Made by a program: the position numbers and the translations under genes
Shown here: positions 1 through 64,000 of the stretch, in pieces
Layout of the letters: every line of letters starts with the position of its first letter
How positions within the stretch are numbered: the first letter of the stretch is position 1
Notes under the pieces: model-generated
The model's input: the letters and a program-made list of their open reading frames with translations, nothing else
What the model was told of the DNA's origin: nothing
Database searches by the model: none
Assembly (NCBI GenBank): GCA_046290675.1
Contig: JBKAHA010000019.1
Location: forward strand, 18,742 to 82,741
Reading direction: 5' to 3'
DNA from: Aureliella sp.
Lineage (GTDB): Bacteria > Planctomycetota > Planctomycetia > Pirellulales > Pirellulaceae
Length of the DNA: 64,000 bases

Positions 1-3
1 ACC

Positions 4-2694
4 TTACTCTTCGAATACACGCATGGCTTCGTCTAGCGTGTACTGAAGATAGTCATCAACGTCATTTTCCAGCACGCCCAAAGCCACTTCGACGACTTCA
101 TCGCTTGGCTCCAGGAACGTCATCGCACGAATGGCCTCCAGTCGAACCCGAGGATGGGAATCTTCAACGCGGGCTCGCAATAGTTCAAGAGGTCCTTCTA
201 CGTCGTCCACCCAGAACGAGAGAACACGCACAGCTGCGGCACGAGCGCGGTGGTCGTCGCAGGATAGGAGTTGTTTCAGAACATCTTCATTGACAACGTT
301 CTGCGTTTGGTAGACCCAGAGACCTTCAAGCAGGTGATGCAAATAGTCTTCATCGGACTTGTCGAGACCATCGATCCACTTCTTGGCTGCCCCAACAACT
401 TCTTCGGCATCTCGGGCGGCAAGTTCTCGACGTACCATATAGCGAATGCGGTCTTCCTTGGTTTTCAGAAGGTCCAACAAAACAGGAACCTCTTCGCCAG
501 TGATCTTGGGGACCTCGACGAGTGGTCGTGACGGGTAGGTGACTCGCCAAATACGACCGTGGCTGTGGTCACGACTTGGGTCACGCAAATTGTGTTGCAA
601 GTGACCGATCAATGCGTTGTGCCAGTCGATGATGTACAGCGAACCGTCCGGTGCGAATTGCACGTCGACGGGGCGGAAATTGCCGTCCTCGCAGTAGACG
701 ATCGGATCAACTTCTTCTCCTTCGAAACCGGAATCAACTTCGTTGATCTTATGGTTCAGAATCGTACGCTCTCCGATGCAGTTCGTGACAAGCCAGTTGC
801 CTTGCACTTCAGGCGGGAAGTGCGAGCTTCCTACCAGTTCGCAGCCTCCCAAAGGACGAATTCGTTTCTCGTAGAACGTCTTGTGACGGTAGTTTGGATC
901 GCCGCCGGTCTGCTTTGCGATCCGACGGTGTTGGGATCCACCTGGGTGCTTCAGTGGGAAATCGATCTTTCCAGAGATGGGTGCTGCCCAATAGCTAAAG
1001 CCTGGGGATGCATCGCCAATGAAATCTTGGCCCCAGTAGTCAAAGGCGTGGCCCCATGGGTTTGCGAAGGCAAAGTTGACGTGAACCCCGAACTTTTCAC
1101 TCTTCGGATGCCATCGCCAGATGCCCGCTTCGTGAAGCCGAGTAAGACCGTAGGGACTTTCGACTTGGGAGAACTTGAACGTTCCCTCTTGGAAGTACAG
1201 GTTGCCTCCAGGTCCGAATGTAAATGCCGCGATACCGTGGTGGGAGTCAGCGGAATCGAACCCAACCAGCTTGCGGATCCGCGTATCGGCTTGCTTGTCA
1301 CCGTCTTCGTCAGTGAGGAAGAGGATATCTGGCTGCTGGGCGATGTACACGCCGTCACCGGCGATTTCGAATCCTGTGGGTTGGTGTAGACCATCCGCGA
1401 ACACCGTGCAATCGTCGGCTTTACCGTCGCCGTCTTGATCGCTCAGGATCAAGAGTTTGTCGTCGAGTACCGTCTTTGGCTTCCAGTGAGGGTAGGAAGG
1501 CATCGTTGCGACCCAGACGTTACCTTCATTGTCGAAGTCAATTGCGACTGGGTTTGCCAGTTCGGGGAAGTCTTCCTCGGAAGCGAAGAGTTCAATCTTG
1601 TAGCCCGACGCAGTTTTGAAGAGTTTTTGCTGTTCTTCGGCAGTCAGGTAATCCAATGAACCAAGTTTTCCAAGCTTGGCTTGTTTGTCGTCGGGACCAC
1701 CGACATTCGTTCTAGGTTCAATGAATGGTAATGTATTGCTGTCGTCGCAACTTGCGGCAACGTCTTGGCCCTTCGCAAGCTTCCAAATCCGTTCGTCCCG
1801 ATTGGCGGCCATTTGGTCAAGGATCGCTCGCTCGCGTTCCATCACGTCGCGGTTGTTGTAGGTGCCGTCCGAGCCAGCGAGGCCGCGGTCACCGTAGATA
1901 GAGAATCCATTCACGGCACGATAGCGGTGCCACCAATGGAAATTCTTGTCATCGATTTCCGTCTTGAGGGCAGATTGTTCAACGTCACTCAGTTTGACGT
2001 CGCACTTGCCGACGAGTCCTTCGACCAAGATAGGCGCCAGGGCTTTGTAGCCCTGCTCGTTCAAGTGGCAGCCGTTGAGCGTTAGTTGATCGTCCGACGT
2101 TTCGAACAAGGCCTTTGTCGGGGTGTACAGGTCGACGAATCCGACTCCTGTCAGCTCAGCGATGCCACGCAACGCATCTGTGTATAGCGCGAGATTCTTG
2201 TTCTCTTGTTCGCCATCAGGAAGATTGCTGTCGCCGATGTTCTCAAACGCAATAGGGCTGACTAACACGATTCTTGGCGCACCATTGCCGCTGTAGTCAG
2301 CAGCCTTGGATTCCTCAACGACCTTACGAACGTCTTCTTTGAATTGCGAAACGCCATCTTCTCCGGCAAACGACTCGTTAAATCCAAAGAAGTATAAAAT
2401 CACAGACGCTTTGGAATGCTTAAGGTGAGACTCAGGCGAACCGAAGTTCTTGGAGCGAATTCGTGTAAGCGGCTCGTCACCAGGGAAGCATAGATTGCGA
2501 ACCGTGAGGTTCTGATCCGCGAGCTGTTTGTGAAGTAAGACTTCAAAGAAGTTATGGTGCTGTAGACGCTCGCCTAGTTCGTTTCCAACTAGGCAGATGT
2601 GGTCGCCTTTCTGTAACTTGACCGCGTCTGCGTTGGCTAATCCGCCAAAGCAAGCCGCGAGTAAACCGAGCAGTGGGACGATGCCTCGTTTCAT
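4..2694 (-). CDS. Secreted PVC-type membrane-bound dehydrogenase-like protein: N-terminal SGNH/GDSL domain, beta-propeller, C-terminal HEAT repeats
   Basis: ORF 4..2844; likely start is the ATG at 2694 (MKRGIVPLLGLLAACFGGLANA signal peptide). Seen: SGNH-like blocks (LVGNELGE, FFGFNES, NGCHLN), propeller motifs (ELFASEEDFPELANPVAIDFD, GNFRPVDVQFAPDGSLYIIDW) and HEAT repeats (RVRLEAIRAM). No CxxCH heme motif. Confidence 0.75.
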   Translation of the reverse strand: MKRGIVPLLGLLAACFGGLANADAVKLQKGDHICLVGNELGERLQHHNFFEVLLHKQLADQNLTVRNLCFPGDEPLTRIRSKNFGSPESHLKHSKASVILYFFGFNESFAGEDGVSQFKEDVRKVVEESKAADYSGNGAPRIVLVSPIAFENIGDSNLPDGEQENKNLALYTDALRGIAELTGVGFVDLYTPTKALFETSDDQLTLNGCHLNEQGYKALAPILVEGLVGKCDVKLSDVEQSALKTEIDDKNFHWWHRYRAVNGFSIYGDRGLAGSDGTYNNRDVMERERAILDQMAANRDERIWKLAKGQDVAASCDDSNTLPFIEPRTNVGGPDDKQAKLGKLGSLDYLTAEEQQKLFKTASGYKIELFASEEDFPELANPVAIDFDNEGNVWVATMPSYPHWKPKTVLDDKLLILSDQDGDGKADDCTVFADGLHQPTGFEIAGDGVYIAQQPDILFLTDEDGDKQADTRIRKLVGFDSADSHHGIAAFTFGPGGNLYFQEGTFKFSQVESPYGLTRLHEAGIWRWHPKSEKFGVHVNFAFANPWGHAFDYWGQDFIGDASPGFSYWAAPISGKIDFPLKHPGGSQHRRIAKQTGGDPNYRHKTFYEKRIRPLGGCELVGSSHFPPEVQGNWLVTNCIGERTILNHKINEVDSGFEGEEVDPIVYCEDGNFRPVDVQFAPDGSLYIIDWHNALIGHLQHNLRDPSRDHSHGRIWRVTYPSRPLVEVPKITGEEVPVLLDLLKTKEDRIRYMVRRELAARDAEEVVGAAKKWIDGLDKSDEDYLHHLLEGLWVYQTQNVVNEDVLKQLLSCDDHRARAAAVRVLSFWVDDVEGPLELLRARVEDSHPRVRLEAIRAMTFLEPSDEVVEVALGVLENDVDDYLQYTLDEAMRVFEE

Positions 2695-3130
2695 GCTTCT
2701 ACCTGTTTCGAGTTGTCTTGGGGGGATGGTGATGGGGCCACCTGCGTTCAGTGCCCGAGATCCATTGCGGCTCTTGGAGTCGCAAAAAACAGATCTCAGT
2801 GTCGCATCATGTTTTGCCCAAATTCTAATCGAATGTCCTTCCAACAGGGACGCTACCAGGGCGGCCGTTGAGGGATTCGGTCAACTCTCCGAGAGCGACG
2901 GAGCGAATTCGCCATTCGGGACTCGTGTTTGGGGGCAAACGCGGCGACCGGGGGCCCTCGATAAGTCGGTTTGAGTCCCGGCAAATCACGAACCAAGTCC
3001 CGACAAATCACCAACCGATCGCAATATCGCCTAGGCGACGGAGTCTGCACACAAGTCACCGTGAAGCAGATCGACCATGGTCAGAGTACCACGCAATAGA
3101 AAGCTTGAGCAGAACGGATTTGCTCAAAAG

Positions 3131-4258
3131 CTATTGAGGTAGGCGAACAAAGAGGATCAGATTCTCTAGCTCTTCGCCTTGGGACGGATCCATCGTCAGC
3201 ATATTCAGCTGCCCGAATCCCTTCTCCCGTTTCGCGGCCGAAACCAATTTGCCTTCGCTACCGATGCCGCGGAACGGAGACGCGCGGTTTGAATCAGCTG
3301 ACGCGATTGGAGCCATGAATGATTCGTTCGAAACGAAACGGGTACCGCTGTTTTTCAAAAGAGTTTTGAATAATCCAACGTTGGGAGTATCGAAACCCAA
3401 AGCAAACTTCACATTCGGGAACGAAACTCGGTCACCGTAGATTTCATCCAACGCGGCGCCTAAGCTTCGAATTGGAGCTCGAACCAAATGCACGTACGCA
3501 TCCGTTGCCTGACCCGACTGACCGACATTCATTCTCGCTTGTTCGATCATCCCCTGCACTTGATCGTTGACTGCAAGAGGTTCCTTCGGGTCGATCCCGT
3601 GCTTTTTAAGGATCGCTTCGATCTTCTTATTCTTTAATGCCTCTTCGGTTGCTTCGATGTCGACTTCCAACAAGTACATGATCGCGGGAAACTGCATCTC
3701 GCTCACATACTCAACTTGAGCCGAGGGGTCGCCGATCGTAGGGATCTCTGGCTTTGTCTCGGGATCTGACTCCGTGCCAGGACTCGAATCAAATGGAGAT
3801 TCAGGATCATTGGAAACGATTGTCGTGGTCGGTTCTTGGTCCACCGTTTCCGACTGTCCAAGCTGCGGACCGTCCTTCGGCGCAAGGAAGCCGGGAAGAA
3901 AGACCGCCAGAGCTACGGATGCGGCGATAGCCGCCGCAAAGATCCACAGCTTCGTGCCCACTTCGCGATGACCGGCTGCGTCGGAAGAAGTTGGGACTAG
4001 CGTTGGTTCCGCTGACTTCGCCGCCTCGCATGCGGCCAAAACTCCGGCAGAGAATGACGGAGGTAGTTCGGTTGACGCCGACGACTCTTTGAAATGGTCT
4101 TTCAAGAGCGATGACATTTCCTGCAATGACTCAAAGTCATTTCGTGCCGTTTCGTTCTGCTCAAGGACCTGGTCCAACTGCGAACGCTCTTCGGCACTAA
4201 GCTCGTCGTCGAGCTTGGCGTTCAGCAGTTCGTCGAAGTTGTCAGGCTTAAGCGACAT
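3131..4258 (-). CDS. Anti-sigma factor-like membrane protein
   Basis: N-terminal ELLNAKLDDELSAEERSQLDQVL resembles an anti-sigma (zf-HC2-like) domain, followed by one TM helix (LWIFAAAIAASVALAVFL). No sigma gene is adjacent. Confidence 0.5.
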   Translation of the reverse strand: MSLKPDNFDELLNAKLDDELSAEERSQLDQVLEQNETARNDFESLQEMSSLLKDHFKESSASTELPPSFSAGVLAACEAAKSAEPTLVPTSSDAAGHREVGTKLWIFAAAIAASVALAVFLPGFLAPKDGPQLGQSETVDQEPTTTIVSNDPESPFDSSPGTESDPETKPEIPTIGDPSAQVEYVSEMQFPAIMYLLEVDIEATEEALKNKKIEAILKKHGIDPKEPLAVNDQVQGMIEQARMNVGQSGQATDAYVHLVRAPIRSLGAALDEIYGDRVSFPNVKFALGFDTPNVGLFKTLLKNSGTRFVSNESFMAPIASADSNRASPFRGIGSEGKLVSAAKREKGFGQLNMLTMDPSQGEELENLILFVRLPQ

Positions 4259-4570
4259 GAAACGATCAAAAATCTAAGCGAGCTTGGGAGATCCAGGCGT
4301 TGAATTAGGTCTGCTCAATATGCTGCTGGTGTCCGCATTTCATTGTGCTTTCAAGGGAGAAAGTCACAGCGTACCGGACCTGTGGGGATTGCGGCCGGGG
4401 CCGGCCATACTGTACCGGTCTGCCCAAACTAGCCAATCAAGCCGTATGTCTCAACTTGAACCAGTCCGGGCACTCTTCTCCGACGAGCTATCGCCGATAC
4501 AGTTCCCGGGCGAACATGGTTTTCCTATCTTTTTGAGTACTTTGAGTGAAAACGACCTTAGAATGCCCCT

Positions 4571-5101
4571 CTATGGGGTAGTTGGACCATCGTCAAGCGC
4601 CTCGTTATGAGACACCTCGCGGTCTTCCCATTCCTCTCGGGCCCGTCGATTTTCAAGGTAGTTGTTCAGGATGAGATGAGCCGCGAGACGGTCGACTCTT
4701 TTTTTTCGTTTGGCAAAACTCAGTTCCGAGTCCTGCATCAGCCGCTTTGCTTCCTTGGTTGTAAATCGTTCGTCGAAGAACGCATAAGGCAGCTCCGTCC
4801 GTTCTGTCAGCCATGTCGCAAAGGCCCGAACTTCGCCCGACTTTTGACTTTCTTTCCCATCGCAGTGAATCGGTAACCCGATAACCCAGCCGGCAATCTC
4901 TTCTTTTTGGGCCAGTTCGACAAAGTACTTTTCGTCGAGACGCTCGTTGCGACGGTTGTAGGTTTCAAATGGAGTGACCCATGTCTGCGAGGGATCACAG
5001 GTGGCTAAGCCAATACGCACCGTCCCAAAGTCGATTCCGAACAATCGGCCTTCGCGCGGCAAATCGGGCTGTTGATCTTCGTCGAGTTCTAGTTCAGTCA
5101 T
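4571..5101 (-). CDS. ruvX: Holliday junction resolvase-like protein RuvX/YqgF
   Basis: GIDFGTVRIGLA, VIGLP, FFDERFTT and VDRLAAHLIL motifs of the YqgF family. Confidence 0.9.
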   Translation of the reverse strand: MTELELDEDQQPDLPREGRLFGIDFGTVRIGLATCDPSQTWVTPFETYNRRNERLDEKYFVELAQKEEIAGWVIGLPIHCDGKESQKSGEVRAFATWLTERTELPYAFFDERFTTKEAKRLMQDSELSFAKRKKRVDRLAAHLILNNYLENRRAREEWEDREVSHNEALDDGPTTP

Positions 5102-5118
5102 TACTTTCGATCATCTGC

Positions 5119-5793
5119 TTAGGAAGCGGACGAATTCAGCAGGCGGCAGATTGCATCATACCGAGCCTGCGTACGCTTTGTTCGATGCGTTAGGTTACGC
5201 AGATAAACTTGCTCCTCGCGTAGTCTAGCGAATAGCCGAGCATCTCGCCTTTTCAGTAGCAGTGGGCCGAATAGAAATCCGGCTTCAAGGTCGATCGATT
5301 CGTACGCGGGATCGTTTGGGCTGAGTCGCTCGGAGTCGGCTGGCATTGGAATCGCCGAGCGTCCGCGTGCCATCGCGGAAAACTGTCTGGGATTATGGTA
5401 GACGAGGATGGTGAATAACTTCGAAGTTAACGCTTCGTCGTGCAATCGGAATCCGGTGTGAAACGCCCACTCACGGACCTGCTCAATGTCCTTGTTCGGT
5501 TGGAGAAAAATCCACTGGGGTACACGATTGGGGTGTCGATTCAGGATCGAAATCATCGATCGGCCCCCCATCCCGCAGATGCTCAAGCCATCGCACTCGT
5601 TCGTGGTGATTGGATCTAGACCGTCCCCCAATCGCACTTCCGCGTGCAAGCCGTTAAGAGCCATCAACGAGTTCAGCCGTGGCTGCGTTTTGTTTTCGAC
5701 AGCGATACCGAACGAGATCGTTTCCGACCTCAAGAGACTTGCCAGCAAAGACGCATGATCGGATCCCACATCGCATAACGTCCAATCCGGCAT
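5119..5793 (-). CDS. trmK: tRNA (adenine(22)-N1)-methyltransferase TrmK family
   Basis: CDVGSDHA SAM motif, RLGDGLDPI, ICGMGGRSMISIL, LQPN. The true start is probably upstream (see findings). Confidence 0.8.
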   Translation of the reverse strand: MPDWTLCDVGSDHASLLASLLRSETISFGIAVENKTQPRLNSLMALNGLHAEVRLGDGLDPITTNECDGLSICGMGGRSMISILNRHPNRVPQWIFLQPNKDIEQVREWAFHTGFRLHDEALTSKLFTILVYHNPRQFSAMARGRSAIPMPADSERLSPNDPAYESIDLEAGFLFGPLLLKRRDARLFARLREEQVYLRNLTHRTKRTQARYDAICRLLNSSAS

Positions 5794-5974
5794 GGCAATA
5801 CTTGCGATGGCGGCGGCAACGGTTTGTAAGCGAGCGTCGATAGGAGAGGACCTGGCACTGGCAGCGAATTCAATTTCGATACCGTATCAGTTTGCTTTAT
5901 CCGAGGACGGCGTACCAGTAGATGGCGTGCTGGGCCCTGTATTAGGCGTGTTCTTAGCTGGAGCGGCTCAAAAG

Positions 5975-6541
5975 TTAGTCCATCAAGAACTGAAAGAAGT
6001 AGAGACCGCTGTAGACAACGACTTGGGTTGCACCGGTGTTAATGTCACCGTCATCCATGACTTTGTCGAGCTCGACCAGTTTGTCCTGTATTTTTCCATA
6101 CTGCCGGTTTTTGAATGCGATGCCGATTCCGAAGTTGGGCGCGAGCGTGCCTGGACCATTCCAATCGTACTGGCCGCCAAAGGGCTTCTTAGACCAGACC
6201 GCGGCGGGCAGCATTCCTTGCAATTCTGGAGGTTCCGTTCCCTCACTTGCGTCTGCCGGTAGCTGACCTGTTTCAGCCTTCACCAACTCGGCGGCAGAAG
6301 CGATGATCCGCATTTCGCGAGCTGTTGCGGCTAGAGTGGCCTCATCGCCACGGTCTTTGAAAACGGGTAGCGTCGCGGCGGCAAGAATCGCAATGATCAC
6401 GATGACCACAACCAATTCAATGAGCGTAAAGGCGGCTCGACTTTCTAATTGCGTTCTCAATGATCTATCACTCAATGGACCGAAGGTAGGGCGGGAGCAT
6501 GGCCCATGATGCGACGCATCGATAGGGATGCATGAAATCAA
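5975..6541 (-). CDS. Prepilin-type N-terminal cleavage/methylation protein (pseudopilin GspG-like)
   Basis: RAAFTLIELVVVIVIIAILAAATLP type IV pilin motif and KKPFGGQYDW GspG-like segment. Exact start uncertain. Confidence 0.75.
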   Translation of the reverse strand: MISCIPIDASHHGPCSRPTFGPLSDRSLRTQLESRAAFTLIELVVVIVIIAILAAATLPVFKDRGDEATLAATAREMRIIASAAELVKAETGQLPADASEGTEPPELQGMLPAAVWSKKPFGGQYDWNGPGTLAPNFGIGIAFKNRQYGKIQDKLVELDKVMDDGDINTGATQVVVYSGLYFFQFLMD

Positions 6542-6775
6542 ACGGCGTACTTCAACCTAGGTCCTTCTGACTGCCAGGTGGGCGACTCGCACGCTTTTGG
6601 CCGCTGGCGAGGTGCGTGAGGAGCTCCATGCCCATCTAATCTGAACAAGCGTCAAATTCGAATTCTGCACGCCGCCTCCCGCGGGAATTTTTGCGGTCTG
6701 GGTCGACTGTGCCTGCGGATGCCTAGGAGGATCGCATATTGGCGTAGATATTTCCGTTTCTCAACTGAGATCGCT

Positions 6776-8770
6776 ATGCGCGCCAAGTTCATTGCATTAA
6801 TCGTATTCATTTGGTTTTTCACCGTTGGAAGCAGCCTTGTTCACGCTGAAGCCGTTGAAGCAGCGGAAACGCCAGGCCTTTCGCAACGATTGGACATTCT
6901 GTGGGTGCTACTTGCGGCAGCCATGGTCTTCTTGATGCAAGCCGGATTCATGTGCGTTGAGTCAGGTCTGGCTCGTGCGAAGAATTCAATCAACGTTGCC
7001 ATCAAGAATATGGCGGACTTCCTGTTGGCCGTATTCTCGTTTTGGGCCGTAGGATTTGGGCTCATGTTTGGTGCGAGTTGGGGCGGCTGGATCGGGACGA
7101 CGGATTTCTTTGTCTCCGTAGAGGCGGATCCTTGGCTGGCCGCGTTTGTTGTGTTCCAAGCGGTCTTCGCGGGCACGGCAGCGACGATTGACTCGGGGGC
7201 CATCGCAGAACGGACTCGATTCGGAGCTTACCTTGTTGTTTCGTTGATTACTTCTGGATTGATCTATCCGATCTTTGGTCACTGGGCGTGGGGCAGCCTT
7301 TTCAATGGCGAAACTCAAGGTTGGCTCGAGGCAATGGGCTTTATCGACTTCGCCGGTTCTACGGTGGTGCACTCGGTTGGTGGCTGGGTGGCTTTAGCCG
7401 GAATCGTCGTTATCGGTCCTCGGCTGGGCAAATTTGAGAATGGCGAAGTTCGAAAGATCCAACCACACAGTTTGCCACTCGTTTACTTGGGCGTTTTCAT
7501 CCTGTTCTTCGGATGGTTTGGGTTCAATTGCGGGAGCACGCTCGAGGCGACCCCTAGCATCGCCGTCATCGCCTGGCACACGATGTTGGCGGCGTGCATC
7601 GCGGGAGCGACGAGCTCCGCGGTTAGTTGGATGATCGATGGTATGCCAGAACCAGAGATGATTGGGAACGGCGTTTTAGGCGGACTGGTTGGGATTACAG
7701 CGGGTTGCGCACACGTCTCTACAATGGGTTCGGTTGCCATCGGGGCTGGAGCGGGGATCACCGTATTTTTCGTAAGCCGCTTTGTTGAGCGAAAACTCAA
7801 GCTCGATGATGTCGTCGGCGCCGTAGCCGTCCACGGCGTCTGTGGTGCATTCGGTACCGTGGCGTTGGCTTTCTTCGTGGTGCCAGAAATGATGCCCGAA
7901 GGCGCGACGACCCTAGGCTTGCTCGGCGTTCAATTGACAGGTGTAGCGGCCTGTGCCGCTTGGTCGTTCGGGGTCGGATTCTTAGTACTGTCGATCGTGA
8001 ATGCGATTTGCCCATTGCGGGTAGATCCCGAAGACGAACGCGTTGGACTGAATGTCGCGGAGCATGGCGCCACCTCAAGCATGCTTGATCTGGTGAATTC
8101 AATGAGTCACGTCACGAAAACGGGTGACTATTCGGATAAGGCAATGGTCGAGCCCGAATACGGCACCGAAGTTGGTGATCTGGCCAGTTCCTTCAACGAG
8201 ATGGTCGGCGCGATTCGAGCCGAGAAAGATCTAAGCCAAGCAGCCGCTGACAGCGAGCGGACGAAAGCCGTCGAGCTTGAAAAGAGCCTCGCCAAAATGC
8301 GTCAGACCGACGCGAAAATGAAGGAAGAAAAACGCAAGCTACAGACGACCGCCGAGTCGACTGCAGGACTTACACGCCAGTTGGCCGAACGCGGCAACGA
8401 GACGATTGAAAGCTCGCTGGGTGCAATCGGCGGGATTAAAGATAGCTCGGCTCGAATCAACGAGGCCTTACAGGCTGTGACGGAGATCTCAGATCAAACC
8501 AACATGCTGGCCTTGAACGCCACCATCGAAGCGACTCGCGCGGGCGAAGCTGGCAAAGGTTTCGCCGTCGTCGCCAATGAGGTGAAGGAGCTTGCAAAGC
8601 AATCCCACTCGCTGGCGGGAGATATTGGTCGGTTGATCGACGAGAACGGCAAACGAATTGAAAATGGTGTTGAACTCGGCAACCAAACGAAAGAGGTCTT
8701 TCAAGAGATTATTGCGGCCAGCGAAGCGACAGCACGCGATATCAGCGAGCTTGCCGCAGCGCAGGACTAG
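6776..8770 (+). CDS. amt: Ammonium transporter fused to HAMP and methyl-accepting chemotaxis signalling domain
   Basis: ORF opens at 6719; probable ATG at 6776. Amt motifs [36 protein letters not shown]; HAMP-like [13 protein letters not shown]; MCP hairpin [34 protein letters not shown]. Confidence 0.9.
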
Positions 8771-8966
8771 CCAGCAGCAACCTATCAACAAGTTGGTTTC
8801 AACCAATTTGTTTGGGCGAAGCATCGTCGGCCCACCCTGCCCTTGCCCCATCCAGACAGGCGGGACATCTTTCAAGAACTCCATGAGTGAGCTCTTGCTT
8901 TGGCTGCTCAGTCCGTTGCTGCTTAAGCAAGGGTTTGGTCCTGTTACCTTCTGTGACCGACCTTTG

Positions 8967-9872
8967 TCATGGTTCTTTTTCAGCCGCCTGCGAGGCGACT
9001 TGCGTTTCGCTGCGGGCCAATGACCCAGGTCGCAGAAGCTCTAAACCTGCCTGCCGTGCAAACATCAACGGCATCGCGAAGAACAATCCATAGCCGGCAA
9101 GGTAGCCGAAGATTAATACGATCAATTGCGGGAGAAAGGCAGTCGTAAATGTTGTCAACAAGACGCTGCCTCCGATAACGAAGGAGAAGTAGAGCACGCA
9201 TCCCTGCTCGGACTCACGGCTCGGCGAAAGTAAGAACAAGATCGCTGGCAGCGTCAGCAAACTGTACACAAATGAAGCCCAGATCAAAGCATAAATGCCG
9301 AGGCTGTACCAAGCCGTGTTACCCGTCGTAACACGGTTGAGGGCGACGAACCCGGTGCGTCCCACCATCAGTACGAACGCGACGACGGCCGTCAGAATCA
9401 TGATGTCCCAAATCGTGGGTGTTTCTGCCTCTGCACGTAACTCGCTGATGTCACCCGGGAATCCGATGCTCCATTGAAGGAAGCGGCGTGTCACAAAGTG
9501 GGGGACCTGGCAAACCAACCAGAGAGTAGGCCCGAGAGCCAACATCAGGCTCCAAAGCTGGTTTGCCTCATCCGGTGTATTGATGGCTGCAGGTAGTAAT
9601 CCACAGAGGGCCACCGTGCCCCCGGAAACGAAGGAGAGTATTGATCGAATCCAGTAGGCACCAGATCCCAATGCCGCCCACATCGAGCACAAGTGGAGCG
9701 TGGCGGATGCCAGGGCGAGCCCTATGACCGGAAACATCACCGCCGTCGATCCAGAAAACAGCGTCAGGCATAGGAAGCCGAGCAATACCGAGTAGGTCGC
9801 AACGAACCAGGCAATAAAGCGAAAACGTCGGACTCCGTCATGCATCACCGTTGGCAGCGTTCGGCGTTGCAT
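8967..9872 (-). CDS. Polytopic membrane protein, function unknown
   Basis: 301-aa ORF with roughly eight hydrophobic segments; no family motif recognised. Confidence 0.6.
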   Translation of the reverse strand: MQRRTLPTVMHDGVRRFRFIAWFVATYSVLLGFLCLTLFSGSTAVMFPVIGLALASATLHLCSMWAALGSGAYWIRSILSFVSGGTVALCGLLPAAINTPDEANQLWSLMLALGPTLWLVCQVPHFVTRRFLQWSIGFPGDISELRAEAETPTIWDIMILTAVVAFVLMVGRTGFVALNRVTTGNTAWYSLGIYALIWASFVYSLLTLPAILFLLSPSRESEQGCVLYFSFVIGGSVLLTTFTTAFLPQLIVLIFGYLAGYGLFFAMPLMFARQAGLELLRPGSLARSETQVASQAAEKEP

Positions 9873-10145
9873 TTGCTTGGCGACCTTTACAGGAATTGTC
9901 TTCGGATTTTTTGCTCACACTTCAAAAATCAAGGCAACCGCTGAAAGTAGCTCAGTACTTTGAAGCGAAGTTGAGCTTAGAATTGTACTTGTTCTTCAGA
10001 GCTCAAGTGACGTCGGTTTTTGCGGCACGGTCATCTCCCGCACACCGACGGGCTGGCGTCGATCGATTCATGCAGGCAGGCGTCGTCACCGAGTCTCGTT
10101 AGAACGAATCATCCTTGGCGCTGTTTAGCAGTGTGATTTGAGGCT

Positions 10146-11981
10146 GTGATGATACGTCGATTACGACTTCGATGTCCAAAGTGTCAGGCTCCGATTGAGG
10201 TCCGTACGCCTCGCAGCGACTATGCCGACGCGACTTGTCCAAGGTGCAGCCTTGAGTTCGTCGTCAAAGTGCCGCCTCGCACGGCGCGTCATGAGTCTTC
10301 GCTCTCGAATATCCCGCCTGCCAGCAGTCAAGCGCCGGCTTCGTCTTCAGCCATCGTCGCACAAGCGGTTCCGCCTGAGTTACCTAATTCAGCGGAGCTG
10401 GAATCAACTGCATTGAATGAGAAGGACGCATTGGGGCAAGCCGAAGAGTCAACATCGCGTCCTCCCGAGTTCGAGTTCTGGGAAAGTGGTCAACCGCAGA
10501 GAAGTTCCTTAATGCCGATCGCGCTCATCGGCGGCTTTGCCACGGTGTTGTTTTTGTCGCTGTTTGTCGTCGCCGGATTCCTTTTGGTGCGTTCTTCGAG
10601 CTCGATGTTGGGAGACGCCACGTCGAACGATTCATCGCAGTTGGTAACAGAAGACTATCTCGGCTTTCAACAATCGTATTTTCAGTCGGGGTTGGACGCC
10701 GATCTGCAAAACCCGGTGGAAGTGACGAAGCTGCTGAATGATGTGCCCGAGGTGAGCCAGGAATTAGAATCGCTCCTGCGACGGGCAATCGAAGCTCCAC
10801 TCGGCACTCTGGCCGAACGGCAACGATTTCAACTGCAGCTCACTGAGCTAAGTCGAGAATACGCGGCGAAATATCGTGAGAAGTTGGCAGGCGTTCAAAG
10901 TGTCTCTCACCAAATCGCCGGCCGTTTACGACAGGATCGCCTCGCGGATTTTGACTGCCTGCGTTTGGTGACTCGCGAGTTTTATTTGACTGCGATTTTC
11001 AAGATGCCGGCACCCACTAGCGCGTTTGCTGAGATCAAGCATGATGAACTGAAGATCTTTCGCGCAGTGCTGCGTCGACTTGCTACGGTAGAAACGAATG
11101 AGCAAGGCACCGAGGTCGCCGAAGTGATTCGCGAAGTCGCGGATCAGAATTACGAACTAGCAGCCCAATACAGCCGCATCCGCGCAGATGGTCTCTCGGG
11201 CCACCGTGATGTTGGCAACCAGCGCGAATTCACAAAGACCCTCGAGGCATGTGAAATGGTGGAAGACTTGCTGCTCCACTTGTTGCGGGGCCGTTCAGGT
11301 GTGCCCGAGAGTTTACGGCAGGCGGTGAATGAGTTTGATTACTCGCGACAGGCCATTGAAGACGCCCAGACAGGGGCGACCGAAGAGGCATTGCGGCGCA
11401 GGCGGCAACAAGCGGCTGAAGGAAATTTGGATGACTTCAAAGTCGAATCCTGGTCCAGGGAAGCGTGGAGGATGCAGATCGCAGATCTCTCCAACCAGAA
11501 CATGGGCCTTCCGTCCGACCCAGTCGTCCTGGAGTTGTCGTTCCGAAATTTTCGTGCCCAACAACCAAGCCAAAATCGCCCTGGAATGGACTGGGATGAG
11601 TTCGCGAGGCAAGGTTCCCGAATCGGCCGACCAGGGGCAACGACACGAGTGGTACCGGGGCAGGATGGTGGTACCAGCGGACCAGGGACGCCCATGACTC
11701 TTGGGAGACTCGGTATTGATGAACTCCTGAATGGAACCTTTTCCGGCCGAACGACACTACGCATTATCATTTCACCACACAGTCCGGCAACGCAACGTGA
11801 GGCCATCCAATTCGGTAGCCGAATACGTGCTTCCAGGTCGATGTACGTGACCCAGGGCGATTCCGGTTTGGCCGGTTATGCTTTTTCCGGTGACTTGGAG
11901 GAGGCAGTCGCCCAGCTTCATTTTGGCAGGGTTACAGAAGTGGATTACAAACAAAGAATCATTTACGTGACAGCAGATTAG
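10146..11981 (+). CDS. Zinc-ribbon (CxxC..CxxC) membrane-anchored hypothetical protein
   Basis: N-terminal CPKC and CPRC pair, low-complexity linker, one TM (IALIGGFATVLFLSLFVVAGFLLV), then a helical domain. Confidence 0.55.
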   Translation: MMIRRLRLRCPKCQAPIEVRTPRSDYADATCPRCSLEFVVKVPPRTARHESSLSNIPPASSQAPASSSAIVAQAVPPELPNSAELESTALNEKDALGQAEESTSRPPEFEFWESGQPQRSSLMPIALIGGFATVLFLSLFVVAGFLLVRSSSSMLGDATSNDSSQLVTEDYLGFQQSYFQSGLDADLQNPVEVTKLLNDVPEVSQELESLLRRAIEAPLGTLAERQRFQLQLTELSREYAAKYREKLAGVQSVSHQIAGRLRQDRLADFDCLRLVTREFYLTAIFKMPAPTSAFAEIKHDELKIFRAVLRRLATVETNEQGTEVAEVIREVADQNYELAAQYSRIRADGLSGHRDVGNQREFTKTLEACEMVEDLLLHLLRGRSGVPESLRQAVNEFDYSRQAIEDAQTGATEEALRRRRQQAAEGNLDDFKVESWSREAWRMQIADLSNQNMGLPSDPVVLELSFRNFRAQQPSQNRPGMDWDEFARQGSRIGRPGATTRVVPGQDGGTSGPGTPMTLGRLGIDELLNGTFSGRTTLRIIISPHSPATQREAIQFGSRIRASRSMYVTQGDSGLAGYAFSGDLEEAVAQLHFGRVTEVDYKQRIIYVTAD

Positions 11982-12060
11982 CCTGGGAGAATCACCCCCG
12001 GAGGGCGATCATCGCTCATTGACGATGTTGCCCAGCGATCCTAAAATCACGCCCTCACGC

Positions 12061-12134
12061 GGTGAGTATAGCTCAGTTGGTAGAGCCCTGGATTGTGGTT
12101 CCAGTTGTCACGGGTTCGAGTCCCGTTACTCACC
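12061..12134 (+). tRNA. tRNA-His(GTG)
   Basis: Cloverleaf: acceptor GTGAGTA/TACTCAC, anticodon arm CTGGA-TTGTGGT-TCCAG, T loop GGTTCGAGTCC, G-1:C73 His identity pair. CCA not encoded. Confidence 0.95.
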
Positions 12135-12280
12135 CTTCTTTTTCTGGCATCAGTCTTTGTCGGCTCTGGCTCGCGACAGTCGCCCGACTCTTCGGTTTTC
12201 TGCGACTTCGGCAGATCATGGCCAGTGTTAAAGCTGTTCTGCATTCGAGTGCAATCAGCGTCTTCCATTCGACTTCTCTC

Positions 12281-13870
12281 TCAACCGGCGTCTGCTCCAG
12301 AGGCGTTTGCGAGGGCGACTGCTTCGGAGGCGTTCACGAGGCGTCTTGCGAGAAAGACCAGCAAGCCAAGAATCCCGGCCGCTACCAATGCAGAGACTGC
12401 GATGGGGATTCGTTCGAGTAGCAAAAGTGGCAGGCCTACGGTCAACATTCCACCGCCTACAAACGGTGCCGAAATCGGGGCGGCCATGGCATAATCGCGC
12501 GCCGCCGAAGTGCGCAAGTCTTGGTCAACGGTTTTCAACAGGGTAAAGCCTGTTGCGGTCGTTCCTGTTGACATTCCGTAGTTGAGCAGGCCCAGTTCGA
12601 ACCAATAGCCCTTGGGCAGCAAATAGCGGGACAGGACAACAAGGCAGAAGCCCGTCCAAAGGACGGCGGCGAACAAAAGAATGAGCAGTGGCGCAGCATA
12701 GGCGGTGACTACTTCGATCCTCAACGATGCAATTGCGGCGACGATTAAGAAATCCATCGTGACGCCACTGATCCGTTGAATGCTCAGCTCATCCAGCAAA
12801 GAATCCAATCCCAATGACGCAAATATTCGCCTGACGAACAGACCGCCAAATAACGTGTAAATGAAGAGCGGAAGATCGCCGAGCGTGCCGGCTACCGAAG
12901 TGCGGCTGGCGAGTACTTGGTTCGCAGCATCGGTCTGGTTGGTTTCTGCCGACTCGCTATCGACTTCCTGCGTCGCCTGAACGGTGTCTTGGCTCAGATA
13001 CTGAATTCCGTAGGAGACGCCCGATTTGAGCCCAAATCCGATTCCGAAAGCAAGTGCCACGATGGCAAGCTGGAATGCGAGCGGGTCGATCGCTTCGGCT
13101 GAGACTCGCCCACGGGCAATCGTCGGATGACGCTCTTGGGGTTCTTGGTTGTGTGCAACGTGGTGTTCTCTAGCGTGAGTGCTACTCGACGCATCGGAAG
13201 CGTCACGTAGAGCAGCTTGGCCAAGATCGCGATCACGAGTTGTTCTCGCCAGCCAACCTCGGTGACGAGCAACGTTGGCATAAACAATGCCACTGATGAC
13301 GCTGATAACGAGGCCTGCTGTCGCCATGAATAAACCGAGGTCTCTTCCACCTTCTAAGTCGATAGCCGGGTGTTCGAAAACGGTTCCCATGGCCGAGGCT
13401 GTCCCATGACCTCCCGCAAACCCGGTTTCGATCAACAATGCGAACGAATTGGGGACATCGTAGAACGGCTGTATCAATAACCAAGTACACAGAAGCCCCA
13501 CGGACGTCTGGCCAAATACAACGACCCAGACCATAAGGCCCTCGCTAAGAACGGGGCGTAGACTCGAACGCAGCGGAGCCGATTTTCGCTCAAGGAACAT
13601 GCACGCGAACACGACCGCAATTAGCAATCCCGGCCAGCTCGACCATTCGGATACCAAATGGTTGCTTGCGGAAGCCAGGCTGGGAGAGTTGATTCGCTGA
13701 GTCGCTTGAACGCAGCCCAAGCCGACGAAGCCACCTAAGATGGACGCAGGAATCATGCACCATCGCAACCAAGGCACACACGATCGGAGCGTTAGGCCAA
13801 TTATCAAAAGTAGTGACGCAAGTGATATCGCGGCGATCATGAATTGGGCAGCCTGACTGTGAGGAAGCAT
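12281..13870 (-). CDS. gltS: Sodium/glutamate symporter (GltS/ESS family)
   Basis: IPASILGGFVGL, GFAGGHGTA, YGMSTGTTATG and many TM helices. Confidence 0.85.
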   Translation of the reverse strand: MLPHSQAAQFMIAAISLASLLLIIGLTLRSCVPWLRWCMIPASILGGFVGLGCVQATQRINSPSLASASNHLVSEWSSWPGLLIAVVFACMFLERKSAPLRSSLRPVLSEGLMVWVVVFGQTSVGLLCTWLLIQPFYDVPNSFALLIETGFAGGHGTASAMGTVFEHPAIDLEGGRDLGLFMATAGLVISVISGIVYANVARHRGWLARTTRDRDLGQAALRDASDASSSTHAREHHVAHNQEPQERHPTIARGRVSAEAIDPLAFQLAIVALAFGIGFGLKSGVSYGIQYLSQDTVQATQEVDSESAETNQTDAANQVLASRTSVAGTLGDLPLFIYTLFGGLFVRRIFASLGLDSLLDELSIQRISGVTMDFLIVAAIASLRIEVVTAYAAPLLILLFAAVLWTGFCLVVLSRYLLPKGYWFELGLLNYGMSTGTTATGFTLLKTVDQDLRTSAARDYAMAAPISAPFVGGGMLTVGLPLLLLERIPIAVSALVAAGILGLLVFLARRLVNASEAVALANASGADAG

Positions 13871-14019
13871 TCTAGGCAGGCGAGTATCGCACGAATATCT
13901 TCCAGTGCGTAGACCGCTGAAGTGCTGGGAGTTTGAGCGAATCCAAAGAAAAAAGGCCGTGGCAAACTCGAACGTTCACCACGGCCTTGATTTGGCGTAT
14001 TGCTTTCTTAAGACTCGAA

Positions 14020-15645
14020 CTAGCGGTTTTCCAGTTCAAGTGACAACAAGCGATTCCCACGCTGGATGATGATCTGCGATGTGGATGGATCGGAAAGCAA
14101 CTTTTTGGCGACGTTTGCGTCCGTGACAGGTTGCCCGGCTGCTTCGACAATGATGTCACCCGGCCTCACTCCTTCTGCGTAGGCCCGACGGCGTGTGTCC
14201 ATTTCCGAGACAACGACGCCGGACTCGGCGTTCGACTCGCGCTTTTGACGCGGCGAGAGATTCTGGACTCCGATTCCAAGCCGTTCGATCTCTGCCGACG
14301 GCAGGATCTGGCTTAGCCGCTCTTCATCACGCACACCCGTGGTGATGTCGATGTCGATTGGTCGACCATCTCGATAGCCCTGGAATCGCAGCTGCGAATT
14401 CGGTCGCATTCGTGCAACAGCGTTCACAATCTGATTGCTTGATGTGACAGGCTTACCATTGACTTGGGTGATTACATCTCCAACTTGCAAGCTCGCACGA
14501 TCCGCAGGACCGCCCTTCTGGACGACTTCAACGGAAGCGCCGCGTACAACACCGCGAGGCAACTGAAACTCATCTGCGTTTTGCAAATTGACGTCGCGTA
14601 GCATCGCACCGATATATCCCCGTTGAACACCGTCCCCGGTCTTCAGGTCCTGCATGATGCTGCTGGCCATGGAGGCTGGAATCGCAAATCCGACTCCGAC
14701 GTTGGTGCCAGTACGTGAATTGATCGCCGTGTTGATACCGACGACTTCTCCACGGAGGTTCACCAGTGGTCCGCCGCTGTTGCCGGGGTTGATGGCAGCA
14801 TCCGTTTGTAAGAAATCTTCGAAGCCACCCTTTAGGATACCGGTGCTGCGATTGGTGGCGGAGATAATGCCCGCCGTAACCGTTTGGTCCAATCCGAATG
14901 GGCTGCCGATCGCGATGACCCAGTCGCCGACTTGCATGGCATCGGAGTCTCCGATTCGTGCGGCGACTAGATTGGGGGCATCGATCTTGAGGAGCGCCAC
15001 GTCACTCTGAGGATCCGTCCCGACGACATCCGCTTCAAAGGATCGGCCGTCGCTCAAATCGACTTGCAGGCGATCTGCACGTTCGACAACGTGATTGTTG
15101 GTGAGGATGTAACCATCCGTTGATACGATGAAACCTGAGCCCATGCCGGTCTGGACCTGTCGGCTTGATTGTTCGCCTTCGGGTACCAAGTCTTCTTCGT
15201 ATTCGTCGAAGAATCGACCATTGCGAGCTCCGCCACGTTGCAGCTCTTCCAGCAAGTCGTCTGGCAGCATGCCGCGGAACGGATCTAAATCCCCGAAGCC
15301 CGAGCCAAATGGTGAGCTAAAGTTACGGCGAACATTTCTCCGGACTCGCTGATTCGTGAGGCTGGTAATCGTGACGACAGAGGGCCTAAGCGACTGAGCG
15401 GCCAACCGAAATGCTTCTGAAAGTCGGTCCGCGCCGATGAGCAGCTGCTGTCGCGCGGCATTGGCTTCAGCGGTTTGCTGAGCGTAAGCAGCCGAAGTTG
15501 AAGGGCCGTTGCCAAGCGGGAGCATGCCCGCCGTGATCGCCGCGATCAGCGACAGCCCGCCTACGGACCAGATGATGGAACGCCTCGACATCAACCGAGT
15601 CCGCGATGAGCTGCGATCGAGCTCGGCAGTCTTTGTGATATTCAC
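14020..15645 (-). CDS. degP: HtrA/DegP serine protease with two PDZ domains
   Basis: GSGFIV, TNNHVV, DVALLKI, QTDAAINPGNSGGPL catalytic triad motifs; two PDZ-like C-terminal domains. Confidence 0.92.
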   Translation of the reverse strand: MNITKTAELDRSSSRTRLMSRRSIIWSVGGLSLIAAITAGMLPLGNGPSTSAAYAQQTAEANAARQQLLIGADRLSEAFRLAAQSLRPSVVTITSLTNQRVRRNVRRNFSSPFGSGFGDLDPFRGMLPDDLLEELQRGGARNGRFFDEYEEDLVPEGEQSSRQVQTGMGSGFIVSTDGYILTNNHVVERADRLQVDLSDGRSFEADVVGTDPQSDVALLKIDAPNLVAARIGDSDAMQVGDWVIAIGSPFGLDQTVTAGIISATNRSTGILKGGFEDFLQTDAAINPGNSGGPLVNLRGEVVGINTAINSRTGTNVGVGFAIPASMASSIMQDLKTGDGVQRGYIGAMLRDVNLQNADEFQLPRGVVRGASVEVVQKGGPADRASLQVGDVITQVNGKPVTSSNQIVNAVARMRPNSQLRFQGYRDGRPIDIDITTGVRDEERLSQILPSAEIERLGIGVQNLSPRQKRESNAESGVVVSEMDTRRRAYAEGVRPGDIIVEAAGQPVTDANVAKKLLSDPSTSQIIIQRGNRLLSLELENR

Positions 15646-16322
15646 GGTATTCTCCTCAAATCAACAGGATGAGTCTTTTGCCTTCGGCACCGGCTCCAAC
15701 GACGCGAACAGATGAACTAATCCGCAAAGTCACCAGATCTTGGATCTACGTCCCCAGCTGCTAGTAGTCCGAATGGCGATCGCCAATTCCTAGAGAACCA
15801 ATCCCGATAACCTGGGTCGCCGAATGCCTGCCCGTTTGACGGGGCCTTTTCAGGGTTGCCGCTTCCCGAGACTTGTTGCAGCTTGAAAAACGATGATTTT
15901 CCTTATGTACTGCATTCCGCATTCGCGCTGCGAGGCGATCTCTTGGCTCAAAAAGAGTGATAAGTCAAAAAGAGACGAAGTCGTAGGCATTCTCTTTGAT
16001 CTATGCACTTGATCGCTGGTTGGAAAGGCAGGTTGCATACTTAATTGAAGGGGCTAGGCAAGCCCGCCTCTTATCCGGCGAGGTCAGGGAAAACCCGCAT
16101 TTCGGCCATGGCCAAGGCGGTTGGAGCCGGCCAAAAGCACTGAAAACTCCGTCTGGACGACTTTGACGGTTTGAAGTGACTCTGATGTCTGTGCCTAAGT
16201 CAATAAATCAGGTCAATGCCGAGGCAGCCGCTTGACACCTAGTCGCAACCACCAACAATTTCGACATCTGAATAGAGCAAGTCCGAACGACGGCTCCGCT
16301 CTTCAAACCAGTGCAAATTCAT

Positions 16323-16408
16323 GCGGATGTGGCGGAATTGGCAGACGCGCTAGGTTCAGGTCCTAGTGTCCCTTACCGGACGTGGAGGTTCAAATCCTCT
16401 CATCCGCA
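16323..16408 (+). tRNA. tRNA-Leu(CAG)
   Basis: Acceptor GCGGATG/CATCCGC, anticodon arm CTAGG-TTCAGGT-CCTAG, long variable arm GTCC..GGAC, T loop GGTTCAAATCC. CCA not encoded. Confidence 0.95.
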
Positions 16409-16480
16409 CTGGTTTTTCTTGGGTCAAACGCACCTTCGAAATTTTCAACTTCCCCAACTCGACACCCAGAATTGCATTTT

Positions 16481-16498
16481 GGGGACAAAACGGGGACA
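16481..16498. promoter_or_regulatory. Putative integrase arm-type binding sites (tandem GGGGACA)
   Basis: GGGGACA at 16481 and 16492, 11-bp period, between the tRNA and the integrase. Function is inferred. Confidence 0.5.
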
Positions 16499-16563
16499 GC
16501 ACTTAGTTCACATTGGTTTTGAATCGCTGGTTCTTTCCGTAGCCCTTACGGAAAATGTGATTC

Positions 16564-17775
16564 ATGGCATCTCTCGAACTAAGAAACGGCACCTACCGAA
16601 TTGTCTTCCGCTACGGTGGCCAGAAGTTCGCTCGCTCGCTAAAGACTTCGCTGCAGAGCGAAGCCAATCTGGCTCTGGCACGCCTAGAGGACAACCTCCG
16701 CCGAGCAGAAAATGGCTCGCTGCCTATTAAGCCCGGAGCAGACATCCCCACCGTGATGCTCACCTCTGGAGCATTCAGTCAGCGGGTTCAGGTCGACAAA
16801 ACTCCCCTGCTCGGTGAACTCCTGGATCGTTACATCGCCAGCATTCCTCAGGCAGCCATCGAGAAGTCAACTTGGAGGATGCTGCACATTCATGTACGAC
16901 ACCTGAAACGGCATCTGGGAGTCCGTATGCAGCCAGGGAAAATGTCGCTCAACCACCTCCAAGCCTACGTGAATGCTAGAGGCAACGAGCCAGGTTTGCG
17001 AGGGAAGACCGTTGGCCCGACGACCATCAAAAAGGAACTCTCTACGCTCAACGCAGTCTGGAACTGGGCCATTGAGTCGAAGATCCTGGTAAATCCCCTG
17101 CCCAAGAAATCCCGACTGCGATTCTCAAAGCAAGACGAGAAGCCACCGTTTAAGACCTGGAGCGAGATTGAACGAATTGTTGAGCGAGGGGCTCTCTCGG
17201 AGCTCGAAGCCCAGGATTATTGGGACTGCGTGTATCTCGACCAGCCACAGATTGAGGAGTTCCTGAAAGATGTGGCCGCCAAGCGACTCCCCTCTTTCCT
17301 CTACCCGATGCTTGCTACCGCGGCTTACACCGGTGCACGGCGTAGCGAGTTGTTACGCTCGCAGATTGAGGATATCGACCTTGAGTCCGGCCAGATGGTC
17401 ATTCGCGAAAAAAAACGCACTCGAGGCCAGCGTTCCACTCGGGCAGTGCCAATCTCACCAAAGCTCAATGACATCTTGGTGAAGTGGATGGATACTCGCC
17501 CTGCCGGAAGATATACCTTTACGATAGATGGGACGCAGTTGTCCTTTGACCAAGGCAGCTGCTACTTCCAGACAGCCGTGTCAAAGACGAAATGGGATGT
17601 GCTTCGCGGCTGGCACGTTCTAAGGCACAGCTTTATCAGTAGCTGTGCCTCCCACGGCGTTGACCAGAGAATGATTGACGACTGGGTTGGCCACCAAACC
17701 GACGCCATGCGCCGCCGCTATCGGCATCTGTTCCCCAATAAGCAGCGGCAAGCTTTGGCGGAAGTCTTTGCTTGA
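16564..17775 (+). CDS. int: Tyrosine recombinase / site-specific integrase
   Basis: Catalytic set TGARRSEL (R), WHVLRHSF (HxxR), WVGH, RRYRH (Y); N-terminal arm-binding-like domain; adjacent to a tRNA. Confidence 0.93.
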   Translation: MASLELRNGTYRIVFRYGGQKFARSLKTSLQSEANLALARLEDNLRRAENGSLPIKPGADIPTVMLTSGAFSQRVQVDKTPLLGELLDRYIASIPQAAIEKSTWRMLHIHVRHLKRHLGVRMQPGKMSLNHLQAYVNARGNEPGLRGKTVGPTTIKKELSTLNAVWNWAIESKILVNPLPKKSRLRFSKQDEKPPFKTWSEIERIVERGALSELEAQDYWDCVYLDQPQIEEFLKDVAAKRLPSFLYPMLATAAYTGARRSELLRSQIEDIDLESGQMVIREKKRTRGQRSTRAVPISPKLNDILVKWMDTRPAGRYTFTIDGTQLSFDQGSCYFQTAVSKTKWDVLRGWHVLRHSFISSCASHGVDQRMIDDWVGHQTDAMRRRYRHLFPNKQRQALAEVFA

Positions 17776-17788
17776 TTCGATTAGCTTG

Positions 17789-18058
17789 CTAGTACGGCAG
17801 CAAGCCTTCGTTGCGGATGCGTTCCAATTCAGTGCTTGAGATCATCCACTCCTTGCTTGAGCCGCGTCCACAGGCACGTTTCTCAGCCCAGACGCGGCCA
17901 AGTCGACACCATTCGCGAACAGTGAATTCAGCTTTGCCGAGTAGCTTTGCCACTTCCGCTGTCGAGTAATAGTCCTTTACCTGCTTCTGCTCAATTAGCG
18001 ATTCAAGCAAAGACTCGATTCGCTCCAGTCTTTCCTGCAATGCATTGTCTACTGCCAT
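17789..18058 (-). CDS. Excisionase-like HTH protein (MerR/Xis type)
   Basis: YYSTAEVAKLLGKAEFTVREWCRLGRV HTH; convergent with the integrase; GGAGG upstream. Confidence 0.8.
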   Translation of the reverse strand: MAVDNALQERLERIESLLESLIEQKQVKDYYSTAEVAKLLGKAEFTVREWCRLGRVWAEKRACGRGSSKEWMISSTELERIRNEGLLPY

Positions 18059-18314
18059 ATTCAGCCTTCCTCCGCGGCGATGGATTCCCGGTTGTCTTTC
18101 TCAGGGGCAGTAGCATACGACAGAAGGTGTGAACTTGGATGCAATTGGCACACACAGTGGCACCCCAACGCTCGAGAATAGCCCCATAAACGCCACAAAT
18201 TACTGCGCAAATAGAGATTTCCTCCCCTGACACGTTGAGCACCCGCGAACTGTACAGGAACCGACTACTTTGCCTTCTTACGGCATTGGATGGGTTGTTC
18301 CCTAAGAAAGGATG

Positions 18315-18372
18315 CTTTACTAGTGGCCTTGGCTAGTAAAGTATGCTTTACTAGTGACTTGAGCTAGTAAAG
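18315..18372. promoter_or_regulatory. Two tandem palindromic operators CTTTACTAG-N9-CTAGTAAAG upstream of fic
   Basis: Perfect 9-bp arms at 18315-18341 and 18346-18372, 31-bp period; extra half site GCTTTAC at 18376. Confidence 0.7.
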
Positions 18373-18387
18373 GGAGCTTTACCTGAA

Positions 18388-19557
18388 ATGACACGCACTA
18401 CAGGCAAATTCAAAGTCTCCAACACTTCCGGAGAGCAGGTCCGGGCCTTTGTTCCCTATCCGTTGCCGCCCAAACGTCCAGTGCTGCAACTCGAAGCCCA
18501 GCATCAAGAATTGCTCCTCCAAGCAGAAGCCAGCATTCAACAACTTGGCACCGCAGCAAAAATGGTGCCCAGTGCTGATTGGTTTATCTACGGTTTTGTT
18601 CGAAAGGAGGCAGTGGTTTCTTCTCAAATCGAAGGCACCCAGGCAACACTGCAAGACGTACTGAACTTTGAAGCGACTCAAGAAGCAGAGCGTCCAGACG
18701 ACGTTGAGGAGATTTGTAACTACGTCGATGCGCTTGCCTACGCACGAGATCAAGTCGCCAAGCCACGAGGACTGCCGATTTCCACACGCCTACTTTGCGA
18801 AACTCACAAGCGATTAATGGCTGGCGTGCGCGGTGCAGAGATGCAACCAGGCAAAGTACGCAAGTCCCAGAATTGGGTCGGAGGAACGCGTCCTGGTAAC
18901 GCCAACTTTGTTCCCCCACCAGCAGATGAGGTTCCCAAAGCTCTGGCGGATTTGGAGCAATGGATTCATGGAACGCATACCTTGCCGCCACTGGTGCGTA
19001 TTGCGCTTGCGCATGTGCAGTTTGAGACTATCCACCCTTTCTTAGATGGAAACGGTCGAATTGGGCGCCTTCTCGTTACGCTACTTCTTGAACATTGGCA
19101 GCTGTTGGATGCTCCACTGCTTTACATCAGTCTTGCCCTCAAATCGCGGCAGCAGGAGTACTATGACAGACTCTCTGCGGTTCGACACGATGGTGACTGG
19201 GAATCCTGGCTCTTGTTCTTCTTTGAATGCGTTATCGATGCGGCCCGAAATGGAACACAGGCAGCAGAAAGAATGTTTCAGCTCATTCATACGGACAGGC
19301 GGCGTCTACTAGATAGCTCTGATGCAACACTGCACTCCATCCGCCTATTCGAGTCACTACCACAGCACCCGATAATCACGACCCAGATGGTGGTCGACTT
19401 GCTGGCAACTACCAAGCCAACCGCAGCAAAGGCAATAGAGGCGCTTGAAAAGACCGGTGTGATTTCAGAGACATCGGGAAAAAAACGCGATCGTGTATAC
19501 GCCTATACTGAGTACCTAAGCGTTCTAGGAGCCGGAACAGATTTGCAAACTCGTTAG
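18388..19557 (+). CDS. fic: Fic family protein (class II-like, C-terminal winged HTH)
   Basis: Canonical HPFLDGNGRIGR; N-terminal inhibitory SSQIEG; C-terminal TKPTAAKAIEALEKTGVI wHTH. Confidence 0.92.
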   Translation: MTRTTGKFKVSNTSGEQVRAFVPYPLPPKRPVLQLEAQHQELLLQAEASIQQLGTAAKMVPSADWFIYGFVRKEAVVSSQIEGTQATLQDVLNFEATQEAERPDDVEEICNYVDALAYARDQVAKPRGLPISTRLLCETHKRLMAGVRGAEMQPGKVRKSQNWVGGTRPGNANFVPPPADEVPKALADLEQWIHGTHTLPPLVRIALAHVQFETIHPFLDGNGRIGRLLVTLLLEHWQLLDAPLLYISLALKSRQQEYYDRLSAVRHDGDWESWLLFFFECVIDAARNGTQAAERMFQLIHTDRRRLLDSSDATLHSIRLFESLPQHPIITTQMVVDLLATTKPTAAKAIEALEKTGVISETSGKKRDRVYAYTEYLSVLGAGTDLQTR

Positions 19558-19572
19558 TTGATTCGTTCTTGC

Positions 19573-19606
19573 AAAGAAAGACCCCGCCTAGTTGCCTAAG
19601 CGGGGT
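19573..19606 (-). terminator. Intrinsic terminator for the leftward transcript
   Basis: Stem ACCCCGC/GCGGGGT followed on the minus strand by CTTTCTTT; lies between convergent genes. Confidence 0.6.
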
Positions 19607-19623
19607 CCGGGATGGTTTCGACA

Positions 19624-19950
19624 TTACAAGTCGTCGGGAACAAGTTCCCAAGAGTCAAAAGTACAACGCCAGAGCTCACGGGTTTGGCCATCATCAAGCC
19701 ACACGACGTCATTGATCATCGTGGAGCGATGAGGCTTGTCCCGCTCAATCCAGCGCACCAGTGCCTGCTCGTGTTTATTCAGCTCAACTTGTTGTGTAAG
19801 CCGATACACCTCATTGAGGTTGTTCGCTTGCACGTGAGCCACTACTTGGTAGTCAAAGGGCCAAATTGGGGAATCCCAACTCGCCCAGTAACCACAGCAA
19901 TGGTACACAATTGACTCGACGTATCGGTTCGGTGTATTTGAGGTATCCAT
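19624..19950 (-). CDS. Small hypothetical protein, possibly YodL-like
   Basis: HRSTMINDVVWL resembles the RS(L/M)SVSDVV motif of YodL-like domains on mobile elements; resemblance only. Confidence 0.45.
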   Translation of the reverse strand: MDTSNTPNRYVESIVYHCCGYWASWDSPIWPFDYQVVAHVQANNLNEVYRLTQQVELNKHEQALVRWIERDKPHRSTMINDVVWLDDGQTRELWRCTFDSWELVPDDL

Positions 19951-20201
19951 AGGATTAAGTCTCAAATGGTTGCCGGTATCTCCCGGTAGGAGGTGGTGCT
20001 CCTACCAGAGAAAGGTGGATACCGGCAGTTTCTATTGCCCTTCCTCCTCAAAACTCAAAAAAGCTCCAAGCAAGAAATGCGTGAATAGAATCACCGCGCC
20101 GAGGTTTGTCGCCTCAACCATCGGTCCGTGACAAAGCCTGGACCAGGGCATTAAAAATTCGATTATTGAAAACTATTGGTAAGTCGTTGGTGGTGGCGAA
20201 A

Positions 20202-20453
20202 CTAGTCTTTTGCTTCGCCCGCCTCTTCCGAGTTGGAGCCCTGCACGTAGATCCATGTGTGAGCCAGGTCGGCAACCTTCACAACGTTGGGCAAGTCGTC
20301 CCGCCAAAACTGAGTCGATTCCTTCCACACATCACCGTTGCGATAGAGCCGACACACAGTCACCTTGTATCGATCCCCATTACGCGTGTTGTTTTTCCAA
20401 ATCCGAGCCAGGATCAAGCCAAAGCGGATTTGGTGAACTGGTTGCTTATTCAC
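20202..20453 (-). CDS. Small protein, putative ssDNA-binding (paralog 1 of 3)
   Basis: Probable GTG start at 20453 after GAGGAGG, overlapping the upstream stop. PVHQIRFG..IWKN..F.RDDLP..AH.WI is shared with 33104 and 22473. Confidence 0.6.
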   Translation of the reverse strand: MNKQPVHQIRFGLILARIWKNNTRNGDRYKVTVCRLYRNGDVWKESTQFWRDDLPNVVKVADLAHTWIYVQGSNSEEAGEAKD

Positions 20454-30117: not shown

Positions 30118-31206
30118 CTACGTTTCTTCCAGGGCTTCAGCCGCATTTAGAATGACATCGCGAATTTGCTTCGCTGCTTCCTTCTGCCGCTTATCACCAG
30201 CTTGTAACTCAAGGTAACTCTGAATAGGCGACGCAAAAGGCACCCCATCTCCATCGCGGCGAACATCAAAGTACACCGTGGCATCAGCTGTCTCTTGAAT
30301 CTCCAAGTCTACGAATCGCTCGGCTTGCTCCATTTTTGATTGCGCACTCGTGCTAAGTAGCCGATCTACGTTCCTGCAATACAGTACCGGCCACTCGTTT
30401 GATCCCATCACCGCATAGCGGCTTACTGAAGACGCTCCACTTAGTACTACCTTCGATGAGTTCTTTTCGTCTCGAAAGAAATCATCGGCAAAGAACTCAG
30501 CCAAGCTACATGAAAGACTGAATCTCATGCTTCGCGTAACTTTAGGCTCGACAAAGCTCTTAGCCAGTTGGTCCAGGAGTTTGTCAGCCTGTCGAAGACG
30601 AATCAATTCTTCACCCCGCTCGACTATAAGATCTTCTTCCAGTCGCTTGATAGCCTTTGAGATGGTTGAAACTGCAACTGAACCAGCTCGGGCGCTGATT
30701 GTTTCCTCAATCTCTGCATAGCTACTGAAACAGCTCTTTAGGAGAAACACTCTAGCAACTAGAGATGTCTTGCCGCGATACGCATACTTGGTTGGGGCTG
30801 AGTCTGGAAACTTATTCTTGTTCCCGGTACGGTACACCAACAGCGTACCAGGCACCGTCACAACTCCATTACCGCATAGGTCAACTCCACTGACGCCCAC
30901 CTCCTCCAGCTGGTTAAGTTGCTGCTCACTGAGATAGGGAAGCAGAACAAGGGGTAGCCGATTTCCCTCCCCGGCAATTCGTCGTACCTGGTCTAGCGCA
31001 CCCTGAAACATACTTGGCGTACTTCGTGCTTTGGCCTCTACCAGAAACTCAATACGACCCAGATCACTCTCCAGCTCAGCGATGGCATCTACCCCAAGCT
31101 CTTGCGAGACTCGAGTGCTTTTTCGTACTGATCGCAAGCTAACGGGGCCAAGAGGTATCCCCGCTGCCAGTTGGCTCAATAGCTCGGTTTCATTGGGTTT
31201 TTTCAT
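30118..31206 (-). CDS. abiEi: AbiEi-like antitoxin / transcriptional regulator
   Basis: Probable start 31206. VDA..VEAK domain, PYLS, VDLCGNG, HTH AVSTISKAIKRLEED, ASPIQSYLEL..GDKRQKEAA (AbiEi_2/DUF2186-like). Confidence 0.75.
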   Translation of the reverse strand: MKKPNETELLSQLAAGIPLGPVSLRSVRKSTRVSQELGVDAIAELESDLGRIEFLVEAKARSTPSMFQGALDQVRRIAGEGNRLPLVLLPYLSEQQLNQLEEVGVSGVDLCGNGVVTVPGTLLVYRTGNKNKFPDSAPTKYAYRGKTSLVARVFLLKSCFSSYAEIEETISARAGSVAVSTISKAIKRLEEDLIVERGEELIRLRQADKLLDQLAKSFVEPKVTRSMRFSLSCSLAEFFADDFFRDEKNSSKVVLSGASSVSRYAVMGSNEWPVLYCRNVDRLLSTSAQSKMEQAERFVDLEIQETADATVYFDVRRDGDGVPFASPIQSYLELQAGDKRQKEAAKQIRDVILNAAEALEET

Positions 31207-31230
31207 GTTCTTAACGCTTTTGCCATAGAG

Positions 31231-31340
31231 GTTTCCAGTTATTGGATGCTTTCCGGAGACGGAAAAAGCACGGAAACTGGAAAATACTTTCCAAGTATAG
31301 CACACTTTCCGGCTGCGGAAAAAGCAGTAAAACTGGAAAC
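31231..31340. promoter_or_regulatory. abiE promoter with duplicated palindromic operators
   Basis: CTTTCCGG-NNN-CGGAAAAAGCA at 31249 and 31305 (56-bp period), each followed by AAACTGGAAA; minus-strand TATACT at 31294-31299 lies between them. Confidence 0.55.
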
Positions 31341-32045
31341 TGCGTTGGAGCAAGGCGTAAGCCCACTAGCGGAGCAGCCCCTCCCTGCAAAACGCTGCAA
31401 GCTCGCAGCGCACTACCTTGCACTGCAATCAGACCGCAAGAAGCTACAGAAGTGCTTCGCGAGGCAAACGCTGATAACTCCCAGTATCGCTACGACTTCA
31501 GAAGCTTCTTGCTCGCCAGCAGTACGGCTTACGCCCTGTCGGCCGTCGGCAGGCAAGCTGCGACCGCCGACACGGCTTCGCTCGAGAGCCAATGGTTTAC
31601 TTGTCACGAAGTTCAAGCGAGCCCCCTCGGGAATCAGAGCAACAAAGCCAGCCAGTTACAGCAACCTGCATGCTACCCGTCACGCATGGCATTCGCCATC
31701 TTTCACCGTGCGGGGCCACAAGCGCTATCGCGTCGCTGGGCGAGCCCCGACGGATGAAAGACGACGAAGCCAGCCAACGAAAATCTTCCATTGAACATGA
31801 TGACTGCCAAAGCAACTCATGTTATCCGGTACCGCTAGGACAATTCTTAACTGAGTAGATGAATCGCCCTGCTTTGTGCTTCAGGTGGGAGCCGTGATGC
31901 ATGAGGCAGGCAGTCTAAGAAAGGATTTCGATCTCCTTGGATTCGCTGCGGCTTGGTTTTGGACTGAATTCACGTGAAGACAGCCCAAGGCCTGGCCACT
32001 TCGGCTTGGCTACATTCTTAGCCTCGTACTGTAGGAGATCACCCA

Positions 32046-33065
32046 ATGGCAGTACTTACTCGAGCTCATCAAGAACTCTTTCGTCGAACGCCTGATGAAT
32101 GCTTCGACTCGATGCAAGCTCTACGCTCAAAGTGCTTTAGCGACCGTGAGCAATCACAAGATCAATGGGTGCGAGCCCAGGAAGTCTTATGGACACACGA
32201 CATGACGATGTGCCTGAATGGAGGAAATGAGTACGCCCTCAATGAATGGTCTTTCTCACAGCTCTGCCGCATGGCTGGCGTTAGCAAGGATACGCTGAAT
32301 CGCCTTACTCCCAAGACGGCAAGTTGTGCGATTGAGGAAACACTTCCCGCTTCAGAGAAACCGCTCCAAGTACTCACGACGGATGCACAAGTACGTTCCT
32401 TTCACGGCGTGTCCTATACCCGTTTATGGAACGCAGAGTTGCTGGAACTCGTTGATGAATACGCGAGTGACTTCTCTCCACCTCAGACCGCCATGGATGG
32501 AGTCAGTACCGGATTGTACTGCGGCGAGCAGGACATGTTTGCTTTCCTCATTGATCCTACCGGCTGGGCAGAGATCAATGGCGAGGCCTTTGCTCCTGGC
32601 TTCTTCATATGGAACTCGGAGGTCGGACGTCGCTCACTGGGAATTCAAACGTTCTGGTTCCAGCGTGTCTGTCAGAACCACATCGTTTGGGACGCCACCG
32701 AAGTTGTTGAGTTTAGCCGCAAGCACACAGCGAACGTGCGTGATGGTCTAAACGATATTCGTTGCATCATCGATGGCCTGGTCAAGAGACGCGATGAGCG
32801 CAGAGATGGCTTTGTTGCAACGATGCGTAAGGCTGTTGTTGCCAAGCTTGGTGAAGATGCTGATGAAGTCTTGCAGCAACTATCCAAGCACGGCATCCCG
32901 CGCACGCTGGCAAAGCGAGCCCTGGAGCTTGCAGCTGTTGAAGGTGCTTTCACCATCTTCTCCCTGGTGGATGCCCTCACCCGTCTTAGTCAGGAAGTTC
33001 AGCTTGCTGGCGCTCGCACGGAACTGGATGCCAAGATTGGCCAGCTTCTGAGCTTGGCAGTTTAG
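32046..33065 (+). CDS. DUF932 domain protein (phage/plasmid-like)
   Basis: YTRLWNAELL, GFFIWNSEVGRRSLGIQTFWFQRVCQNHIV, RKHT motifs; AGGAG RBS. Confidence 0.75.
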   Translation: MAVLTRAHQELFRRTPDECFDSMQALRSKCFSDREQSQDQWVRAQEVLWTHDMTMCLNGGNEYALNEWSFSQLCRMAGVSKDTLNRLTPKTASCAIEETLPASEKPLQVLTTDAQVRSFHGVSYTRLWNAELLELVDEYASDFSPPQTAMDGVSTGLYCGEQDMFAFLIDPTGWAEINGEAFAPGFFIWNSEVGRRSLGIQTFWFQRVCQNHIVWDATEVVEFSRKHTANVRDGLNDIRCIIDGLVKRRDERRDGFVATMRKAVVAKLGEDADEVLQQLSKHGIPRTLAKRALELAAVEGAFTIFSLVDALTRLSQEVQLAGARTELDAKIGQLLSLAV

Positions 33066-33103
33066 GAATTCTCGTTTGTTAGTTCTTCAAGAGGAGTCGC
33101 ATC

Positions 33104-33337
33104 ATGTCGACTAAGAAACCTGTTCATGAGATTCGCTTTGGACGCATCAAAGCAGCTATCTGGGAAAACGATACCCAGAACGGCACGCGGCACAACGTAA
33201 CCGTGAGCAGGATCTACAAGGACGGAGACCAATGGAAGGATTCCACATCATTTGGAAGGGATGACCTTCCGCTTGTAGCCAAAGTCGTCGATCAAGCTCA
33301 TAGCTGGATCTACGCGGCAACAGGCTCGAGCGAATAA
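33104..33337 (+). CDS. Small protein, putative ssDNA-binding (paralog)
   Basis: KPVHEIRFGRIKAAIWEN..SFGRDDLP..AHSWIY; AGGAG RBS; clearly similar to 20202..20453. Confidence 0.65.
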   Translation: MSTKKPVHEIRFGRIKAAIWENDTQNGTRHNVTVSRIYKDGDQWKDSTSFGRDDLPLVAKVVDQAHSWIYAATGSSE

Positions 33338-33501
33338 CCAAGGATTCGCTCCACTTTGCCAACTGGATTGAGAGGTCCAGATCACCAAGGTTTTCAGTGG
33401 TTTACTTAGACTGCTGGGGGCCTCCAACACTAGCTTGTGGATTTCAGCGGCAGAATCCGCAACAATGGTCGGGCTCAAACGCAAGAGAACGCAACCTAAC
33501 T

Positions 33502-34620
33502 ATGAACCAAACCGAACCATCACTAGAAACGCTGATAGCACGCCCTCCTTCCGAAAGAGCCGGGGCAATGGCGGCGAATCGCTTTGCGTTTCAGATAAGT
33601 TGGGTACTCTGTCGGATCCTCGATACTCACCGCGGCTCAAGTGAATACGCCTTCATTTTGGATTACTGGGACGACGTGGTTCAGCTGGACAAAGAAAGCG
33701 GACCGAGCGAGGTAAAGTTCTTTCAAATCAAGTCAGCTACCAAAGCCAACTGGACGGTCAATCGCTTGTTGAAGCGTGAGAAGGGTAAGGATGGCCCACT
33801 ACCATCTATTCTGGGAAAGCTTTTTCGACATTGGGTTAGCTTCCCCAATTTTGTCACCTTCGCGAGATTCGTTAGCAATCGACCATTCAATGCAAAACTG
33901 AATGATGGAAACAAGGCTTTCGAGAAAACGGAAGTGGCGCTTAGCGATTGTGACCAGCACGTCTGTGCAAAGATCAAGTCAGCTCTCAAATCTGAGACTG
34001 GCGAAACGGTATCCGACGATCATCTAAAGTCACTGTTCTTCGAGCGTACGGTACTGACTCATGACGACCATGAGAATCAAGCACGCGGGAGACTTGCTAA
34101 CTTTGTCGAGTTGAATCTTGGTCCGGCAGTGCCATCTACACCCGTCTACAAAACCTTAAGGTCAGAGTTGGAACGACGCAATAACTTCGAGAAGCAGCCC
34201 GCTTCGTTCGAAGAAGTACTCAAGCACAAGGCTTTCACTCGCCAAAATATGGTGGCGATAATCGGCCTGGCAGAAAATGACTCGTCAGCTTCTCACGTGG
34301 TGAATTCCATCCAATCCCTACTCATTGCCGACGGTACTCCATCAGCACGAGTTCTCAGGTTGGTGGCATCCGTCCGAAAATGCTTCGCGATGCGCACGGA
34401 TGTCACAAATCGGGTCCATATGGAAATGGTTGATGTTGTGGGAAATTCTGTGGCAAGTGTAATGTCGGACGAGGACGAAAACCCTTCAGTTTCAAAATGC
34501 GTGTCAGCGACCCGTCAGCAAATCAGCACATCGCTGATGACACGCTTTGAGCAGCTTTACGACCCCTACTATTTAGACGGAATGATTTTGTTGGCGATCT
34601 ATGAAAGAACACAACTTTAG
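33502..34620 (+). CDS. lmuA: Lamassu effector LmuA with DUF4297/Cap4-like nuclease domain
   Basis: Probable start 33502. GAMAANRFAFQ..DYWDDVV..FFQIKS nuclease motif; directly upstream of an SMC-like ATPase. Confidence 0.8.
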   Translation: MNQTEPSLETLIARPPSERAGAMAANRFAFQISWVLCRILDTHRGSSEYAFILDYWDDVVQLDKESGPSEVKFFQIKSATKANWTVNRLLKREKGKDGPLPSILGKLFRHWVSFPNFVTFARFVSNRPFNAKLNDGNKAFEKTEVALSDCDQHVCAKIKSALKSETGETVSDDHLKSLFFERTVLTHDDHENQARGRLANFVELNLGPAVPSTPVYKTLRSELERRNNFEKQPASFEEVLKHKAFTRQNMVAIIGLAENDSSASHVVNSIQSLLIADGTPSARVLRLVASVRKCFAMRTDVTNRVHMEMVDVVGNSVASVMSDEDENPSVSKCVSATRQQISTSLMTRFEQLYDPYYLDGMILLAIYERTQL

Positions 34621-34652
34621 ACGGCTCCTACGAGCCCTTCGCACCAGGCATC

Positions 34653-36365
34653 ATGAAACGACTATTATTCGAAAAACTAACACTGCTCTCTCAAACAGAG
34701 AAGAAGGCACGGGTGCTACCGTTCCACGAAAAAGCGACGGTGATAAAAGGCGAGAATGATGTCGGGAAGTCTTCGGTAGTAAAATCGCTTTTCAAAACTT
34801 TTGGCACTCAACCACACAAAGAAACTCCACGTTGGAAGCAGGCTAATGTTCAATCGATAGTTGACTTTACAGTCGATCGCACATCGTACAGCCTGCTTAG
34901 AAGTCGGGATTCCTACGGCTTGTTTGATGGCAACGGCGATATCCTAGAGACATTCACGAGCGTTACCAATGAATTGTCACCAAGACTCAGCAGGATTTTT
35001 AATTTCCACTTAACACTCGATGCTCGAGGGAGCGAATCGCTCGCCACTCCCGCCTTCATGTTCCTTCCTTTCTACGCCGACCAAGATAAGAGCTGGATAT
35101 CTTCGCTGGATGGCTTTGAGCGATTACAGCAGTTCAGGAATTACAGAAAGGACGTCGTCTGGTTTCACACTGGGATCCGTCCGAACGAGTACTACATAGC
35201 GAAAGCCGAACGTGGCGAGGCACTGGCAGAGCAGGAAAGCCTTCAAGGTGAACGTGAATCAGTTCAGCTTGCCGTGAATAAAGTCAACAGCCTGTTTGCC
35301 AAGAATCAGTTTTCTCTAAGTATCGAAGACTTTCAGTCCGAAGTACAAAACTTAGTTGACCGTAGTCGCGAGTTGCTGAATCACGAAAGCAAATTGAAGG
35401 AGCGTATAGTCCAATCTCGCAATCTCCAAATCGCAATCGACAGCCAGATTGCGATCGTAGTGGCGGCAGCACGCGAGCTTGGCGACGACTTCACGTTTGC
35501 CGCAACGGAGCTAGATGATTCGATCGAATGTCCTACATGTGGCGCACACTATGAAAACTCAATTGCAGAGCGGTTTGCCATTGCAGCTGACGAAAATCGA
35601 TGTCGCGAGTTGATAGAGGAGCTCCAAAACGAAAAACGCAGACTACAAGAAGAATACGAAAGTGCCCTTAAGGAATCGGAAGAGGTAGCTGCTGAACGAA
35701 GCCATGTTGACGGCCTTCTAGCTCAGAAGAAAAGCGACGTTACCTTTCAAGAGATACTGCAAAGTGAAGGTAGGCGAGAAGTAAAAGAAGCTCTCCAGAC
35801 GGACATAGATTCGCTTAATTTGCGAATCGGCAAGCTCGATTCAGCGATCGTGGCCGCAGACAAACGAATGAAACAGGCTACAAACACGAAGAGAACAAAA
35901 CGAATCACCGCATTTTTTCGTGAAATGATGTCCGAGTTCCTCGATGAGCTCCGAGTTCGAACGGTCACTCCTGAGCAATATCTCAAAATTGACGCTCGAA
36001 TAAACGAATCGGGCAGCGACGGTCCTCGCGCATTGTTGGCGTATCAATTCGCTATCCTTCACACAATCAACGAGTATTCGACGAGCGTGTTTTGTCCTGT
36101 GATTATCGATTCCCCGAATCAGCAGGATCAAGACGAAGAGAATTTAGGGCGAATACGCGAGTTCATAAGAGACCGACTACCTACAGATGCGCAGCTTATG
36201 CTGTGCTTGGTTGATGATGGAGATGTCGACTACGGCGGAAAGGTCTATGAGTTTAATCGCAAATACTCTGTCCTAACAAAAGCCGACTTCAGTGATGCAA
36301 GTGAGCGCATCGGAATCATGATGGACAAAATGATAGCGGCAAGAGCAAAGTTAAATAATGCATGA
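34653..36365 (+). CDS. lmuB: Lamassu SMC-like ATPase LmuB
   Basis: Walker A GENDVGKSS, coiled coils with CPTC hinge/hook, signature SGSD, IIDSPNQQDQD. Confidence 0.85.
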   Translation: MKRLLFEKLTLLSQTEKKARVLPFHEKATVIKGENDVGKSSVVKSLFKTFGTQPHKETPRWKQANVQSIVDFTVDRTSYSLLRSRDSYGLFDGNGDILETFTSVTNELSPRLSRIFNFHLTLDARGSESLATPAFMFLPFYADQDKSWISSLDGFERLQQFRNYRKDVVWFHTGIRPNEYYIAKAERGEALAEQESLQGERESVQLAVNKVNSLFAKNQFSLSIEDFQSEVQNLVDRSRELLNHESKLKERIVQSRNLQIAIDSQIAIVVAAARELGDDFTFAATELDDSIECPTCGAHYENSIAERFAIAADENRCRELIEELQNEKRRLQEEYESALKESEEVAAERSHVDGLLAQKKSDVTFQEILQSEGRREVKEALQTDIDSLNLRIGKLDSAIVAADKRMKQATNTKRTKRITAFFREMMSEFLDELRVRTVTPEQYLKIDARINESGSDGPRALLAYQFAILHTINEYSTSVFCPVIIDSPNQQDQDEENLGRIREFIRDRLPTDAQLMLCLVDDGDVDYGGKVYEFNRKYSVLTKADFSDASERIGIMMDKMIAARAKLNNA

Positions 36366-36389
36366 CAAAGGACATTATCATGCATTATT
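36354..36389. other. Tyrosine-recombinase core (res-like) site
   Basis: AATAATGCATGACAA-AGGACA-TTATCATGCATTATT: 15-bp inverted arms (1 mismatch) around a 6-bp asymmetric spacer, about 95 bp upstream of a recombinase gene. Confidence 0.65.
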
Positions 36390-36483
36390 GTTCCAGAGTT
36401 GAAAAACTACTGAAAACCCATTCTTGAGTTGCCGTATCCGTAAAGCAACCACTGGCCAACTCGGGGATCTACACTGATGCACG

Positions 36484-37479
36484 ATGGCTGACTTACAAAG
36501 CAAAGCAACCGCATGGCAGACCAATATTGATTTACTCACCAAAGAGGTGGCGGTTGTTGAGACGCCTAAACTGGTCCACGAGGCCGGTCCAGCGGCGCAG
36601 TTTGCCTGGGAAGAGTTCTTCTATGGGCAGATACGTAACGAACACACGCGTAAGGCCTATGGCTTCGCCGTGCGGCGTTTCCTGGAACATTGTGACCGTT
36701 TGGGCCGCGAACTCGCGAAGATCACGCCTCGAGACGTCGCAACGTATTTGGACGGACTCGACTATGCCGCTTCCACAAAGAAGCTGCACCTGTCCGGTCT
36801 CAGGCACTTCTTCGACATCCTGGTCACTCGGCACGCTATTGTTCTCAATCCTGCCTCGTCGGTTCGCAGTGAGCGTTTACACGTAGTCGAAGGAAAAACT
36901 CCGGAGATAACAGTGGTACAGGCCCGCCAATTGGTGCAGAGCATTGATACGTCGACTGTGATCGGTCTACGCGACCGCGCGATCATCGGTATCTTGATTT
37001 ACACCGCAGCGCGAGTTGGGGCAGTCTCGCGTCTTAGGCGTAGAGACTTCTACGACCTGGGCGAACAGCACTGCCTGCGGTTTAGCGAAAAAGGAGCGAA
37101 GTCTCGAGAAATACCGGTGCGTCACGATCTTCGCGGTTTTCTCCTGGAGTATCTACGTACCAGCGGACTCGACTATGCGGACAAGCTTTCGCCGCTCTTC
37201 CGTACAACAATCCGTCGTACCAAACAGCTTACACAGAATCGCATGACTCCCGGTGACATGGGCCGCATGGTGAAGCGTCGCATGAGAGAAGCTGGGCTGC
37301 CTGACCGACTATCGCCCCATTCTTTTCGAGTAACAACGATCACTGACCTTTTAAGCCAGGGGGTTCCGCTGGAAGATGTGCAGAATTTGGCTGGTCACGC
37401 GGATCCGCGAACTACACGTCTCTACGACCGCCGCCAGCGAAAGATTACGCGAAACATCGTCGAGAGAATATCGATTTAG
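36484..37479 (+). CDS. Tyrosine recombinase / plasmid-type resolvase (XerD-like)
   Basis: IRNEHTRKAY, RDRAII..TAARVG, HSFR, LAGH..TTRLY; no arm-binding domain. Confidence 0.9.
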   Translation: MADLQSKATAWQTNIDLLTKEVAVVETPKLVHEAGPAAQFAWEEFFYGQIRNEHTRKAYGFAVRRFLEHCDRLGRELAKITPRDVATYLDGLDYAASTKKLHLSGLRHFFDILVTRHAIVLNPASSVRSERLHVVEGKTPEITVVQARQLVQSIDTSTVIGLRDRAIIGILIYTAARVGAVSRLRRRDFYDLGEQHCLRFSEKGAKSREIPVRHDLRGFLLEYLRTSGLDYADKLSPLFRTTIRRTKQLTQNRMTPGDMGRMVKRRMREAGLPDRLSPHSFRVTTITDLLSQGVPLEDVQNLAGHADPRTTRLYDRRQRKITRNIVERISI

Positions 37480-37564
37480 CAAGCCTGCTTTCCCTCTTTA
37501 AGGTGGTCTGCTAACGTAAGGTACACTAAATTTATCGCGCAAAACGGGAGTTTTTTGTCCGCTT

Positions 37565-40500
37565 ATGTCGACCGTTCCTAACCTGCCTACCCCTGGCCAA
37601 ATCGCCCGAGTTCGGCAACGGACTTACTTGGTTGAGCAAGTCGTCAAATCACGTCGTGTTACCGACAGCACCCTTGTGCGGCTCTCGTGCGTCGACGACG
37701 ACAACCAGGGGCAGCCGCTTGAGGTTCTGTGGGAGAATGAACTCGACCCGCAGGTAGTTACGGCCGAGGATTGGGAAGCAATTGCATCCAAGGGCTTCGA
37801 TGACCAAAGAACGTTTGCTGCTTATCTGAATTCGCTGAAGTGGAATTGTGTAACTTCGACAGATCCAAAGCTATTCCAATCACCGTTTCGGGCTGGCATC
37901 CGGCTCGATGCTTACCAGCTAGAACCGCTTCGCAAGGCGTTGCTCCTGCCGCGAGTGAATCTATTTATCGCCGACGATGTAGGCCTTGGTAAGACTATTG
38001 AGGCTGGCCTCATTGCGCGAGAACTGTTGCTCCGAAAGAAGGTGCGGGACATTATCGTTTCGTGTCCGCCGTCCATGTTGCTGCAATGGAAGGAAGAGCT
38101 CGAGGCACGCTTTGGGCTTACCTTTGAGATACTCGACAAGGACTACATGACTCGTGTGCGTAGAGAACGTGGCTTTAGCATCAATCCCTGGAGCACGCAT
38201 TCGCGTTTTCTGGTCTCACATAGGCTTTTGATTGACGAGAACTACGCGGCACCCTTGCGGGATCATCTCAGCACTTTTAGACCGGGTTCCCTGTTCATTT
38301 TGGATGAAGCACACCATGCTGCTCCAGCAAGCGGGCAAAAGTATGCCATCGACTCAAAGATTACGCGGGCAGTGCGGGAACTTGCTCCAAGATTCGAGCA
38401 TAGACTCTTCCTATCAGCGACACCTCACAACGGACACTCAAACAGCTTTTCCGCCTTGCTTGAGATCCTTGACCCTCAGCGGTTTTGTCGGGGAGTGTCG
38501 GTAACTCCTAAACACCTGGAAGCTGTTGTAGTTCGACGTCTCAAGGAGGATATCCGTGAAATTCAAGGTGGATTCCCCAAGCGAAACGTCGTGCAGATCA
38601 CGATCGATGGATTACCGAAGACAGCACCTGAACTCGAGCTGTCGCGATTGTTAGACGAGTATCGCGTAACTAGGGAAGAGCGTCTCAAAGGAGAATCCAA
38701 AAGAAAGCAAGCCGCAGCGGGGCTGTTGATTACTGGTTTGCAGCAACGTTTACTTTCTTCAATTGAAGCCTTCGCTCGAACCTTGAAAGTGCATCGGAAA
38801 ACGGTGCAGCGGCAATGGGAAAAGTCGCAAGAGGGCAAGAGAGAAACGGAAGAGAAATCACTTCCAACACTCGATCTCCTCAACAAATCGGTTGACAACG
38901 ATGATGAGCGAGCGAACCTCGAGGAGGAACAACTTAGCGCGATAGAAGATGCACAATTCGAGAGTGCCTCAGCCGCGACCATGGGGCCACTGGAAGACTT
39001 GTCGGCCCAAGAGTTATTCAGCCGAGAACAACAGCTTCTTGCCGAGATGACGGATATCGCTGAGCAGGCACGTGGCCAGGTGGATGCTCGAACGAAGGAA
39101 CTCATTGAGTGGATTCGAAAGAACATGTGCCCCAAGCTCGGCGAAACGGGTGCTGAGTGGAATGATACCCGCGTTCTGATTTTCACGGAGTATGACGATA
39201 CCAAACGCTATCTACGTGAACAGTTGGAAGCAGCAATTGCTAAGAGTGACCGTGCAGAACAACGGATCGAAATCTTCCATGGTCCGACCCCACCGCAGAA
39301 GCGTGAAGAGATCAAGCAAGCCTTTAATGCTGACCCCTCTCAACATCCAGTTCGCATCTTGATTGCAACTGATGCTGCACGTGAGGGCCTAAACCTGCAA
39401 GCTCACTGTTCGAATCTTTTCCATTTCGATGTCCCTTGGAATCCCAGCCGAATGGAGCAACGCAATGGTCGGATTGACCGTAAGCTACAGCCTCGAGACG
39501 AGGTCTTTTGTCACTACTTTGTCTACAAGCAGCGTCCGGAAGATCGTATTCTTCAAGTACTCGTACGTAAGACGCAAACAATCAAGGAGGAGCTTGGAAG
39601 CTTAGCCCAGGTCATTGATGCCAAGCTTGCCAAGTCGATGTCTGGCGGAATTCGCCACAGATCGATCGCTGAGCTCGAGACTCAGTTGGATTCGACGGAC
39701 ATCGACGAGAAACACCGCAACGCAATCGAGCAAGAGTTAGAGGCAACTCGCAAACGTCAGCAGGATTTACGTGAGCAGGTCGACAGGCTGAGATCCTTAC
39801 TGGAGCGTTCGAAAGAGACTATCGGGCTTTCCGAGGATCACTTTCGATCTGCTATTTCATGTTCACTCGAGTTGCTTGGCCAAGATCGCCTGGAAGAGTC
39901 CGGTCATATTGGCAAGAACGTTGATACTTTTGCTTTTCCTGCCCTCGATGAAAGGTCTGGAGCCGACCCAACCTGGGCTGAGACGATGGACACTCTGCGT
40001 GCCCCGCGTAAGCGCGATCAGAAGCTTTGGGAGTGGCGCAAGAGTTCGCCCATTCGTGAAGTTGTCTTCAATGATCCTGGGGTGGTAAGCGACGACGTTG
40101 TTCACTTGCACTTAGAACAGCGTGTTGTGCAGCGTTTACTCGGACGCTTCTCCGCTCAGGGATTCGTGCATCACGATCTGTCCCGATCATGTTTTGCGCA
40201 ATCGAAAGATGCCATTCCACGAGTCATCTTGTTAGGACGTTTGTGTCTCTACGGTATTGGGGCAGCTCGATTACACGAAGAGCTGATCCCCGTCACAGCT
40301 CGTTGGACGGACCCCAAGATTCGCAAGGACAAGCTCTCACCCTATGCGAAAGACACGGAAGCAAAAACGCTCTCGCTGTTAGAACAAGCCTTACTCGACT
40401 CCCAGGGCGTCTACCTAGATGGCAGAGTCACCGAGCAGTTGAGAGAGGCCGCTGCGCAAGACATCAGCGAACTGCTTCCTTACCTAGAATCTCGCGGTCA

Positions 40501-40831
40501 GGAATATGCCGAGGATGCTGAGTCCAAACTAATCTCTCGGGGGCAAGCTGAGTCCAAGGCTATGGCCGAGATTCTCGGCACACAGCGAAAGCATATCGCC
40601 GAAACAGTTAAGAAGTTTGATAAGACAGATCGGAATCAGCTCAAGTTTGAGTTTGCTCAAGAAGAGGAACTCGCGCAGCTTGACGCAAACAAGCGATATT
40701 GGGCCAAGCGGCTCGAGGAACTAAGAGAGGAGTTGAAATCGGAACCCAAACGTATCGAGGAGCTTTATTCAGTGCAGGCTCGGCGGATTGAACCTGTGGG
40801 ACTTGTCTACCTCTGGCCAGTAACTGGATAA
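37565..40831 (+). CDS. drmD: DISARM SNF2-like helicase DrmD
   Basis: IADDVGLGKT, DEAHH, ATDAAREGLNLQ, EQRNGRIDR; first gene of the drmD-MI-A-B-C order. Confidence 0.88.
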   Translation: MSTVPNLPTPGQIARVRQRTYLVEQVVKSRRVTDSTLVRLSCVDDDNQGQPLEVLWENELDPQVVTAEDWEAIASKGFDDQRTFAAYLNSLKWNCVTSTDPKLFQSPFRAGIRLDAYQLEPLRKALLLPRVNLFIADDVGLGKTIEAGLIARELLLRKKVRDIIVSCPPSMLLQWKEELEARFGLTFEILDKDYMTRVRRERGFSINPWSTHSRFLVSHRLLIDENYAAPLRDHLSTFRPGSLFILDEAHHAAPASGQKYAIDSKITRAVRELAPRFEHRLFLSATPHNGHSNSFSALLEILDPQRFCRGVSVTPKHLEAVVVRRLKEDIREIQGGFPKRNVVQITIDGLPKTAPELELSRLLDEYRVTREERLKGESKRKQAAAGLLITGLQQRLLSSIEAFARTLKVHRKTVQRQWEKSQEGKRETEEKSLPTLDLLNKSVDNDDERANLEEEQLSAIEDAQFESASAATMGPLEDLSAQELFSREQQLLAEMTDIAEQARGQVDARTKELIEWIRKNMCPKLGETGAEWNDTRVLIFTEYDDTKRYLREQLEAAIAKSDRAEQRIEIFHGPTPPQKREEIKQAFNADPSQHPVRILIATDAAREGLNLQAHCSNLFHFDVPWNPSRMEQRNGRIDRKLQPRDEVFCHYFVYKQRPEDRILQVLVRKTQTIKEELGSLAQVIDAKLAKSMSGGIRHRSIAELETQLDSTDIDEKHRNAIEQELEATRKRQQDLREQVDRLRSLLERSKETIGLSEDHFRSAISCSLELLGQDRLEESGHIGKNVDTFAFPALDERSGADPTWAETMDTLRAPRKRDQKLWEWRKSSPIREVVFNDPGVVSDDVVHLHLEQRVVQRLLGRFSAQGFVHHDLSRSCFAQSKDAIPRVILLGRLCLYGIGAARLHEELIPVTARWTDPKIRKDKLSPYAKDTEAKTLSLLEQALLDSQGVYLDGRVTEQLREAAAQDISELLPYLESRGQEYAEDAESKLISRGQAESKAMAEILGTQRKHIAETVKKFDKTDRNQLKFEFAQEEELAQLDANKRYWAKRLEELREELKSEPKRIEELYSVQARRIEPVGLVYLWPVTG

Positions 40832-40837
40832 CGAACC

Positions 40838-43800
40838 ATGGCAAAGTCACCTGAGGAATATGCACACCTGGAATGGCTGGGTTATGTCCAGCCAACAGGT
40901 CTTGTTGTGTCGATCCCCGCACTTCTTGAGGCTCAGTGCTACGTCGACAAGAACATCATGGCTGAGCACACCCAATTCCTGGCTTCCTTACGTCGTGACG
41001 AGGATGACCAGGTCGTCGCTGAAGTGCGAGATCTTGCTGAGTTCACGCAGAGCGTGCTTGGTTGGAATGATTCGGACTTGGAGGTGGTCCCTCAAGCTCC
41101 TACCGGTGACATGGCTCAGCTTGAGGTCGTTTTGCCTCAGTACAACGAAACCCTACGTCCAACGCACGTAGTTCCAGCTTACAAGCCAAATGAAGGCGAA
41201 CCCAAATGGATGATGCTGGTTCAGGAATTGGCGACTGGGACCGATTTCGACGTGGCAACTGAGGCGGATAGTAGTCGACATTGGAGCGCGGCACCTCATG
41301 CCAAGTTCGAGCGATTGCTCCGTGAAAGTGAAGTGCCGATCGGTCTGCTATACAACGGATCTCAGTTTCGTTTGGTCTACGCACCTCGTGGTGAAACCAG
41401 TGGCTATGCAACATTCAATGTAGACGAAATGGGCCAGGTAGCAGGACGCCCCATGTTTGCCGCGTTCTACATGCTGCTCTGCGTCGATCGGTTGTTCACA
41501 CTGGCGCCTGAGCAATGTCTGCCAGCAATCTTGGAGAATAGCCGCAAGTATCAGAGCAACGTTTCAACGAAATTGGCTGAGCAGGTTACTTCTGCGTTGT
41601 TTGAGTTGCTTCGTGGATTTCAAGCAGCTGATGACCATCGCAGCGGCGAATTGCTGCGTGACATCCTCAAGAACAACCCTCAGCATGTTTACAACGGCTT
41701 GCTTACCGTATTGATGCGTCTCGTCTTCGTGCTGTATGCCGAGGACCGCGGGGTCCTTTCGACTGATTCAGTTTATGCCAATCACTATTCCGTGTCTGGC
41801 TTGTTTCAGCGCCTTCGTAGCGACGCTGGCCGCTTCCCAGACACTATGGATCAGCGGTTCGGTGCGTGGTCTCAACTCCTGACCTTGTTTCGGTTGGTAT
41901 TCCAAGGTGCCAAGCATAACGAGTTTCAGATTCCTCCTCGGAAAGGATATCTTTTCGATCCAGATCGCTATCCGTTTCTTGAGGGGCGCTACGATGACGG
42001 AGACGTCGACGTCTCGTCACCAGAGGAGCAGTGTTCGGTGATTCAGATTCCTCAGATTAGCGATGGCGTTATCTATCGTGTGCTCGAGGATCTACTGATT
42101 CTAGATGGCGAGCGTCTCAGCTACCGAACACTTGATGTTGAACAGATTGGCAGTGTTTATGAAGCGGTTATGGGGTTTCAGCTAGAAGTTGCCACTGGGA
42201 AGTCAATCGCCATCAAGCCGGTCAAATCGCACGGCGCACCAGCGACAGTCAATCTCGAGAGTTTACTCGAGGCTAAGCCTGCAAACCGCTCTAAACTTCT
42301 CAAAGAATGGACTGATCAGAAGCTAGGGGCGAGTGACGCCAAGTCGTTGAAGGACGCAAGTAGTATTGAAGAGATTGTCGAAGCCCTTGGCAAGAAGATC
42401 GCGCGCCATGTAACTCCGAGCATTGTTCCATCTGGAAGCATGGTGTTCCAACCATCTGAAGAGCGCAGGCGAAGTGGCTCGCATTACACACCACGTTCTT
42501 TAACCGAACCAATAGTTAGGACTACGCTCGAACCAATTCTCAGGCAATTGTGCGATCCAGATTCAGACTTACCGAGCGTTTACAAACCCTCGAGTCAGGA
42601 TAAGGACCGCTACACAAAGGGTGAAATTGCTGCTCGTGTTCGCCAGTCTGAGAAACATATCGAGTACGCCACGGCTGCGAGAGAGAAAGGTGTACCGCAC
42701 CCTAACCAAATTCTCGATCTAAAAATCTGCGACCCTGCCATGGGCAGTGGTGCGTTCTTGGTTGAGACTTGTCGACAACTTGGAGATGAATTGATTCTGG
42801 CGTGGGCGGCTCACGACATGCAACCATCGGATATTCCGCCCGATGAGGATGAGGTGCTGTACGCGCGTCGCCTTGTGGCCCAGCGTTGCCTGTACGGAGT
42901 CGACAAAAACGTAATGGCCGTAGACCTCGCCAAGCTTTCGCTCTGGCTTGTAACGCTGGCCCAGGACCACGCATTTACGTTCCTAGATCACGCTCTTCGT
43001 CATGGGGATTCGCTGGTTGGTCTTACGCGTCGCCAGATAATTGGCTTTCATTGGGAACCCAAGAAGCAAAAGAAATTTGGCGAAGACTACATCCAAAAAC
43101 GGCTCGACCGAGCCACCGAAGCCCGCGCGAAAATCTTAAATGCCCGCGAGGATGTCCCTTACAAAGATCAGGAACAGCGATTGGCGGTGGCGGATGAGGC
43201 GTTGGATTTGATCCGCATCCTTGGCGATGCGTGCGTCAGTTGCTTCTTTGCCGAGTCGAAAAAGAAAGCCCGCGAAGAAGAAGCGGATCGCGTGTATGGT
43301 CTGGCCAGTTCTTATCTGGAAAGTCAGAAGCAGCCGCAAGTCGATCATGCGAGTCGAACCGGTCTGCAGGAAGCCGCCGCTCTCCTTCGAGACAGTTCGC
43401 AGGAGCATCCCGTTCCCGCGTTTCACTGGGAGATTGAGTTTCCCGAAGTTTTTTCGCGTGAGAATGGCGGGTTCGATGCGTTTGTGGGGAATCCGCCGTT
43501 CTTGGGAGGGAAGAGAATAAGCGGTGCCTTTGGAAGTAGCTATCGCGATTGGCTGCCAGCTATTCACGCGGAAACGAACAGCAATTCAGATTTAGTTGCA
43601 CACTTTTTTAGGCGCGCTTTTAATCTACTCAGAAAACAAGGCACATTAGGGCTAATCGGAACAAACACGATCTCCCAAGGTGACACGAGGGCGACAGGGC
43701 TTCGCTGGATTTGTAACCACGGCGGACAAATTTATTGGGCGAAGCGACGCGGGGCCTGGCCAGGAGTTGCAGCAGTAGTCGTTAGCTTCGTGCACATTTT

Positions 43801-45019
43801 CAAAGGTCAGCTCGACGGACTCCGAAGTCTCGATGGGAAGCAAGTTGAGCGTATCACGGCATTTCTTTATCACGCGGGCGGCAATGATGATCCGTTCGTT
43901 TTGCAATCAAACGAAGGACTCAGCTACCAAGGATGCATCGTTCTAGGCATGGGTTTTACGTTCGACTCAGAACCTAACGATGTGTCAGGAACGCTCGAAG
44001 AAATGCACGAATTGATTGCAGCAAATCCAAGAAACCAAGACGTAATTTTTCCATATATTGGCGGCGAAGAACTTCTAAGGAGTCCCATTCAATCACCTCG
44101 CAGATATGTAATCAATTTTGGAGGGCGGACTCTTGAAGAATGTGAAGCTGAGTTTCCTGATCTCCTGGAGATCGTTCGCGAACGCGTTAAACCAGCAAGA
44201 GATGAACTCAAGCGCGACGTATATCGCAATAAGTGGTGGATGTTTGCGGAAAGGCAAACCGCACTTTGTGATGGACTTGCGACGTTAGACAGAGCGTTGA
44301 TGCACTCGTTTACGTCATCGCACTTGGCATTCGCGTTTATTCCCGCCGATACGGTATTTGCTGGCCCACACTGCGTCTTTCTCCTAGATGGCTATGGCTA
44401 CTTTTGCACGATGCAAAGTCGAATACATGAGCGATGGGCTAGATTCACAAGCTCGACTTTGAAGGACGACCTTAGTTACAAAATCACGGATTGCTTTGAG
44501 ACATTTCCCTTTCCCTTGCAAGTCGAGACGTTGGATGATGCAGGGCAAGCGTATTACGACCTGCGTGCGCAAGTAATGATCTCAAACGATGAAGGTCTGA
44601 CGAAGACCTACAACCGTTTCCATTCTCCGGACGAGCGTGATGAGGGCATCTTGGAGCTTCGTCGTCTTCACGGTTTGATGGATGGAGCGGTGCTGCGGGC
44701 CTACGGCTGGGACGATCTGGCAGAATCTGCCGCAGCCGACGATTTTTGCGAGTTCCTGCTCGACTACGAAGAGGAAGAAGACGACGACGCGCCCGCCTCG
44801 ACCAAAAAGAAATCCAAAAAGAAGAAGCCCTGGCGTTATCGCTGGCCCGACGACTTCCGCGACGAAGTCCTCGCCCGCCTCCTCGAACTCAACGAACAAC
44901 GCCACAAAGAAGAACAAATCGCTGGCAAGCTTGCGGACGGTGAGTCAAAGAAGAAGACGCCAGCCCGCAACAAGACATCCCCCCCGTCAAACCCAGGCCA
45001 GACTTCATTCCTCGAATAG
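40838..45019 (+). CDS. drmMI: DISARM N6-adenine methyltransferase DrmMI
   Basis: GSHYTP, DPAMGSGAF (SAM motif), GNPPF (catalytic), followed by a TRD-like region. Confidence 0.88.
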   Translation: MAKSPEEYAHLEWLGYVQPTGLVVSIPALLEAQCYVDKNIMAEHTQFLASLRRDEDDQVVAEVRDLAEFTQSVLGWNDSDLEVVPQAPTGDMAQLEVVLPQYNETLRPTHVVPAYKPNEGEPKWMMLVQELATGTDFDVATEADSSRHWSAAPHAKFERLLRESEVPIGLLYNGSQFRLVYAPRGETSGYATFNVDEMGQVAGRPMFAAFYMLLCVDRLFTLAPEQCLPAILENSRKYQSNVSTKLAEQVTSALFELLRGFQAADDHRSGELLRDILKNNPQHVYNGLLTVLMRLVFVLYAEDRGVLSTDSVYANHYSVSGLFQRLRSDAGRFPDTMDQRFGAWSQLLTLFRLVFQGAKHNEFQIPPRKGYLFDPDRYPFLEGRYDDGDVDVSSPEEQCSVIQIPQISDGVIYRVLEDLLILDGERLSYRTLDVEQIGSVYEAVMGFQLEVATGKSIAIKPVKSHGAPATVNLESLLEAKPANRSKLLKEWTDQKLGASDAKSLKDASSIEEIVEALGKKIARHVTPSIVPSGSMVFQPSEERRRSGSHYTPRSLTEPIVRTTLEPILRQLCDPDSDLPSVYKPSSQDKDRYTKGEIAARVRQSEKHIEYATAAREKGVPHPNQILDLKICDPAMGSGAFLVETCRQLGDELILAWAAHDMQPSDIPPDEDEVLYARRLVAQRCLYGVDKNVMAVDLAKLSLWLVTLAQDHAFTFLDHALRHGDSLVGLTRRQIIGFHWEPKKQKKFGEDYIQKRLDRATEARAKILNAREDVPYKDQEQRLAVADEALDLIRILGDACVSCFFAESKKKAREEEADRVYGLASSYLESQKQPQVDHASRTGLQEAAALLRDSSQEHPVPAFHWEIEFPEVFSRENGGFDAFVGNPPFLGGKRISGAFGSSYRDWLPAIHAETNSNSDLVAHFFRRAFNLLRKQGTLGLIGTNTISQGDTRATGLRWICNHGGQIYWAKRRGAWPGVAAVVVSFVHIFKGQLDGLRSLDGKQVERITAFLYHAGGNDDPFVLQSNEGLSYQGCIVLGMGFTFDSEPNDVSGTLEEMHELIAANPRNQDVIFPYIGGEELLRSPIQSPRRYVINFGGRTLEECEAEFPDLLEIVRERVKPARDELKRDVYRNKWWMFAERQTALCDGLATLDRALMHSFTSSHLAFAFIPADTVFAGPHCVFLLDGYGYFCTMQSRIHERWARFTSSTLKDDLSYKITDCFETFPFPLQVETLDDAGQAYYDLRAQVMISNDEGLTKTYNRFHSPDERDEGILELRRLHGLMDGAVLRAYGWDDLAESAAADDFCEFLLDYEEEEDDDAPASTKKKSKKKKPWRYRWPDDFRDEVLARLLELNEQRHKEEQIAGKLADGESKKKTPARNKTSPPSNPGQTSFLE

Positions 45020-45093
45020 TGACCGAAGGTGTCACGCAACCTGCTACCCTAGAAGCTTCGCCCAAATTCTCCATATCAAAATGAGGTGCAACG

Positions 45094-45612
45094 ATGAACT
45101 CGTTTGGCAAACTTGCTCTTGTCATGTCGACAGTTGCGCCCGTACTCGGAGCTTTTGGAATCAACGCCTTCTCGAATGGAGCGACCAGTGCCGGTTGGTG
45201 GTATGTCGGCATCGCACTAGGAATGATCGTGATTACGGCTCTCATCCTGTTCGAATGCCACCGACGCATAGAGACAGAAACGCTCAAGATTGAAACGACT
45301 AAGTCAGTAGACAAAGAGTCTCTGTCTTTTCTGCTCGTGTATCTTCTTCCGCTTCTTGCCAAAGACGTCAATCAGTTTACTGGAGATACCTGGACCGCCT
45401 TTTACGTATTCGGCGTCATCGCCTTGGTTGTTGCGCATGGAAATCTAGTCACCTTCAACCCAGTTTTTGCTCTCTTTCGCCTGCACTTCTACGAAGTAAA
45501 GACCGTGGGTGGGATGACCTGTACTTTTGTGTCAAAGCAAATCATAAAGAAACAGTCCGGCGAGTATCGCGCCATCGAAGTCTACCCGTTCTTCTACATG
45601 GAGGCTAAGTAG
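45094..45612 (+). CDS. kwaA: Kiwa membrane component KwaA-like
   Basis: Four TM helices; ESLSFLLVYLLP and NLVTFNPVFALFRLHFYEV resemble KwaA motifs; 2 nt upstream of a KwaB-like gene. Confidence 0.75.
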   Translation: MNSFGKLALVMSTVAPVLGAFGINAFSNGATSAGWWYVGIALGMIVITALILFECHRRIETETLKIETTKSVDKESLSFLLVYLLPLLAKDVNQFTGDTWTAFYVFGVIALVVAHGNLVTFNPVFALFRLHFYEVKTVGGMTCTFVSKQIIKKQSGEYRAIEVYPFFYMEAK

Positions 45613-45614
45613 CC

Positions 45615-46523
45615 ATGTCAAACGAATTGACATTTTTTGCCGTCACGCGAGTCGGTAGTGGACCATCAGAGTTACAGCGCATTCATGTCGAGCGTTCGGT
45701 CCAAGAACAGCTTTCAGAGTTGTTTGACGAACAGTCGGAAGAATTCACTGGTGTTGACGTGGAACCAATCCAGTTTAGCCCGACATACCGTATTGATCGT
45801 TCGGACAACGAAGTATTTGCAGTTTCTGAATTCGAGATCCCAGAGTTCTTGAGCGAAGCCTTGGAAGCCCATGAAAGCATCGAAGACTTACAGAATCCGT
45901 TTACGCCACAAGCCCCACGAGTGAAAGCAATTGTCGGTGTCGACGCTGAATCAGGGGCTTTCTTTTTTCAGTATTTTGAGCGAAGACGAATCCTTGATTC
46001 TCGCCGTTTATTTCTCTTTAGGAACGATCGTTTCAGTGCAGTTGAAGAGCCCGCAATCACAGTAGATGACAAGCTCGTAGCAACGATCATTGATGGCGAG
46101 TTGCGCTTTAAATCGTTCTATCACGTTCGACAGTTCTTAGACCTCTCCATTCTCTTTGAGGATGCAACAGATGAGTCGATTCACAAGTTTTTGGAACATC
46201 CAAAACTGCATGTAGAGGATATTGAAGCCCTTATTCCTCGACTTTCCACTCGAATGAGAAAACGCTTCGCGGTTGTACTCGCTACGGGCATTCTCGATGA
46301 CCAGAATATTACGCCCCAGCTAATTCAGACTCGAGCAAAGAAATACACGGGACTTGAGAACTTACGACTCAAAGGACCTGCAAGCTCGAGAAAGATCGTC
46401 CTACCATCCGAACTCGCGAAGCTCGAGAAACTTCTTCGGTTTGTTTGTGAAGAACTATATGTAGGCGATCTAACCGGTAGCGAACGAATTACTAACTCCT
46501 CAAGAGTCATAACAACTGCTTGA
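45615..46523 (+). CDS. kwaB: Kiwa KwaB-like (DUF4868) protein
   Basis: FFFQYF, ITVDDKLVA, FKSFYHVRQFLDL..F..AT..I..F pattern of DUF4868; paired with a 4-TM gene. Confidence 0.78.
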   Translation: MSNELTFFAVTRVGSGPSELQRIHVERSVQEQLSELFDEQSEEFTGVDVEPIQFSPTYRIDRSDNEVFAVSEFEIPEFLSEALEAHESIEDLQNPFTPQAPRVKAIVGVDAESGAFFFQYFERRRILDSRRLFLFRNDRFSAVEEPAITVDDKLVATIIDGELRFKSFYHVRQFLDLSILFEDATDESIHKFLEHPKLHVEDIEALIPRLSTRMRKRFAVVLATGILDDQNITPQLIQTRAKKYTGLENLRLKGPASSRKIVLPSELAKLEKLLRFVCEELYVGDLTGSERITNSSRVITTA

Positions 46524-46582
46524 ATCAATTAGACAGCGATGGGGAATTCTGGCACTCTTCCTAGAAAAATGGCGAGGAATTC

Positions 46583-49500
46583 ATGAAACCTGTTGATGTC
46601 AGGCACCATCTCCAGCAAGCAATACAGCTCGACCTCGTGGGGCCAACTGAGACGTTGGGGGATCTTCGGGAGACCCTCAATCAAATGCCGTCACGGTGGT
46701 ATCTCACCGGCTTTTTGGTGCCGACTGAAGCAGATGAGGCCCAACGTGTCGATCCAACGAGCAACGATGAGCTTGACCAGGCGGCTGAACCAGCTGGCCT
46801 CGATGACGATAGTACTCCAGAACCTGTAGCGGCCAGAAGATCCTATCTTCCCAGCAGCATGGGACTCAGCGTCTTGGTCCCTAAGAATGCCACAGAGTTA
46901 AATATATCAGTTGATTACGGAGAGTACCTCCTTCAAGAACAAGATGAAGGATACTCCGGCCCAGACCTATGGAAGCGTGTGCCGCACAGACAAGAGTTCA
47001 AACTTGATTTTGGTAGTTCAGCTCCAAATCGAGGGAGGCTTCCGGTTCCCAACAGCAGAGGGCTAGAGATTGACTGGTCCATTCGCGAAGTACCCGACTC
47101 GGGTATCGAAGGTGGTTTACCCTCGGGAACTCGAAGTCTTTCGGTATTCATCGTCAATCATCGAACTCCTGCTGGCGATAAACACGCCGACGAAGCATCA
47201 GTGTTTCAGGTGCAGCTTGAGCTAAAATGCAACCAAGGATTCGTCGCGAGGCCGAACCTTCGGAGCCTCGAGAGCGACGACTGGGACGAATGCGTTGCAG
47301 ACCTCCAGTATCAAGACTCGTTCGAGTTTTCTGTCGGGCATGGCGTATCCACGGAAGCTGATACAGAGGGCAACGTCTGTAATGTAGTGCGAACTTGCTG
47401 GCTTCCTAGTGCAGAAGTCGAGAAAGTCGCCCCCGCGCCAATTCCCGATGTTGAATTGCGTATGGAGGAGTTGGCCGGTCTCAAAGACGGGAAAGCCGCA
47501 CAAGAAAAGCTCGGCAACTTTGTTGAATGCTACAAGTCTTGGATCAAGAAACAGATAGACAATGTCCCTTCGTCACCTGCTAAACGAAGAGAAACTGGAG
47601 AAGTTCTCTTGCATAACGCCTCGAGGGCGGCAAAACGAATACAGGAAGGAATTGATTTACTTTCGACGCCTGACTGCTTAGACGCTTTCCGATTAGCCAA
47701 CCGAGCGATGGCAGATCAAGGGCGACGAAGACTCGCACTGCAACTCAATAAGCCAGCCGCTGAAATCGTTCCTGCTTGGCGCCCGTTCCAGTTAGCATTT
47801 CTTCTGATGAATTTAAAGGGAATTGCTGAGCCTGAAGGCGATGATCGCCAGGTAGTGGACCTCCTATTCTTTCCAACAGGTGGTGGTAAGACCGAAGCCT
47901 ACCTTGGTTTGGCAGCTTTTACTCTGGTGCTGCGACGACTTCGAAACCCCGGTATCGCATCGGCAGGTTTGAGCGTGTTGATGCGTTATACGTTGCGGCT
48001 ACTGACACTCGACCAGCTCGGTCGTGCCGCTGCCTTGATATGTGCTCTCGAGCTTCTTCGTCAAAGCGACGTTGATAAGCTCGGCGAGTGGCCATTTGAA
48101 ATCGGCTTATGGGTTGGCCGAGCCGCAACGCCAAATCGCATGGGACGGAAAGGCGAATCGGATGGCGAATCTGCTCGGCGAAAAACAATCGCGTTCCAGA
48201 ATGACAGCAAGAATAAACCCTCGCCTATTCCGCTAGAAGAATGTCCTTGGTGTGGAGAGAAGTTTCGGGCTACATCCTTTAAGTTAACACCCAATACAGA
48301 CAACCCAACTGATCTCCGTGTCACCTGTGCTAACCGAGACTGCGACTTCTCGAGAGGTAATGACTTACCCATTCTTGCTGTTGATGAGCCAATCTATCGA
48401 CGGCTACCTTGCTTCTTGATTGCCACTGTCGATAAATTTGCGGCCATGCCTTGGACCGGTGAAGTTGGCGGCTTCTTCGGTCGGGTCGACCGCTATGACG
48501 CTGATGGTTTTTATGGGCCTTGCGAGAAGAACGTTGGTCGTCCCCTACCTGAGCCACGACTGAATCCACCGGACTTGGTGATTCAAGACGAATTGCACCT
48601 GATATCGGGACCACTGGGCACAATGGTCGGCCTGTATGAGACCGCCTTGGACGAATTGTCGACTGTTATGCGAGATAACAAAGAGATACGTCCAAAGATC
48701 ATTGCTTCCACGGCTACGGTTCGCCGTGCAGAAAGTCAGATTCGGGCACTATTCAACCGACGTCTGGTTGACGTATTCCCTCCCCCAGGCCCTGATCGTC
48801 GAGATTCATTCTTCGCTGAAACTCATAGCACCGAACGAAGCAACGCTCGGCAGTATCTGGGTATCGCGGCCCAAGGGCGCTCGCCAAAAGTCATTATGCT
48901 GCGAGTCTACTTGGCTCTCTTGGCTGCAGCCCAACGCGTTTATGTTGAAAACGGTGGTAAGAAAAACAAAAGTAATCCAGCTGACCCGTATATGACGCTG
49001 CTCGGCTATTTCAACAGTTTACGAGAACTTGGTGGTGCAAGAAGGCTGATTGAAGACGAAGTTCGCACGCAGCTTATTTCTCGGGGTGCTCGAAAAAGAG
49101 TTGGTGAAGACAAAGGTGTCTTTCGCGACCGAAAGATAACGTATGAACCTGTTGAACTGACCAGCCGAGTCTCAACGGACAAAGTGTCTGAGGCTAAGCG
49201 ACTCCTCGAGCAAGCGTTCTTTGAAAAGGACCACGTCGATGTGGCTATCGCCACCAATATGATTTCTGTCGGTCTCGACATCACGCGACTTGGCCTGATG
49301 GTTTGCTTCGGCCAACCCAAGACCAGTGCCGAATACATTCAGGCAACGAGCCGTGTTGGACGAGATGACAAGCGGCCTGGGTTAGTGGTGACAATCCTAA
49401 ATATTCATCGGCCAAGAGACCGGTCACACTACGAACGTTTCGCTGCCTTCCACGAGACCTTCTATCGCTCTGTTGAGGCCACAAGCGTCACGCCATTCTC

Positions 49501-49975
49501 ACCTCGCGCCTTGGACCGTGGACTTGCCGGCACACTTGTCGCTTTGGTTCGCCAAGGGCATCTACCTATGACGCAACCACGCGGGGCAACTGAGATTCTC
49601 AACGAAATGCCGCGATTAGACACATTCGTCGAGCAGATTTCGGATCGTGCCCTGGAGACACACTATGACAGTTCATCTGCTGAAGCGGAACACCTTAAGA
49701 ACGTTGTGCGAGAGCGTGCTATCGATTTGCTCGACAACTGGAATACGATTGCAAAGGAATTGCATGACAATGGTGGCGCACTACAGTATCAGGCTGAAAT
49801 CGGGGGTGCCCAAAGACTACTCTACGAGTTCCTCAATCCAGAGCTAAAGGAACTGCCCGCTCGGCATAAAAAGTTCCGTGCCAATCGTTCGATGCGAGAC
49901 GTCGAGCCAAGCGTCAATCTCTGGCTTAAGACAATTGACGGTGTTGAGCTTGACCCTGAGGAGGAGGACGCGTGA
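46583..49975 (+). CDS. drmA: DISARM helicase DrmA
   Basis: FFPTGGGKTEAY, IQDELHLI, ATNMISVGLDI, YIQATSRVGR. Confidence 0.9.
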   Translation: MKPVDVRHHLQQAIQLDLVGPTETLGDLRETLNQMPSRWYLTGFLVPTEADEAQRVDPTSNDELDQAAEPAGLDDDSTPEPVAARRSYLPSSMGLSVLVPKNATELNISVDYGEYLLQEQDEGYSGPDLWKRVPHRQEFKLDFGSSAPNRGRLPVPNSRGLEIDWSIREVPDSGIEGGLPSGTRSLSVFIVNHRTPAGDKHADEASVFQVQLELKCNQGFVARPNLRSLESDDWDECVADLQYQDSFEFSVGHGVSTEADTEGNVCNVVRTCWLPSAEVEKVAPAPIPDVELRMEELAGLKDGKAAQEKLGNFVECYKSWIKKQIDNVPSSPAKRRETGEVLLHNASRAAKRIQEGIDLLSTPDCLDAFRLANRAMADQGRRRLALQLNKPAAEIVPAWRPFQLAFLLMNLKGIAEPEGDDRQVVDLLFFPTGGGKTEAYLGLAAFTLVLRRLRNPGIASAGLSVLMRYTLRLLTLDQLGRAAALICALELLRQSDVDKLGEWPFEIGLWVGRAATPNRMGRKGESDGESARRKTIAFQNDSKNKPSPIPLEECPWCGEKFRATSFKLTPNTDNPTDLRVTCANRDCDFSRGNDLPILAVDEPIYRRLPCFLIATVDKFAAMPWTGEVGGFFGRVDRYDADGFYGPCEKNVGRPLPEPRLNPPDLVIQDELHLISGPLGTMVGLYETALDELSTVMRDNKEIRPKIIASTATVRRAESQIRALFNRRLVDVFPPPGPDRRDSFFAETHSTERSNARQYLGIAAQGRSPKVIMLRVYLALLAAAQRVYVENGGKKNKSNPADPYMTLLGYFNSLRELGGARRLIEDEVRTQLISRGARKRVGEDKGVFRDRKITYEPVELTSRVSTDKVSEAKRLLEQAFFEKDHVDVAIATNMISVGLDITRLGLMVCFGQPKTSAEYIQATSRVGRDDKRPGLVVTILNIHRPRDRSHYERFAAFHETFYRSVEATSVTPFSPRALDRGLAGTLVALVRQGHLPMTQPRGATEILNEMPRLDTFVEQISDRALETHYDSSSAEAEHLKNVVRERAIDLLDNWNTIAKELHDNGGALQYQAEIGGAQRLLYEFLNPELKELPARHKKFRANRSMRDVEPSVNLWLKTIDGVELDPEEEDA

Positions 49976-51795
49976 ACAAGCGACGTGGAAAAAAAGCTCA
50001 CGGTCAAATTCGACAGAGTCAATTGATCACCTCATTTGGACCTGGTGCGATGATGGACTTGCCAAATCATTCGGTGCTGATTGGAGGTCTCGATTCCTGG
50101 TCATCAGGAGGAGATGAAGTTCTCGAGCCGCGGCTCATCGATAAACTCAAGTCTCTGTTTGACCCGCCACTTAGCAGCCTTAAGCTGGTTTCCCCTCCGC
50201 CGGACCCCGATGATTCTACGGCTCCACAGACGGGTATAACTGCATGGCAGTTCCCGGAGTGGTTCATCATTCAGGACGTCGATACTGACGAGAGCAGCGG
50301 CACCAGACGTGCCAGAATGCTAGTTCACCGTTCGCGATTGAACAAAGGCAAGTTCATTGATGACAATCGCAAGAAGCGCAATGTAGTGCCCGTTCGCTTT
50401 GTCAGAGCGTGCAAGAGTGGTCACATTGGTGACATCGACTGGTATGCTTTTCTTCACGGTCCAGAGTCCAACTGTCGCCGGCAGCTCTGGATCGAGGAAC
50501 GCGGAACCAGCGGCGACCTCGCCGAGGTATTTGTCCGCTGTGAATGTGGAAATGCTGAGCGAAGTATGGCTCAGGCAGCAGATTCTCGCGAACGCTCACT
50601 CGGGCACTGCGACGGCAGCCGACCATGGCTTGGTCCCTATTCAAAAGAAAAGTGCGGTGACATCAATCGACTCTTGATTCGAACTGCCAGTAACGCTTAC
50701 TTCCCACAATTAATGAGCGTAATCTCACTTCCAGACCGCAACGAAGATCTCCGGGATGCGGTGGAATCTGTCTGGGACTTCGTCGAAATTGCCGAGAGCG
50801 AAGCGGACATCGCCAAGGAGCGAAAGAAATCAAAAGTCCACAAGGCGCTAGATGGCTTTACCGACAGCGAAGTCTTTGAGGAAATCAAGGTTCGCCGAGG
50901 CCAAAAGTTTGACCAACAAAAATCGGTAAAACAAGCCGAAATGGAAACGCTGATTGCGAGCAAGGACACCATGGGGGAAGACAAGCCCGATGGTAACTTT
51001 TTTGCGCGAACATTACCTGCCGACCAATGGAGTTCCTATCCTTGGATGTCCGACGTCGAGAGAGTCGTGTTGGTGCACCGACTCCGGGAAGTCGTCGCCC
51101 AAGTTGGCTTCACTCGATTCGAGGCCATCTCTCCAGATATTGACGGAGAGCTCGAGATTGGTGTCAGGAGAGCAACTCTTGCCAGAGAGATCACTTGGCT
51201 ACCAGCCATTGAGAATCGCGGCGAGGGGGTCTTTATTCAGCTCAAGAAGGAAGCTGTAGAGAACTGGCTCGAGAAACCTGATGTTCAGGCTCGAGGGCAG
51301 CAACTGCTCAGTGGGTATGAGACTTGGGCTTCGGAGCACAGTGAAAGCCGCAGGGCATTCCCAGGCCTTCCCTATTTAATGCTTCATTCACTATCACACC
51401 TGCTTATTACCTCGGTGTCACTCGAATGTGGTTACCCAGCAAGCTCGATTCGAGAACGCATCTACTCGATTCCGAGTGTTGGCTATGGAGTACTTCTCTT
51501 CACCGGAAGTAGCGATGCTGAAGGAACGCTTGGCGGTCTAATTCAGGTTGGTCGCAAGATCCATGAGCACCTGCGAAATGCTCTCGAGCTAGGCTTACTT
51601 TGCTCGAATGACCCTGTGTGTGCCCAACACCAACCGACAAACGCACACGAGAGACGCTTCCTTCACGGAGCTGCGTGTCATGGTTGTGTACTGATTTCCG
51701 AGACTTCTTGCGAACAGCACAATGAGTATCTGGACCGTGCGCTAGTTGTGAGCACCGTAGACAACCTCGGCACGGAATTCTTCAAGCTCGGCTGA
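49972..51795 (+). CDS. drmB: DISARM DUF1998 protein DrmB
   Basis: IRQSQLITSFGPGA, HSLSHLLI, CSNDPVC..ACHGC..SC four-Cys cluster; GTGA overlap with drmA. Confidence 0.9.
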   Translation: MNKRRGKKAHGQIRQSQLITSFGPGAMMDLPNHSVLIGGLDSWSSGGDEVLEPRLIDKLKSLFDPPLSSLKLVSPPPDPDDSTAPQTGITAWQFPEWFIIQDVDTDESSGTRRARMLVHRSRLNKGKFIDDNRKKRNVVPVRFVRACKSGHIGDIDWYAFLHGPESNCRRQLWIEERGTSGDLAEVFVRCECGNAERSMAQAADSRERSLGHCDGSRPWLGPYSKEKCGDINRLLIRTASNAYFPQLMSVISLPDRNEDLRDAVESVWDFVEIAESEADIAKERKKSKVHKALDGFTDSEVFEEIKVRRGQKFDQQKSVKQAEMETLIASKDTMGEDKPDGNFFARTLPADQWSSYPWMSDVERVVLVHRLREVVAQVGFTRFEAISPDIDGELEIGVRRATLAREITWLPAIENRGEGVFIQLKKEAVENWLEKPDVQARGQQLLSGYETWASEHSESRRAFPGLPYLMLHSLSHLLITSVSLECGYPASSIRERIYSIPSVGYGVLLFTGSSDAEGTLGGLIQVGRKIHEHLRNALELGLLCSNDPVCAQHQPTNAHERRFLHGAACHGCVLISETSCEQHNEYLDRALVVSTVDNLGTEFFKLG

Positions 51796-51797
51796 CC

Positions 51798-52589
51798 ATG
51801 ACCAACCCTCTTGCGCAACTTAGTGATCACGATCTCCAGACTCTGATCGACGCCCTGGCTAGCGAACGAATTGTAGGGCCATATTCAGAGTTGCTTGTCA
51901 GTCGATTCTTGTCCTCTGCTGTAGCTTCGAACGTATCGAAGGCCTTGAAGGAATATGCCTCGCTGGGGTTCACTACTAAGCAGATTTCTGCGACGCTTGA
52001 ACTCCTTCGAGAAGACCGACGTGGTAGAGAGGAGAAACGAACTCCGATCGATCTAGTTGTATCTGGACCAGAGGCCGCCGGAGCAGCCAATCGCGACACT
52101 GCTGTCGTAGTGAATGAGCTGTTCAAGCACGCACAAGAGTCAGTATTAGTCGTTGGCTATGCGGTCTATCAGGGCCAAAAGGTGTTTCAATCGCTGGCAG
52201 ATCGAATGGAACAGATGCCAAATCTCACCGTGCGGTTCTTCTTAGATGTTGCTCGGAGCAATTCAGACGATTCGAAGCAAGACATCGTCGTTTCCCGGTT
52301 CGTGCGGCGATTTAAGGACAAACAATGGCCTAAAGGGCGTCGGCTGCCCGAAGTTTATTACGACCCACGCTCTTCAGCCAACGATACGACAGTCCGATCG
52401 TCGCTACACGCGAAGTGTGTTGTGGTTGACGGTATTCAGGTATTCGTCTCCTCTGCAAACTTCACCGAAGCCGGACAGGAACGCAATATTGAAATTGGAC
52501 TGAAGATCCAATCGGAATGGCTCGGTGGCAGAATCATTCGTCATTTCGAACTTCTTCGCGATCAAGAGTTGGTCTCAAGAGCAATCTGA
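51798..52589 (+). CDS. drmC: DISARM phospholipase D-like nuclease DrmC
   Basis: LHAKCVVVD (HxKxxxxD) and SSANFT..RNIEIG. Confidence 0.88.
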   Translation: MTNPLAQLSDHDLQTLIDALASERIVGPYSELLVSRFLSSAVASNVSKALKEYASLGFTTKQISATLELLREDRRGREEKRTPIDLVVSGPEAAGAANRDTAVVVNELFKHAQESVLVVGYAVYQGQKVFQSLADRMEQMPNLTVRFFLDVARSNSDDSKQDIVVSRFVRRFKDKQWPKGRRLPEVYYDPRSSANDTTVRSSLHAKCVVVDGIQVFVSSANFTEAGQERNIEIGLKIQSEWLGGRIIRHFELLRDQELVSRAI

Positions 52590-52760
52590 CTCATCAGAAC
52601 GGTCGAGCTATTTTGCACTGTGCCAGCTCAATTTTGTCGGTCCGGCTGGAAACGAGACTGCCTGCTTGGCCCCAAACTTGCCGACACTGTGAAATCGAGT
52701 TAGGGTCGCCTTGACTAGCAAATTTCACTTGAGGGTTTGGAACCTTCCTCCAGGGGGAAC

Positions 52761-53351
52761 ATGGTCAGCTTTATCGGCCGCTTCAAAATGGCAACTATCG
52801 ACAAGCGCATCACTTCTTTGCTCAGGCAGAGTACTTTTTTCGCGGACTATAACTCTCGCACATACTATACGCGCTGCGCTCAATCTGGCAGCAAAGAATC
52901 TATTGTCAATCACATCAAGACCGGCATTGATGTGTGCGGAGTGTACTGGCCACCCCTCGAATCTATCGATCGTTCCGAAGAGTGGGTTGTGGAAGCCGAT
53001 CGTTTTCTAAGTATCGCTTGGAAAGACTCTTCGATAGAAGCGCATTTTCACGCTAGAGGCCTTACCTTCGAAGATGCTGTAGACATGTTTTTGGTGATGA
53101 CCATTGCTACAATGCCAAACCCACTTTTCAAAACTGGCCCTGGACGGCTAACAAATACACTTGTAGCTACCAGTGTCTACCAAGAGCCAAAAACGAAGCT
53201 TGCCCCTTGTTTAGATGCATTGCGAGCCGAAAGTCTACCAATTGAAAAAGTAATGTACGGCAAATGCTCGCAAGCAATTCCGTTTGCCCGTCAGTTAAAG
53301 GAAGCACATGAGCTTGCATTCGGAGCAATCGGAATCGATGATGTTCTCTGA
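52761..53351 (+). CDS. Hypothetical protein downstream of DISARM
   Basis: ORF of about 196 aa, purine-rich RBS before the ATG at 52761; no motif recognised. Confidence 0.5.
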   Translation: MVSFIGRFKMATIDKRITSLLRQSTFFADYNSRTYYTRCAQSGSKESIVNHIKTGIDVCGVYWPPLESIDRSEEWVVEADRFLSIAWKDSSIEAHFHARGLTFEDAVDMFLVMTIATMPNPLFKTGPGRLTNTLVATSVYQEPKTKLAPCLDALRAESLPIEKVMYGKCSQAIPFARQLKEAHELAFGAIGIDDVL

Positions 53352-53383
53352 ACATTCCGGGGAGATTTAGACACAACATTAAA

Positions 53384-54031
53384 TTAGGCAAACGGTCGAA
53401 CGATCTTGCGGCGTAGCGGAAGCACCTCGGTTGGAAGTTGAGATTTCCCTGCGGTTTTCCGTACGCGATTGACCTCGCGAAGCATGATGAGCATTTGCCT
53501 GCGAACTGGTGCATATGCGGCAATCGGCAAGTTGTAGAAGGCTAGTGCGAGCTTCTTGGGAGAGTCCCGAAGTGCTCGCTCAGAAAACCAAGCTCGCAGC
53601 TCAAGATACTGCTGGCGGTCGATGGCCACATGCGAATGCCATTTGTCATCACGACTACCATCCTTCTTGCGTCCACCTCGCCGGTAACTGATTGAGTAAC
53701 CGGCGTAACGAATCGGCACTCGTCGGATGTCGCGAATAAGGTTGGACTCCTCCTGGAAGAATTTGTGCTCACCTTTAGTAGCAAGAATCACAAACGTTGA
53801 TTCATGACGAATGTATTGCAGATTCGCCCTACCCGCCTTCTTGCGTCTTGCCCGAGTTGATTCAGACACGGCTATGCCGTACTTTTCAATCAACTTGGCA
53901 TCAATTGCCTCAGGATCTTTGCCCGCCGGTATTCTCCCAAGCACATAGAACCAGTATCCATGCCGCAAGTAAGAGCACGCTAGCTGCTGGACAAAGCCTT
54001 CAACCGAAGTTGCTACAGCTCGATATCCCAT
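53384..54031 (-). CDS. Basic hypothetical protein, probably DNA-binding
   Basis: Probable ATG 54031. R/K-rich, YLRHGYWFYV..GKDP..IDAKL..RARRKKAGRANLQY; function unknown. Confidence 0.6.
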   Translation of the reverse strand: MGYRAVATSVEGFVQQLACSYLRHGYWFYVLGRIPAGKDPEAIDAKLIEKYGIAVSESTRARRKKAGRANLQYIRHESTFVILATKGEHKFFQEESNLIRDIRRVPIRYAGYSISYRRGGRKKDGSRDDKWHSHVAIDRQQYLELRAWFSERALRDSPKKLALAFYNLPIAAYAPVRRQMLIMLREVNRVRKTAGKSQLPTEVLPLRRKIVRPFA

Positions 54032-55643
54032 CCCATTCAAAGAACAAAATCGGAAGCTTGTTCTTTGGCACAAGCTTCCAGTAAAGCCATAAACGCTCAG
54101 CACTCAGTAACGGGTGCCAGAGAGCTACAGCAGTTTGGCGGTGGGCAGCACTCAAGTGCCCAAGCCAAACTACATTCATGAATTGAGCCTCGCCAATTCA
54201 TAGAGCCCTTCAAGCAAAGAACCTATCGACAGCAACGCTGGAGTCCACACGCACTCCGAGCCCCTGCCGCAGATTCGCCGCCACAACAGACCAGTGCTCC
54301 CACACCAGCCTGTTGTAACCGCTTGCGCCCGTCCAAGGACGGCCAGCCACATCCATGCAGCCAACCGCACAGAACACCAACAGCTTTGCATTGCCCGTCA
54401 GCCCTTTCGTCGAGATACGTGTTGCTCAGCACCACCTGTTGCAACATCAACGACACTTCCACTGCCCTGCAGAAGCATCGCTTAGGGCCAAATCCAAACT
54501 CCCGCCTGGACTGGCACCTAACTCCTAATCAGGCCACACTCCCACTCTACGGCGTTTCAATCACCCGGATGACTCACTTCCAGGCACCGGTAACCAGCCG
54601 GCTGCCGCAGAGCTTCCTGCGTTAGTCATTCTCTCCACCTTGCGATTCACGTCGCTATCCCGCGCGCACGGGAGGAACGTTGGCCGTGCATTCAGTTCGC
54701 CAGAACCGAAGCAGTTTGCACCGCAGGCAGCGCCTGCGACGATTTCAGGGGACCGAACGTAGAAGCATCCCCTTACCCATCGACCAAGGTCTTTCACTGC
54801 TTGGCATCGTCTGCCGCAAGGTTTACCGGCAAGCCCATTAAGGCCTTTCATGGTTGAGCTATTCGTGGCCGCGGGATTTGCCCGCAGTCCCCGGAGCAAG
54901 CCAGCTCCGGTTCGTGCTGTTGCCAGCATCGAAACTCCCCACGCCGGACAAGTTGTATGAGGAACGTGCCCCCCTACCCCTTGTACAGGATTACGTAGTG
55001 TCATTGTAAAACACCCCTCACCTGCTTTGAGTAATGACGGCCCGACTAAATTCCTACCAAGAAAGTCAGTCGGGTATTTCCGCATCGCCCTCGCCCAAGG
55101 ACTAGCCTTGAGACGGTTCTCTCAACTCACCATCGGATCGAATCGTCGGATTACTCGAGTTCAGACTTGCAGGCTCACAAACAAAGTGAGCGGCGAGTCA
55201 TAGTCGGATTACTCGACGAAGCCTCCGTCGAACCGGACAAGCACCTCTCGATGCATCCGGCTCTACGGGCCAGCTACGTAGCAGGTGGTTAACTCCTGCT
55301 CCCTTAGGCCAAGTGGTGAGCCTGGCTTTACCGGGTGTAGCTGTCTGTTCATGCCTGTCATGCCCATCACCACTTGCAGAACTGAATTTGCAGACTGCTT
55401 GCAGCAACGCGTTTGACGTAATCAACAGCTGCGACAGAAGGGATCCGATCCCAAAGCCGCTAAAGACGCCAATTAGCATTCTGAGCCGGGAGCGCAACCC
55501 CTGAAACGCTGCTAATCCAGTGACTTGCGCGGTTCATCGAGCCGCACTGACTGCTACTATGCATTGGCCGAGAATTGGCAACAGTCGAAGTGACGCTGAA
55601 TTTTTTGTGAGCATTCGGAACGTGCCGAGTAGGGGACATGGCC

Positions 55644-55910
55644 TGTGGATAACTCGCACTGAATAGGTGTCGCAACTGTCGCAGTTTTCGGGCCAAAAGG
55701 CGTGTCGGAGGTGTCGCAATCCACAGGCAAAGACGTGTCGGAGGTGTCGCACTTTTTTGTCAGCAGACGAATGAGATGACAACATAACATGCTGAAAGAA
55801 CGACAGGATTTTGCGCTCGGGGAAGGGGGAGGAGAGCTGTACCCAAAGTACTTGTACAAGAGTACCTGTACAGACAAAGGTACTTGCTTTTAGGATTTCT
55901 TATTTTTGTT
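55644..55910. other. Candidate plasmid-type replication origin (oriV)
   Basis: Perfect DnaA box TGTGGATAA at 55644; iteron-like 18-mers at 55666, 55701 and 55734; GTAC cluster 55839-55883; T-rich tract after it; located downstream of rep. Confidence 0.65.
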
Positions 55911-56279
55911 TGTTCTCTCCGCACGTTCGATTAGGTGACCAATCGGATTGCCAAGCAGGACATGACATAGGGTTAGGCAAACAAGAATCACCCCTAAGCC
56001 GACAAGCCAGGCGTAGTCAGTAAAGCCGATTAAAAACTCTTTACGATGTGTCTCATCCAATGCCCATGATGACCCGATTCTTGCGACCAACTCGAGTGCT
56101 GCGACATATGCCTGTAGGAAGGGCACCGCAAAGCAGGTCGCTAATCAGATATAAGCCCACCAGTGCCATGGCCATGGGATCTCCTCGAATGTCTCCCAAT
56201 TGCGAGCGATAATTCGTGCGAAAGCATAAAGCAGAATACAGCAGAGGAATAGCTGAAGCAGGAAGCTCGAATAAGCCAT
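55890..56279 (-). pseudogene. Small membrane-protein gene interrupted by one in-frame TGA
   Basis: ATG overlaps the rep stop (TGATG). Frame reads MAYSSFLL..WAYI*LATCFAVPF..KKS; TGA at 56145-56147. Confidence 0.55.
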
Positions 56280-57547
56280 CACGTTCCGGCCAATATGTCG
56301 GTGAGATTAATAAGATTGCCAGTCGACCTTGGCGTAGTCTTACTCTCATCAACAGCTGCTCCAAACAGCTCAGTCCGGATCTTTGCAAATAGCTTCTCAC
56401 TCTCCGCATTCATCTCGTGCTTTTGATTCTCCGAGCGCTTCAGATCCTGCCACCAGTCGGGAGCAGTGCGATTGCCGGATGCTGCCTTGGTGACCGAATC
56501 AACGAGATACGCCATCGGGCTTTTGTGAAAGAAGTCGTTACCGAAGCGTTCCTGGGCAGCTTGGGTGATATCGATCCATTCTGAAAGGATGCGGGTAGGG
56601 AAGCGGCGAATGAGTCTGGCGGCTCCACCGTCATCAAAGCCTAGCTCAAGCAGGCCATCAAAAAGTGGCGAGTCTTCAGGAGTTGGGGTGTAGTTGCGTT
56701 CTTGCTTCTGGGCGAAGTAGGGGCCTCGTGACATGCGAACGAAATACTTTCCCGGCGAGGTTTTGAAGATCTCGGCATCAGAGAGCACGTGGAGCTCTGT
56801 GAGCTTCTTCAGGCATTTGTTGACTTTTACCTTCATGTCTCGCGTTGAAAGCGTGGAGCTGCTCCCAAGGAGGTTTACGGCGACGTGTTCAAGCCGCAGG
56901 GCCTTTAACTGCGTGCGGCGCGAAAGCACCTTGGTCGCAAACAGAAACAGTCGCCTGCTTGCCGTATCGAGTTCCCGGTAAACAGCCAGATCGAAGCGAA
57001 AGTGCCCTGCCGATGCTTTGACCATTTCAAAGAAGATCGGGTCCCAGGAAATCCGCCATGCGCGGCTGGATTTGAGATCGACTGGCAGACTGTAACTGAA
57101 GAACTTGAAACTCACTCTGCGATGCTCTTCACGCACCGGGTCGTAGAATCCATCGTTGAGATAGGTCACAGTCGACAGCCGTTTGATCGCTTCCGCAAAT
57201 TGCTTGTATTGGCGGCCACCGCGTTTGGTGTTCTGGTTGATGATCCCAAGCTGGCGAAGAAACCAGTGGGGTGTAGCAAACAGCTCAGGCTGTGGTTCTG
57301 GCTGGAGCATGGTCAGGGCAAGCAAGCCCCAGAGGTAGAGTTCATCCGATGCGGATAGTCCAAGGGGGCAGAACACTCGAGCCAGTGCTGTCTTTCTGTC
57401 TTTGCCAGAGTTGTAGTAATACTCCGCATCGTAGACCAGGTTTTCGACCAACGAACTGCGCGAATCGAGAGGGCATAGGGCATGCTCTACGAGTGAGAGC
57501 TGGCCAACACCGGTGGTGCGTTGAGTCTTTCTTTTTGCCTTGGCCAT
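56279..57547 (-). CDS. Plasmid replication initiator-like protein (RepA/RPA/TrfA-like wHTH)
   Basis: DELYLWGLL..TPHWFLRQLG..GGRQYKQFAEAIKRL resembles Rep wHTH segments; located between iterons and parAB. Family is inferred. Confidence 0.7.
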   Translation of the reverse strand: MAKAKRKTQRTTGVGQLSLVEHALCPLDSRSSLVENLVYDAEYYYNSGKDRKTALARVFCPLGLSASDELYLWGLLALTMLQPEPQPELFATPHWFLRQLGIINQNTKRGGRQYKQFAEAIKRLSTVTYLNDGFYDPVREEHRRVSFKFFSYSLPVDLKSSRAWRISWDPIFFEMVKASAGHFRFDLAVYRELDTASRRLFLFATKVLSRRTQLKALRLEHVAVNLLGSSSTLSTRDMKVKVNKCLKKLTELHVLSDAEIFKTSPGKYFVRMSRGPYFAQKQERNYTPTPEDSPLFDGLLELGFDDGGAARLIRRFPTRILSEWIDITQAAQERFGNDFFHKSPMAYLVDSVTKAASGNRTAPDWWQDLKRSENQKHEMNAESEKLFAKIRTELFGAAVDESKTTPRSTGNLINLTDILAGT

Positions 57548-57676
57548 GAGCCCCTGCTGATGCACTTTAATCCAGTTAAAGGAAGTAGCATCTTGGGGGT
57601 AATTGCGAAACCTTTTTCGTGTCGACCTTTGCGAGTAAATGTACCGAGAATCTGAGGCATATCAGTACTTTGCACG

Positions 57677-57695
57677 GAATTGCCATTGGCAACTT
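57677..57695. repeat. parS candidate copy 1 (GAATTGCCATTGGCAACTT)
   Basis: Core palindrome TTGCCA-T-TGGCAA. Confidence 0.6.
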
Positions 57696-57940
57696 CTCAC
57701 GCAAGATTGCTCTCAAAGCGACTGGAGTGTTAGTAGCCAGGATTTCTGAAATCTGAGCGCGGGAAGTAGTTGCACGCCGTTGTTTCCAACAACTGATAGC
57801 GGTTGTTGGGGACAGGGAACGATTCGTTTCATTTCACCCTTTGTGTGAAATGGCCATTGGTTTTCTAGCCCCGATTCTTGGGTGCGGGTATCCGCGCCAA
57901 CCTTTTCTAGCCTTGTGGACTTGTCGCCCTAGATTGCACA

Positions 57941-58294
57941 GTGATGTACAGGTACAAACTCGATGTGTTCATTGCAGACGAGGGTCAAGACGTTGGCAGT
58001 GAGGAGATCTCCATGAGCTTCTTGCTCACGGAGTATCCGGAGCTGGAAACTTCGCCAGTGTCCTTGAGACCCAATACTTGGGATGAGCGACTTGAGGAAA
58101 TGATCGCACTTATGCCTCAGGCGGAACTTGCTCAGCTGGCTCTAGCATTGCAGATTGGACGCGAGACGAAATCGACCAGACTCCTTGTTGATTGCAAGGA
58201 ACTCAGCGAAGAACGCATTGATGAACTCACAGACTTTACGAGACTCAACTTTTGGCGTGGTTGGTCGCAGGAGGTCGTCGTAGTTCCAAACTAG
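57941..58294 (+). CDS. Hypothetical protein
   Basis: Acidic 117-aa ORF between rep and parA; no motif. Confidence 0.4.
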   Translation: MMYRYKLDVFIADEGQDVGSEEISMSFLLTEYPELETSPVSLRPNTWDERLEEMIALMPQAELAQLALALQIGRETKSTRLLVDCKELSEERIDELTDFTRLNFWRGWSQEVVVVPN

Positions 58295-58408
58295 GAACAC
58301 GCGGGGGCGTTTGAGACAGGTTTTAGAAATCGTTTCTTACGCCCCACGACTCGTTGACCTTCTGGCCAATCAGACACCAAATATGGAGCGATTTCAGGAG
58401 TTTGCGCC

Positions 58409-58427
58409 GAATTGCCATTGGCAATTC
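58409..58427. repeat. parS candidate copy 2 (perfect palindrome GAATTGCCATTGGCAATTC)
   Basis: 9-bp arms with a 1-bp centre. Confidence 0.65.
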
Positions 58428-58724
58428 CATCTCAGGCTCCCTTGTAGCCCTTTTTCTTGGAGCCGAGCGAGTTCATCACGACCCTGATGGCCCTTGCCAT
58501 TCATGTTGGCGCGAGGCACGCTCCTGACGGGCTGCATGACGTAAGCTCCTTTTACGAAAGCGGCCAAGTGCTGGGATGTCCGCTGCAACGGCTCCCAGTG
58601 CGTTTACTTCTTCCAAAAACTGCGACGCAAACGACACGTACATAGAACCAGCCTTGCAGATTCTCCTTGACGACCTTTGCATCGATGTGCCAGCGTATCG
58701 AAAGTGATTACAGCAACTTACGCA

Positions 58725-58754
58725 GAATTGCCATTGGCAATTGCCAAGTTGCAA
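58725..58754. repeat. parS candidate copy 3 in the parA promoter
   Basis: GAATTGCCATTGGCAATTG plus an overlapping degenerate TTGCCAAGTTGCAA, about 20-30 bp before the parA ATG. Confidence 0.6.
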
Positions 58755-58772
58755 GCCATCTCATGAGGTACT

Positions 58773-59588
58773 ATGGCAAGCATCACACTGTGTCTAATCA
58801 ACCAAAAAGGAGGATGTGGGAAGAGCTCAACCTGCTTTCACTTGGCAGGTGCATTCGCTGCATCCGGGTGTTCTGTTCTACTCATCGACGCTGATCCGCA
58901 AGGCTCACTGAGCCAGGGGTTCTTCGGCTCTGACTATGTCGAGAATCTTCCAGCGAGCAAGACGCTGGCGGCGCTCTTTGACGAAGAATGCTTCTTCATC
59001 GATCAACAACAGTTGATTCGGGAAACTGACTTCGAAGGCATATCCATAGTCCCCTGCAACCAGCACTTGGCCAAGTTCAATATCCCCGAGCCGGAGAAAG
59101 CCGGGATGGAGCAATACTCCATCAAGGAGTTCCTCGTGGAACATGACAACTACGATGTTGTGCTCATCGACTGTCCACCGAATCTCTACCAGTGCAGCTG
59201 GAATTCGATGATTGCTTCTGACTACGTAGTAATCCCAGTTCCACCAGAAGATTTCGGCACCCAGGGACTACGGGCGGTTCACCAGGCGATTGACAATGCT
59301 CGTCGTCTAAACCCTGGCTTGCGCCGATTGGGGCATCTCGTCACAAGATACGACAAACGCCTTCTGGTTCATCGCTCATACGAAGAGCGATTGCGTGAGC
59401 TCTACAAGGAGATGGTTCTAGACACGCTAATTCCAGAAGCTTCAGCGTTTAAGGTCGCACTGGCGTGCAGACAACCGGTGGAATACTACAGCCCGAAATC
59501 AGCCGGGGCAGAGCGAACGCGAGACCTAGCAGCAGAGATCGTTACTCGTATTTCGGAGAAGAATAAGAAAAGAATGGTAGGTGCATAG
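58773..59588 (+). CDS. parA: ParA partition ATPase
   Basis: Deviant Walker A KGGCGKSS, IDADPQGSL, IDCPP. Confidence 0.93.
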   Translation: MASITLCLINQKGGCGKSSTCFHLAGAFAASGCSVLLIDADPQGSLSQGFFGSDYVENLPASKTLAALFDEECFFIDQQQLIRETDFEGISIVPCNQHLAKFNIPEPEKAGMEQYSIKEFLVEHDNYDVVLIDCPPNLYQCSWNSMIASDYVVIPVPPEDFGTQGLRAVHQAIDNARRLNPGLRRLGHLVTRYDKRLLVHRSYEERLRELYKEMVLDTLIPEASAFKVALACRQPVEYYSPKSAGAERTRDLAAEIVTRISEKNKKRMVGA

Positions 59589-59589
59589 G

Positions 59590-60501
59590 ATGGCAAGCAC
59601 GAGAAACACACTTGAAAAGATTCGAAACAAGCTTGATGAGTCCATGGGGATTCGCGAGGTCGATAGTAAGCCGCAGCTAAGCCCCGTCCCAAATGCAAAA
59701 GATGTTGGCAGAAGGGCACTTCGAAACTTTGGCACGCTTGCGATCGAAAGCGTCATGCCAGACCCCGATCAGCCGCGAACGGAGTTTGATGAAGAAGAGA
59801 TCCAGCGACTCGCCAAGAGCATTCAAGACAAGGGCCAGCTTCACCCTATTCACGTTCGCTGGTCTGAAGATCACAACAAGTGGATCATCATCTCCGGAGA
59901 GCGAAGATTCAGAGCGACCAGAGCTGCCGGGCTTCCGAGTATCAACTGCCAGTTCGAAGAAAAGGAACTGAGTAAGACTCAGATTCTGGAACAGCAGCTC
60001 ATCGAAAATCTTCTTCGTGAAGACTTAAAACCGATTGAAGAGGCCAAAGCCTTTGATGAGTTGATGAAACTAAACGGCTGGAGTGGCAAGGAACTAGGGC
60101 AAGCCATACGAGTAAATCCATCGAAGATTACCCGTTCCCTCGCCTTGCTGAAACTGCCCGGCGATATCCAGGAAGAAGTCGAGAACGGCAAGCTATCAGC
60201 CAGGGCTGCCTATGAGCTCTCAAAGCTACCAAGTGATGAGCAGCGTCGCGCTGCCATGGCTAAAGGTGAAGACAACTCAGGTTCAGTTTCAATAGCCAAC
60301 GTGCAAAAGCAAGTTCGCCAGCGAAAAGGCAAAGCAGCTTCTCAGCCGCGCGGTGTTCGGCAGACGTTTGTGACTGACGAAGGTTGGAAGGTCACTGTAT
60401 CGGCCAATAAGAAAGGCAACTACCACGAGATGGAACAGGCTCTGCAGCAAGCCTTAGAAGAGGTTCGGCTACGAATCGAAAACAACGTGCACTTAGGCTA
60501 G
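59590..60501 (+). CDS. parB: ParB partition protein
   Basis: PDPDQPRTEF, GERRFRA, QLIENLLREDLKPIEEAKAF, HTH. Confidence 0.92.
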   Translation: MASTRNTLEKIRNKLDESMGIREVDSKPQLSPVPNAKDVGRRALRNFGTLAIESVMPDPDQPRTEFDEEEIQRLAKSIQDKGQLHPIHVRWSEDHNKWIIISGERRFRATRAAGLPSINCQFEEKELSKTQILEQQLIENLLREDLKPIEEAKAFDELMKLNGWSGKELGQAIRVNPSKITRSLALLKLPGDIQEEVENGKLSARAAYELSKLPSDEQRRAAMAKGEDNSGSVSIANVQKQVRQRKGKAASQPRGVRQTFVTDEGWKVTVSANKKGNYHEMEQALQQALEEVRLRIENNVHLG

Positions 60502-60503
60502 AT

Positions 60504-60540
60504 TTGCTCAACATTGCCAAATCGTGGTAATGTTAGAGCA
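60504..60540 (+). promoter_or_regulatory. Putative leaderless promoter overlapped by a palindromic operator
   Basis: TTGCTC-N18-TAATGT with TG extension; the predicted +1 coincides with the ATG at 60540; inverted repeat AACATTGCCA/TGGTAATGTT. Confidence 0.45.
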
Positions 60541-60908
60541 TGAGAATCTACCATGAAATGGTAAAGCAGGAGTGTGAGCGACGCGGAATTTCAATGCAGG
60601 AGCTGTTGCGTGCAGCTGGTGTCAGTTCCAACGCGTATTACTCTTTGGTCAGCAAAGAATCGGCTCTACCTAAAAGTGTTCAAAAGATCGCCCAAGCCTT
60701 GGATATTGCCCCCAGCATGCTGCTACACGACGAAAAGCTTGTCCTGCAAAAACACATACGCTTGCTCGAGCGAGTAAATGAAATCGCGGAGAAGCATCCG
60801 GATGCGGACAGAGATACCATTCGGCATACTCTCACTCTGCTTCGTGAACCACCCATAGACCGGCTACGGAGAGCCTTGGAACTTGGCCGAATCGGACTTT
60901 CTAACTGA
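60540..60908 (+). CDS. XRE-type HTH protein, putative antitoxin
   Basis: ISMQELLRAAGVSSNAYY..KIAQALDI HTH; C-terminal EPPIDRLRRA; overlaps the NTase gene. Confidence 0.7.
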   Translation: MRIYHEMVKQECERRGISMQELLRAAGVSSNAYYSLVSKESALPKSVQKIAQALDIAPSMLLHDEKLVLQKHIRLLERVNEIAEKHPDADRDTIRHTLTLLREPPIDRLRRALELGRIGLSN

Positions 60909-61383
60909 ATCAGGTGCAATTGGATTTCTTGCCGAACTAGTGCGAGCCGAGGTTCGCTTCATGGTGGTAGGAGCGTCAGCGGCGGTGCTTCAAGGCGTTC
61001 CGCTTGTCACACAGGATATCGATCTTTGGTTTGCAGAGCTTCCCGATCCAAAACTCCGCACAGTACTTTCGAAAGTTGGTGGTATCTATGTTCCATCAGT
61101 TGCACACAATCCACCAACTTTTGCCGGGGATGCGGTAAAGCTTTTCGATATCGTGGTGACCTGCCAGGGGCTTGAAAGCTTCGATGAAGAGTATGTAGAG
61201 GCTCTAGCCGTTGATCTTGGGCCAATTTCCGTGCCGGTCCTGCCACTTGAGCGGGTGATTCACAGCAAGCGTGCTGCTGGTCGTCAAAAGGATACCGCCG
61301 CGCTCCCTGCCCTCGAGACGGCAAGCAAGACCATATACGAAGAGCGAAAGCCAAAGCTCTGGTCTGAGATTAAACGCAAATAG
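60883..61383 (+). CDS. Nucleotidyltransferase (DUF6036/AbiEii-like), putative toxin
   Basis: VVGASAA..TQDID Pol-beta motif; SKRAAGRQKD C-terminal motif. Confidence 0.75.
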   Translation: MAESDFLTESGAIGFLAELVRAEVRFMVVGASAAVLQGVPLVTQDIDLWFAELPDPKLRTVLSKVGGIYVPSVAHNPPTFAGDAVKLFDIVVTCQGLESFDEEYVEALAVDLGPISVPVLPLERVIHSKRAAGRQKDTAALPALETASKTIYEERKPKLWSEIKRK

Positions 61384-61444
61384 CTTGCAGTTTATTTGCA
61401 GATAGAACTTTACTGTTTGCAGCAAAACGTGGTACCTCAACGGT

Positions 61445-61669
61445 ATGCTTAGAGAATTTCACGGAACCATAAATGCCTCAGGCCTATGTTCGCTCGGACA
61501 GACAGTGCCGACGACGCAGCTATGTGCCAATGCCTTGCCCATCTGGGCTGTTCTGGATGATTGCGCAGCCACGCGGGTTATACGTGAGCTGGTCGCAGGC
61601 AACCGTGTTCGGGCACTTCGCCTGCTTGAGGAATTTGCATACTCCCTGGGGAGCGAACCAAACAAGTGA
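61445..61669 (+). CDS. Small hypothetical protein
   Basis: 74-aa ORF co-oriented with the XRE/NTase pair. Confidence 0.4.
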   Translation: MLREFHGTINASGLCSLGQTVPTTQLCANALPIWAVLDDCAATRVIRELVAGNRVRALRLLEEFAYSLGSEPNK

Positions 61670-61673
61670 TTGG

Positions 61674-62357
61674 CTAAGCCAAACTCCTTTCATCGGTCAG
61701 CGTGTACTGCCGAGAATCCTCAAGCTCGATAAATGGCGAGTGATAGGACAAGAGCAATAGTGATTCTTCCCCTGTTCGAAACGTGTGCCGAAGCCCGCGA
61801 GCAAAGATCAATACATCGCCTCTCGACACCTCAATGACTTTCGTTTCTTCGGCATCGCAGATAACAAATTCTGCCTTTCCATCTGCAACGAAGATCACCC
61901 GATCGCTGTAGTCATGCGAGTGAATCGGAAGGTCACGAGTGCCTGGTTCAAATCGTAGCTTCAGCAACGCATCATCTGCATCTGATTCGAAGTACTCGCT
62001 CGCTCGCCACACACCGCCGGAAATTGAGGCAACACCTTCAAACGGCGAGCTCAATTCAAGCTGGTAGTCCTTTACTAGCTCTTCGAGGTCGTCAGTATTT
62101 ATCCCACCAGGGCTGAGGGCATTCGTCCTCCCGACTAGGCACGTACATACTGCCAGTCGCTTTGCTCGAATCTCTGCTTGTAGGTAGCTAGCAAGCCTTC
62201 TGCACTCCTCCATTACTCGAGCCAAAGCGGCATTCCAATAGCCAGTCTTTTGTTGATGTGTCAGAATTTGGAAGCGGTTGGATGTAAGCATGACTTTGCT
62301 CTTTGTGTAACGACGAAACTTTTGGCAGGGAGATGGATCCAACTCGAGCACCATCAA
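61674..62357 (-). CDS. Cupin domain protein
   Basis: PIHSHDYSDRVIFV..G and DVLIFARGLRHTF cupin motifs; true start probably downstream of 62357. Confidence 0.7.
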   Translation of the reverse strand: MMVLELDPSPCQKFRRYTKSKVMLTSNRFQILTHQQKTGYWNAALARVMEECRRLASYLQAEIRAKRLAVCTCLVGRTNALSPGGINTDDLEELVKDYQLELSSPFEGVASISGGVWRASEYFESDADDALLKLRFEPGTRDLPIHSHDYSDRVIFVADGKAEFVICDAEETKVIEVSRGDVLIFARGLRHTFRTGEESLLLLSYHSPFIELEDSRQYTLTDERSLA

Positions 62358-62956
62358 CGTCCGAGCAGCTCGGTGCCCATCAAAAAGTGCAGGTGCTGCT
62401 GCAAGAGTACAACTGTTTGCATCAGCTGTTGCTGTTTCGGCTTAACGCTCTTGACCGTCGCCTTCCAACAGCTTCTGGACTTTTATCGGTTGGCTTGGTT
62501 TCAGCAACGGCTCTGCCACTGAGAGCACAAACAGTTGTTCTTGTTTGCATGCCTCTGGCTTTGCTTTGGCTGACTCGAACGACCGTGCAGCACGCAAAAG
62601 CAAAGGAAGACAATCTTCGACGCATCGATGAAATCGAGCGGTTGGTCAACGCTGTCGCCGGTCAAGAACTGATGATGTTTCAGTCACGGCACCCAAACCT
62701 CGGAGCAACACCGGCTGGCCGAAGCGGCAACGCAACTGTTGCAGCCACCACATTTGGAAGCCTGGTTCTTGTCATACTCTGTATTGCGATGTTCGAGCAG
62801 AACGTGGGTCTTTCGATTGAACTGTATTTTGCCTACGCGGCTTTGTGTTTAGTCGGAATTGCGACAGCCCCGCTGGGACTGGCCAGGTATCGCTATCTAA
62901 AGCGGCCGCCAGAGATCTTGTCACCGCGGCAGTTTCGCTGGAGATCACACTCATAG
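62333..62956 (+). CDS. Multi-TM membrane protein of unknown function
   Basis: Probable ATG 62333; about four hydrophobic segments; N-terminal LLQEY helix. Confidence 0.55.
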   Translation: MDPTRAPSTSEQLGAHQKVQVLLQEYNCLHQLLLFRLNALDRRLPTASGLLSVGLVSATALPLRAQTVVLVCMPLALLWLTRTTVQHAKAKEDNLRRIDEIERLVNAVAGQELMMFQSRHPNLGATPAGRSGNATVAATTFGSLVLVILCIAMFEQNVGLSIELYFAYAALCLVGIATAPLGLARYRYLKRPPEILSPRQFRWRSHS

Positions 62957-62996
62957 TGTGTAGCCATTATTGCTACTTATAAGTGTGATGTACAGC

Positions 62997-63209
62997 ATGA
63001 AGCACAAAGATATTCGAATCGTAGTTGGCGAGAGAATCAGGGCTCTGCGCGAGGAGCACGGCTGGTCCCAGGAAGAGCTGGGTTTCGAGAGTGGACTTCA
63101 CCGCAACTACATCGGGGGGATCGAACGTGGGGAGCGAAACATCGCCATTCTCAACCTGGCAAAACTCGCAGAAGCTCTGGGAGTAAAGCCCAGAGACCTA
63201 CTTCCCTAG
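62997..63209 (+). CDS. XRE-family HTH regulator (C-protein-like)
   Basis: GERIRALREEHGWSQEELG..GLHRNYIGGIERGERNI..LAKLAEAL. Confidence 0.88.
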   Translation: MKHKDIRIVVGERIRALREEHGWSQEELGFESGLHRNYIGGIERGERNIAILNLAKLAEALGVKPRDLLP

Positions 63210-63281
63210 GGTTTTCCTGCAGAGCTCGGGCATTTGTTCAGGGAGGCCGTTTTCAGCTAGGATCTAGCTAAGACCCAATCT

Positions 63282-63623
63282 ATGGAGGAGAAAATGGCAA
63301 CTGATGTGCTACAGCCTGGAGAGATCGTGGCAGTCTGCCCTCGGCAACGACCGATCGAAGAACGCAAGACCTCAGTACTTGTGAAGACACCAACGCTTCG
63401 AGTCATGCGGATCGAGCTTCCCGCTGGTGAGGAGCTGAAAGAGCATAAGGCACCGGGCGATATCACCGTGCACTGCATCGCTGGAAAAGTGAACTTCACT
63501 GTCCACGGCTCAACTCAGGAACTCTCTGCTGGAAGCCTACTCTATCTTGCAGCAGAAGAGCTTCATGCAGTAGAAGCCATTGAGCCATCCGCCCTGCTCG
63601 TCACCGTTGCGATCCAAGGCTAG
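63282..63623 (+). CDS. Cupin domain protein
   Basis: LPAGEELKEHKAPGDITVHCIAG..ELHAVEA; ATG may be at 63294. Confidence 0.8.
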   Translation: MEEKMATDVLQPGEIVAVCPRQRPIEERKTSVLVKTPTLRVMRIELPAGEELKEHKAPGDITVHCIAGKVNFTVHGSTQELSAGSLLYLAAEELHAVEAIEPSALLVTVAIQG

Positions 63624-63629
63624 GCTACC

Positions 63630-63854
63630 GTGATGTTGCAGGCTATCGCTGGCTACCACCAGGACGAAGAGCAACACTGGGTTGCACAGCTTGCCTGCGG
63701 CCACAATCAGCACGTGCGGCACAATCCGCCTTTGGTCACTCGAGAGTGGGTCTTGTCCAAAGATGGACGTGAATCGATGCTTGGCTTCAAGCTCGAATGC
63801 AAGAAGTGTGAAGACGGTTCACCGCCGGACGAGCGGCCCAATGAAACACACTAG
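63630..63854 (+). CDS. DUF3565 domain protein
   Basis: GYHQDEEQHWVAQLACGHNQHVRHNPP..LECKKC. Confidence 0.8.
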   Translation: MMLQAIAGYHQDEEQHWVAQLACGHNQHVRHNPPLVTREWVLSKDGRESMLGFKLECKKCEDGSPPDERPNETH

Positions 63855-63921
63855 CAAAACTCACAGCTAATCTATAGGTGCCAGTTGCGCGCGTCGTGAA
63901 AAGTTGAATAACCTCACAGTA

Positions 63922-63942
63922 GCTGTCCCCGTTTTGGGGACA
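63922..63942. repeat. Palindrome TGTCCCC-GTTTT-GGGGACA; 15-bp inverted match to the left-end motif
   Basis: 63922-63936 is the exact reverse complement of 16486-16500. Confidence 0.4.
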
Positions 63943-64000
63943 CGGCTGAGCCGATGGCATCATTTCTGCGGTCTCTCTATCGAACTAACCTAGTGGCAGA

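Follow-up and report, generated by a model that had tools for sequence, protein, structure and literature searches.

An Amt-HAMP-MCP fusion from a planctomycete as a probable ammonium receptor of the CheA pathway

The analysis of a 64,000-nucleotide stretch of DNA from Aureliella sp. (the window) revealed a gene whose 664-residue product joins a complete Amt/Mep/Rh membrane domain to a probable HAMP domain and a minimal MCP signaling hairpin, and which probably encodes an ammonium receptor of the Sd-Amt1/Ks-Amt5 type that controls CheA. An ammonium chemoreceptor feeding CheA had been proposed in the initial annotation of this gene, and the idea stands, with CheA, CheW, CheB, CheR, and CheX all encoded in the genome. 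Its reading of the intact transport residues as a sign of a transceptor does not follow, since Sd-Amt1 and Ks-Amt5 keep the same residues without net translocation. The features of the gene, numbered by position in the window, are as follows.

6776..8770, + strand: whole Amt-HAMP-MCP gene (single open reading frame; the identical protein is the database representative P0002)
6776..6847, + strand: predicted signal peptide, residues 1–24 (reading of the sequence)
6899..8074, + strand: Amt/Mep/Rh membrane domain, residues 42–433 (Pfam, NCBIfam, Sd-Amt1 alignment)
8018..8080, + strand: conserved C-terminal region past TM11, residues 415–435 (invariant alignment columns)
8081..8218, + strand: probable divergent HAMP, residues 436–481 (Pfam HAMP PF00672, Sd-Amt1 alignment, AF2)
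8219..8329, + strand: charged helical stalk of ∼5 heptads, residues 482–518 (AF2, alignment)
8330..8767, + strand: MCP signaling hairpin, residues 519–664 (Pfam MCPsignal, AF2, C-arm alignment)
8483..8605, + strand: kinase-docking tip, residues 570–610 (consensus near R588-A-G-E591 and G595-F596)

The open reading frame is uninterrupted and ends with a TAG stop codon at 8768–8770. A longer start is possible at 6719; the start at 6776 agrees with the closest homologues in both length (660–672 aa) and tip position (588–593). The N terminus has a basic n-region, a hydrophobic core, and V-H-A preceding E25, where signal peptide cleavage may occur, and the predicted peptide would place the N terminus outside the cell, as in AmtB. 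In the AF2 model, residues 2–14 form a helix and residues 17–31 are of low confidence. No sigma-70-like promoter was found upstream of the gene, a consensus that tells little for a planctomycete host. The flanking neighbors include no P-II gene and, as the initial annotation had stated, no che gene.

The domain search suggested as a check in the initial annotation matched Amt, HAMP, and MCPsignal. Pfam Ammonium_transp (PF00909) covers residues 42–433 (E = 2.7e-112; 375.8 bits against a cut-off of 23.2; profile positions 1–397 of 399) and NCBIfam TIGR00836 (“amt”) scores 395 bits (cut-off 343.3), placing the protein in the Amt/Mep/Rh family with the whole domain covered by profiles above their curated cut-offs. 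The twin-His and Phe-gate/Trp motifs noted earlier as retained were all located, with VVH at 197–199, AVH at 351–353, FQAVFA at 127–132, and GWFGF at 246–250. The domain was mapped residue by residue onto the Sd-Amt1 structure (8qj3), with residue roles taken from the published work (PMC11152129). The vestibule residues W172/S254, the Phe gate F131/F250, and the twin-His pair H199/H353 are all present and align with W139/S225, F98/F221, and H169/H323 of Sd-Amt1, respectively. The same alignment shows the residues of the internal N1/N2 site (Q55, F58, E62, N78, D81, T137, and S140), the switch residues K77 and Y152, and the exit asparagine N298. Across 42 Amt-MCP homologues, the residues of the vestibule, gate, twin-His pair, N1/N2 site, switch, and exit are invariant or at least 90% conserved.

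The published ammonium-receptor signature, QX6EX15NX2D[F/T]X54-60TX2[S/T] (PMC11152129), is matched exactly by Q55, E62, N78, D81, F82, a spacing of 54 residues, T137, and S140. As a means of telling sensors from transporters this signature was rejected; it is also carried by plant AMT1 transporters (PMC11152129), and it does not separate the two here because the GlnK-linked paralogue of the same genome has the same Q/E/K/N/D/T/S/Y/N residues, with D-I replacing D-F/T. Comparison with known structures gave 356 bits for Sd-Amt1 (8qj3), 333 for Ks-Amt5 (6eu6), 178 for Af-Amt1, and 147 for AmtB, so that, judged by these alignments, the Amt domain is much nearer to the solved receptors than to the transporters. 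It also has the layout of an ammonium receptor, with a HAMP-MCPsignal transducer downstream of Amt and no P-II gene adjacent.

Sd-Amt1 of Shewanella denitrificans is an Amt-HAMP-GGDEF ammonium receptor (PDB codes 8qj3, 8qj4, and 8qpf; PMC11152129), and Ks-Amt5 of “Ca. Kuenenia stuttgartiensis” is an Amt-histidine kinase ammonium sensor (PDB code 6eu6; PMC5764959); both bind NH4+ at an internal N1/N2 site with no net transport (PMC5764959, PMC11152129). Sd-Amt1 is the best PDB match, with an alignment spanning both Amt and HAMP, and shares the N1/N2 ligands, Lys/Tyr switch, exit Asn, twin-His pair, Phe gate, and Trp/Ser vestibule. In both proteins HAMP directly follows the conserved C-terminal region; the output, however, is a diguanylate cyclase in Sd-Amt1 and an MCP hairpin aimed at CheA/CheW in Amt-MCP, which in addition has the ∼5-heptad stalk after HAMP. 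Ks-Amt5 likewise comes from a planctomycete, aligns over the Amt domain, carries a fused cytoplasmic transducer, and has no adjacent glnK, but its output is a HisKA-type kinase. The analogue of that design in the Aureliella genome is a second sensor Amt, a 1503-residue Amt-PAS-HisKA-HATPase-REC-REC-Hpt hybrid kinase on contig C6.

The conserved region after TM11 contains an invariant motif (R415 V416 .. E421 .. G424 L425 N426 .. E429 H430 G431), common to all four Amt paralogues of the genome, that runs directly into residues 436–481. These residues probably form a divergent HAMP domain. The Pfam match is 23.3 bits, slightly below the 25-bit cut-off, and 13 of 42 family members have a HAMP match at E ≤ 1e-3; the Sd-Amt1 alignment extends past Amt through HAMP up to residue 493. 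AF2 and the alignment place helix AS1 at 435–449, a connector with invariant G463 and T464, and AS2 from 465. The initial annotation had described an Amt-HAMP-MCP protein with no further transmembrane sensor, and this was borne out, although with HAMP below its cut-off, as the 664-residue protein has no transmembrane segment after Amt and no additional sensor domain. The stalk prolongs AS2 as part of a single continuous helix (465–518 in AF2), has no partner in the C-arm, and is variable in sequence among homologues, which also show whole-block insertions and deletions in this region, such as one of +77 residues in P0007. In the AF2 model, the helix is interrupted at 519–526 with low confidence, and such a break sits badly with a rigid link between HAMP and the hairpin.

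Pfam MCPsignal (PF00015) matches residues 530–663 (E = 1.4e-31; 110.1 bits against a cut-off of 34.6; profile positions 4–151 of 172), and AF2 folds this part as a hairpin with an N-arm helix at 527–588, a turn at 589, and a C-arm helix at 590–662. The C-arm, which aligns ungapped with the other MCPs of the genome, comprises 73 residues beyond tip residue E591 (∼10.4 heptads). The hairpin was described earlier as short; it is short, but the description is understated, as its arms are unequal and its C-arm is below that of the shortest MCP in the genome. The distance from the end of HAMP to the tip is ∼110 aa against the 73-residue C-arm, leaving the N-side longer by ∼37 residues, or ∼5 unpaired heptads, and the protein does not share the equal arms of the MCP heptad classes 24H to 64H. 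The genome's four membrane MCPs have symmetric arms, of 136/151, 131/134, 107/109, and 103/100 residues. MiST uses twelve heptad classes, of which 24H is the shortest (PMC6943060); the PAS-PAS receptors of Vibrio cholerae are an example of it (PMC7534058). Amt-MCP resembles the 24H receptors in its canonical tip and very short bundle, but differs in the long N-side and in a C-arm ∼two heptads below that of the 24H-like MCP of its own genome, a PAS-PAS protein with an 87-residue C-arm.

The tip is the best conserved segment apart from Amt, with many invariant columns, and is canonical, 34–39 of 71 tip-region residues being identical to those in the genome's five other MCPs. N581, A582, A586, A589, G590, V598, V599, and A600 are invariant in the family. 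The two long membrane MCPs have 131 and 136 aa between membrane and tip, and the estimated depth of the Amt-MCP tip (110 aa plus HAMP) is comparable. The C-arm stops where longer MCPs have an E-E-Q motif, and the section that bears the adaptation helix in longer receptors is absent from it. A scan for the E. coli-type methylation consensus gave no match in Amt-MCP, a result that is uninformative because the consensus is likewise absent from four of the genome's five other MCPs. Escherichia coli Aer is a methylation-independent chemoreceptor that senses redox state through PAS-FAD and has a full 36H bundle. By analogy with Aer, in which a non-periplasmic sensor is likewise followed by HAMP and an MCP hairpin that does not need methylation sites of its own, Amt-MCP probably signals without its own methylation. 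The sensor itself differs, PAS-FAD in Aer being replaced in Amt-MCP by an 11-helix membrane channel, a type of protein that normally assembles as a trimer.

Of the best 120 clusters from the NCBI, ENA, JGI, and Logan assemblies, at least 100 contain an Amt together with an MCP domain. Carriers belong to Planctomycetota, Desulfobacterota, Myxococcota, Spirochaetota, Alphaproteobacteria, and Gammaproteobacteria, and full-length matches occur in isolate genomes; cultured carriers include Blastopirellula marina, Roseibium aestuarii, and Terasakiella pusilla DSM 6293. The spacing between HAMP motif and tip groups into classes of 100, 128, 163, and 184 residues, and 91 of 116 proteins are congruent modulo 7. 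Such whole-heptad spacing fits a rigid coiled-coil link and suggests the transmission of a signal rather than mere tethering. The short form (N128/C∼73) is kept down to ∼50% identity and is present in several branches of an Amt-HAMP tree, which was used only for this purpose because its rooting is unreliable.

No che gene lies within 8 kb in 13 of the 14 Amt-MCP loci listed from other, mostly distant taxa; in the remaining one, from a Myxococcales metagenome-assembled genome (L020), the gene is divergent to a cheA-cheW-mcp-cheR-cheD cluster. The search for a che cluster in the Aureliella genome, also suggested in the initial annotation, found a single one, at 741–750 kb of contig C4, encoding CheA, CheW, CheB, CheR, and CheX. 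The absence of CheA and CheW, named there as grounds for abandoning the idea, does not apply. The sole CheA has 761 residues, with Hpt, H-kinase_dim, HATPase_c, and two CheW-like domains. Two further genes of this region are an HDOD gene within the cluster and a GGDEF-HDOD gene upstream of cheA. FliG and flagellin, also encoded on C4, roughly 7 to 25 kb away from the closest MCP genes in the che region, indicate that flagellar genes are present, and the single Che pathway is probably flagellar; the FliM profile gave only a sub-threshold match. Two stand-alone Amts, one followed by P-II, are also encoded, so ammonium assimilation does not depend on the Amt-MCP gene.

These features suggest the following route for the signal. 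External NH4+ would be selected at the vestibule (W172/S254), pass the F131/F250 gate and the H199/H353 pair, and be diverted past F58/E62 to the internal N1/N2 site (E62, N78, D81, T137, and S140). Occupancy of this site would flip the K77/Y152 switch and shift the conserved region after TM11, whose movement would drive HAMP as described for Sd-Amt1. HAMP would be tied in a fixed heptad register, through the ∼5-heptad stalk, to the minimal hairpin of ∼10 heptads per arm, and the tip would dock CheW and CheA to modulate the single, probably flagellar, Che pathway; we infer both the coupling to CheA and the sign of the response. Since Amt modules should be trimeric and MCP bundles are dimers, the likely working unit would form when ligand causes two of the three HAMP-hairpin arms to pair, as modeled for Sd-Amt1. 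Integration into receptor arrays is not assured, because the hairpin is below the other receptors of the genome in length and its arms are unequal. More tentatively, the short Amt-MCPs (HAMP-to-tip distance of 100 or 128 and a C-arm of ∼72 residues) might form a methylation-independent class below 24H, in which a kinase-active four-helix bundle would arise only when NH4+ pairs two of the three arms of the Amt trimer. If so, Amt-MCP would be the first bacterial ammonium chemoreceptor defined at the molecular level, and arrays would have a new kind of input, ligand-gated dimerization under a trimeric channel, in which a heptad-locked stalk would hold the tip at baseplate depth.

The nearest competitor to a pure receptor is a true transceptor, which would import ammonium and report flux or occupancy to CheA, like yeast Mep2 and plant AMT1. 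The entire conduction path is intact and conserved, the GlnK-linked paralogue with its N1/N2-type residues is presumably a transporter, and the authors of the Sd-Amt1 study note that transport cannot be excluded on structural grounds alone and that proven transporters occur among the cluster-2 Amts (PMC11152129). Both characterized fused-sensor Amts, however, displace charge without translocation (PMC5764959, PMC11152129), N298 corresponds to the Asn by which the cytoplasmic exit of Sd-Amt1 is narrowed, uptake is already served by the two stand-alone Amts, and P-II is missing next to the gene. Because the domain groups with Sd-Amt1 and Ks-Amt5 and has the full N1/N2 signature, net transport appears less likely than pure sensing, and we regard a transceptor as unlikely. 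That the hairpin does not control CheA at all, and serves instead as a coiled-coil scaffold for polar or array localization or Amt oligomerization, or addresses a partner outside chemotaxis, is still less probable. The truncated C-arm and unequal arms, the lack of a methylation consensus, and the orphan position of the gene would suit this explanation, as would the HDOD and GGDEF-HDOD genes around cheA, which hint at c-di-GMP links; against it stand the CheA/CheW-docking tip, which resembles the tips of the other MCPs and is better conserved than anything else outside Amt, the whole-heptad spacing, and the che cluster adjoining the gene in L020.

Two further explanations carry very little weight. 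Decay of the MCP part by a nonsense mutation, leaving Amt with a dead tail, might be read from the TAG codon, which sits at the position of the E-E-Q motif and whose read-through would lengthen the MCPsignal match by 11 profile positions. The frame beyond the stop nevertheless closes after 39 codons without MCP-like sequence, and P0003–P0017, P0023, and P0028, homologues as distant as ∼50% identity, stop at nearly the same position, to within a few residues, with C-arms of 68–89 aa. A recent truncation was thus rejected, and a stop conserved over this distance is a feature rather than a lesion. An assembly chimera of separate amt and mcp genes, which the initial annotation had named as the outcome that would overturn its proposal, found nothing in its favor and can be set aside almost entirely, given the recurrence of the fusion in more than 100 independent clusters, its presence in isolate genomes, and the even GC content over the Amt/MCP junction (0.54–0.57).

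No published experiment on an Amt-MCP, no paper describing such fusions, and no molecularly defined bacterial ammonium chemoreceptor were found in the literature searched. The form of the hairpin, with its 73-residue C-arm and unpaired N-side heptads, is a new detail of the Amt-MCP fusion. Ammonium is a central nitrogen currency, sensor Amts have been established only recently, with a histidine kinase and a diguanylate cyclase as the two studied outputs, and an MCP output would connect them to motility. The design is widely distributed and is a likely bacterial means of steering by ammonium, which is directly testable because the family includes cultured strains. Amt-MCP also sharpens the structural problem posed by Sd-Amt1, namely how a sensor built as a trimer can act on an output that functions as a dimer and, in MCPs, as a trimer of dimers. 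Its conserved minimal hairpin sets a natural lower bound on the MCP length needed for signaling.

Among 200 Pirellulales genomes, ∼10 candidate fusions were counted, a rough figure based on frame lengths, and the five of these that belong to the same family are long forms of 724–814 aa. In the Amt-HAMP tree, whose rooting is unreliable, kinase-fused relatives nest within the MCP-fused proteins. P0056 and a Spirochaetia locus (L037) have a closely related Amt joined straight to a CheA-like Hpt-HATPase kinase, without a receptor hairpin, which favors the receptor proposal; P0056, with 57% identity across 78% of the query, has a closely related Amt-HAMP module and nests beside the Amt-MCP clade.

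The fusion gene is unbroken, and the Amt, HAMP and MCP layout proposed in the initial annotation was returned in full by domain search, with HAMP falling just below its cut-off.

Window 6776-8770, + strand: Amt-HAMP-MCP gene, a single unbroken ORF of 664 codons with stop TAG
Residues 42-433: Ammonium_transp (PF00909), Pfam E 2.7e-112; NCBIfam TIGR00836 exceeds its cut-off
Residues 436-481: HAMP, Pfam 23.3 bits against a cut-off of 25
Residues 530-663: MCPsignal (PF00015), Pfam E 1.4e-31

The four motifs quoted in that annotation (VVH, AVH, FQAVFA, and GWFGF) were all found in place, and the GC content is level on both sides of the Amt/MCP junction. Starting at an alternative in-frame ATG, at 6719, would lengthen the protein by 19 residues; the start at 6776 was kept because the closest homologues match its product in length and tip position. 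The N terminus reads as a predicted, AmtB-like signal peptide, which would place the C terminus in the cytoplasm after 11 helices (from the sequence and the AF2 helices).

An assembly chimera, one doubt raised about the fusion, is excluded, as the fusion recurs in many independent assemblies and in species-representative genomes. With the whole protein as query, PF00909 and PF00015 occur together in at least 100 of the best 120 protein clusters, drawn from NCBI, ENA, JGI, and Logan assemblies, with named sources including Blastopirellula, Rhodopirellula, Stieleria, Bremerella, Neorhodopirellula, and Mucisphaera, as well as Desulfopila, Desulfobacteraceae, Magnetomoraceae, and Tectomicrobia. 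Among the matches listed, full-length ones in species-representative genomes come from a Myxococcales MAG, Oceanispirochaeta, Leptospira perolatii, Thiohalospira, Roseibium aestuarii, Terasakiella pusilla, Roseospirillum parvum, Methylobacterium, and others. The gene is intact and conserved and belongs to a widespread family, for which no published study was found; a search of the openly available literature returned neither a description of an Amt-MCP nor a bacterial ammonium chemoreceptor defined at the molecular level, and chemotaxis and MCPs go unmentioned in both sensor-Amt papers (Sd-Amt1, Ks-Amt5). In the alignment, P0091, a homologue from Mucisphaera calidilacus, is missing some of the tip consensus on the N-arm side; an intact docking tip is thus not universal among annotated Amt-MCPs.

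Against all PDB sequences, the Amt domain is most similar to the Amt-HAMP-GGDEF ammonium receptor Sd-Amt1 (8qj3, 356 bits), in an alignment that extends past the Amt through the HAMP and ends at residue 493, followed by the histidine kinase-fused sensor Ks-Amt5 (6eu6, 333 bits), with weaker matches to the transporters Af-Amt1 (178 bits) and AmtB (∼147 bits). Residue roles were transferred from Sd-Amt1 (PMC11152129) by pairwise alignment with 8qj3.

W172, S254: vestibule
F131, F250: Phe gate
H199, H353: twin-His
F58, E62: entry to the internal site
Q55, E62, N78, D81, T137, S140: putative N1/N2 ligands
K77, Y152: switch
N298: Asn constricting the exit

The published receptor signature QX6EX15NX2D[F/T]X54-60TX2[S/T] is matched exactly, and across 42 aligned Amt-MCPs every mapped position is either invariant or reaches at least 90% conservation. 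The residues described initially as intact for transport are indeed retained; the implied transport does not follow, as Sd-Amt1 and Ks-Amt5 both keep their pore residues and yet bind NH4+ without net translocation (PMC11152129, PMC5764959), and the retained residues therefore point to ammonium selectivity. The GlnK-linked stand-alone Amt of the same genome has an identical ligand set, and proven transporters, such as plant AMT1, share a cluster with Sd-Amt1 (PMC11152129). On these comparisons the N1/N2 signature is necessary, and insufficient, for calling a receptor.

The description of the MCP hairpin as short was borne out: following tip residue E591, the C-arm comprises 73 residues, compared with 87-151 in the genome's five other MCPs, aligning to their C-arms without gaps and ending at the position of their E-E-Q motif. 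Four of these are symmetric membrane MCPs (membrane-to-tip/C-arm lengths 136/151, 131/134, 107/109, and 103/100 residues), and the fifth is soluble.

G000:C9:279923-281179, - strand (contig C9 of the source genome): soluble PAS-PAS-MCP of 418 aa, C-arm 87 aa, 24H pattern

Its design is that of the 24H PAS-PAS receptors of Vibrio cholerae (PMC7534058; heptad class list including 24H, PMC6943060). In the fusion, 110 residues separate the HAMP end from the tip as against 73 in the C-arm, and therefore ∼37 residues (482-518) are unpaired. The AF2 model (mean pLDDT 82.8) has a continuous helix over 465-518, a low confidence interruption at 519-526, and a hairpin formed from helices 527-588 and 590-662. 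That the short C-arm is a lesion was rejected, since its end point is shared within a few residues by homologues down to ∼50% identity. The 39 codons past the TAG (window 8768-8887) would, if read through, weakly extend the MCPsignal profile match, which was judged to be chance since distant homologues conserve the stop position.

For 116 family members, two lengths were measured: the distance between the HAMP connector motif and the tip, and that of the C-arm. Distances cluster at 100 (n = 7), 128 (n = 21, including the subject protein), 163 (n = 27), and 184 (n = 25) and are congruent modulo 7 in 91 of the 116 proteins, a count inflated by relatedness; 11 of the 25 distinct distances, where relatedness matters less, fall in one residue class modulo 7, compared with ∼3.6 expected. 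The C-arm is ∼72 residues at distances of 100 and 128 and ∼128 residues at 163 and 184, such that the 184/128 form minus eight heptads per arm gives the 128/73 form, and the close relative P0007 carries a stalk insertion of 11 heptads. Length changes in whole heptads argue for a coiled-coil register continuous from HAMP to tip, and this spacing favors signal transmission over a floppy tether. Because it implies an unbroken register, the break at 519-526, predicted for a monomer, was taken as uncertain. The short form is present in several branches of the Amt-HAMP tree, including Desulfobacterota; rooting of this tree is unreliable.

The source genome (7.7 Mb, 99.9% complete) encodes four Amts: the fusion, two stand-alone Amts, one followed by a P-II gene, and one fused to a kinase. 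Ammonium uptake is therefore provided for independently of the fusion. The neighbors (RuvX, a TrmK-like methyltransferase, a pilin-like protein, and hypothetical proteins) are unrelated to it, divergent upstream and convergent downstream, in agreement with the initial observation that no che genes are adjacent. The possibility that the genome lacks CheA/CheW falls away, as cheA, present exactly once, and cheW both lie on contig C4, and six MCPs are encoded in total.

Window 5975-6541, - strand: divergent gene directly upstream, 188 aa, prokaryotic N-terminal methylation (type IV pilin-like) motif
G000:C6:52739-57250 (L017:2739-7250), - strand: hybrid kinase Amt-PAS-HisKA-HATPase-REC-REC-Hpt, 1503 aa, a second predicted sensor Amt
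G000:C4:740001-750000: che cluster cheA-cheW-mcp-HDOD-cheB-cheR-cheX; cheA 761 aa, two CheW-like domains
G000:C4:731841-739341: second che part, with two MCPs, a stand-alone CheB methylesterase domain, REC-like-CheB, and a HATPase protein

The hybrid kinase has a HAMP-like linker motif as in the fusion and is followed by a REC-PAS-GGDEF-EAL gene; the organism has two different predicted Amt-based sensors. Frames of 1260-1390 aa with an Amt of the hybrid-kinase kind are common in Pirellulales. The second che part lies ∼10 kb from the main cluster, and one of its MCPs has a Tll0287-like sensor. The contig also carries FliG, at C4:724.7 kb, and flagellin, at C4:706 kb; these are ∼7 and ∼25 kb, respectively, from the nearest MCP gene of the second part, and 17-35 kb from the main che cluster. 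Upstream of cheA is a GGDEF-HDOD gene.

From sequence, the protein is predicted to couple an Amt of the ammonium-receptor type to a chemoreceptor hairpin that is minimal and asymmetric. NH4+ would be selected, conducted as far as the twin-His, and diverted to N1/N2; the K77/Y152 switch, together with the conserved C-terminal region that follows TM11, would displace the HAMP, and the stalk would relay this change to the tip, which would modulate CheA via CheW. MCP bundles are dimers. Amts are trimers, and in the Sd-Amt1 model two of the three HAMPs pair on activation (PMC11152129). By analogy, this pairing is the best available template for Amt-MCPs, in which pairing of the arms would itself build the four-helix bundle. 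As a rough estimate, at 1.5 Å per residue over 110 residues plus ∼3 nm of HAMP, the tip would lie ∼20 nm beneath the membrane, matching the MCPs with 131 and 136 residues from membrane to tip, one of which adjoins cheA. The protein is open to direct test and poses a clear structural puzzle.

Links to CheA were also found in other genomes. Of the 10 Pirellulales genomes in which a candidate Amt-MCP frame occurs, eight have a CheA dimerization domain; the other two are MAGs 82% and 86% complete. Absence of che genes beside an MCP gene is usual, and 13 of the 14 Amt-MCP loci examined have none within 8 kb.

L020:1-10295 (Myxococcales MAG JAPPOT010000886.1), divergent arrangement: the only one of the 14 loci with che genes within 8 kb; Amt-MCP of 817 aa and cheA-cheW-mcp(HAMP x2)-cheR-cheD
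L037:7986-10724 (Spirochaetia MAG): Amt joined to a CheA-like Hpt-HATPase kinase, without hairpin

CheA of L020 was identified by tblastn (37% identity over 399 aa) and the other che genes by Pfam; this cheA is spread over several frames, possibly through sequencing errors, as the coverage of this MAG is low. The Amts of L037 and P0056 (976 aa, metagenome; 57% identity to the subject protein with 78% of the length covered) are close relatives of the one in the fusion, and in P0056, too, the Amt is joined directly to a CheA-like Hpt-HATPase kinase without a receptor hairpin. The Amt-kinase fusion of L037 is followed by a PAS-adenylate/guanylate cyclase gene.

Follow-up and report, generated by a model that had tools for sequence, protein, structure and literature searches.

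A probable integrative plasmid-like element with defence cargo at a tRNA-Leu gene of a Pirellulaceae chromosome

The window analysed here, a 64,000-nt stretch of contig C19, contains most of a 47.8-kb mobile element, here named E1, located at a tRNA-Leu gene in a Pirellulaceae (Planctomycetota) chromosome (Table 1). E1 extends from window position 16355/16378 to 64224, ending 224 bp outside the window, because the exact 47-bp copy of the attL core is found at window-equivalent positions 64178–64224 (C19:82919–82965); with one mismatch allowed, this attR lengthens to 70 bp at 64155–64224 (C19:82896–82965). The exact core is made up of the last 32 nt of tRNA-Leu(CAG) and 15 nt past the tRNA end. 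The repeat has two copies only in the genome, none was found internally within E1, and C19 continues across both att junctions into chromosomal genes. The initial annotation had placed int/xis genes at tRNA-Leu in a planctomycete-like host and had proposed looking downstream for a direct repeat of the tRNA 3′ part. That repeat is the attR described above, the integrase and HTH_17 genes both sit beside attL, and GTDB puts the genome in one genus with a MAG that bears the label Pirellulaceae. Comparison of the flanks at the DNA and synteny levels found no empty attB in relatives, since the flanks are conserved at neither level. The E1 integrase is 41–46% identical to integrases adjoining rep-parAB in three related loci (L005, L078 and L080), and in L078 the homologue comes after tRNA-Pro.

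Table 1. Features of E1 in window coordinates, with the basis for each assignment.
Feature	Position	Strand	Basis and remarks
tRNA-Leu(CAG), integration target	16323–16409	+	ARAGORN; intact despite insertion
attL	16355–16424	+	70-bp repeat, one mismatch; exact 47-bp core 16378–16424; exact-repeat extension against C19:82919–82965
Tyrosine integrase, 403 aa	16564–17775	+	PF00589 (Phage_integrase), 70 bits
Excisionase-like HTH_17 protein, 89 aa	17789–18058	-	PF12728, 27.2 bits (cut-off 27); adjoins int
SoFic, Fic/DOC AMPylase defence protein	18388–19557	+	PADLOC SoFic 377 bits; Pfam Fic_N, Fic
Orphan MT-A70-type DNA methyltransferase, backbone gene	20446–21588	-	Pfam MT-A70 22.9 bits (below cut-off 23.9); PADLOC MTase_II
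Transfer-like operon	23371–29146	+	Pfam, NCBIfam, hydropathy; ATPase gene 24744–27848
DUF932-like backbone protein, 339 aa	32046–33065	+	PHROG 1362, E 4e-17
Lamassu: LmuA (Cap4-nuclease type), LmuB	33397–36365	+	PADLOC LmuA 247, LmuB 654 bits
lox/dif-like site	36354–36389	.	15-bp inverted arms (one mismatch), spacer AGGACA; overlaps lmuB stop codon
XerC/D-like tyrosine recombinase, 331 aa, candidate multimer resolvase	36484–37479	+	PF00589 79 bits, SAM_1/SAM_4
Class-1 DISARM: DrmD, DrmMI, DrmA, DrmB, DrmC	37565–52589	+	PADLOC 1095, 1311, 1008, 261, 267 bits
Kiwa, nested between drmMI and drmA: KwaA, KwaB	45094–45612, 45615–46523	+	PADLOC 114, 194 bits
o239, conserved backbone protein, 215 aa from conserved start	53384–54031	-	palm/RRM-like fold
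o174, conserved backbone protein	54561–55085	-	no family match
oriV (predicted)	55644–55751	-	three phased iterons 33–35 bp apart (55661–55751), then perfect DnaA box TTATCCACA (55644–55652)
Rep, candidate replication initiator, 422–428 aa	56279–57565	-	no Pfam model; Foldseek
Three putative parS/operator palindromes, 17 bp	57678–57694, 58410–58426, 58726–58742	.	AATTGCCATTGGCAATT = AATTGCCA-T-TGGCAATT; 0.25 expected
parA (271 aa) and parB (306 aa), type I pair	58773–60501 (ParA 58773–59588, ParB 59581–60501)	+	Pfam AAA_31/CbiA, ParB_N/HTH_ParB; ParB NCBIfam parB_part 131 bits
Accessory right arm	60540–63854	.	Pfam, PADLOC
E1 right end, leaving window	63855–64000	+	attR beyond

Rep, the candidate initiator, had no sequence match in Pfam, NCBIfam, PHROG, PADLOC or PDB sequences and matched no curated initiator family. 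A Foldseek search with its structural model, however, gave RctB domains 2–3 (5tbf) as the top match (E 7e-6, prob 1.0), the winged-helix core common to iteron-plasmid initiators, with the model being of moderate confidence (pLDDT 67; TM 0.29/0.41 to RctB). Profile–profile alignment to the planctomycete RPA family (PF10134) was colinear but weak (hhalign prob 19%). There are 940 Rep homologues, and some carry the name 'Replication initiator protein A' in database records, which is annotation only. Downstream of rep, six TGTCG(C/G) units form the three iterons of the predicted oriV. A perfect DnaA box lies past rep, in the rep orientation, in 25 of 51 related loci against 0.75 boxes expected, at 200–560 bp from rep except for two outliers near 1.0–1.1 kb, and in all 21 copies inspected (19 loci, E1 and the sibling element E2 described below) it is preceded by three iterons spaced by ~34 bp, whose sequence co-varies between elements. 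The palindromes in the rep–parA spacer begin ~110 bp upstream of rep and end ~30 bp upstream of parA; their core, TTGCCA-N-TGGCAA, is found in the parA–rep spacer of 46 of 78 loci where 0.04 would be expected, and outside these spacers it occurs 8 times in 1.14 Mb. Two further backbone genes lie beyond oriV: o239, present in 53 of 85 loci and modelled with AF2 at pLDDT 88.7 with reverse transcriptase palm domains as its best fold matches, and o174, present in 32 of 85 loci and each time between rep/oriV and o239.

The XerC/D-like recombinase scored 111 bits against NCBIfam XerD, below cut-off, and is 65% identical in E2 and 59–74% in other elements. A lox-like architecture with co-varying arms lies 100–130 bp upstream of its homologues in E2, L029, L052 and L023, so that the site is conserved in five elements. 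Judged by its position and the architecture of its own site, the recombinase probably serves multimer resolution. The initial annotation had named a Rep with DnaA box and iterons, a ParA/ParB pair with palindromic sites and a resolvase with a core site, and each has its counterpart among the features found here, the resolvase as a XerC/D-like tyrosine recombinase, with the RctB-like fold and the iterons and DnaA box conserved in the family also favouring its view of Rep as an initiator.

The transfer-like operon codes for a Replic_Relax-like wHTH protein (212 aa), a protein of 243 aa, an ATPase (1034 aa) and a membrane-anchored coiled-coil protein (433 aa). The ATPase is polytopic (at least 6 TM segments by hydropathy), has a Walker A motif at residue 568 and matches TraG-D_C, TrwB_AAD_bind and DUF87, making it VirD4/TraG/HerA-like, in keeping with the coupling protein that had been proposed. 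The relaxase-like protein proposed alongside it fared less well; it depends on a single match to Replic_Relax, barely above threshold (26.4 bits; cut-off 25.3), and neither a relaxase family nor an oriT, VirB4, mating-pore gene or T4SS was detected in E1. The operon lies within 10 kb of rep-parAB in 13–17 of 85 loci and is also present in the E2 and Stieleria elements. If E1 is transferred, this membrane ATPase operon would be the likely route, and transfer would require a helper mating pore, as for an IME, or some still unrecognised apparatus.

PADLOC supports four defence systems in E1, namely SoFic, Lamassu, DISARM and Kiwa, of the at least five modules claimed by the initial annotation; a fifth was not supported. 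The other candidates considered were the orphan MT-A70 methylase and the pair formed by the HTH and 166-aa proteins, for which no support was found. SoFic has a 64% identical counterpart at the equivalent position of E2. GC content is slightly lower in the DISARM/Kiwa block. The methyltransferase is also found in E2 and the Stieleria elements, and the DUF932-like protein has 61–67% identical copies in two loci (L039 and L061). The right arm encodes two cupins, an HTH protein (122 aa), a C-protein-like HTH (62970–63209), a membrane protein (217 aa), a DUF3565 protein and one further protein of 166 aa, and this gene set recurs in L005 between parB and int. Cargo differs between elements with an E1-type backbone, Pirellula SH-Sr6A carrying pAgo plus type I R-M and L005 copper ATPases. 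With such variable cargo E1 is best read as a carrier of defence systems, its slots being filled by the four systems above.

E1 has relatives that share its organisation. The sibling E2 lies on contig C4 of the same genome at a tRNA-Arg, spans 34.4 kb with a 44-bp att repeat and has an integrase that shares only 25% identity with the E1 enzyme, and it repeats the order int, transfer operon, recombinase, cargo, o239-o174-rep-parAB, att. E2 has its own iteron variants and three copies of its own parS variant, AATTGCAA-A-TTGCAATT; this divergence from E1 suggests selection against incompatibility of co-resident replicons. In a Phycisphaerales genome, a third element bounded by att repeats (37.3 kb, at tRNA-Leu(CAA)) holds the E1-type module set within one unit in a different order, Stieleria mannarensis has tRNA-Pro, int, parBA and rep all inside 5 kb, and in L078 a distance of 1.7 kb separates int from parB. 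At least 211 species-representative genomes carry Rep, and in all closed genomes examined it is chromosomal. The distribution is patchy, amounting to 5 of the 49 genus members and 3 of the 401 genomes sampled across the phylum. E1-type Rep is absent from PLSDB plasmids and IMG/VR contigs, so the search for free plasmid homologues suggested by the initial annotation returned none from PLSDB, and five Rep-bearing contigs (33–69 kb) showed no terminal overlap that would indicate circularity.

Taken together, we consider it likely that E1 is an integrative plasmid-like element that used its tyrosine integrase to enter the 3′ end of tRNA-Leu(CAG). The backbone would make up a complete iteron-type theta replicon, with Rep, oriV, ParABS with three palindromes, and a recombinase with its lox-like site. 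Int and the HTH_17 excisionase would recombine attL with attR, freeing a 47.8-kb circle and restoring the tRNA-Leu attB. Iteron-bound Rep and host DnaA could then fire oriV, ParABS and the resolvase would ensure that each daughter cell retains the circle, present at low copy number, and the circle would afterwards reintegrate or be passed on. The assembly has integrated junctions only and episomal E1 was not observed in it, and we infer excision, autonomous replication, the resolvase role, transfer and life as a free plasmid. The integrative plasmid proposed by the initial annotation is supported in that attR exists, rep-parAB belongs to the same att-bounded unit on a contig that spans both junctions, and Rep resembles an initiator; excision and the episome keep the standing of inference that they had there.

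It is also possible, if unlikely, that E1 is an ICE or IME whose only long-term home is the chromosome, with no lasting plasmid state, and whose Rep-Par-resolvase set acts briefly, keeping the excised form stable over a few generations close to the time of transfer, in the manner of SXT/R391 or ICEBs1. The wholly chromosomal placement of the family in closed genomes, its absence from PLSDB and the lack of circular contigs would all fit, as would the transient replication and partition of known ICEs described in PMC4489591. Those ICEs, however, use rolling-circle replication from oriT via the relaxase, and the dedicated candidate initiator, iterons, DnaA box, three parS and resolvase of E1 are the full equipment of a stable low-copy plasmid. 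The divergence of iterons and parS between the co-resident E1 and E2 also argues against a purely transient role. We find it improbable that Rep is instead a regulator that binds DNA, or an accessory to partition, with the repeats and TTATCCACA box as its operator and any replication of the excised form left to a different gene, for instance the palm-fold o239. No Rep family matches its sequence, and o239 lies beyond oriV, is conserved as well as Rep and has a polymerase-palm-like fold, but the fold match to RctB domains 2–3, a DnaA 9-mer identical to consensus whose spacing from three phased repeats is constant in 25 loci and the divergent arrangement of rep and parAB, as is usual in plasmids, all point to an initiator, as does, by annotation only, the name given to some homologues.

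Decay of a once-integrated plasmid into a fixed, immobile island would account for the unseen excised form and for the relaxase and mating pore that were not found, but we judge it very improbable with att repeats identical across 47 bp, backbone ORFs all intact, cis sites kept far above chance over dozens of species, two siblings at different tRNAs of one genome and a patchy presence within the genus. The further tyrosine recombinase and its site in the middle of E1 (36354–37479) and the slightly lower GC of the DISARM/Kiwa block could be taken to mean that a defence island brought in by an integrase lies beside a plasmid that had integrated independently, or that a plasmid contig was misassembled. 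We give this very little credence. There is no internal att copy, C19 spans both junctions, and rep-parAB does not form a tandem element of its own, because E2 keeps the E1 order despite a different integrase and tRNA and the Phycisphaerales element holds the same modules in one att-bounded unit, with the linkage repeated in Stieleria and int and parB close together in L078.

Hybrids between ICEs/IMEs and plasmids are a known kind of element and E1 falls among them, though we found no published description of its widespread family. Tn4371-family ICEs of Ralstonia, Cupriavidus and other beta/gamma-proteobacteria have a terminal tyrosine integrase, a plasmid-derived repA-parA-parB 'stabilisation' block, traG and variable cargo, and their RepA was proposed, though not demonstrated, to be the replicator of the element (PMC2789088). 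E1 likewise pairs a tyrosine integrase with plasmid-type rep-parA-parB, a traG-like gene and variable cargo. In Tn4371 elements, however, the Trb mating-pore set is complete, RepA is of the pVS1 type and ParB is truncated, whereas E1 has no detectable T4SS, a Rep without a Pfam model, a full-length ParB, three parS and a dedicated resolvase, and belongs to another phylum. AICEs are 9–24 kb elements with rolling-circle Rep proteins that move double-stranded DNA by an FtsK-like TraB. E1, in contrast, is 48 kb long and has ParABS and an origin with iterons and a DnaA box; its ATPase matches VirD4/TraG/TraD and HerA families and no FtsK-family model. AICEs also have int/xis integration into tRNA genes, their own replication protein, and integrated and plasmid forms, as PMC2440964 describes.

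Plasmid pPDL2 of Sphingobium fuliginis carries an RPA/Rep_3-type RepA, iterons, an AT-rich stretch, a DnaA box, ParA and a tyrosine integrase, and its attP matches a tRNA 3′ end, with site-specific recombination with a plasmid-borne cloned tRNA-Ser attB shown experimentally (PMC3516476). E1 has the same combination of integrase, iteron/DnaA-box replicon, ParA and tRNA 3′-end att; pPDL2, however, was found as a free plasmid and lacks ParB, while E1 and all placeable relatives are integrated and the E1 Rep has no PF10134 match. Planctomycete plasmids (bioRxiv 10.1101/2024.01.22.576637) have a PF10134 RPA initiator beside iterons, type I ParAB and, in many cases, a tyrosine recombinase. E1 shares with them its phylum and the initiator-iteron-ParAB logic, but its Rep has only the weak colinear profile match to RPA given above and is absent from PLSDB. 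In Cre/loxP of P1 and XerCD/cer-type systems, a tyrosine recombinase sits beside two inverted arms with a 6-bp spacer on a low-copy ParABS replicon, and the E1 recombinase and site resemble these in position and architecture, all being tyrosine recombinase systems. In SXT/R391 and ICEclc/PAPI-1 replication from oriT is driven by the relaxase, and we know of no iteron origin or dedicated theta initiator in these elements. They reside in the chromosome and, according to PMC4489591 and PMC6812849, also have partition functions that serve the circular form. Partition genes are what E1 has in common with them, whereas the predicted iteron origin and candidate theta initiator set E1 apart.

The host assembly (G000; 7.70 Mb in 28 contigs, 54% GC) shares its GTDB genus with the MAG 'Pirellulaceae bacterium SJ586', and the initial annotation, which had placed an integrase at a tRNA-Leu gene of a planctomycete-like host and called for an attR downstream, holds on each of these points. 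An exact 47-bp direct repeat, extending to 70 bp when one mismatch is allowed, bounds an integrated element of 47.8 kb, hereafter E1. The repeat includes the 3′ end of tRNA-Leu(CAG) and adjoins a site-specific recombinase gene, which is the arrangement of a tRNA-targeting integrative element. Only two copies of the exact repeat are present in the whole genome, with no third copy inside the window at up to 3 mismatches. GC content is 0.519 in E1 compared with 0.544 in the left flank, and the contig, C19, of which the window covers 18742-82741, runs into ordinary chromosomal genes on both sides. The assembly contains integrated junctions only, with no attP or attB contig; contigs C27 and C28 were considered as alternative junctions and dismissed as unrelated repeats.

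A clean empty site was not obtained, since DNA-level conservation of the E1 flanks is limited to the tRNA (a joined-flank query matched the tRNA alone in 40 relatives), synteny of the right-flank VIT-family gene is absent in five good genomes of the genus, and the same tRNA-Leu is occupied by other islands in two relatives. Within the genus, tRNA-Leu(CAG) serves as a hot spot of integration: in the closed relative G022 a partial 3′ tRNA-Leu copy lies 35.8 kb from the tRNA, without Rep, the candidate initiator of E1 (G022:C1:2230817-2266760), and in G015 an unrelated integrase adjoins the tRNA (locus L093).

From attL inward, E1 encodes the integrase, an HTH_17 protein, SoFic, an MT-A70 methylase, small ORFs, a four-gene operon and a DUF932-like protein. 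Its middle part holds LmuA/LmuB, a 331-aa recombinase, DISARM with Kiwa, the conserved backbone proteins o239 and o174 and the origin region, and on the attR side lie rep, parA, parB, an HTH/166-aa pair, two cupins, a C-protein-like HTH and a DUF3565 protein. Because the HTH_17 match is so close to the cut-off, the assignment of xis is provisional. The initial annotation had counted at least five defence modules; PADLOC backs four (SoFic, Lamassu, DISARM and Kiwa) but gives no fifth. Lamassu is represented by LmuA and LmuB, to which some types add LmuC. The HTH/166-aa pair, the cupins and the small ORFs were rejected as a fifth system as they have no PADLOC support, the C-protein-like HTH being the sole match. 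This 79-aa protein matches PADLOC models of the restriction-modification 'control protein' at 80 bits and lies among the cupin genes, with no adjoining nuclease or methylase. The Kiwa pair, in which KwaA has three TM segments, interrupts the operon of class-1 DISARM after drmMI and before drmA.

Features of E1 and its flanks (window positions unless a contig is named)
Feature	Position	Details
Left flank		HtrA-like protease gene
tRNA-Leu(CAG)	16323-16409	ARAGORN
attL core	16378-16424	last 32 nt of the tRNA and next 15 nt
Tyrosine integrase	next to attL	PF00589, 70 bits
Excisionase candidate, 89 aa	strand opposite to integrase	HTH_17, 27.2 bits, barely over cut-off
SoFic		PADLOC, 377 bits
Orphan MT-A70 methylase	between SoFic and small ORFs
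Transfer-like operon, four genes	23371-29146
Operon protein, 212 aa		Replic_Relax, 26.4 bits (cut-off 25.3), borderline
Operon protein, 243 aa
Operon membrane ATPase, 1034 aa		TraG-D_C 30.5, TrwB_AAD_bind 28.1, DUF87 32.2 bits, all over cut-off
Operon protein, 433 aa		membrane-anchored coiled-coil
DUF932-like protein	between four-gene operon and Lamassu
Lamassu		PADLOC; effector LmuA 247 bits, SMC-like ATPase LmuB 654 bits
Lox-like site	36354-36389	15-bp inverted arms around AGGACA; overlaps lmuB stop codon
DISARM class 1		DrmD, DrmMI, DrmA, DrmB (DUF1998), DrmC (PLD) in one cluster; PADLOC, 261-1311 bits, all five
Kiwa	45094-46523	adjacent kwaA-kwaB; PADLOC; KwaA 114 bits, KwaB (DUF4868) 194 bits
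o239	53384-54031(-)	conserved backbone protein
o174	54561-55085(-)	conserved backbone protein
Candidate oriV	55644-55751	DnaA box and three iterons 33-35 bp apart
DnaA box	55644-55652	perfect TTATCCACA
rep	56279-57565(-)	candidate initiator
Candidate parS palindromes	57678, 58410, 58726	17 bp, three copies, between parA and rep
Inverted iteron-motif copy	58613-58640	GTGTCG...GTCGCA, ~130 bp upstream of parA
HTH protein, 79 aa	62970-63209	C-protein-like
attR	C19:82919-82965 (window-equivalent 64178-64224)	exact 47-bp copy, 224 bp past window end
Right flank		VIT-family, Usp and P-type ATPase genes

For the predicted replicon, the cis evidence is much stronger than the evidence from the family or fold of Rep. 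Rep gave zero matches against Pfam, NCBIfam, PHROGs, PADLOC and the PDB sequence set. The initiator family of known planctomycete plasmids is PF10134 (RPA) (10.1101/2024.01.22.576637); its HMM matched 0 of 20 Rep family members at E ≤ 1 and nothing in the host genome at E ≤ 10, and the alignment of a Rep profile to RPA proteins of planctomycete genomes (hhalign) was colinear but weak (prob 19%). An AlphaFold model of Rep, built on 20 homologues, gave significant Foldseek matches in the PDB only to two chains of entry 5tbf, RctB domains 2-3, with E 7e-6, prob 1.0 and TM 0.29/0.41 against chain A for a model of moderate confidence (pLDDT 67). These domains form the tandem winged-helix core common to RctB and iteron-plasmid initiators.

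The cis sites were compared across 80 Rep-homologue loci from species-representative genomes and a few from other sources. A perfect TTATCCACA in rep orientation is found past the rep 3′ end in 25 of 51 evaluable loci, compared with 0.75 expected (98 kb scanned), at a distance of 200-560 bp in 23 of these 25 and ~1.0-1.1 kb in the other two. Three direct repeats precede the DnaA box in all 21 copies examined, which come from E1, from E2 (a sibling element in the same genome) and from 19 of the 25 loci; the repeats are spaced by ~33-36 bp and have the consensus AAAgTGCGACgnnnCCGACACG. The iteron sequence co-varies from element to element, and number, spacing and orientation are constant. The combination of Rep, DnaA box and iterons first described from the sequence is a pattern kept in related loci.

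Among 85 loci, rep has parA as a neighbour in 78, parB in 72, o239 in 53 and o174 in 32. ParA/ParB with palindromic sites had likewise been claimed, and E1 has both genes and the palindromes: a Walker-type ParA (AAA_31, 118 bits) is encoded together with an HTH-type ParB (ParB_N 75.5 bits, HTH_ParB 62 bits, parB_part 131 bits), with repeated palindromes near parAB, as in type I ParABS systems. Distances to the genes downstream of them are ~110 bp for the first palindrome (rep) and ~30 bp for the last (parA). The core TTGCCA-N-TGGCAA is present in the parA-rep spacer of 46 of 78 loci, against 0.04 expected, with only 8 occurrences in the rest of these loci (1.14 Mb), and the predicted ParB-binding sequence is AATTGCCATTGGCAATT. 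Conserved iterons, DnaA box and palindromes together are what an active iteron/DnaA-box origin with a ParB centromere/operator would be expected to show. Since the iteron motif recurs in inverted form upstream of parA, Rep might regulate the par operon too.

The predicted parS is AATTGCCA-T-TGGCAATT in E1 and AATTGCAA-A-TTGCAATT in E2, in three copies each, and the iterons of the two elements also differ. The divergence falls in exactly those predicted cis sites that set incompatibility, and the parS and iteron variants of E2 look like a divergence that would avoid incompatibility with E1. With two such diverged copies, the genome provides a natural setting in which incompatibility of replicons and of centromeres can be tested.

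The initial annotation had also listed a resolvase with its core site, and the candidates for both in E1 are a 331-aa XerC/D-like tyrosine recombinase and a lox-like site ~100-130 bp upstream of its gene. The same arrangement is found upstream of recombinase homologues in E2 and at three other loci (L029, L052 and L023); the spacer hardly changes among them, and the arms co-vary. Across elements the recombinase is 59-74% identical, whereas the tRNA-side integrase is 41-46% identical. The simplest reading is that recombinase and site would act in multimer resolution of the Cre/lox or Xer/cer kind.

After rep and parAB, o239 is the most conserved backbone gene, and its place is always directly past oriV and o174. 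The protein matches no family and lacks a conserved HUH or YxDD motif; its structure, modelled with confidence (pLDDT 88.7), is similar to polymerase palm domains, with palm-type fold matches to group II intron RT, retron RT, AbiA, GGDEF and Thg1. The possibility that o239 is an HUH nuclease was rejected as the second His of its 'HSH' is unconserved and the fold matches are RT/GGDEF-type palms, not HUH nucleases.

The initial annotation had further listed relaxase-like and coupling proteins. The coupling-type ATPase of the four-gene operon stands, but the relaxase call comes down to one borderline Replic_Relax match in the 212-aa protein, which NCBIfam and PHROG do not support. The family matches of the 1034-aa ATPase class it as a type IV coupling protein (T4CP), with a 44-bit similarity to SXT TraD, and with at least six predicted TM segments and Walker A at residue 568 it is atypical as one. 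No MOB-family relaxase and no mating-pair formation genes are found in E1, PF03135 of the VirB4-class ATPases is absent from the genome, and PF12846 has one sub-threshold match, outside E1. With a MOB relaxase not recognised and no VirB4-class ATPase found, E1 does not qualify as a self-transmissible ICE, and its gene content fits a transfer that is IME-like or of an uncharacterised mode. A plasmidome preprint gives a similar picture, with T4CPs often detected alongside a relaxase on planctomycete chromosomes and a complete mating-pore system not found (10.1101/2024.01.22.576637).

The rep-parAB block could instead belong to a separate tandem element, or its place on one contig with the integrase could result from misassembly, both of which the initial annotation had named as grounds against a single element. 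E2 (34.4 kb; G000:C4:483903-518321, loci L089-L091) is integrated at tRNA-Arg(ACG) between 44-bp repeats of the 3′ part of that tRNA (C4:483903 and C4:518278), and the integrases of the two elements share only 25% identity. E1 and E2 have a common gene order: SoFic, methylase, wHTH pair, TraG-like ATPase, coiled-coil protein, recombinase, cargo, o239, o174, rep, parA, parB and att. In a Phycisphaerales genome, a 37.3-kb unit between 45-bp repeats of tRNA-Leu(CAA) contains parBA, rep, transfer genes, a recombinase and o239, and in Stieleria mannarensis tRNA-Pro(CGG), an E1-type integrase, parB, parA and rep all lie within 5 kb. The elements of Stieleria marina and S. magnilauensis abut tRNA-Asp and tRNA-Pro, with no att repeats found within 60 kb. 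Since the same linkage is seen in E2, the Phycisphaerales unit and the Stieleria elements, a separate tandem element and a misassembly are both removed as explanations, and integrase and replicon belong to one element.

The closest sequenced relative with long flanks, locus L005 (3126-9488 of a 238-kb ENA scaffold; Rep 79% identical), has its integrase on the parB/cupin side of the backbone and not on the SoFic side, showing that module order relative to att differs among family members. A set with the 79-aa HTH and cupin genes is placed there between parB and int. The 33.8-kb contig of locus L023 (G044:C80) encodes two Rep homologues, at 54% and 46% identity, as well as five tyrosine-recombinase model matches; several such elements may lie there in tandem or nested in one another.

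Protein homologues of Rep number 940, and the sources of almost all of them are labelled Planctomycetota; at least 211 matched stretches in species-representative genomes encode a Rep relative. Rep is present in 5 of 49 genomes of the host genus and, across an even sample of the phylum, in 3 of 401. Cargo next to the backbone varies, with pAgo and type I R-M in one element and copper ATPases in another. In the closed genomes of Pirellula sp. SH-Sr6A, Stieleria marina and S. magnilauensis, rep is chromosomal. Free plasmid homologues of Rep, which the initial annotation had suggested looking for, did not turn up among PLSDB plasmids (tblastn) or IMG/VR contigs, both small samples, and five Rep contigs of 33-69 kb, again a small sample, have no terminal overlap and hence are not circular. 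PF10134 initiators are found inside closed planctomycete chromosomes (G201:C1, loci L110, L120 and L123), with four copies in one single-contig genome, so other plasmid families may also be integrated in this phylum.

Overall, what was first observed in this sequence is confirmed, except for the defence-system count and the strength of the 'relaxase' call. Its interpretation as an integrative plasmid is supported by the anatomy of E1 together with strong comparative evidence, from which we infer the episome itself. A much broader reading, which we consider improbable, is that the backbone would represent an undescribed phylum-wide class of Planctomycetota elements truly alternating between chromosome and plasmid, with T4SS-independent transfer by a route made up of the TraG-like polytopic ATPase, the coiled-coil protein with its anchor and both wHTH proteins, and with o239 as a new priming/processing enzyme at oriV. 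If true, Planctomycetota would gain their first described native system of DNA transfer and replication; conjugation among them had never been reported as of a 2024 preprint (10.1101/2024.01.22.576637).

Read as an integrative plasmid, E1 would add a clear, widespread case to the ICE-plasmid continuum in a phylum whose mobile elements are poorly known. It would be a tRNA-integrating element with a complete theta replicon (initiator, iterons, DnaA box, ParABS and resolvase), going beyond a relaxase-driven rolling-circle origin. The compact rep-oriV-parABS cassette is a candidate native shuttle or integrative vector, and no fewer than 211 species-representative genomes have conserved relatives of it. 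E1 also illustrates how defence systems travel in the phylum, as SoFic, Lamassu and DISARM with its nested Kiwa fill cargo slots that in sister elements hold other defence or metal-resistance genes.

We found no description of E1's family in the literature, including work on planctomycete elements. The closest layout is that of the Tn4371-family ICEs, in which an integrase is combined with traG and a repA-parA-parB block for 'stabilisation', and which additionally have a full Trb pore and a pVS1-type RepA (PMC2789088). AICEs share with the reading of E1 a tRNA-integrating, self-replicating lifestyle (PMC2440964), but no ORF of E1 matches the hallmark FtsK_SpoIIIE (TraB-type) or RCR Rep families. 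The free theta plasmid pPDL2 combines iterons and a DnaA box with an integrase gene and an attP of tRNA type (PMC3516476), and SXT/R391 ICEs are reported to have an excised form that is replicated and partitioned (PMC4489591). As predicted here, E1 unites features of these systems in a new phylum, with an uncurated initiator family and a full ParABS-plus-resolvase set.

Follow-up and report, generated by a model that had tools for sequence, protein, structure and literature searches.

The window, the whole 64-kb stretch of DNA that was analysed, carries an island of ~48 kb bounded by tRNA-Leu repeats. The tRNA-Leu, which marks the attL end, and an integrase belonging to the island lie at 16323–17775 (forward strand, as are the backbone, cargo, site and recombinase features below), and the attR repeat, consisting of the 3' part of the tRNA, is at ~64155–64225 in window numbering, just beyond the window end. 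The island encodes ParA and ParB, with parAB lying 21 kb from the site described here and not forming a compact maintenance block. A search of PLSDB with the putative rep returned no plasmid homologue at E≤1e-10.

A palindromic site and the recombinase gene beside it are located ~20 kb within the island, between two sets of defence genes. To the left, conserved backbone (32046–33425) comprises a 339-aa ORF with a weak DUF932 match, a 77-aa ORF (33104–33337) and ~90 bp ending near GGCCTC (~33425), which marks the left boundary of a variable slot; this is an ordinary end of backbone homology, and no site-like motif was found there. The slot is occupied by Lamassu (33397–36365), with lmuA, encoding a Cap4 nuclease, at 33397–34620 and lmuB at 34653–36365. 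LmuB was identified by PADLOC (E=4e-197); its C-terminus is ~5 residues longer than in its relatives, which are rare in the order (1/300 genomes, at 41% identity). To the right, the recombinase gene is followed by class 1 DISARM (37565–52589, including two small embedded ORFs), in which PADLOC called DrmD and DrmMI; drmA, drmB and drmC are assigned to three downstream ORFs by Pfam only (Helicase_C, MZB and PLDc_2). These assignments agree with the first-pass annotation, which had placed the site between a Lamassu block and a recombinase-DISARM block. We also note a weak KwaA match at 45094–45612.

Anatomy of the site and its recombinase

The palindrome spans 36 bp (36354–36389) and is built of 15-bp inverted arms, with a single C/T mismatch, around an asymmetric 6-bp spacer. 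The left arm (AATAATGCATGACAA) is at 36354–36368, the spacer AGGACA, presumably the crossover region, at 36369–36374, and the right arm (TTATCATGCATTATT) at 36375–36389; inverted arms around an asymmetric spacer of 6–8 bp are the arrangement of tyrosine recombinase core sites of the lox/dif/FRT class. The first-pass annotation had described the same arms, mismatch and spacer as well as the overlap with the end of lmuB, and both were found again: the last three lmuB codons and the TGA stop codon (36363–36365) lie inside the left arm. This is the sole palindrome in the 64 kb with 15-bp arms, a gap of 4–10 bp and no more than one mismatch; 30 Markov simulations yielded 0.07 on average. The window contains two matches to the arm pattern, where 0.08 would be expected. 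The RNA fold of the site has a predicted energy of −14.5 kcal/mol (z = −3.3). A consensus scan also gave a weak sigma-70-like match at 36362–36391 (9/12 positions; a lead only), overlapping the site.

Between the site and the recombinase start is a leader (36390–36483) that aligns as partly conserved among closer relatives. The gene itself (36484–37479) encodes a Xer-like tyrosine recombinase of 331 aa with a Phage_integrase domain (PF00589) and a SAM-like domain. Its R-K-H-R-H-Y set is intact, with R, K, H-x-x-R, H and Y aligning with those of XerD and XerA chains, and its best solved-structure match is XerA, as would suit a catalytically competent, cognate recombinase. The NCBIfam matches to XerD, XerC and XerA are far under cut-off (110.9 bits versus 329.6 for the XerD equivalog, 99.7 versus 220 for XerA), which by equivalog score places the protein outside the chromosomal Xer/dif systems, and the protein reaches 66.7 with the integron integrase model, whose cut-off is 265. 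The site also lies inside the tRNA-Leu island and not at the replication terminus; a chromosomal dif was ruled out by position and GC skew.

Conservation, copy number and flanking cargo

It had been proposed from the window alone that the palindrome is a lox/dif-like site working with the recombinase next to it, a proposal that would fail if the palindrome were not conserved upstream of recombinase homologues. It is conserved there, and the site assignment therefore survives. Of 16 Pirellulales loci, 11 have a core motif, GAYAA-AGGACR-TTRTC, no more than 450 bp upstream of the recombinase gene and in matching orientation, and two more have a variant-spacer or inverted site; a further 12/18 loci contain the core. 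Among metagenomic loci whose recombinases are 59–82% identical, the core lies upstream in 65 of 73 (62 in the same orientation), compared to 1/38 in the control. The site likewise adjoins the recombinase gene on all eight complete plasmids checked, which are from Planctomycetota, Alpha- and Betaproteobacteria. The pair as a whole ranges over Planctomycetota, Acidobacteriota, Proteobacteria, Verrucomicrobiota and Chloroflexota, and a 24-nt version of the site was found in at least five phyla.

Site and recombinase are inherited together, and the two arms covary, differing symmetrically from site to site (e.g. CCCGATGACAA/TTGTCATCGG). Positions 1, 2 and 4 of the arms are fixed across the compared sites, as is the spacer, the inner arm bases A.AA/TT.T are invariant, and the spacer AGGACR is nearly invariant over 27 tabulated sites and the 65 metagenomic loci, being kept even between recombinases that are only ~40% identical. 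Genomes that lack the cognate recombinase can also carry identical sites. These orphan copies of the 24-mer are chromosomal, and one of them, in a complete chromosome, is mid-replichore in a low-GC island; most orphan-bearing genomes are MAGs, from which plasmid contigs carrying the recombinase may have been lost. We note that neither the conserved spacer nor the recombinase-less sites is predicted by a purely private resolution site. No conserved partner protein emerged from neighbour clustering over 80 loci, which gave the recombinase alone, and small ORFs upstream of the plasmid homologues yielded no informative Pfam match. A search of viral contigs for a phage origin gave no match, and a literature search by site sequence found no paper containing it.

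Copy number is low throughout. The genome, which is 99.9% complete, has only two full sites, one beside each recombinase copy, and their spacers differ (AGGACA versus AAGACG); the paralogous locus L029 carries one extra half-site. Recombinase homologues are present on 136 PLSDB plasmids of sizes down to 8 kb, nearly always one per plasmid, and adjoin parA, repA and toxin-antitoxin (TA) genes. Seven of the eight complete plasmids have a single site and the eighth, PALBO2, has two; in PALBO2 and in loci L108 and L124, paired direct sites with the same spacer flank the recombinase gene. An inversion switch for DISARM or Lamassu was ruled out, there being no inverted partner.

The DNA on either side of the pair is far less constant. 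To the left, Lamassu is replaced in other elements by Hachimoji, DRT or PDC-S06, and to the right DISARM alternates with type I R-M, IetAS or Druantia-like systems. Homology with related elements begins at 36353–36356, and in three comparisons (the window with G018, the window with G022, and two G001 contigs with each other) variable DNA comes to within 0–3 bp of the left arm's outer edge. The first-pass annotation had the site as an exact junction, and it is indeed the exact right-hand boundary of the variable defence slot. In an 'empty' paralogue only ~60 bp separate the 77-aa ORF region from the site, and in G018 Hachimoji occupies the place of Lamassu in reversed orientation. Equally variable DNA, devoid of any site, follows the recombinase gene on its right. 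As judged from these alignments, the site and recombinase (36354–37479) are a single unit, a conserved backbone anchor with variable defence DNA on both sides. The overlap with the lmuB stop codon is absent in G018 and is incidental, an accident of the junction. A specific link between recombinase and DISARM was ruled out by the downstream neighbours found elsewhere (type I R-M, IetAS, DruE and DpdE/F-like genes), as was a site that travels with Lamassu, the closest metagenomic Lamassu pairs (59–62% identical) having no site. Flank-mosaic analysis showed homology on the recombinase side only, plus a few local oddities.

Candidate roles of the site

In our reading, to which we give a probability of roughly 0.85, the palindrome is the double-stranded core site on which the neighbouring Xer-like recombinase acts. 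The two symmetric arms would each be bound by a recombinase monomer, and cleavage and strand exchange would take place over the asymmetric AGGACA, which would set the polarity of the site. What the site is used for is less certain, and the resolution of dimers of the excised circle, or of cointegrates, is the role that we favour at somewhat better than even odds. It is the best-fitting reading of one site per element in an island that has its own integrase, and the multimer-resolution function suggested at the outset fits best with the plasmid homologues too, where each replicon has a single site that adjoins the recombinase gene and lies beside par, rep and TA genes. As each element has exactly one site, recombination would have to await a second copy, supplied either by dimerisation of the excised circle or by cointegrate formation with a sister element, and would yield monomers, as in Cre/loxP, ResD/rfsF or XerS/difSL. 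Because the site lies directly upstream of the recombinase leader, binding may also damp transcription of the recombinase gene. For the replacement of the defence genes, the most economical route would be recombination in conserved flanking sequences, and variable DNA would then stop exactly where constraint starts, at the outer arm edge.

A quite different use, which we consider unlikely, is cassette docking of the integron attI or pdif type, in which circles bearing defence genes and a compatible site recombine with the resident one, so that cargo would accumulate immediately to its left. The abrupt junction at the left arm and the 'empty' paralogue are as expected for docking, as are the orphan sites that adjoin cargo-like genes and the few loci with paired direct sites, and a spacer common across phyla would make sites inter-compatible. 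However, under docking the distal end of the cargo should bear another site, and consensus-arm and generic palindrome scans found no partner in the window, the island or the whole genome, nor does one bound any cargo at ~100 loci (up to 8 kb upstream). The left slot boundary and the closest Lamassu pairs are similarly without a site, the cargo can point either way, equal variability is seen to the right of the recombinase, where there is no site, and homologous exchange would equally place the boundary at the edge of constrained sequence. The earlier idea of a pdif-like crossover through which defence cassettes were captured is thus not supported. A wider version, also unlikely in our estimation, is that sites with the near-universal AGGACR spacer are shared exchange points at which recombinases of this family, acting in cis or in trans, fuse plasmids, islands and site-tagged cargo and reassort them between phyla; the pair would then be a dedicated-recombinase analogue of pdif modules that loads defence genes beside the site, with the orphan sites near cargo-like genes as its footprints.

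The orphan 24-mers in recombinase-less chromosomes, particularly the mid-replichore copy in a low-GC island, and the paired direct sites around the recombinase in PALBO2, L108 and L124 could instead reflect a secondary attachment or fusion site, by which the element joins replicons with like sites or integrates at like chromosomal sites, resolution being merely the reverse reaction. We regard this as improbable, since there is no partner or orphan site in its own genome, a tRNA integrase and att repeats are already present on the island, most plasmids carry a single site, and the mostly metagenome-assembled genomes with orphan sites may simply have lost the plasmid contigs that encode the recombinase. 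More improbable still is that the palindrome is only a regulatory hairpin or operator, one that terminates or insulates transcription past lmuB or binds a repressor at the recombinase promoter, with no strand exchange. Its stable RNA fold, its position directly after lmuB and the overlapping sigma-70-like match would suit such a role, but the stem is AT-rich with no T tract, as opposed to the GC-rich stem and following T tract of an intrinsic terminator, and the consensus scan called no terminator; with no Rfam match either, a terminator or known RNA was ruled out. Moreover, the site is kept where the upstream genes point the opposite way (G018) and on plasmids with unrelated neighbours, it travels with a catalytically intact recombinase, and neither a hairpin loop nor a dimer operator requires a conserved asymmetric spacer.

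Relationship to known recombination systems

Dimers of the phage-plasmid P1 and of F are resolved by tyrosine recombinases, in the Cre/loxP and ResD/rfsF systems respectively. Dimer resolution at the site described here would have close parallels in these, both having a single site with symmetric arms and an asymmetric spacer beside the recombinase gene, one per replicon, on replicons with partition functions. They differ in having an 8-bp spacer rather than 6 bp and show no detectable specific sequence relationship, and the element that hosts the present pair is integrated, with an integrase of its own. The Tn4430 (TnpI/IRS) and Tn4651 (TnpS-TnpT/rst) systems have their resolution sites just upstream of the tyrosine recombinase gene. 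The core inverted repeat here is also directly upstream, which makes autoregulation plausible, although there is no transposase context and no clear accessory repeats apart from the half-site in L029.

XerS/difSL, XerH/difH and the archaeal XerA/dif systems have one recombinase, arms of ~11 bp, a 6-bp spacer and a gene-linked site (PMC5357621, PMC2731167, PMC2958812). The present pair shares the single Xer-like recombinase, the spacer length and the gene linkage, and its inner arm bases ATAA/TTAT resemble dif. It differs from these modules in residing on mobile elements and plasmids instead of at the chromosome terminus, in a recombinase that falls far under the Xer equivalog cut-offs, and in arms that are nearly perfectly symmetric over 13–15 bp. 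By its sequence features, the pair belongs to the known class of tyrosine recombinase core sites.

In Acinetobacter plasmids, each pdif/dif module has a site on either side, a plasmid carries many sites, and recombination relies on the host XerC/XerD (PMC6449649, PMC13141974). The dif-like 11-6-11 sites there border accessory-gene modules much as the site here borders cargo, albeit that in the present case each element has just one site and its own recombinase; site-flanked modules with several sites per replicon were found neither in the window and genome nor at related loci. The IntI/attI/attC organisation of integrons is likewise absent, with no repeated site at the cargo ends and the cargo reversed in G018. 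Integrative and conjugative elements such as SXT have hotspots for defence cargo. Pipolins also have such hotspots, between conserved backbone genes (PMC11551731). In both, as here, backbone genes bracket slots in which defence systems interchange; the anchor between the two slots in the present island differs in being a recombinase and its site.

The recombinase/site pair is defined by a recognisable 28–36 bp signature from Planctomycetota to Chloroflexota, and the 1.1-kb unit makes plasmid-like islands easy to spot in phyla that have been little studied. If the site is compatible between elements, it would offer a route by which cargo moves among plasmids and islands. In the Pirellulales, the unit sits between two fast-turnover defence slots, and the uncharacterised genes in these positions (L032, L037, L038 and L039) are therefore candidate new defence systems.

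The site and its neighbours

Reading out the sequence at 36354–36389 confirms the proposed palindrome, with 15-bp arms (36354–36368 and 36375–36389) that differ by a single C/T mismatch and are separated by the spacer AGGACA (36369–36374). The arm pattern occurs at two places in the window, both of them the arms of this site, against 0.08 expected; no second palindrome of comparable size is present in the 64 kb, and simulated sequences yield 0.07 per window. As the first-pass annotation described, lmuB (34653–36365) ends at a TGA inside the left arm, and the site has Lamassu genes on its left and recombinase and DISARM genes on its right. Of the Lamassu products LmuA and LmuB, the former has a Cap4 nuclease domain; to the right are a Xer-like tyrosine recombinase of 331 aa (36484–37479, + strand), DrmD and DrmMI, followed by two small ORFs and by further ORFs whose Pfam domains are compatible with DrmA, DrmB and DrmC. 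Inside the DISARM operon, the segment 45094–45612 weakly resembles KwaA (NCBIfam, 40.7 bits versus a cut-off of 100). The site does not look like a terminator and has no match in Rfam.

Conservation of the site with its recombinase

Homologues of the recombinase are common in related genomes, often in several copies, and a search upstream of them bears out the claim that the site belongs to this gene. The core GAYAA-AGGACR-TTRTC, in the orientation of the gene and 60–450 bp upstream of it, is found in 11 of 16 20-kb contexts, with a variant-spacer or inverted site in two more of the same 16. It is also present in 12 of 18 additional contigs. Among the 73 metagenomic loci that could be evaluated, with recombinases 59–82% identical, 65 have it (62 of them oriented with the gene); only one of 38 control segments contains it. 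A table of 27 sites shows arm positions 1, 2 and 4 to be invariant and the spacer nearly so, and arm differences between loci are paired, left and right changing together. The recombinase retains every catalytic residue and has XerA and XerD as its nearest solved relatives; its scores against the Xer equivalog models are far under the cut-offs.

In a distant branch, with recombinases 37–44% identical, the site again lies 5' of the gene or its small operon, although the spacer is reversed relative to the recombinase gene when compared with the close branch, plasmids included. A reversal relative to one shared flanking segment also distinguishes two loci, L065 and L093, from a third, L099. Flips of this kind cannot arise by conservative recombination at the site. 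A 24-nt version of the site gives 98 exact matches among species-representative genomes, drawn from Acidobacteriota, Alphaproteobacteria, Planctomycetota, Verrucomicrobiota, Chloroflexota and others, and none in viral contigs. None of the published papers searched contains the site sequence.

Variable defence cargo beside the site

The block that can be aligned among relatives is exactly the unit 36353–37480, and in three comparisons variable DNA stops 0–3 bp from the outer arm edge, so the exact junction claimed for the site holds. The variable slot to its left is bordered on the far side by conserved sequence: an ORF of 339 aa that weakly matches DUF932, a second ORF of 77 aa, and ∼90 bp that end near 33425. 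Within the slot, Lamassu in the window is replaced by Hachimoji on the opposite strand in the relative G018 (recombinase 88% identical, DISARM downstream as well), and in other elements by DRT UG21, a DpdF-like helicase, PDC-S06 with an ATPase, another Hachimoji, or unknown genes; in the own-genome paralogue on contig 4 it is reduced to ∼60 bp. Content downstream of the recombinase likewise varies, including DISARM, type I R-M, IetAS, DruE and DpdE/F-like genes.

LmuB extends ∼5 residues beyond the end common to its relatives, terminating within the arm, and the stop-codon overlap thus simply follows from how tight the junction is. For lmuA, the first in-frame start, a GTG at 33397, lies in the conserved backbone ahead of the slot border, so that the cargo is tightly embedded at both ends; an alternative in-frame start is the TTG at 33436. 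At four loci (L032, L037, L038 and L039) the genes directly upstream of the site have no PADLOC match; sister elements have defence systems in these positions, which makes the genes candidates for new defence functions. The practical value of the site lies in marking defence hotspots.

The first-pass annotation had suggested that the site may be the crossover point for capture of defence cassettes, as with pdif modules. Insertion there could set a sharp border; recombination in the conserved flanks would equally do so, the border then coinciding with the first base under constraint. Moreover, cargo that had entered through the site would be expected to have a copy of it at its other end as well, and no such copy turned up in the window, in the whole genome or, across about 100 loci, within up to 8 kb upstream. 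The left border of the slot has no motif resembling the site, and the nearest Lamassu pairs (59–62% identical) reside in other contexts lacking it. Capture through the site is therefore not supported.

Plasmids, the island and the likely role

In layout, site and recombinase match single-recombinase Xer modules as well as plasmid resolution sites of the Cre/loxP type; in the corresponding tests they do not qualify as a chromosomal Xer/dif system, a pdif module or an integron. The own genome (99.9% complete) contains two full sites, each beside one of two recombinase copies, with different spacers (AGGACA in the window, AAGACG on contig 4). In PLSDB, recombinase homologues are found on 136 plasmids, the smallest 8 kb, almost always one per plasmid. 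The site is present beside the recombinase operon in each of eight complete plasmids inspected, in single copy in seven, and parA, repA and toxin-antitoxin genes are frequent neighbours. A single site on each replicon, adjacent to the recombinase, is how dimer-resolution systems are laid out.

A tRNA-Leu gene (16323–16409) is followed by a second integrase (16564–17775), beyond which are a Fic gene, a methylase-like gene and a relaxase/coupling-protein module. The 3' part of the tRNA gene is directly repeated over ∼70 bp, at 16355–16425 and at about 64155–64225, just outside the window, and the site therefore lies ∼20 kb within a ∼48-kb integrated island with its own integrase and att repeats. 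Since these are separate from the site, resolving dimers or cointegrates of a circular form appears to be its most likely role. The island encodes ParA and ParB, and its episomal replication is plausible but unproven, because a putative rep ORF (56279–57565, − strand) has no homologue in PLSDB (tblastn, 72,556 plasmids, E≤1e-10). The earlier suggestion of multimer resolution thus gains from the one-site layout and the plasmid company.

A few findings leave some room for a more novel reading of the site. About 33 of 80 genomic hits of the site have no recombinase inside the 8 kb retrieved, and five such genomes, mostly with a single site each, contain no homologue at E≤1e-30. Perfect 24-nt copies in genomes or contigs that lack a cognate recombinase (L048, L081, L085, L097, L115, L117 and others) are mostly one per genome, and their neighbours are unrelated and cargo-like in look (beta-lactamase fold, ArsB-like, RES, DUF4238, peptidases). 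One of these copies, within a low-GC island, is located mid-replichore and is therefore not dif. Many of the genomes are MAGs, from which plasmid contigs may be missing. In G341, which lacks a recombinase homologue at E≤1e-30, two same-spacer sites are inverted 14 kb apart (contig 21, 146546 and 160611).

Direct pairs with the same spacer and unlike arms bracket 1.7–2.7 kb with the recombinase gene in L147 (Paludisphaera plasmid PALBO2; 19765 and 22347), L108 (909 and 2665) and L124 (3177 and 5869), and the bracketed segment looks like an excisable recombinase cassette. The own-genome paralogue on contig 4 has an additional half-site, ATCATGCAT, at ∼9255–9265, ∼50 bp upstream of its full site; this half-site could be a remnant or could serve as an accessory motif for binding.

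Follow-up and report, generated by a model that had tools for sequence, protein, structure and literature searches.

A Kiwa cassette with a promoter-like element of its own nested in a class 1 DISARM operon of a Pirellulaceae bacterium

Gene content of the locus

The 64-kb stretch of DNA analysed here (the window) contains a class 1 DISARM system, a type reportedly described by Ofir and colleagues in 2018. Open reading frames and PADLOC profiles identify drmD, drmMI, drmA, drmB and drmC, all intact, in canonical order and on the forward strand. The first gene, drmD (37565..40831), encodes the SNF2-type helicase of class 1 DISARM (1088 aa), which matches PADLOC DrmD (PDLC02621) over its full length with E=0, carries the Pfam domains SNF2-rel_dom and Helicase_C, and has GLGKT and DEAH motifs. 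It is followed by drmMI (40838..45019), whose product (1393 aa; PADLOC DrmMI PDLC02643, E=0) is an N6-adenine methyltransferase with a type IIG/MmeI-like architecture, the Pfam domains Eco57I, MmeI_Mtase and MmeI_TRD and the motifs DPAMGSG and NPPF. The core helicase gene drmA (46583..49975; 1130 aa; PADLOC DrmA PDLC02575, 9e-304) encodes GGGKT and DELH motifs, and its product is 57-81% identical to 80 relatives. The start of drmB (49972..51795) overlaps the drmA stop; this gene encodes the DUF1998/MZB zinc-binding partner of DrmA (607 aa; PADLOC DrmB, 6.5e-78), with the Pfam domain MZB and a CHGC motif. Last comes drmC (51798..52589), for a phospholipase D-family nuclease (263 aa; PADLOC DrmC, 4e-80; Pfam PLDc_2) in which the HxK(x)4D motif reads HAKCVVVD. 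A structure of DrmAB has been published (PMC9142583).

The gene set and order are those of class 1 DISARM and every catalytic motif is kept, as an earlier note made on this DNA had stated, but the contiguity of the core genes is broken, with 1.56 kb separating drmMI from drmA. The window system also differs from the DISARM of Serratia sp. SCBI (bioRxiv 10.1101/2021.12.28.474362), which has drmMII, a gene absent here.

Two genes, kwaA and kwaB, fill the interruption in the same orientation as their neighbours. The earlier note had called them Kiwa-like, and profile searches bear this out, both reading frames matching the PADLOC KwaA and KwaB models over their full length. The first, kwaA (45094..45612, forward strand), encodes the Kiwa membrane component (172 aa); it matches PADLOC KwaA (PDLC00221, 2.5e-33) over residues 1-170 of 172, is hit by 13 further PADLOC KwaA models, has homologues bearing Pfam PF28043 (KwaA), and matches the solved KwaA 9mrg weakly in phmmer (E=0.088). 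A Kyte-Doolittle scan, rather than a topology predictor, finds clear hydrophobic segments at residues 5-25, 37-55 and 100-121 and a weaker one at about 76-90, a pattern compatible with four transmembrane segments. The second, kwaB (45615..46523, forward strand), encodes what is by homology the DNA-binding effector of Kiwa (302 aa), and matches PADLOC KwaB (PDLC00222, 6.8e-58) over residues 7-299.

The description of kwaB as a DUF4868-like gene stands in part. Pfam DUF4868 (PF16162) itself does not match the window KwaB at E<=1e-3, but P0008, a relative 37% identical to it, does bear PF16162. In a Foldseek search the top four PDB matches of the KwaB model are all KwaB structures (9mtn, 9mrx, 9nyu), with probability 1.0 and full-length alignment; E values run from 1e-4 to 9e-3, TM scores are only 0.29-0.32 and the model is poor (pLDDT 61). 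The solved KwaB proteins give no phmmer or profile match to the window KwaB, whose identity rests on the PADLOC KwaB models, the PF16162-bearing relative and the Foldseek matches to KwaB.

The pair shares several features with the Kiwa system of E. coli (Zhang, Todeschini et al., PMC11785009; PDB 9mtn, 9mrx, 9mrg): both are two-gene operons with kwaA first, KwaA is in both a small polytopic membrane protein, and KwaB, about 300 aa long, is recognised by KwaB profiles and finds its closest fold matches among solved KwaB structures. The window sequences are, however, very distant from the solved proteins, and the window KwaA has 172 aa where the others have 195-203. The window pair also lies inside DISARM and comes from a rare Planctomycetota clade.

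The intergenic gaps, read directly, are 74 bp (drmMI-kwaA), 2 bp (kwaA-kwaB) and 59 bp (kwaB-drmA), as the earlier note had given them. A purine-rich ribosome-binding site precedes each of kwaA, kwaB and drmA, that of kwaB being a GGAGG inside the end of kwaA. A consensus scan for simple intrinsic terminators found no terminator-like hairpin in the 74- and 59-bp gaps, in agreement with the earlier reading of them. The GC content of kwaB (0.459) is about 6 points lower than that of the drm genes (0.506-0.525).

The junction between drmMI and drmA

The left end of the Kiwa cassette coincides exactly with the drmMI stop codon, and its right end lies about 25 bp past the kwaB stop. The right edge of the slot is formed by the conserved drmA leader (46546..46582, forward strand), which contains TTCTGGCACT and the drmA ribosome-binding site. 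This leader aligns with those of the window's sister loci L075 and L008, which carry cargo other than Kiwa, and upstream of it the homology ends.

We took a census of the 80 closest DrmA relatives, with one genome per species, of which 55 could be scored at the drmMI-drmA junction. In 31 of these 55 loci the junction holds an insertion of 0.8-6.3 kb, so that contiguity of the drm genes is not really defining in this clade. Gaps above 400 bp occur in 7/34 loci between drmD and drmMI, in 0/79 between drmA and drmB and in 0/70 between drmB and drmC; one junction of the four thus receives almost all insertions. The cargo comprises 104 ORFs in 87 clusters, mostly of defence families, including Drt1a reverse transcriptase, GmrSD/type IV restriction enzymes, PtuA/AriA-like ATPases, NsnB, the Cap15 receptor domain, ABC-3C parts and dCTP deaminase. 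Loci with near-identical DrmA carry different cargo, as in the pairs L006/L013 and L014/L016, and cargo turnover outpaces DrmA divergence. These data strongly support the view, raised in the earlier note as one of two options, that the junction behaves as a fast-changing slot for defence cargo. Kiwa itself occurs in none of the 55 scorable relatives, the window's two closest included; this figure puts no bound on DISARM as a whole, because the census covers the closest DrmA relatives with one genome per species.

Embedded defence genes are frequent in DISARM, and 96.7% of them are co-oriented with the host system (Payne, Hughes, Fineran and Jackson 2024, bioRxiv 10.1101/2024.01.29.577857), in a 'guilt-by-embedding' analysis that covers DISARM, BREX, Hma and type I R-M loci. 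That defence systems nest within methylation-based systems is therefore already known, and the window locus, with a known defence system between core genes, on the same strand and at a variable junction, is a clean new example. The earlier note had allowed that such nesting might be documented already; this holds for embedding in DISARM generally and not for Kiwa specifically, which goes unmentioned in the text of that study and in the part of its supplements covered here. What is added here is the census by junction, the finding that the same rare cassette type entered or left at least twice, and a promoter-like element carried by the cassette.

A promoter-like element at the left edge of the cassette

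The 74-bp gap upstream of kwaA holds the element GTGACCGAAGGTGTCAC (45019..45035, forward strand), a 17-mer of the type GTGACC-N5-TGTCAC. Its first nucleotide doubles as the final base of the drmMI stop codon, and the window holds no other match to the motif. The element precedes kwaA in 7/7 Kiwa loci of the clade (the window, L003, L004, L006, L007, L091 and L093), whether nested or stand-alone. Nine nucleotides downstream lies a candidate -10 hexamer, TACCCT (45045..45050, forward strand), which would place the transcript start near 45057 and give kwaA a predicted 5' UTR of about 37 nt. The hexamers GATAAT, TATCAT and TAACAT occupy the same register in other Kiwa leaders.

A search matrix built from the Kiwa-leader copies alone picked out the same element ahead of recA in about 43 of the family's genomes, always in the orientation of the gene; the TACCCT of the window is in register with a cGATACT/cGAAAAT block conserved in 44 recA-upstream copies. 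The element has no canonical -35 at 17 bp; at recA it stands apart from the LexA box, and in the family genomes it was not found upstream of lexA. This sharing of one element between the clade's Kiwa loci and the recA genes of the family is new here. Because the element is conserved before kwaA in all seven loci and lies upstream of recA, not lexA, the cassette is probably served by a promoter of its own, of the recA type and independent of LexA, which possibly also reads into drmABC. Since no terminator follows the cassette, transcripts from this promoter would probably run on into drmABC, and read-through from drmD-drmMI probably covers kwaAB as well. Co-transcription as proposed in the earlier note is thus consistent with the lack of a visible terminator, but the cassette's own conserved element speaks against a single transcript as the whole account.

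Promoters of the PafBC type respond to DNA damage through an HTH-WYL-WCX regulator that binds and activates them. The PafBC-dependent 'sigma adaptation' promoters of mycobacteria have the form tGTCgg-N10-tA-N3-T (PMC8635444), and both they and the window-type element, TGTC-N11-(G/T)A-N3-T, lack a -35 and place a GTC-containing block at a fixed short distance before the -10 hexamer. In the window-type element this spacing is 1 nt shorter, and a further conserved block, GACC, lies 5 nt ahead of its TGTC. Like the PafBC promoter, it lies upstream of a DNA-damage gene, recA, the likeness being one of sequence. The genome has one HTH-WYL-WCX gene (C4:395499-396521), whose orthologues track the motif-positive genus, a mere correlation among related genomes.

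The motif also heads other cargo cassettes (L016, L045 and L073) and precedes operons of an XRE-HTH and an M78 peptidase gene, two of them in this genome (on C1 and C17). Such pairs are the gene type of CapH/CapP and DdrO/IrrE; in the CapH/CapP arrangement the XRE repressor and M78 peptidase genes adjoin the regulated operon and are divergent from it. Control of defence operons by CapH/CapP has been described (bioRxiv 10.1101/2022.04.27.489752). In contrast to the operons regulated in that way, no capH/capP-like pair was found beside kwaAB in the window, and the motif-bearing XRE and M78 operons lie elsewhere in the genome.

In the literature we found no described recA regulatory motif for Planctomycetota. 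We tentatively suggest, as a possibility that is still rather doubtful, that the Kiwa cassette is wired into an undescribed LexA-independent, recA-type regulon of Pirellulaceae with PafBC-like promoters, and that this places drmABC under a stress-responsive promoter, because the cassette lies directly upstream of drmABC and no terminator intervenes. If so, embedded cargo would not simply be co-regulated with the host operon; the cassette may bring the DISARM genes that follow it under a stress-responsive promoter as well, and embedding would be a way to rewire the expression of the host system, besides storing genes. Such a regulon would also be a first entry point for studying how Planctomycetota regulate DNA-damage genes independently of LexA.

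Relation of Kiwa to its host operon

We favour, with a probability of roughly 0.8, the reading that these are two separate and complete anti-phage systems, with Kiwa nested in DISARM at a hot spot of cargo exchange and its cassette bringing its own promoter. The intact DISARM operon would be carried on a mobile element of the Pirellulaceae bacterium, defence cassettes would be swapped in and out at the drmMI-drmA junction, and the slot would here be filled by one compact 1.5 kb cassette of promoter element, kwaA and kwaB. If both systems are active, and by homology with E. coli Kiwa, membrane-bound KwaA would sense phage attachment or DNA entry and would then release KwaB, which would bind the DNA as it arrives and bring its replication to a halt while the cell survives. 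DISARM would methylate host DNA via DrmMI, and DrmAB and DrmC would attack incoming DNA that is unmodified.

The motif at the drmMI stop might instead be a site-specific recombination site of an integron-like slot served by a tyrosine recombinase. It does lie exactly at the boundary between drmMI and cargo in the window, it overlaps the drmMI stop codon in L016 also, and a tyrosine recombinase gene (36484-37479) is found directly upstream of drmD. However, there is a single flanking copy, with none at the right edge of the cassette; the motif is missing from the majority of cassette boundaries across the 31 loci with cargo; and this recombinase accompanies other DISARM loci only in L015, with a distant match in L055. 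The recA-upstream copies, with their fixed -10 register and constant gene orientation, argue for a promoter, and we regard the recombination site as very improbable. It is scarcely credible, too, that kwaAB is just inert DNA, silent or in decay, which does no more than break up DISARM: the lower GC of kwaB would fit this, but both kwa frames are full length against their profiles, each has a ribosome-binding site, the promoter element and its -10 register are conserved, and the flanking DISARM genes are intact on both sides.

A dedicated composite of DISARM and Kiwa, in which the two would cooperate on phage DNA at its site of entry and be kept by selection as one co-transcribed unit, is in our judgement unlikely, though it deserves more weight. 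Cooperation could mean, for example, that KwaB keeps hold of DNA for DrmAB, or that the two systems share out a DNA-mimic inhibitor, as in the inhibitor partitioning reported between Kiwa and RecBCD (PMC11785009). The co-orientation, short gaps and lack of a terminator agree with such a unit, as does the rarity of Kiwa: this clade has 8 proteins in a 5.8-billion-protein collection, a KwaB relative occurs in 2/400 other genomes of the phylum, and yet Kiwa also occupies this slot in two metagenomic DISARM loci besides that of the window (L004/L005 and L006). In L091, kwaAB adjoins a gene found directly upstream of drmA in L022 and L032, which probably makes it the fourth slot-located Kiwa of the clade. 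Against a composite stand the absence of Kiwa from the scorable relatives and the history of the nested KwaBs, which do not form one clade (AU p=4.9e-9); that of L006 shares 76% identity with a Rosistilla KwaB that stands alone, with support of 100/100. KwaB and DrmA distances also disagree, the window being nearer to L004 by KwaB and nearer to L006 by DrmA, the remaining cargo beside Kiwa differs among the three nested loci, and the cassette keeps its promoter element when it stands alone.

The other option of the earlier note pictured Kiwa as a membrane-anchored abortive or backup layer guarding DISARM, by analogy with PrrC. PrrC is a latent suicide nuclease that is restrained by an R-M enzyme and activated when that enzyme is inhibited. 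The likeness to PrrC in type I R-M loci (EcoprrI) lies in the presence of a second defence gene within a restriction-modification-type operon, but nothing suggests that Kiwa senses the state of DISARM. The analogy fails because Kiwa acts non-abortively and shields individual cells (PMC11785009), and the polyphyly of the nested KwaBs and the Kiwa-free relatives also count against a guarding layer. PrrC is moreover nearly always embedded (bioRxiv 10.1101/2024.01.29.577857), whereas the window's Kiwa clade also occurs outside DISARM. Among the clade members with enough context, three of five sit in a DISARM slot, an enrichment that might be owed to some functional preference rather than to the movement of cassettes among slots alone.

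The DISARM-Kiwa locus and its surroundings

Seven co-oriented ORFs occupy positions 37565-52589, and their products match the PADLOC profiles of DrmD (E=0), DrmMI (E=0), KwaA (172 aa, 2.5e-33), KwaB (302 aa, 6.8e-58), DrmA (9e-304), DrmB (6.5e-78) and DrmC (4e-80), the matches of KwaA and KwaB extending over their full length. Pfam detects SNF2/Helicase_C, Eco57I/MmeI methylase, MZB and PLDc_2 domains in the drm genes and no domain in KwaA or KwaB; all catalytic motifs expected of the DISARM genes were found. A ribosome-binding site precedes each gene, the intergenic gaps measure 74, 2 and 59 bp, and no terminator-like hairpin was found in the gaps around kwaAB. These results confirm the arrangement reported in an earlier note, a Kiwa pair between drmMI and drmA of an intact class 1 DISARM, and the locus holds two complete systems.

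Four hydrophobic segments, three strong and one weaker, were found in KwaA, which matches solved KwaA at E=0.088. Neither direct nor profile searches of PDB sequences returned a match for KwaB; its distance from the solved E. coli proteins exceeds what sequence searches can bridge. The AlphaFold model built for KwaB from 8 sequences was poor (pLDDT 61), yet KwaB structures take the first four places among its PDB matches.

A complete Lamassu pair (33397-36365) immediately precedes DISARM: LmuA (33397-34620), which has a Cap4-type nuclease domain (7e-74), and LmuB (34653-36365; 4e-197). It is separated from drmD by a tyrosine recombinase gene (36484-37479), which does not recur next to DISARM elsewhere, apart from a 59% homologue 3' of drmC in one related locus (L015). 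Genes lying further out encode a second integrase (16564-17775), a Fic protein (18388-19557), a type IV coupling-protein-like ATPase (24744-27848), and ParA and ParB (58773-60501). With such neighbours, we conclude that this is a defence island carried by a mobile element of plasmid-like or integrative type, on a 90-kb contig. The host genome, from the Pirellulaceae, measures 7.7 Mb, and its RecA shares 89% identity with that of 'Pirellulaceae bacterium' MAGs and 83-84% with that of Aureliella; the window DNA had no match in E. coli genomes. Programmed inversion by a recombinase has been described for some DISARM methylases (PMC9881135), and inversion of drmMI by the adjacent recombinase was rejected here, as there are no long inverted repeats within 32-58 kb.

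The drmMI-drmA junction as a cargo slot

A DrmA alignment yielded the 80 closest related DISARM loci, with each species represented by a single genome and most loci coming from Planctomycetota, Acidobacteriota and Cyanobacteria. In 55 of them both the end of drmMI and the start of drmA were visible, so that the junction could be scored: 24 were contiguous (gap of at most 296 bp) and 31 carried 0.8-6.3 kb of additional genes. Gaps above 400 bp occur at 34 of 57 drmMI-drmA junctions (counting in two metagenomic Kiwa loci), at 7 of 34 drmD-drmMI junctions, and at none of the 79 drmA-drmB or 70 drmB-drmC junctions. Clustering sorted the 104 cargo ORFs into 87 groups, with matches to Drt1a reverse transcriptases, GmrSD/type IV restriction enzymes, dCTP deaminase, PtuA/AriA-like ATPases, NsnB, PDC-M68B, the Cap15 receptor domain, ABC-3C components and lipases. 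The closest relatives of the window on the DrmA tree, L075 and L008, hold different cargo (Drt1a in L008), and cargo differs even within the near-identical DrmA pairs L006/L013 and L014/L016; the turnover of cargo thus outpaces the divergence of DrmA. The earlier suggestion that this junction is a variable cargo slot is thus well supported, and the slot is a hot one.

A second, rarer insertion point was seen between drmD and drmMI, where 0.5-1.7 kb are inserted in seven loci (L020, L023, L032, L070, L071, L079 and L083). Seven of the related loci (L004:2732-4672, L006:5061-7016, L009:4689-6629, L012:4103-6034, L014:5186-7141, L015:4749-6704 and L072:1444-3408) also carry a gene that overlaps the stop codon of drmMI; it encodes about 650 aa, weakly resembles LmuB/PDC-M68B, has no Pfam match and is absent from the window. 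In those of its loci that were measured (L005, L006 and L009) drmMI is longer, about 1530-1690 aa versus 1393. This gene may be a clade-specific DISARM accessory rather than free cargo.

In the window, homology to the sister loci ends at the drmMI stop codon and returns with the conserved block TTCTGGCACT, about 37 bp 5' of drmA. A TGGCAC in this drmA leader was considered as a sigma-54 promoter and ruled out by eye, its -12 GC being out of register.

Kiwa itself is rare in the phylum. None was found in the cargo of the 55 scorable relatives by tblastn, by HMMs built from this Kiwa clade or in the PADLOC tally, and KwaB relatives occur in only 2 of 400 other genomes of the phylum and 1 of 40 relatives. 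The KwaB clade comprises 8 clusters among the 5.8 billion proteins of a protein collection, which was its sole source; searches with back-translated patterns found no KwaB relatives in genome or metagenome contigs. Two of these relatives, P0002 (L004/L005; 59% identical to the window KwaB) and P0006 (L006; 50%), are nested between drmMI and drmA together with other cargo. Two others stand alone: P0007 of Rosistilla carotiformis (49%) and P0005 (L007; 51%), which adjoins a type I R-M/GmrSD island. A fifth, P0004 (61%), lies on a 1.9-kb contig (L091), where the gene 3' of kwaB (L091:1570-1902) is 57-67% identical to cargo directly 5' of drmA in two other loci (L022:6206-7360 and L032:8663-9964). 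Judged from this neighbour, L091 is probably a further slot instance of Kiwa, and the shared family, uncharacterised and about 384-433 aa long, suggests that cargo genes recur in different combinations from slot to slot.

Defence genes embedded in DISARM, BREX, Hma and type I R-M systems, and strongly co-oriented with them, have been published (Payne et al., bioRxiv 10.1101/2024.01.29.577857), so that nesting as such is already documented for defence genes generally. Kiwa was not named as embedded cargo in the literature searched; the terms 'Kiwa', 'KwaA' and 'KwaB' are missing from the portion of the Payne et al. supplements that was accessible, which is weak evidence of absence. The earlier note had also proposed a composite unit in which Kiwa would be an abortive backup layer for DISARM, by analogy with PrrC. 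This analogy does not apply, because Kiwa protects without killing the cell (PMC11785009). A dedicated DISARM-Kiwa composite is likewise unsupported. A single clade of nested KwaBs is rejected (AU p=4.9e-9), the L006 KwaB being 76% identical to the stand-alone Rosistilla KwaB with support of 100/100, and the Kiwa label requires three changes on the DrmA tree; there have therefore been at least two transfers of Kiwa into or out of DISARM slots. The GC content of kwaB is 0.459, versus 0.506-0.525 for the drm genes. Such repeated movement is what cassette traffic would produce, and is at odds with a single composite passed on by inheritance.

An upstream element common to Kiwa cassettes and recA

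In an alignment of kwaA upstream regions, taken from both nested and stand-alone loci, we found a 17-mer with the consensus (G/T)TGACC-AAACG-TGTC(A/C)C, the core GACC-N5-TGTC being invariant among Kiwa leaders. The element is often palindromic (GTGAC-N7-GTCAC). Its single copy in the window, GTGACCGAAGGTGTCAC at 45019-45035, shares its first base with the end of the drmMI stop codon. It also heads non-Kiwa cargo in three loci, L016 (where it overlaps the drmMI stop), L045 and L073. An integron-like recombination site at the motif was rejected: the insert lacks meaningful flanking repeats, direct or inverted, the recombinase is not conserved, and most cargo boundaries have no motif.

A weight matrix built only from the seven Kiwa-leader copies gave 11 matches of at least 18 bits in the host genome; the first 3 Mb contain 5, versus 0-1 in Markov-3 simulations of 3 Mb. 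Copies include C3:92019(-), C1:434548(-), C17:48270(-), C17:48387(-) and C2:428780(+), and the matches precede two operons of an XRE-HTH gene and an M78 peptidase gene, a small ORF with a WYL domain, and recA, whose copy lies about 390 nt 5' of the gene. Upstream of recA, a forward-strand copy of 15-22 bits is present in all 17 congeners with enough upstream sequence (own genome included), and one of at least 14 bits in 26 of 27 other genera of the family, the 27th scoring 13.8. The 12 usable genomes from other families of the order had none above 7.3 bits, and the reverse-strand control reached at most 8.9. The element is thus found 100-550 nt 5' of recA in about 43 Pirellulaceae genomes (loci L098-L155).

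When 44 recA-upstream copies were aligned on the motif, a second conserved block, cGATACT/cGAAAAT, appeared 9 nt after the 17-mer, resembling a -10 hexamer. Kiwa leaders have -10-like hexamers in the same register: TACCCT in the window (45045-45050), GATAAT in L007, TATCAT in L093 and TAACAT in L004. The Kiwa cassette is mobile and carries a conserved upstream element common to recA. We propose that kwaAB has a recA-type promoter of its own, from which transcription would start near 45057. As there is no terminator before drmA, these transcripts would probably run on into drmABC, and read-through from drmD-drmMI would probably span kwaAB as well. This promoter finding on a Kiwa cassette merits testing.

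The recA element looks like an undescribed LexA-independent recA promoter of PafBC-like build. PafBC-dependent promoters have the form tGTCgg-N10-tA-N3-T and do without a -35 (PMC8635444), a build similar to that of the element with its -10-like hexamer, although the spacing here is one base shorter. The host genome encodes one HTH-WYL-WCX protein, with orthologues (70-83% identical) in 16 of 18 congeners, and the motif-negative families have distant paralogues only; since the genomes compared are related, this distribution is only a lead. Other candidates are the XRE+M78 pairs, at C17:47090-48400 and C1:433164-434560, each preceded by the motif (twice on C17) and one of them conserved with the motif in a congener (L096). 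Pairs of an XRE repressor and an M78 peptidase (CapH/CapP) are DNA-damage switches of defence operons, including some DISARM systems. These operons (ImmA/IrrE/CapP-like) probably use the motif for autoregulation or are controlled by the regulator that acts on it. They are unlikely to be the conserved regulator of recA, because they are accessory genes: the C17 peptidase has a homologue in just 1 of 30 relatives.

The literature searched contained no description of the element or of any Planctomycetota recA regulatory motif; one paper notes that the E. coli box is not the one used by LexA of planctomycetes. The motif is not a LexA box, as it is absent 5' of lexA in the host genome and in 27 of 29 other genera, and a TGTACA/TGTATA-like pattern stands there instead. 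Such repeats, for example GTGTACACGTGTATATG, recur in the lexA upstream regions of the 29 genera (L156-L185), and may be the LexA box of Pirellulaceae.
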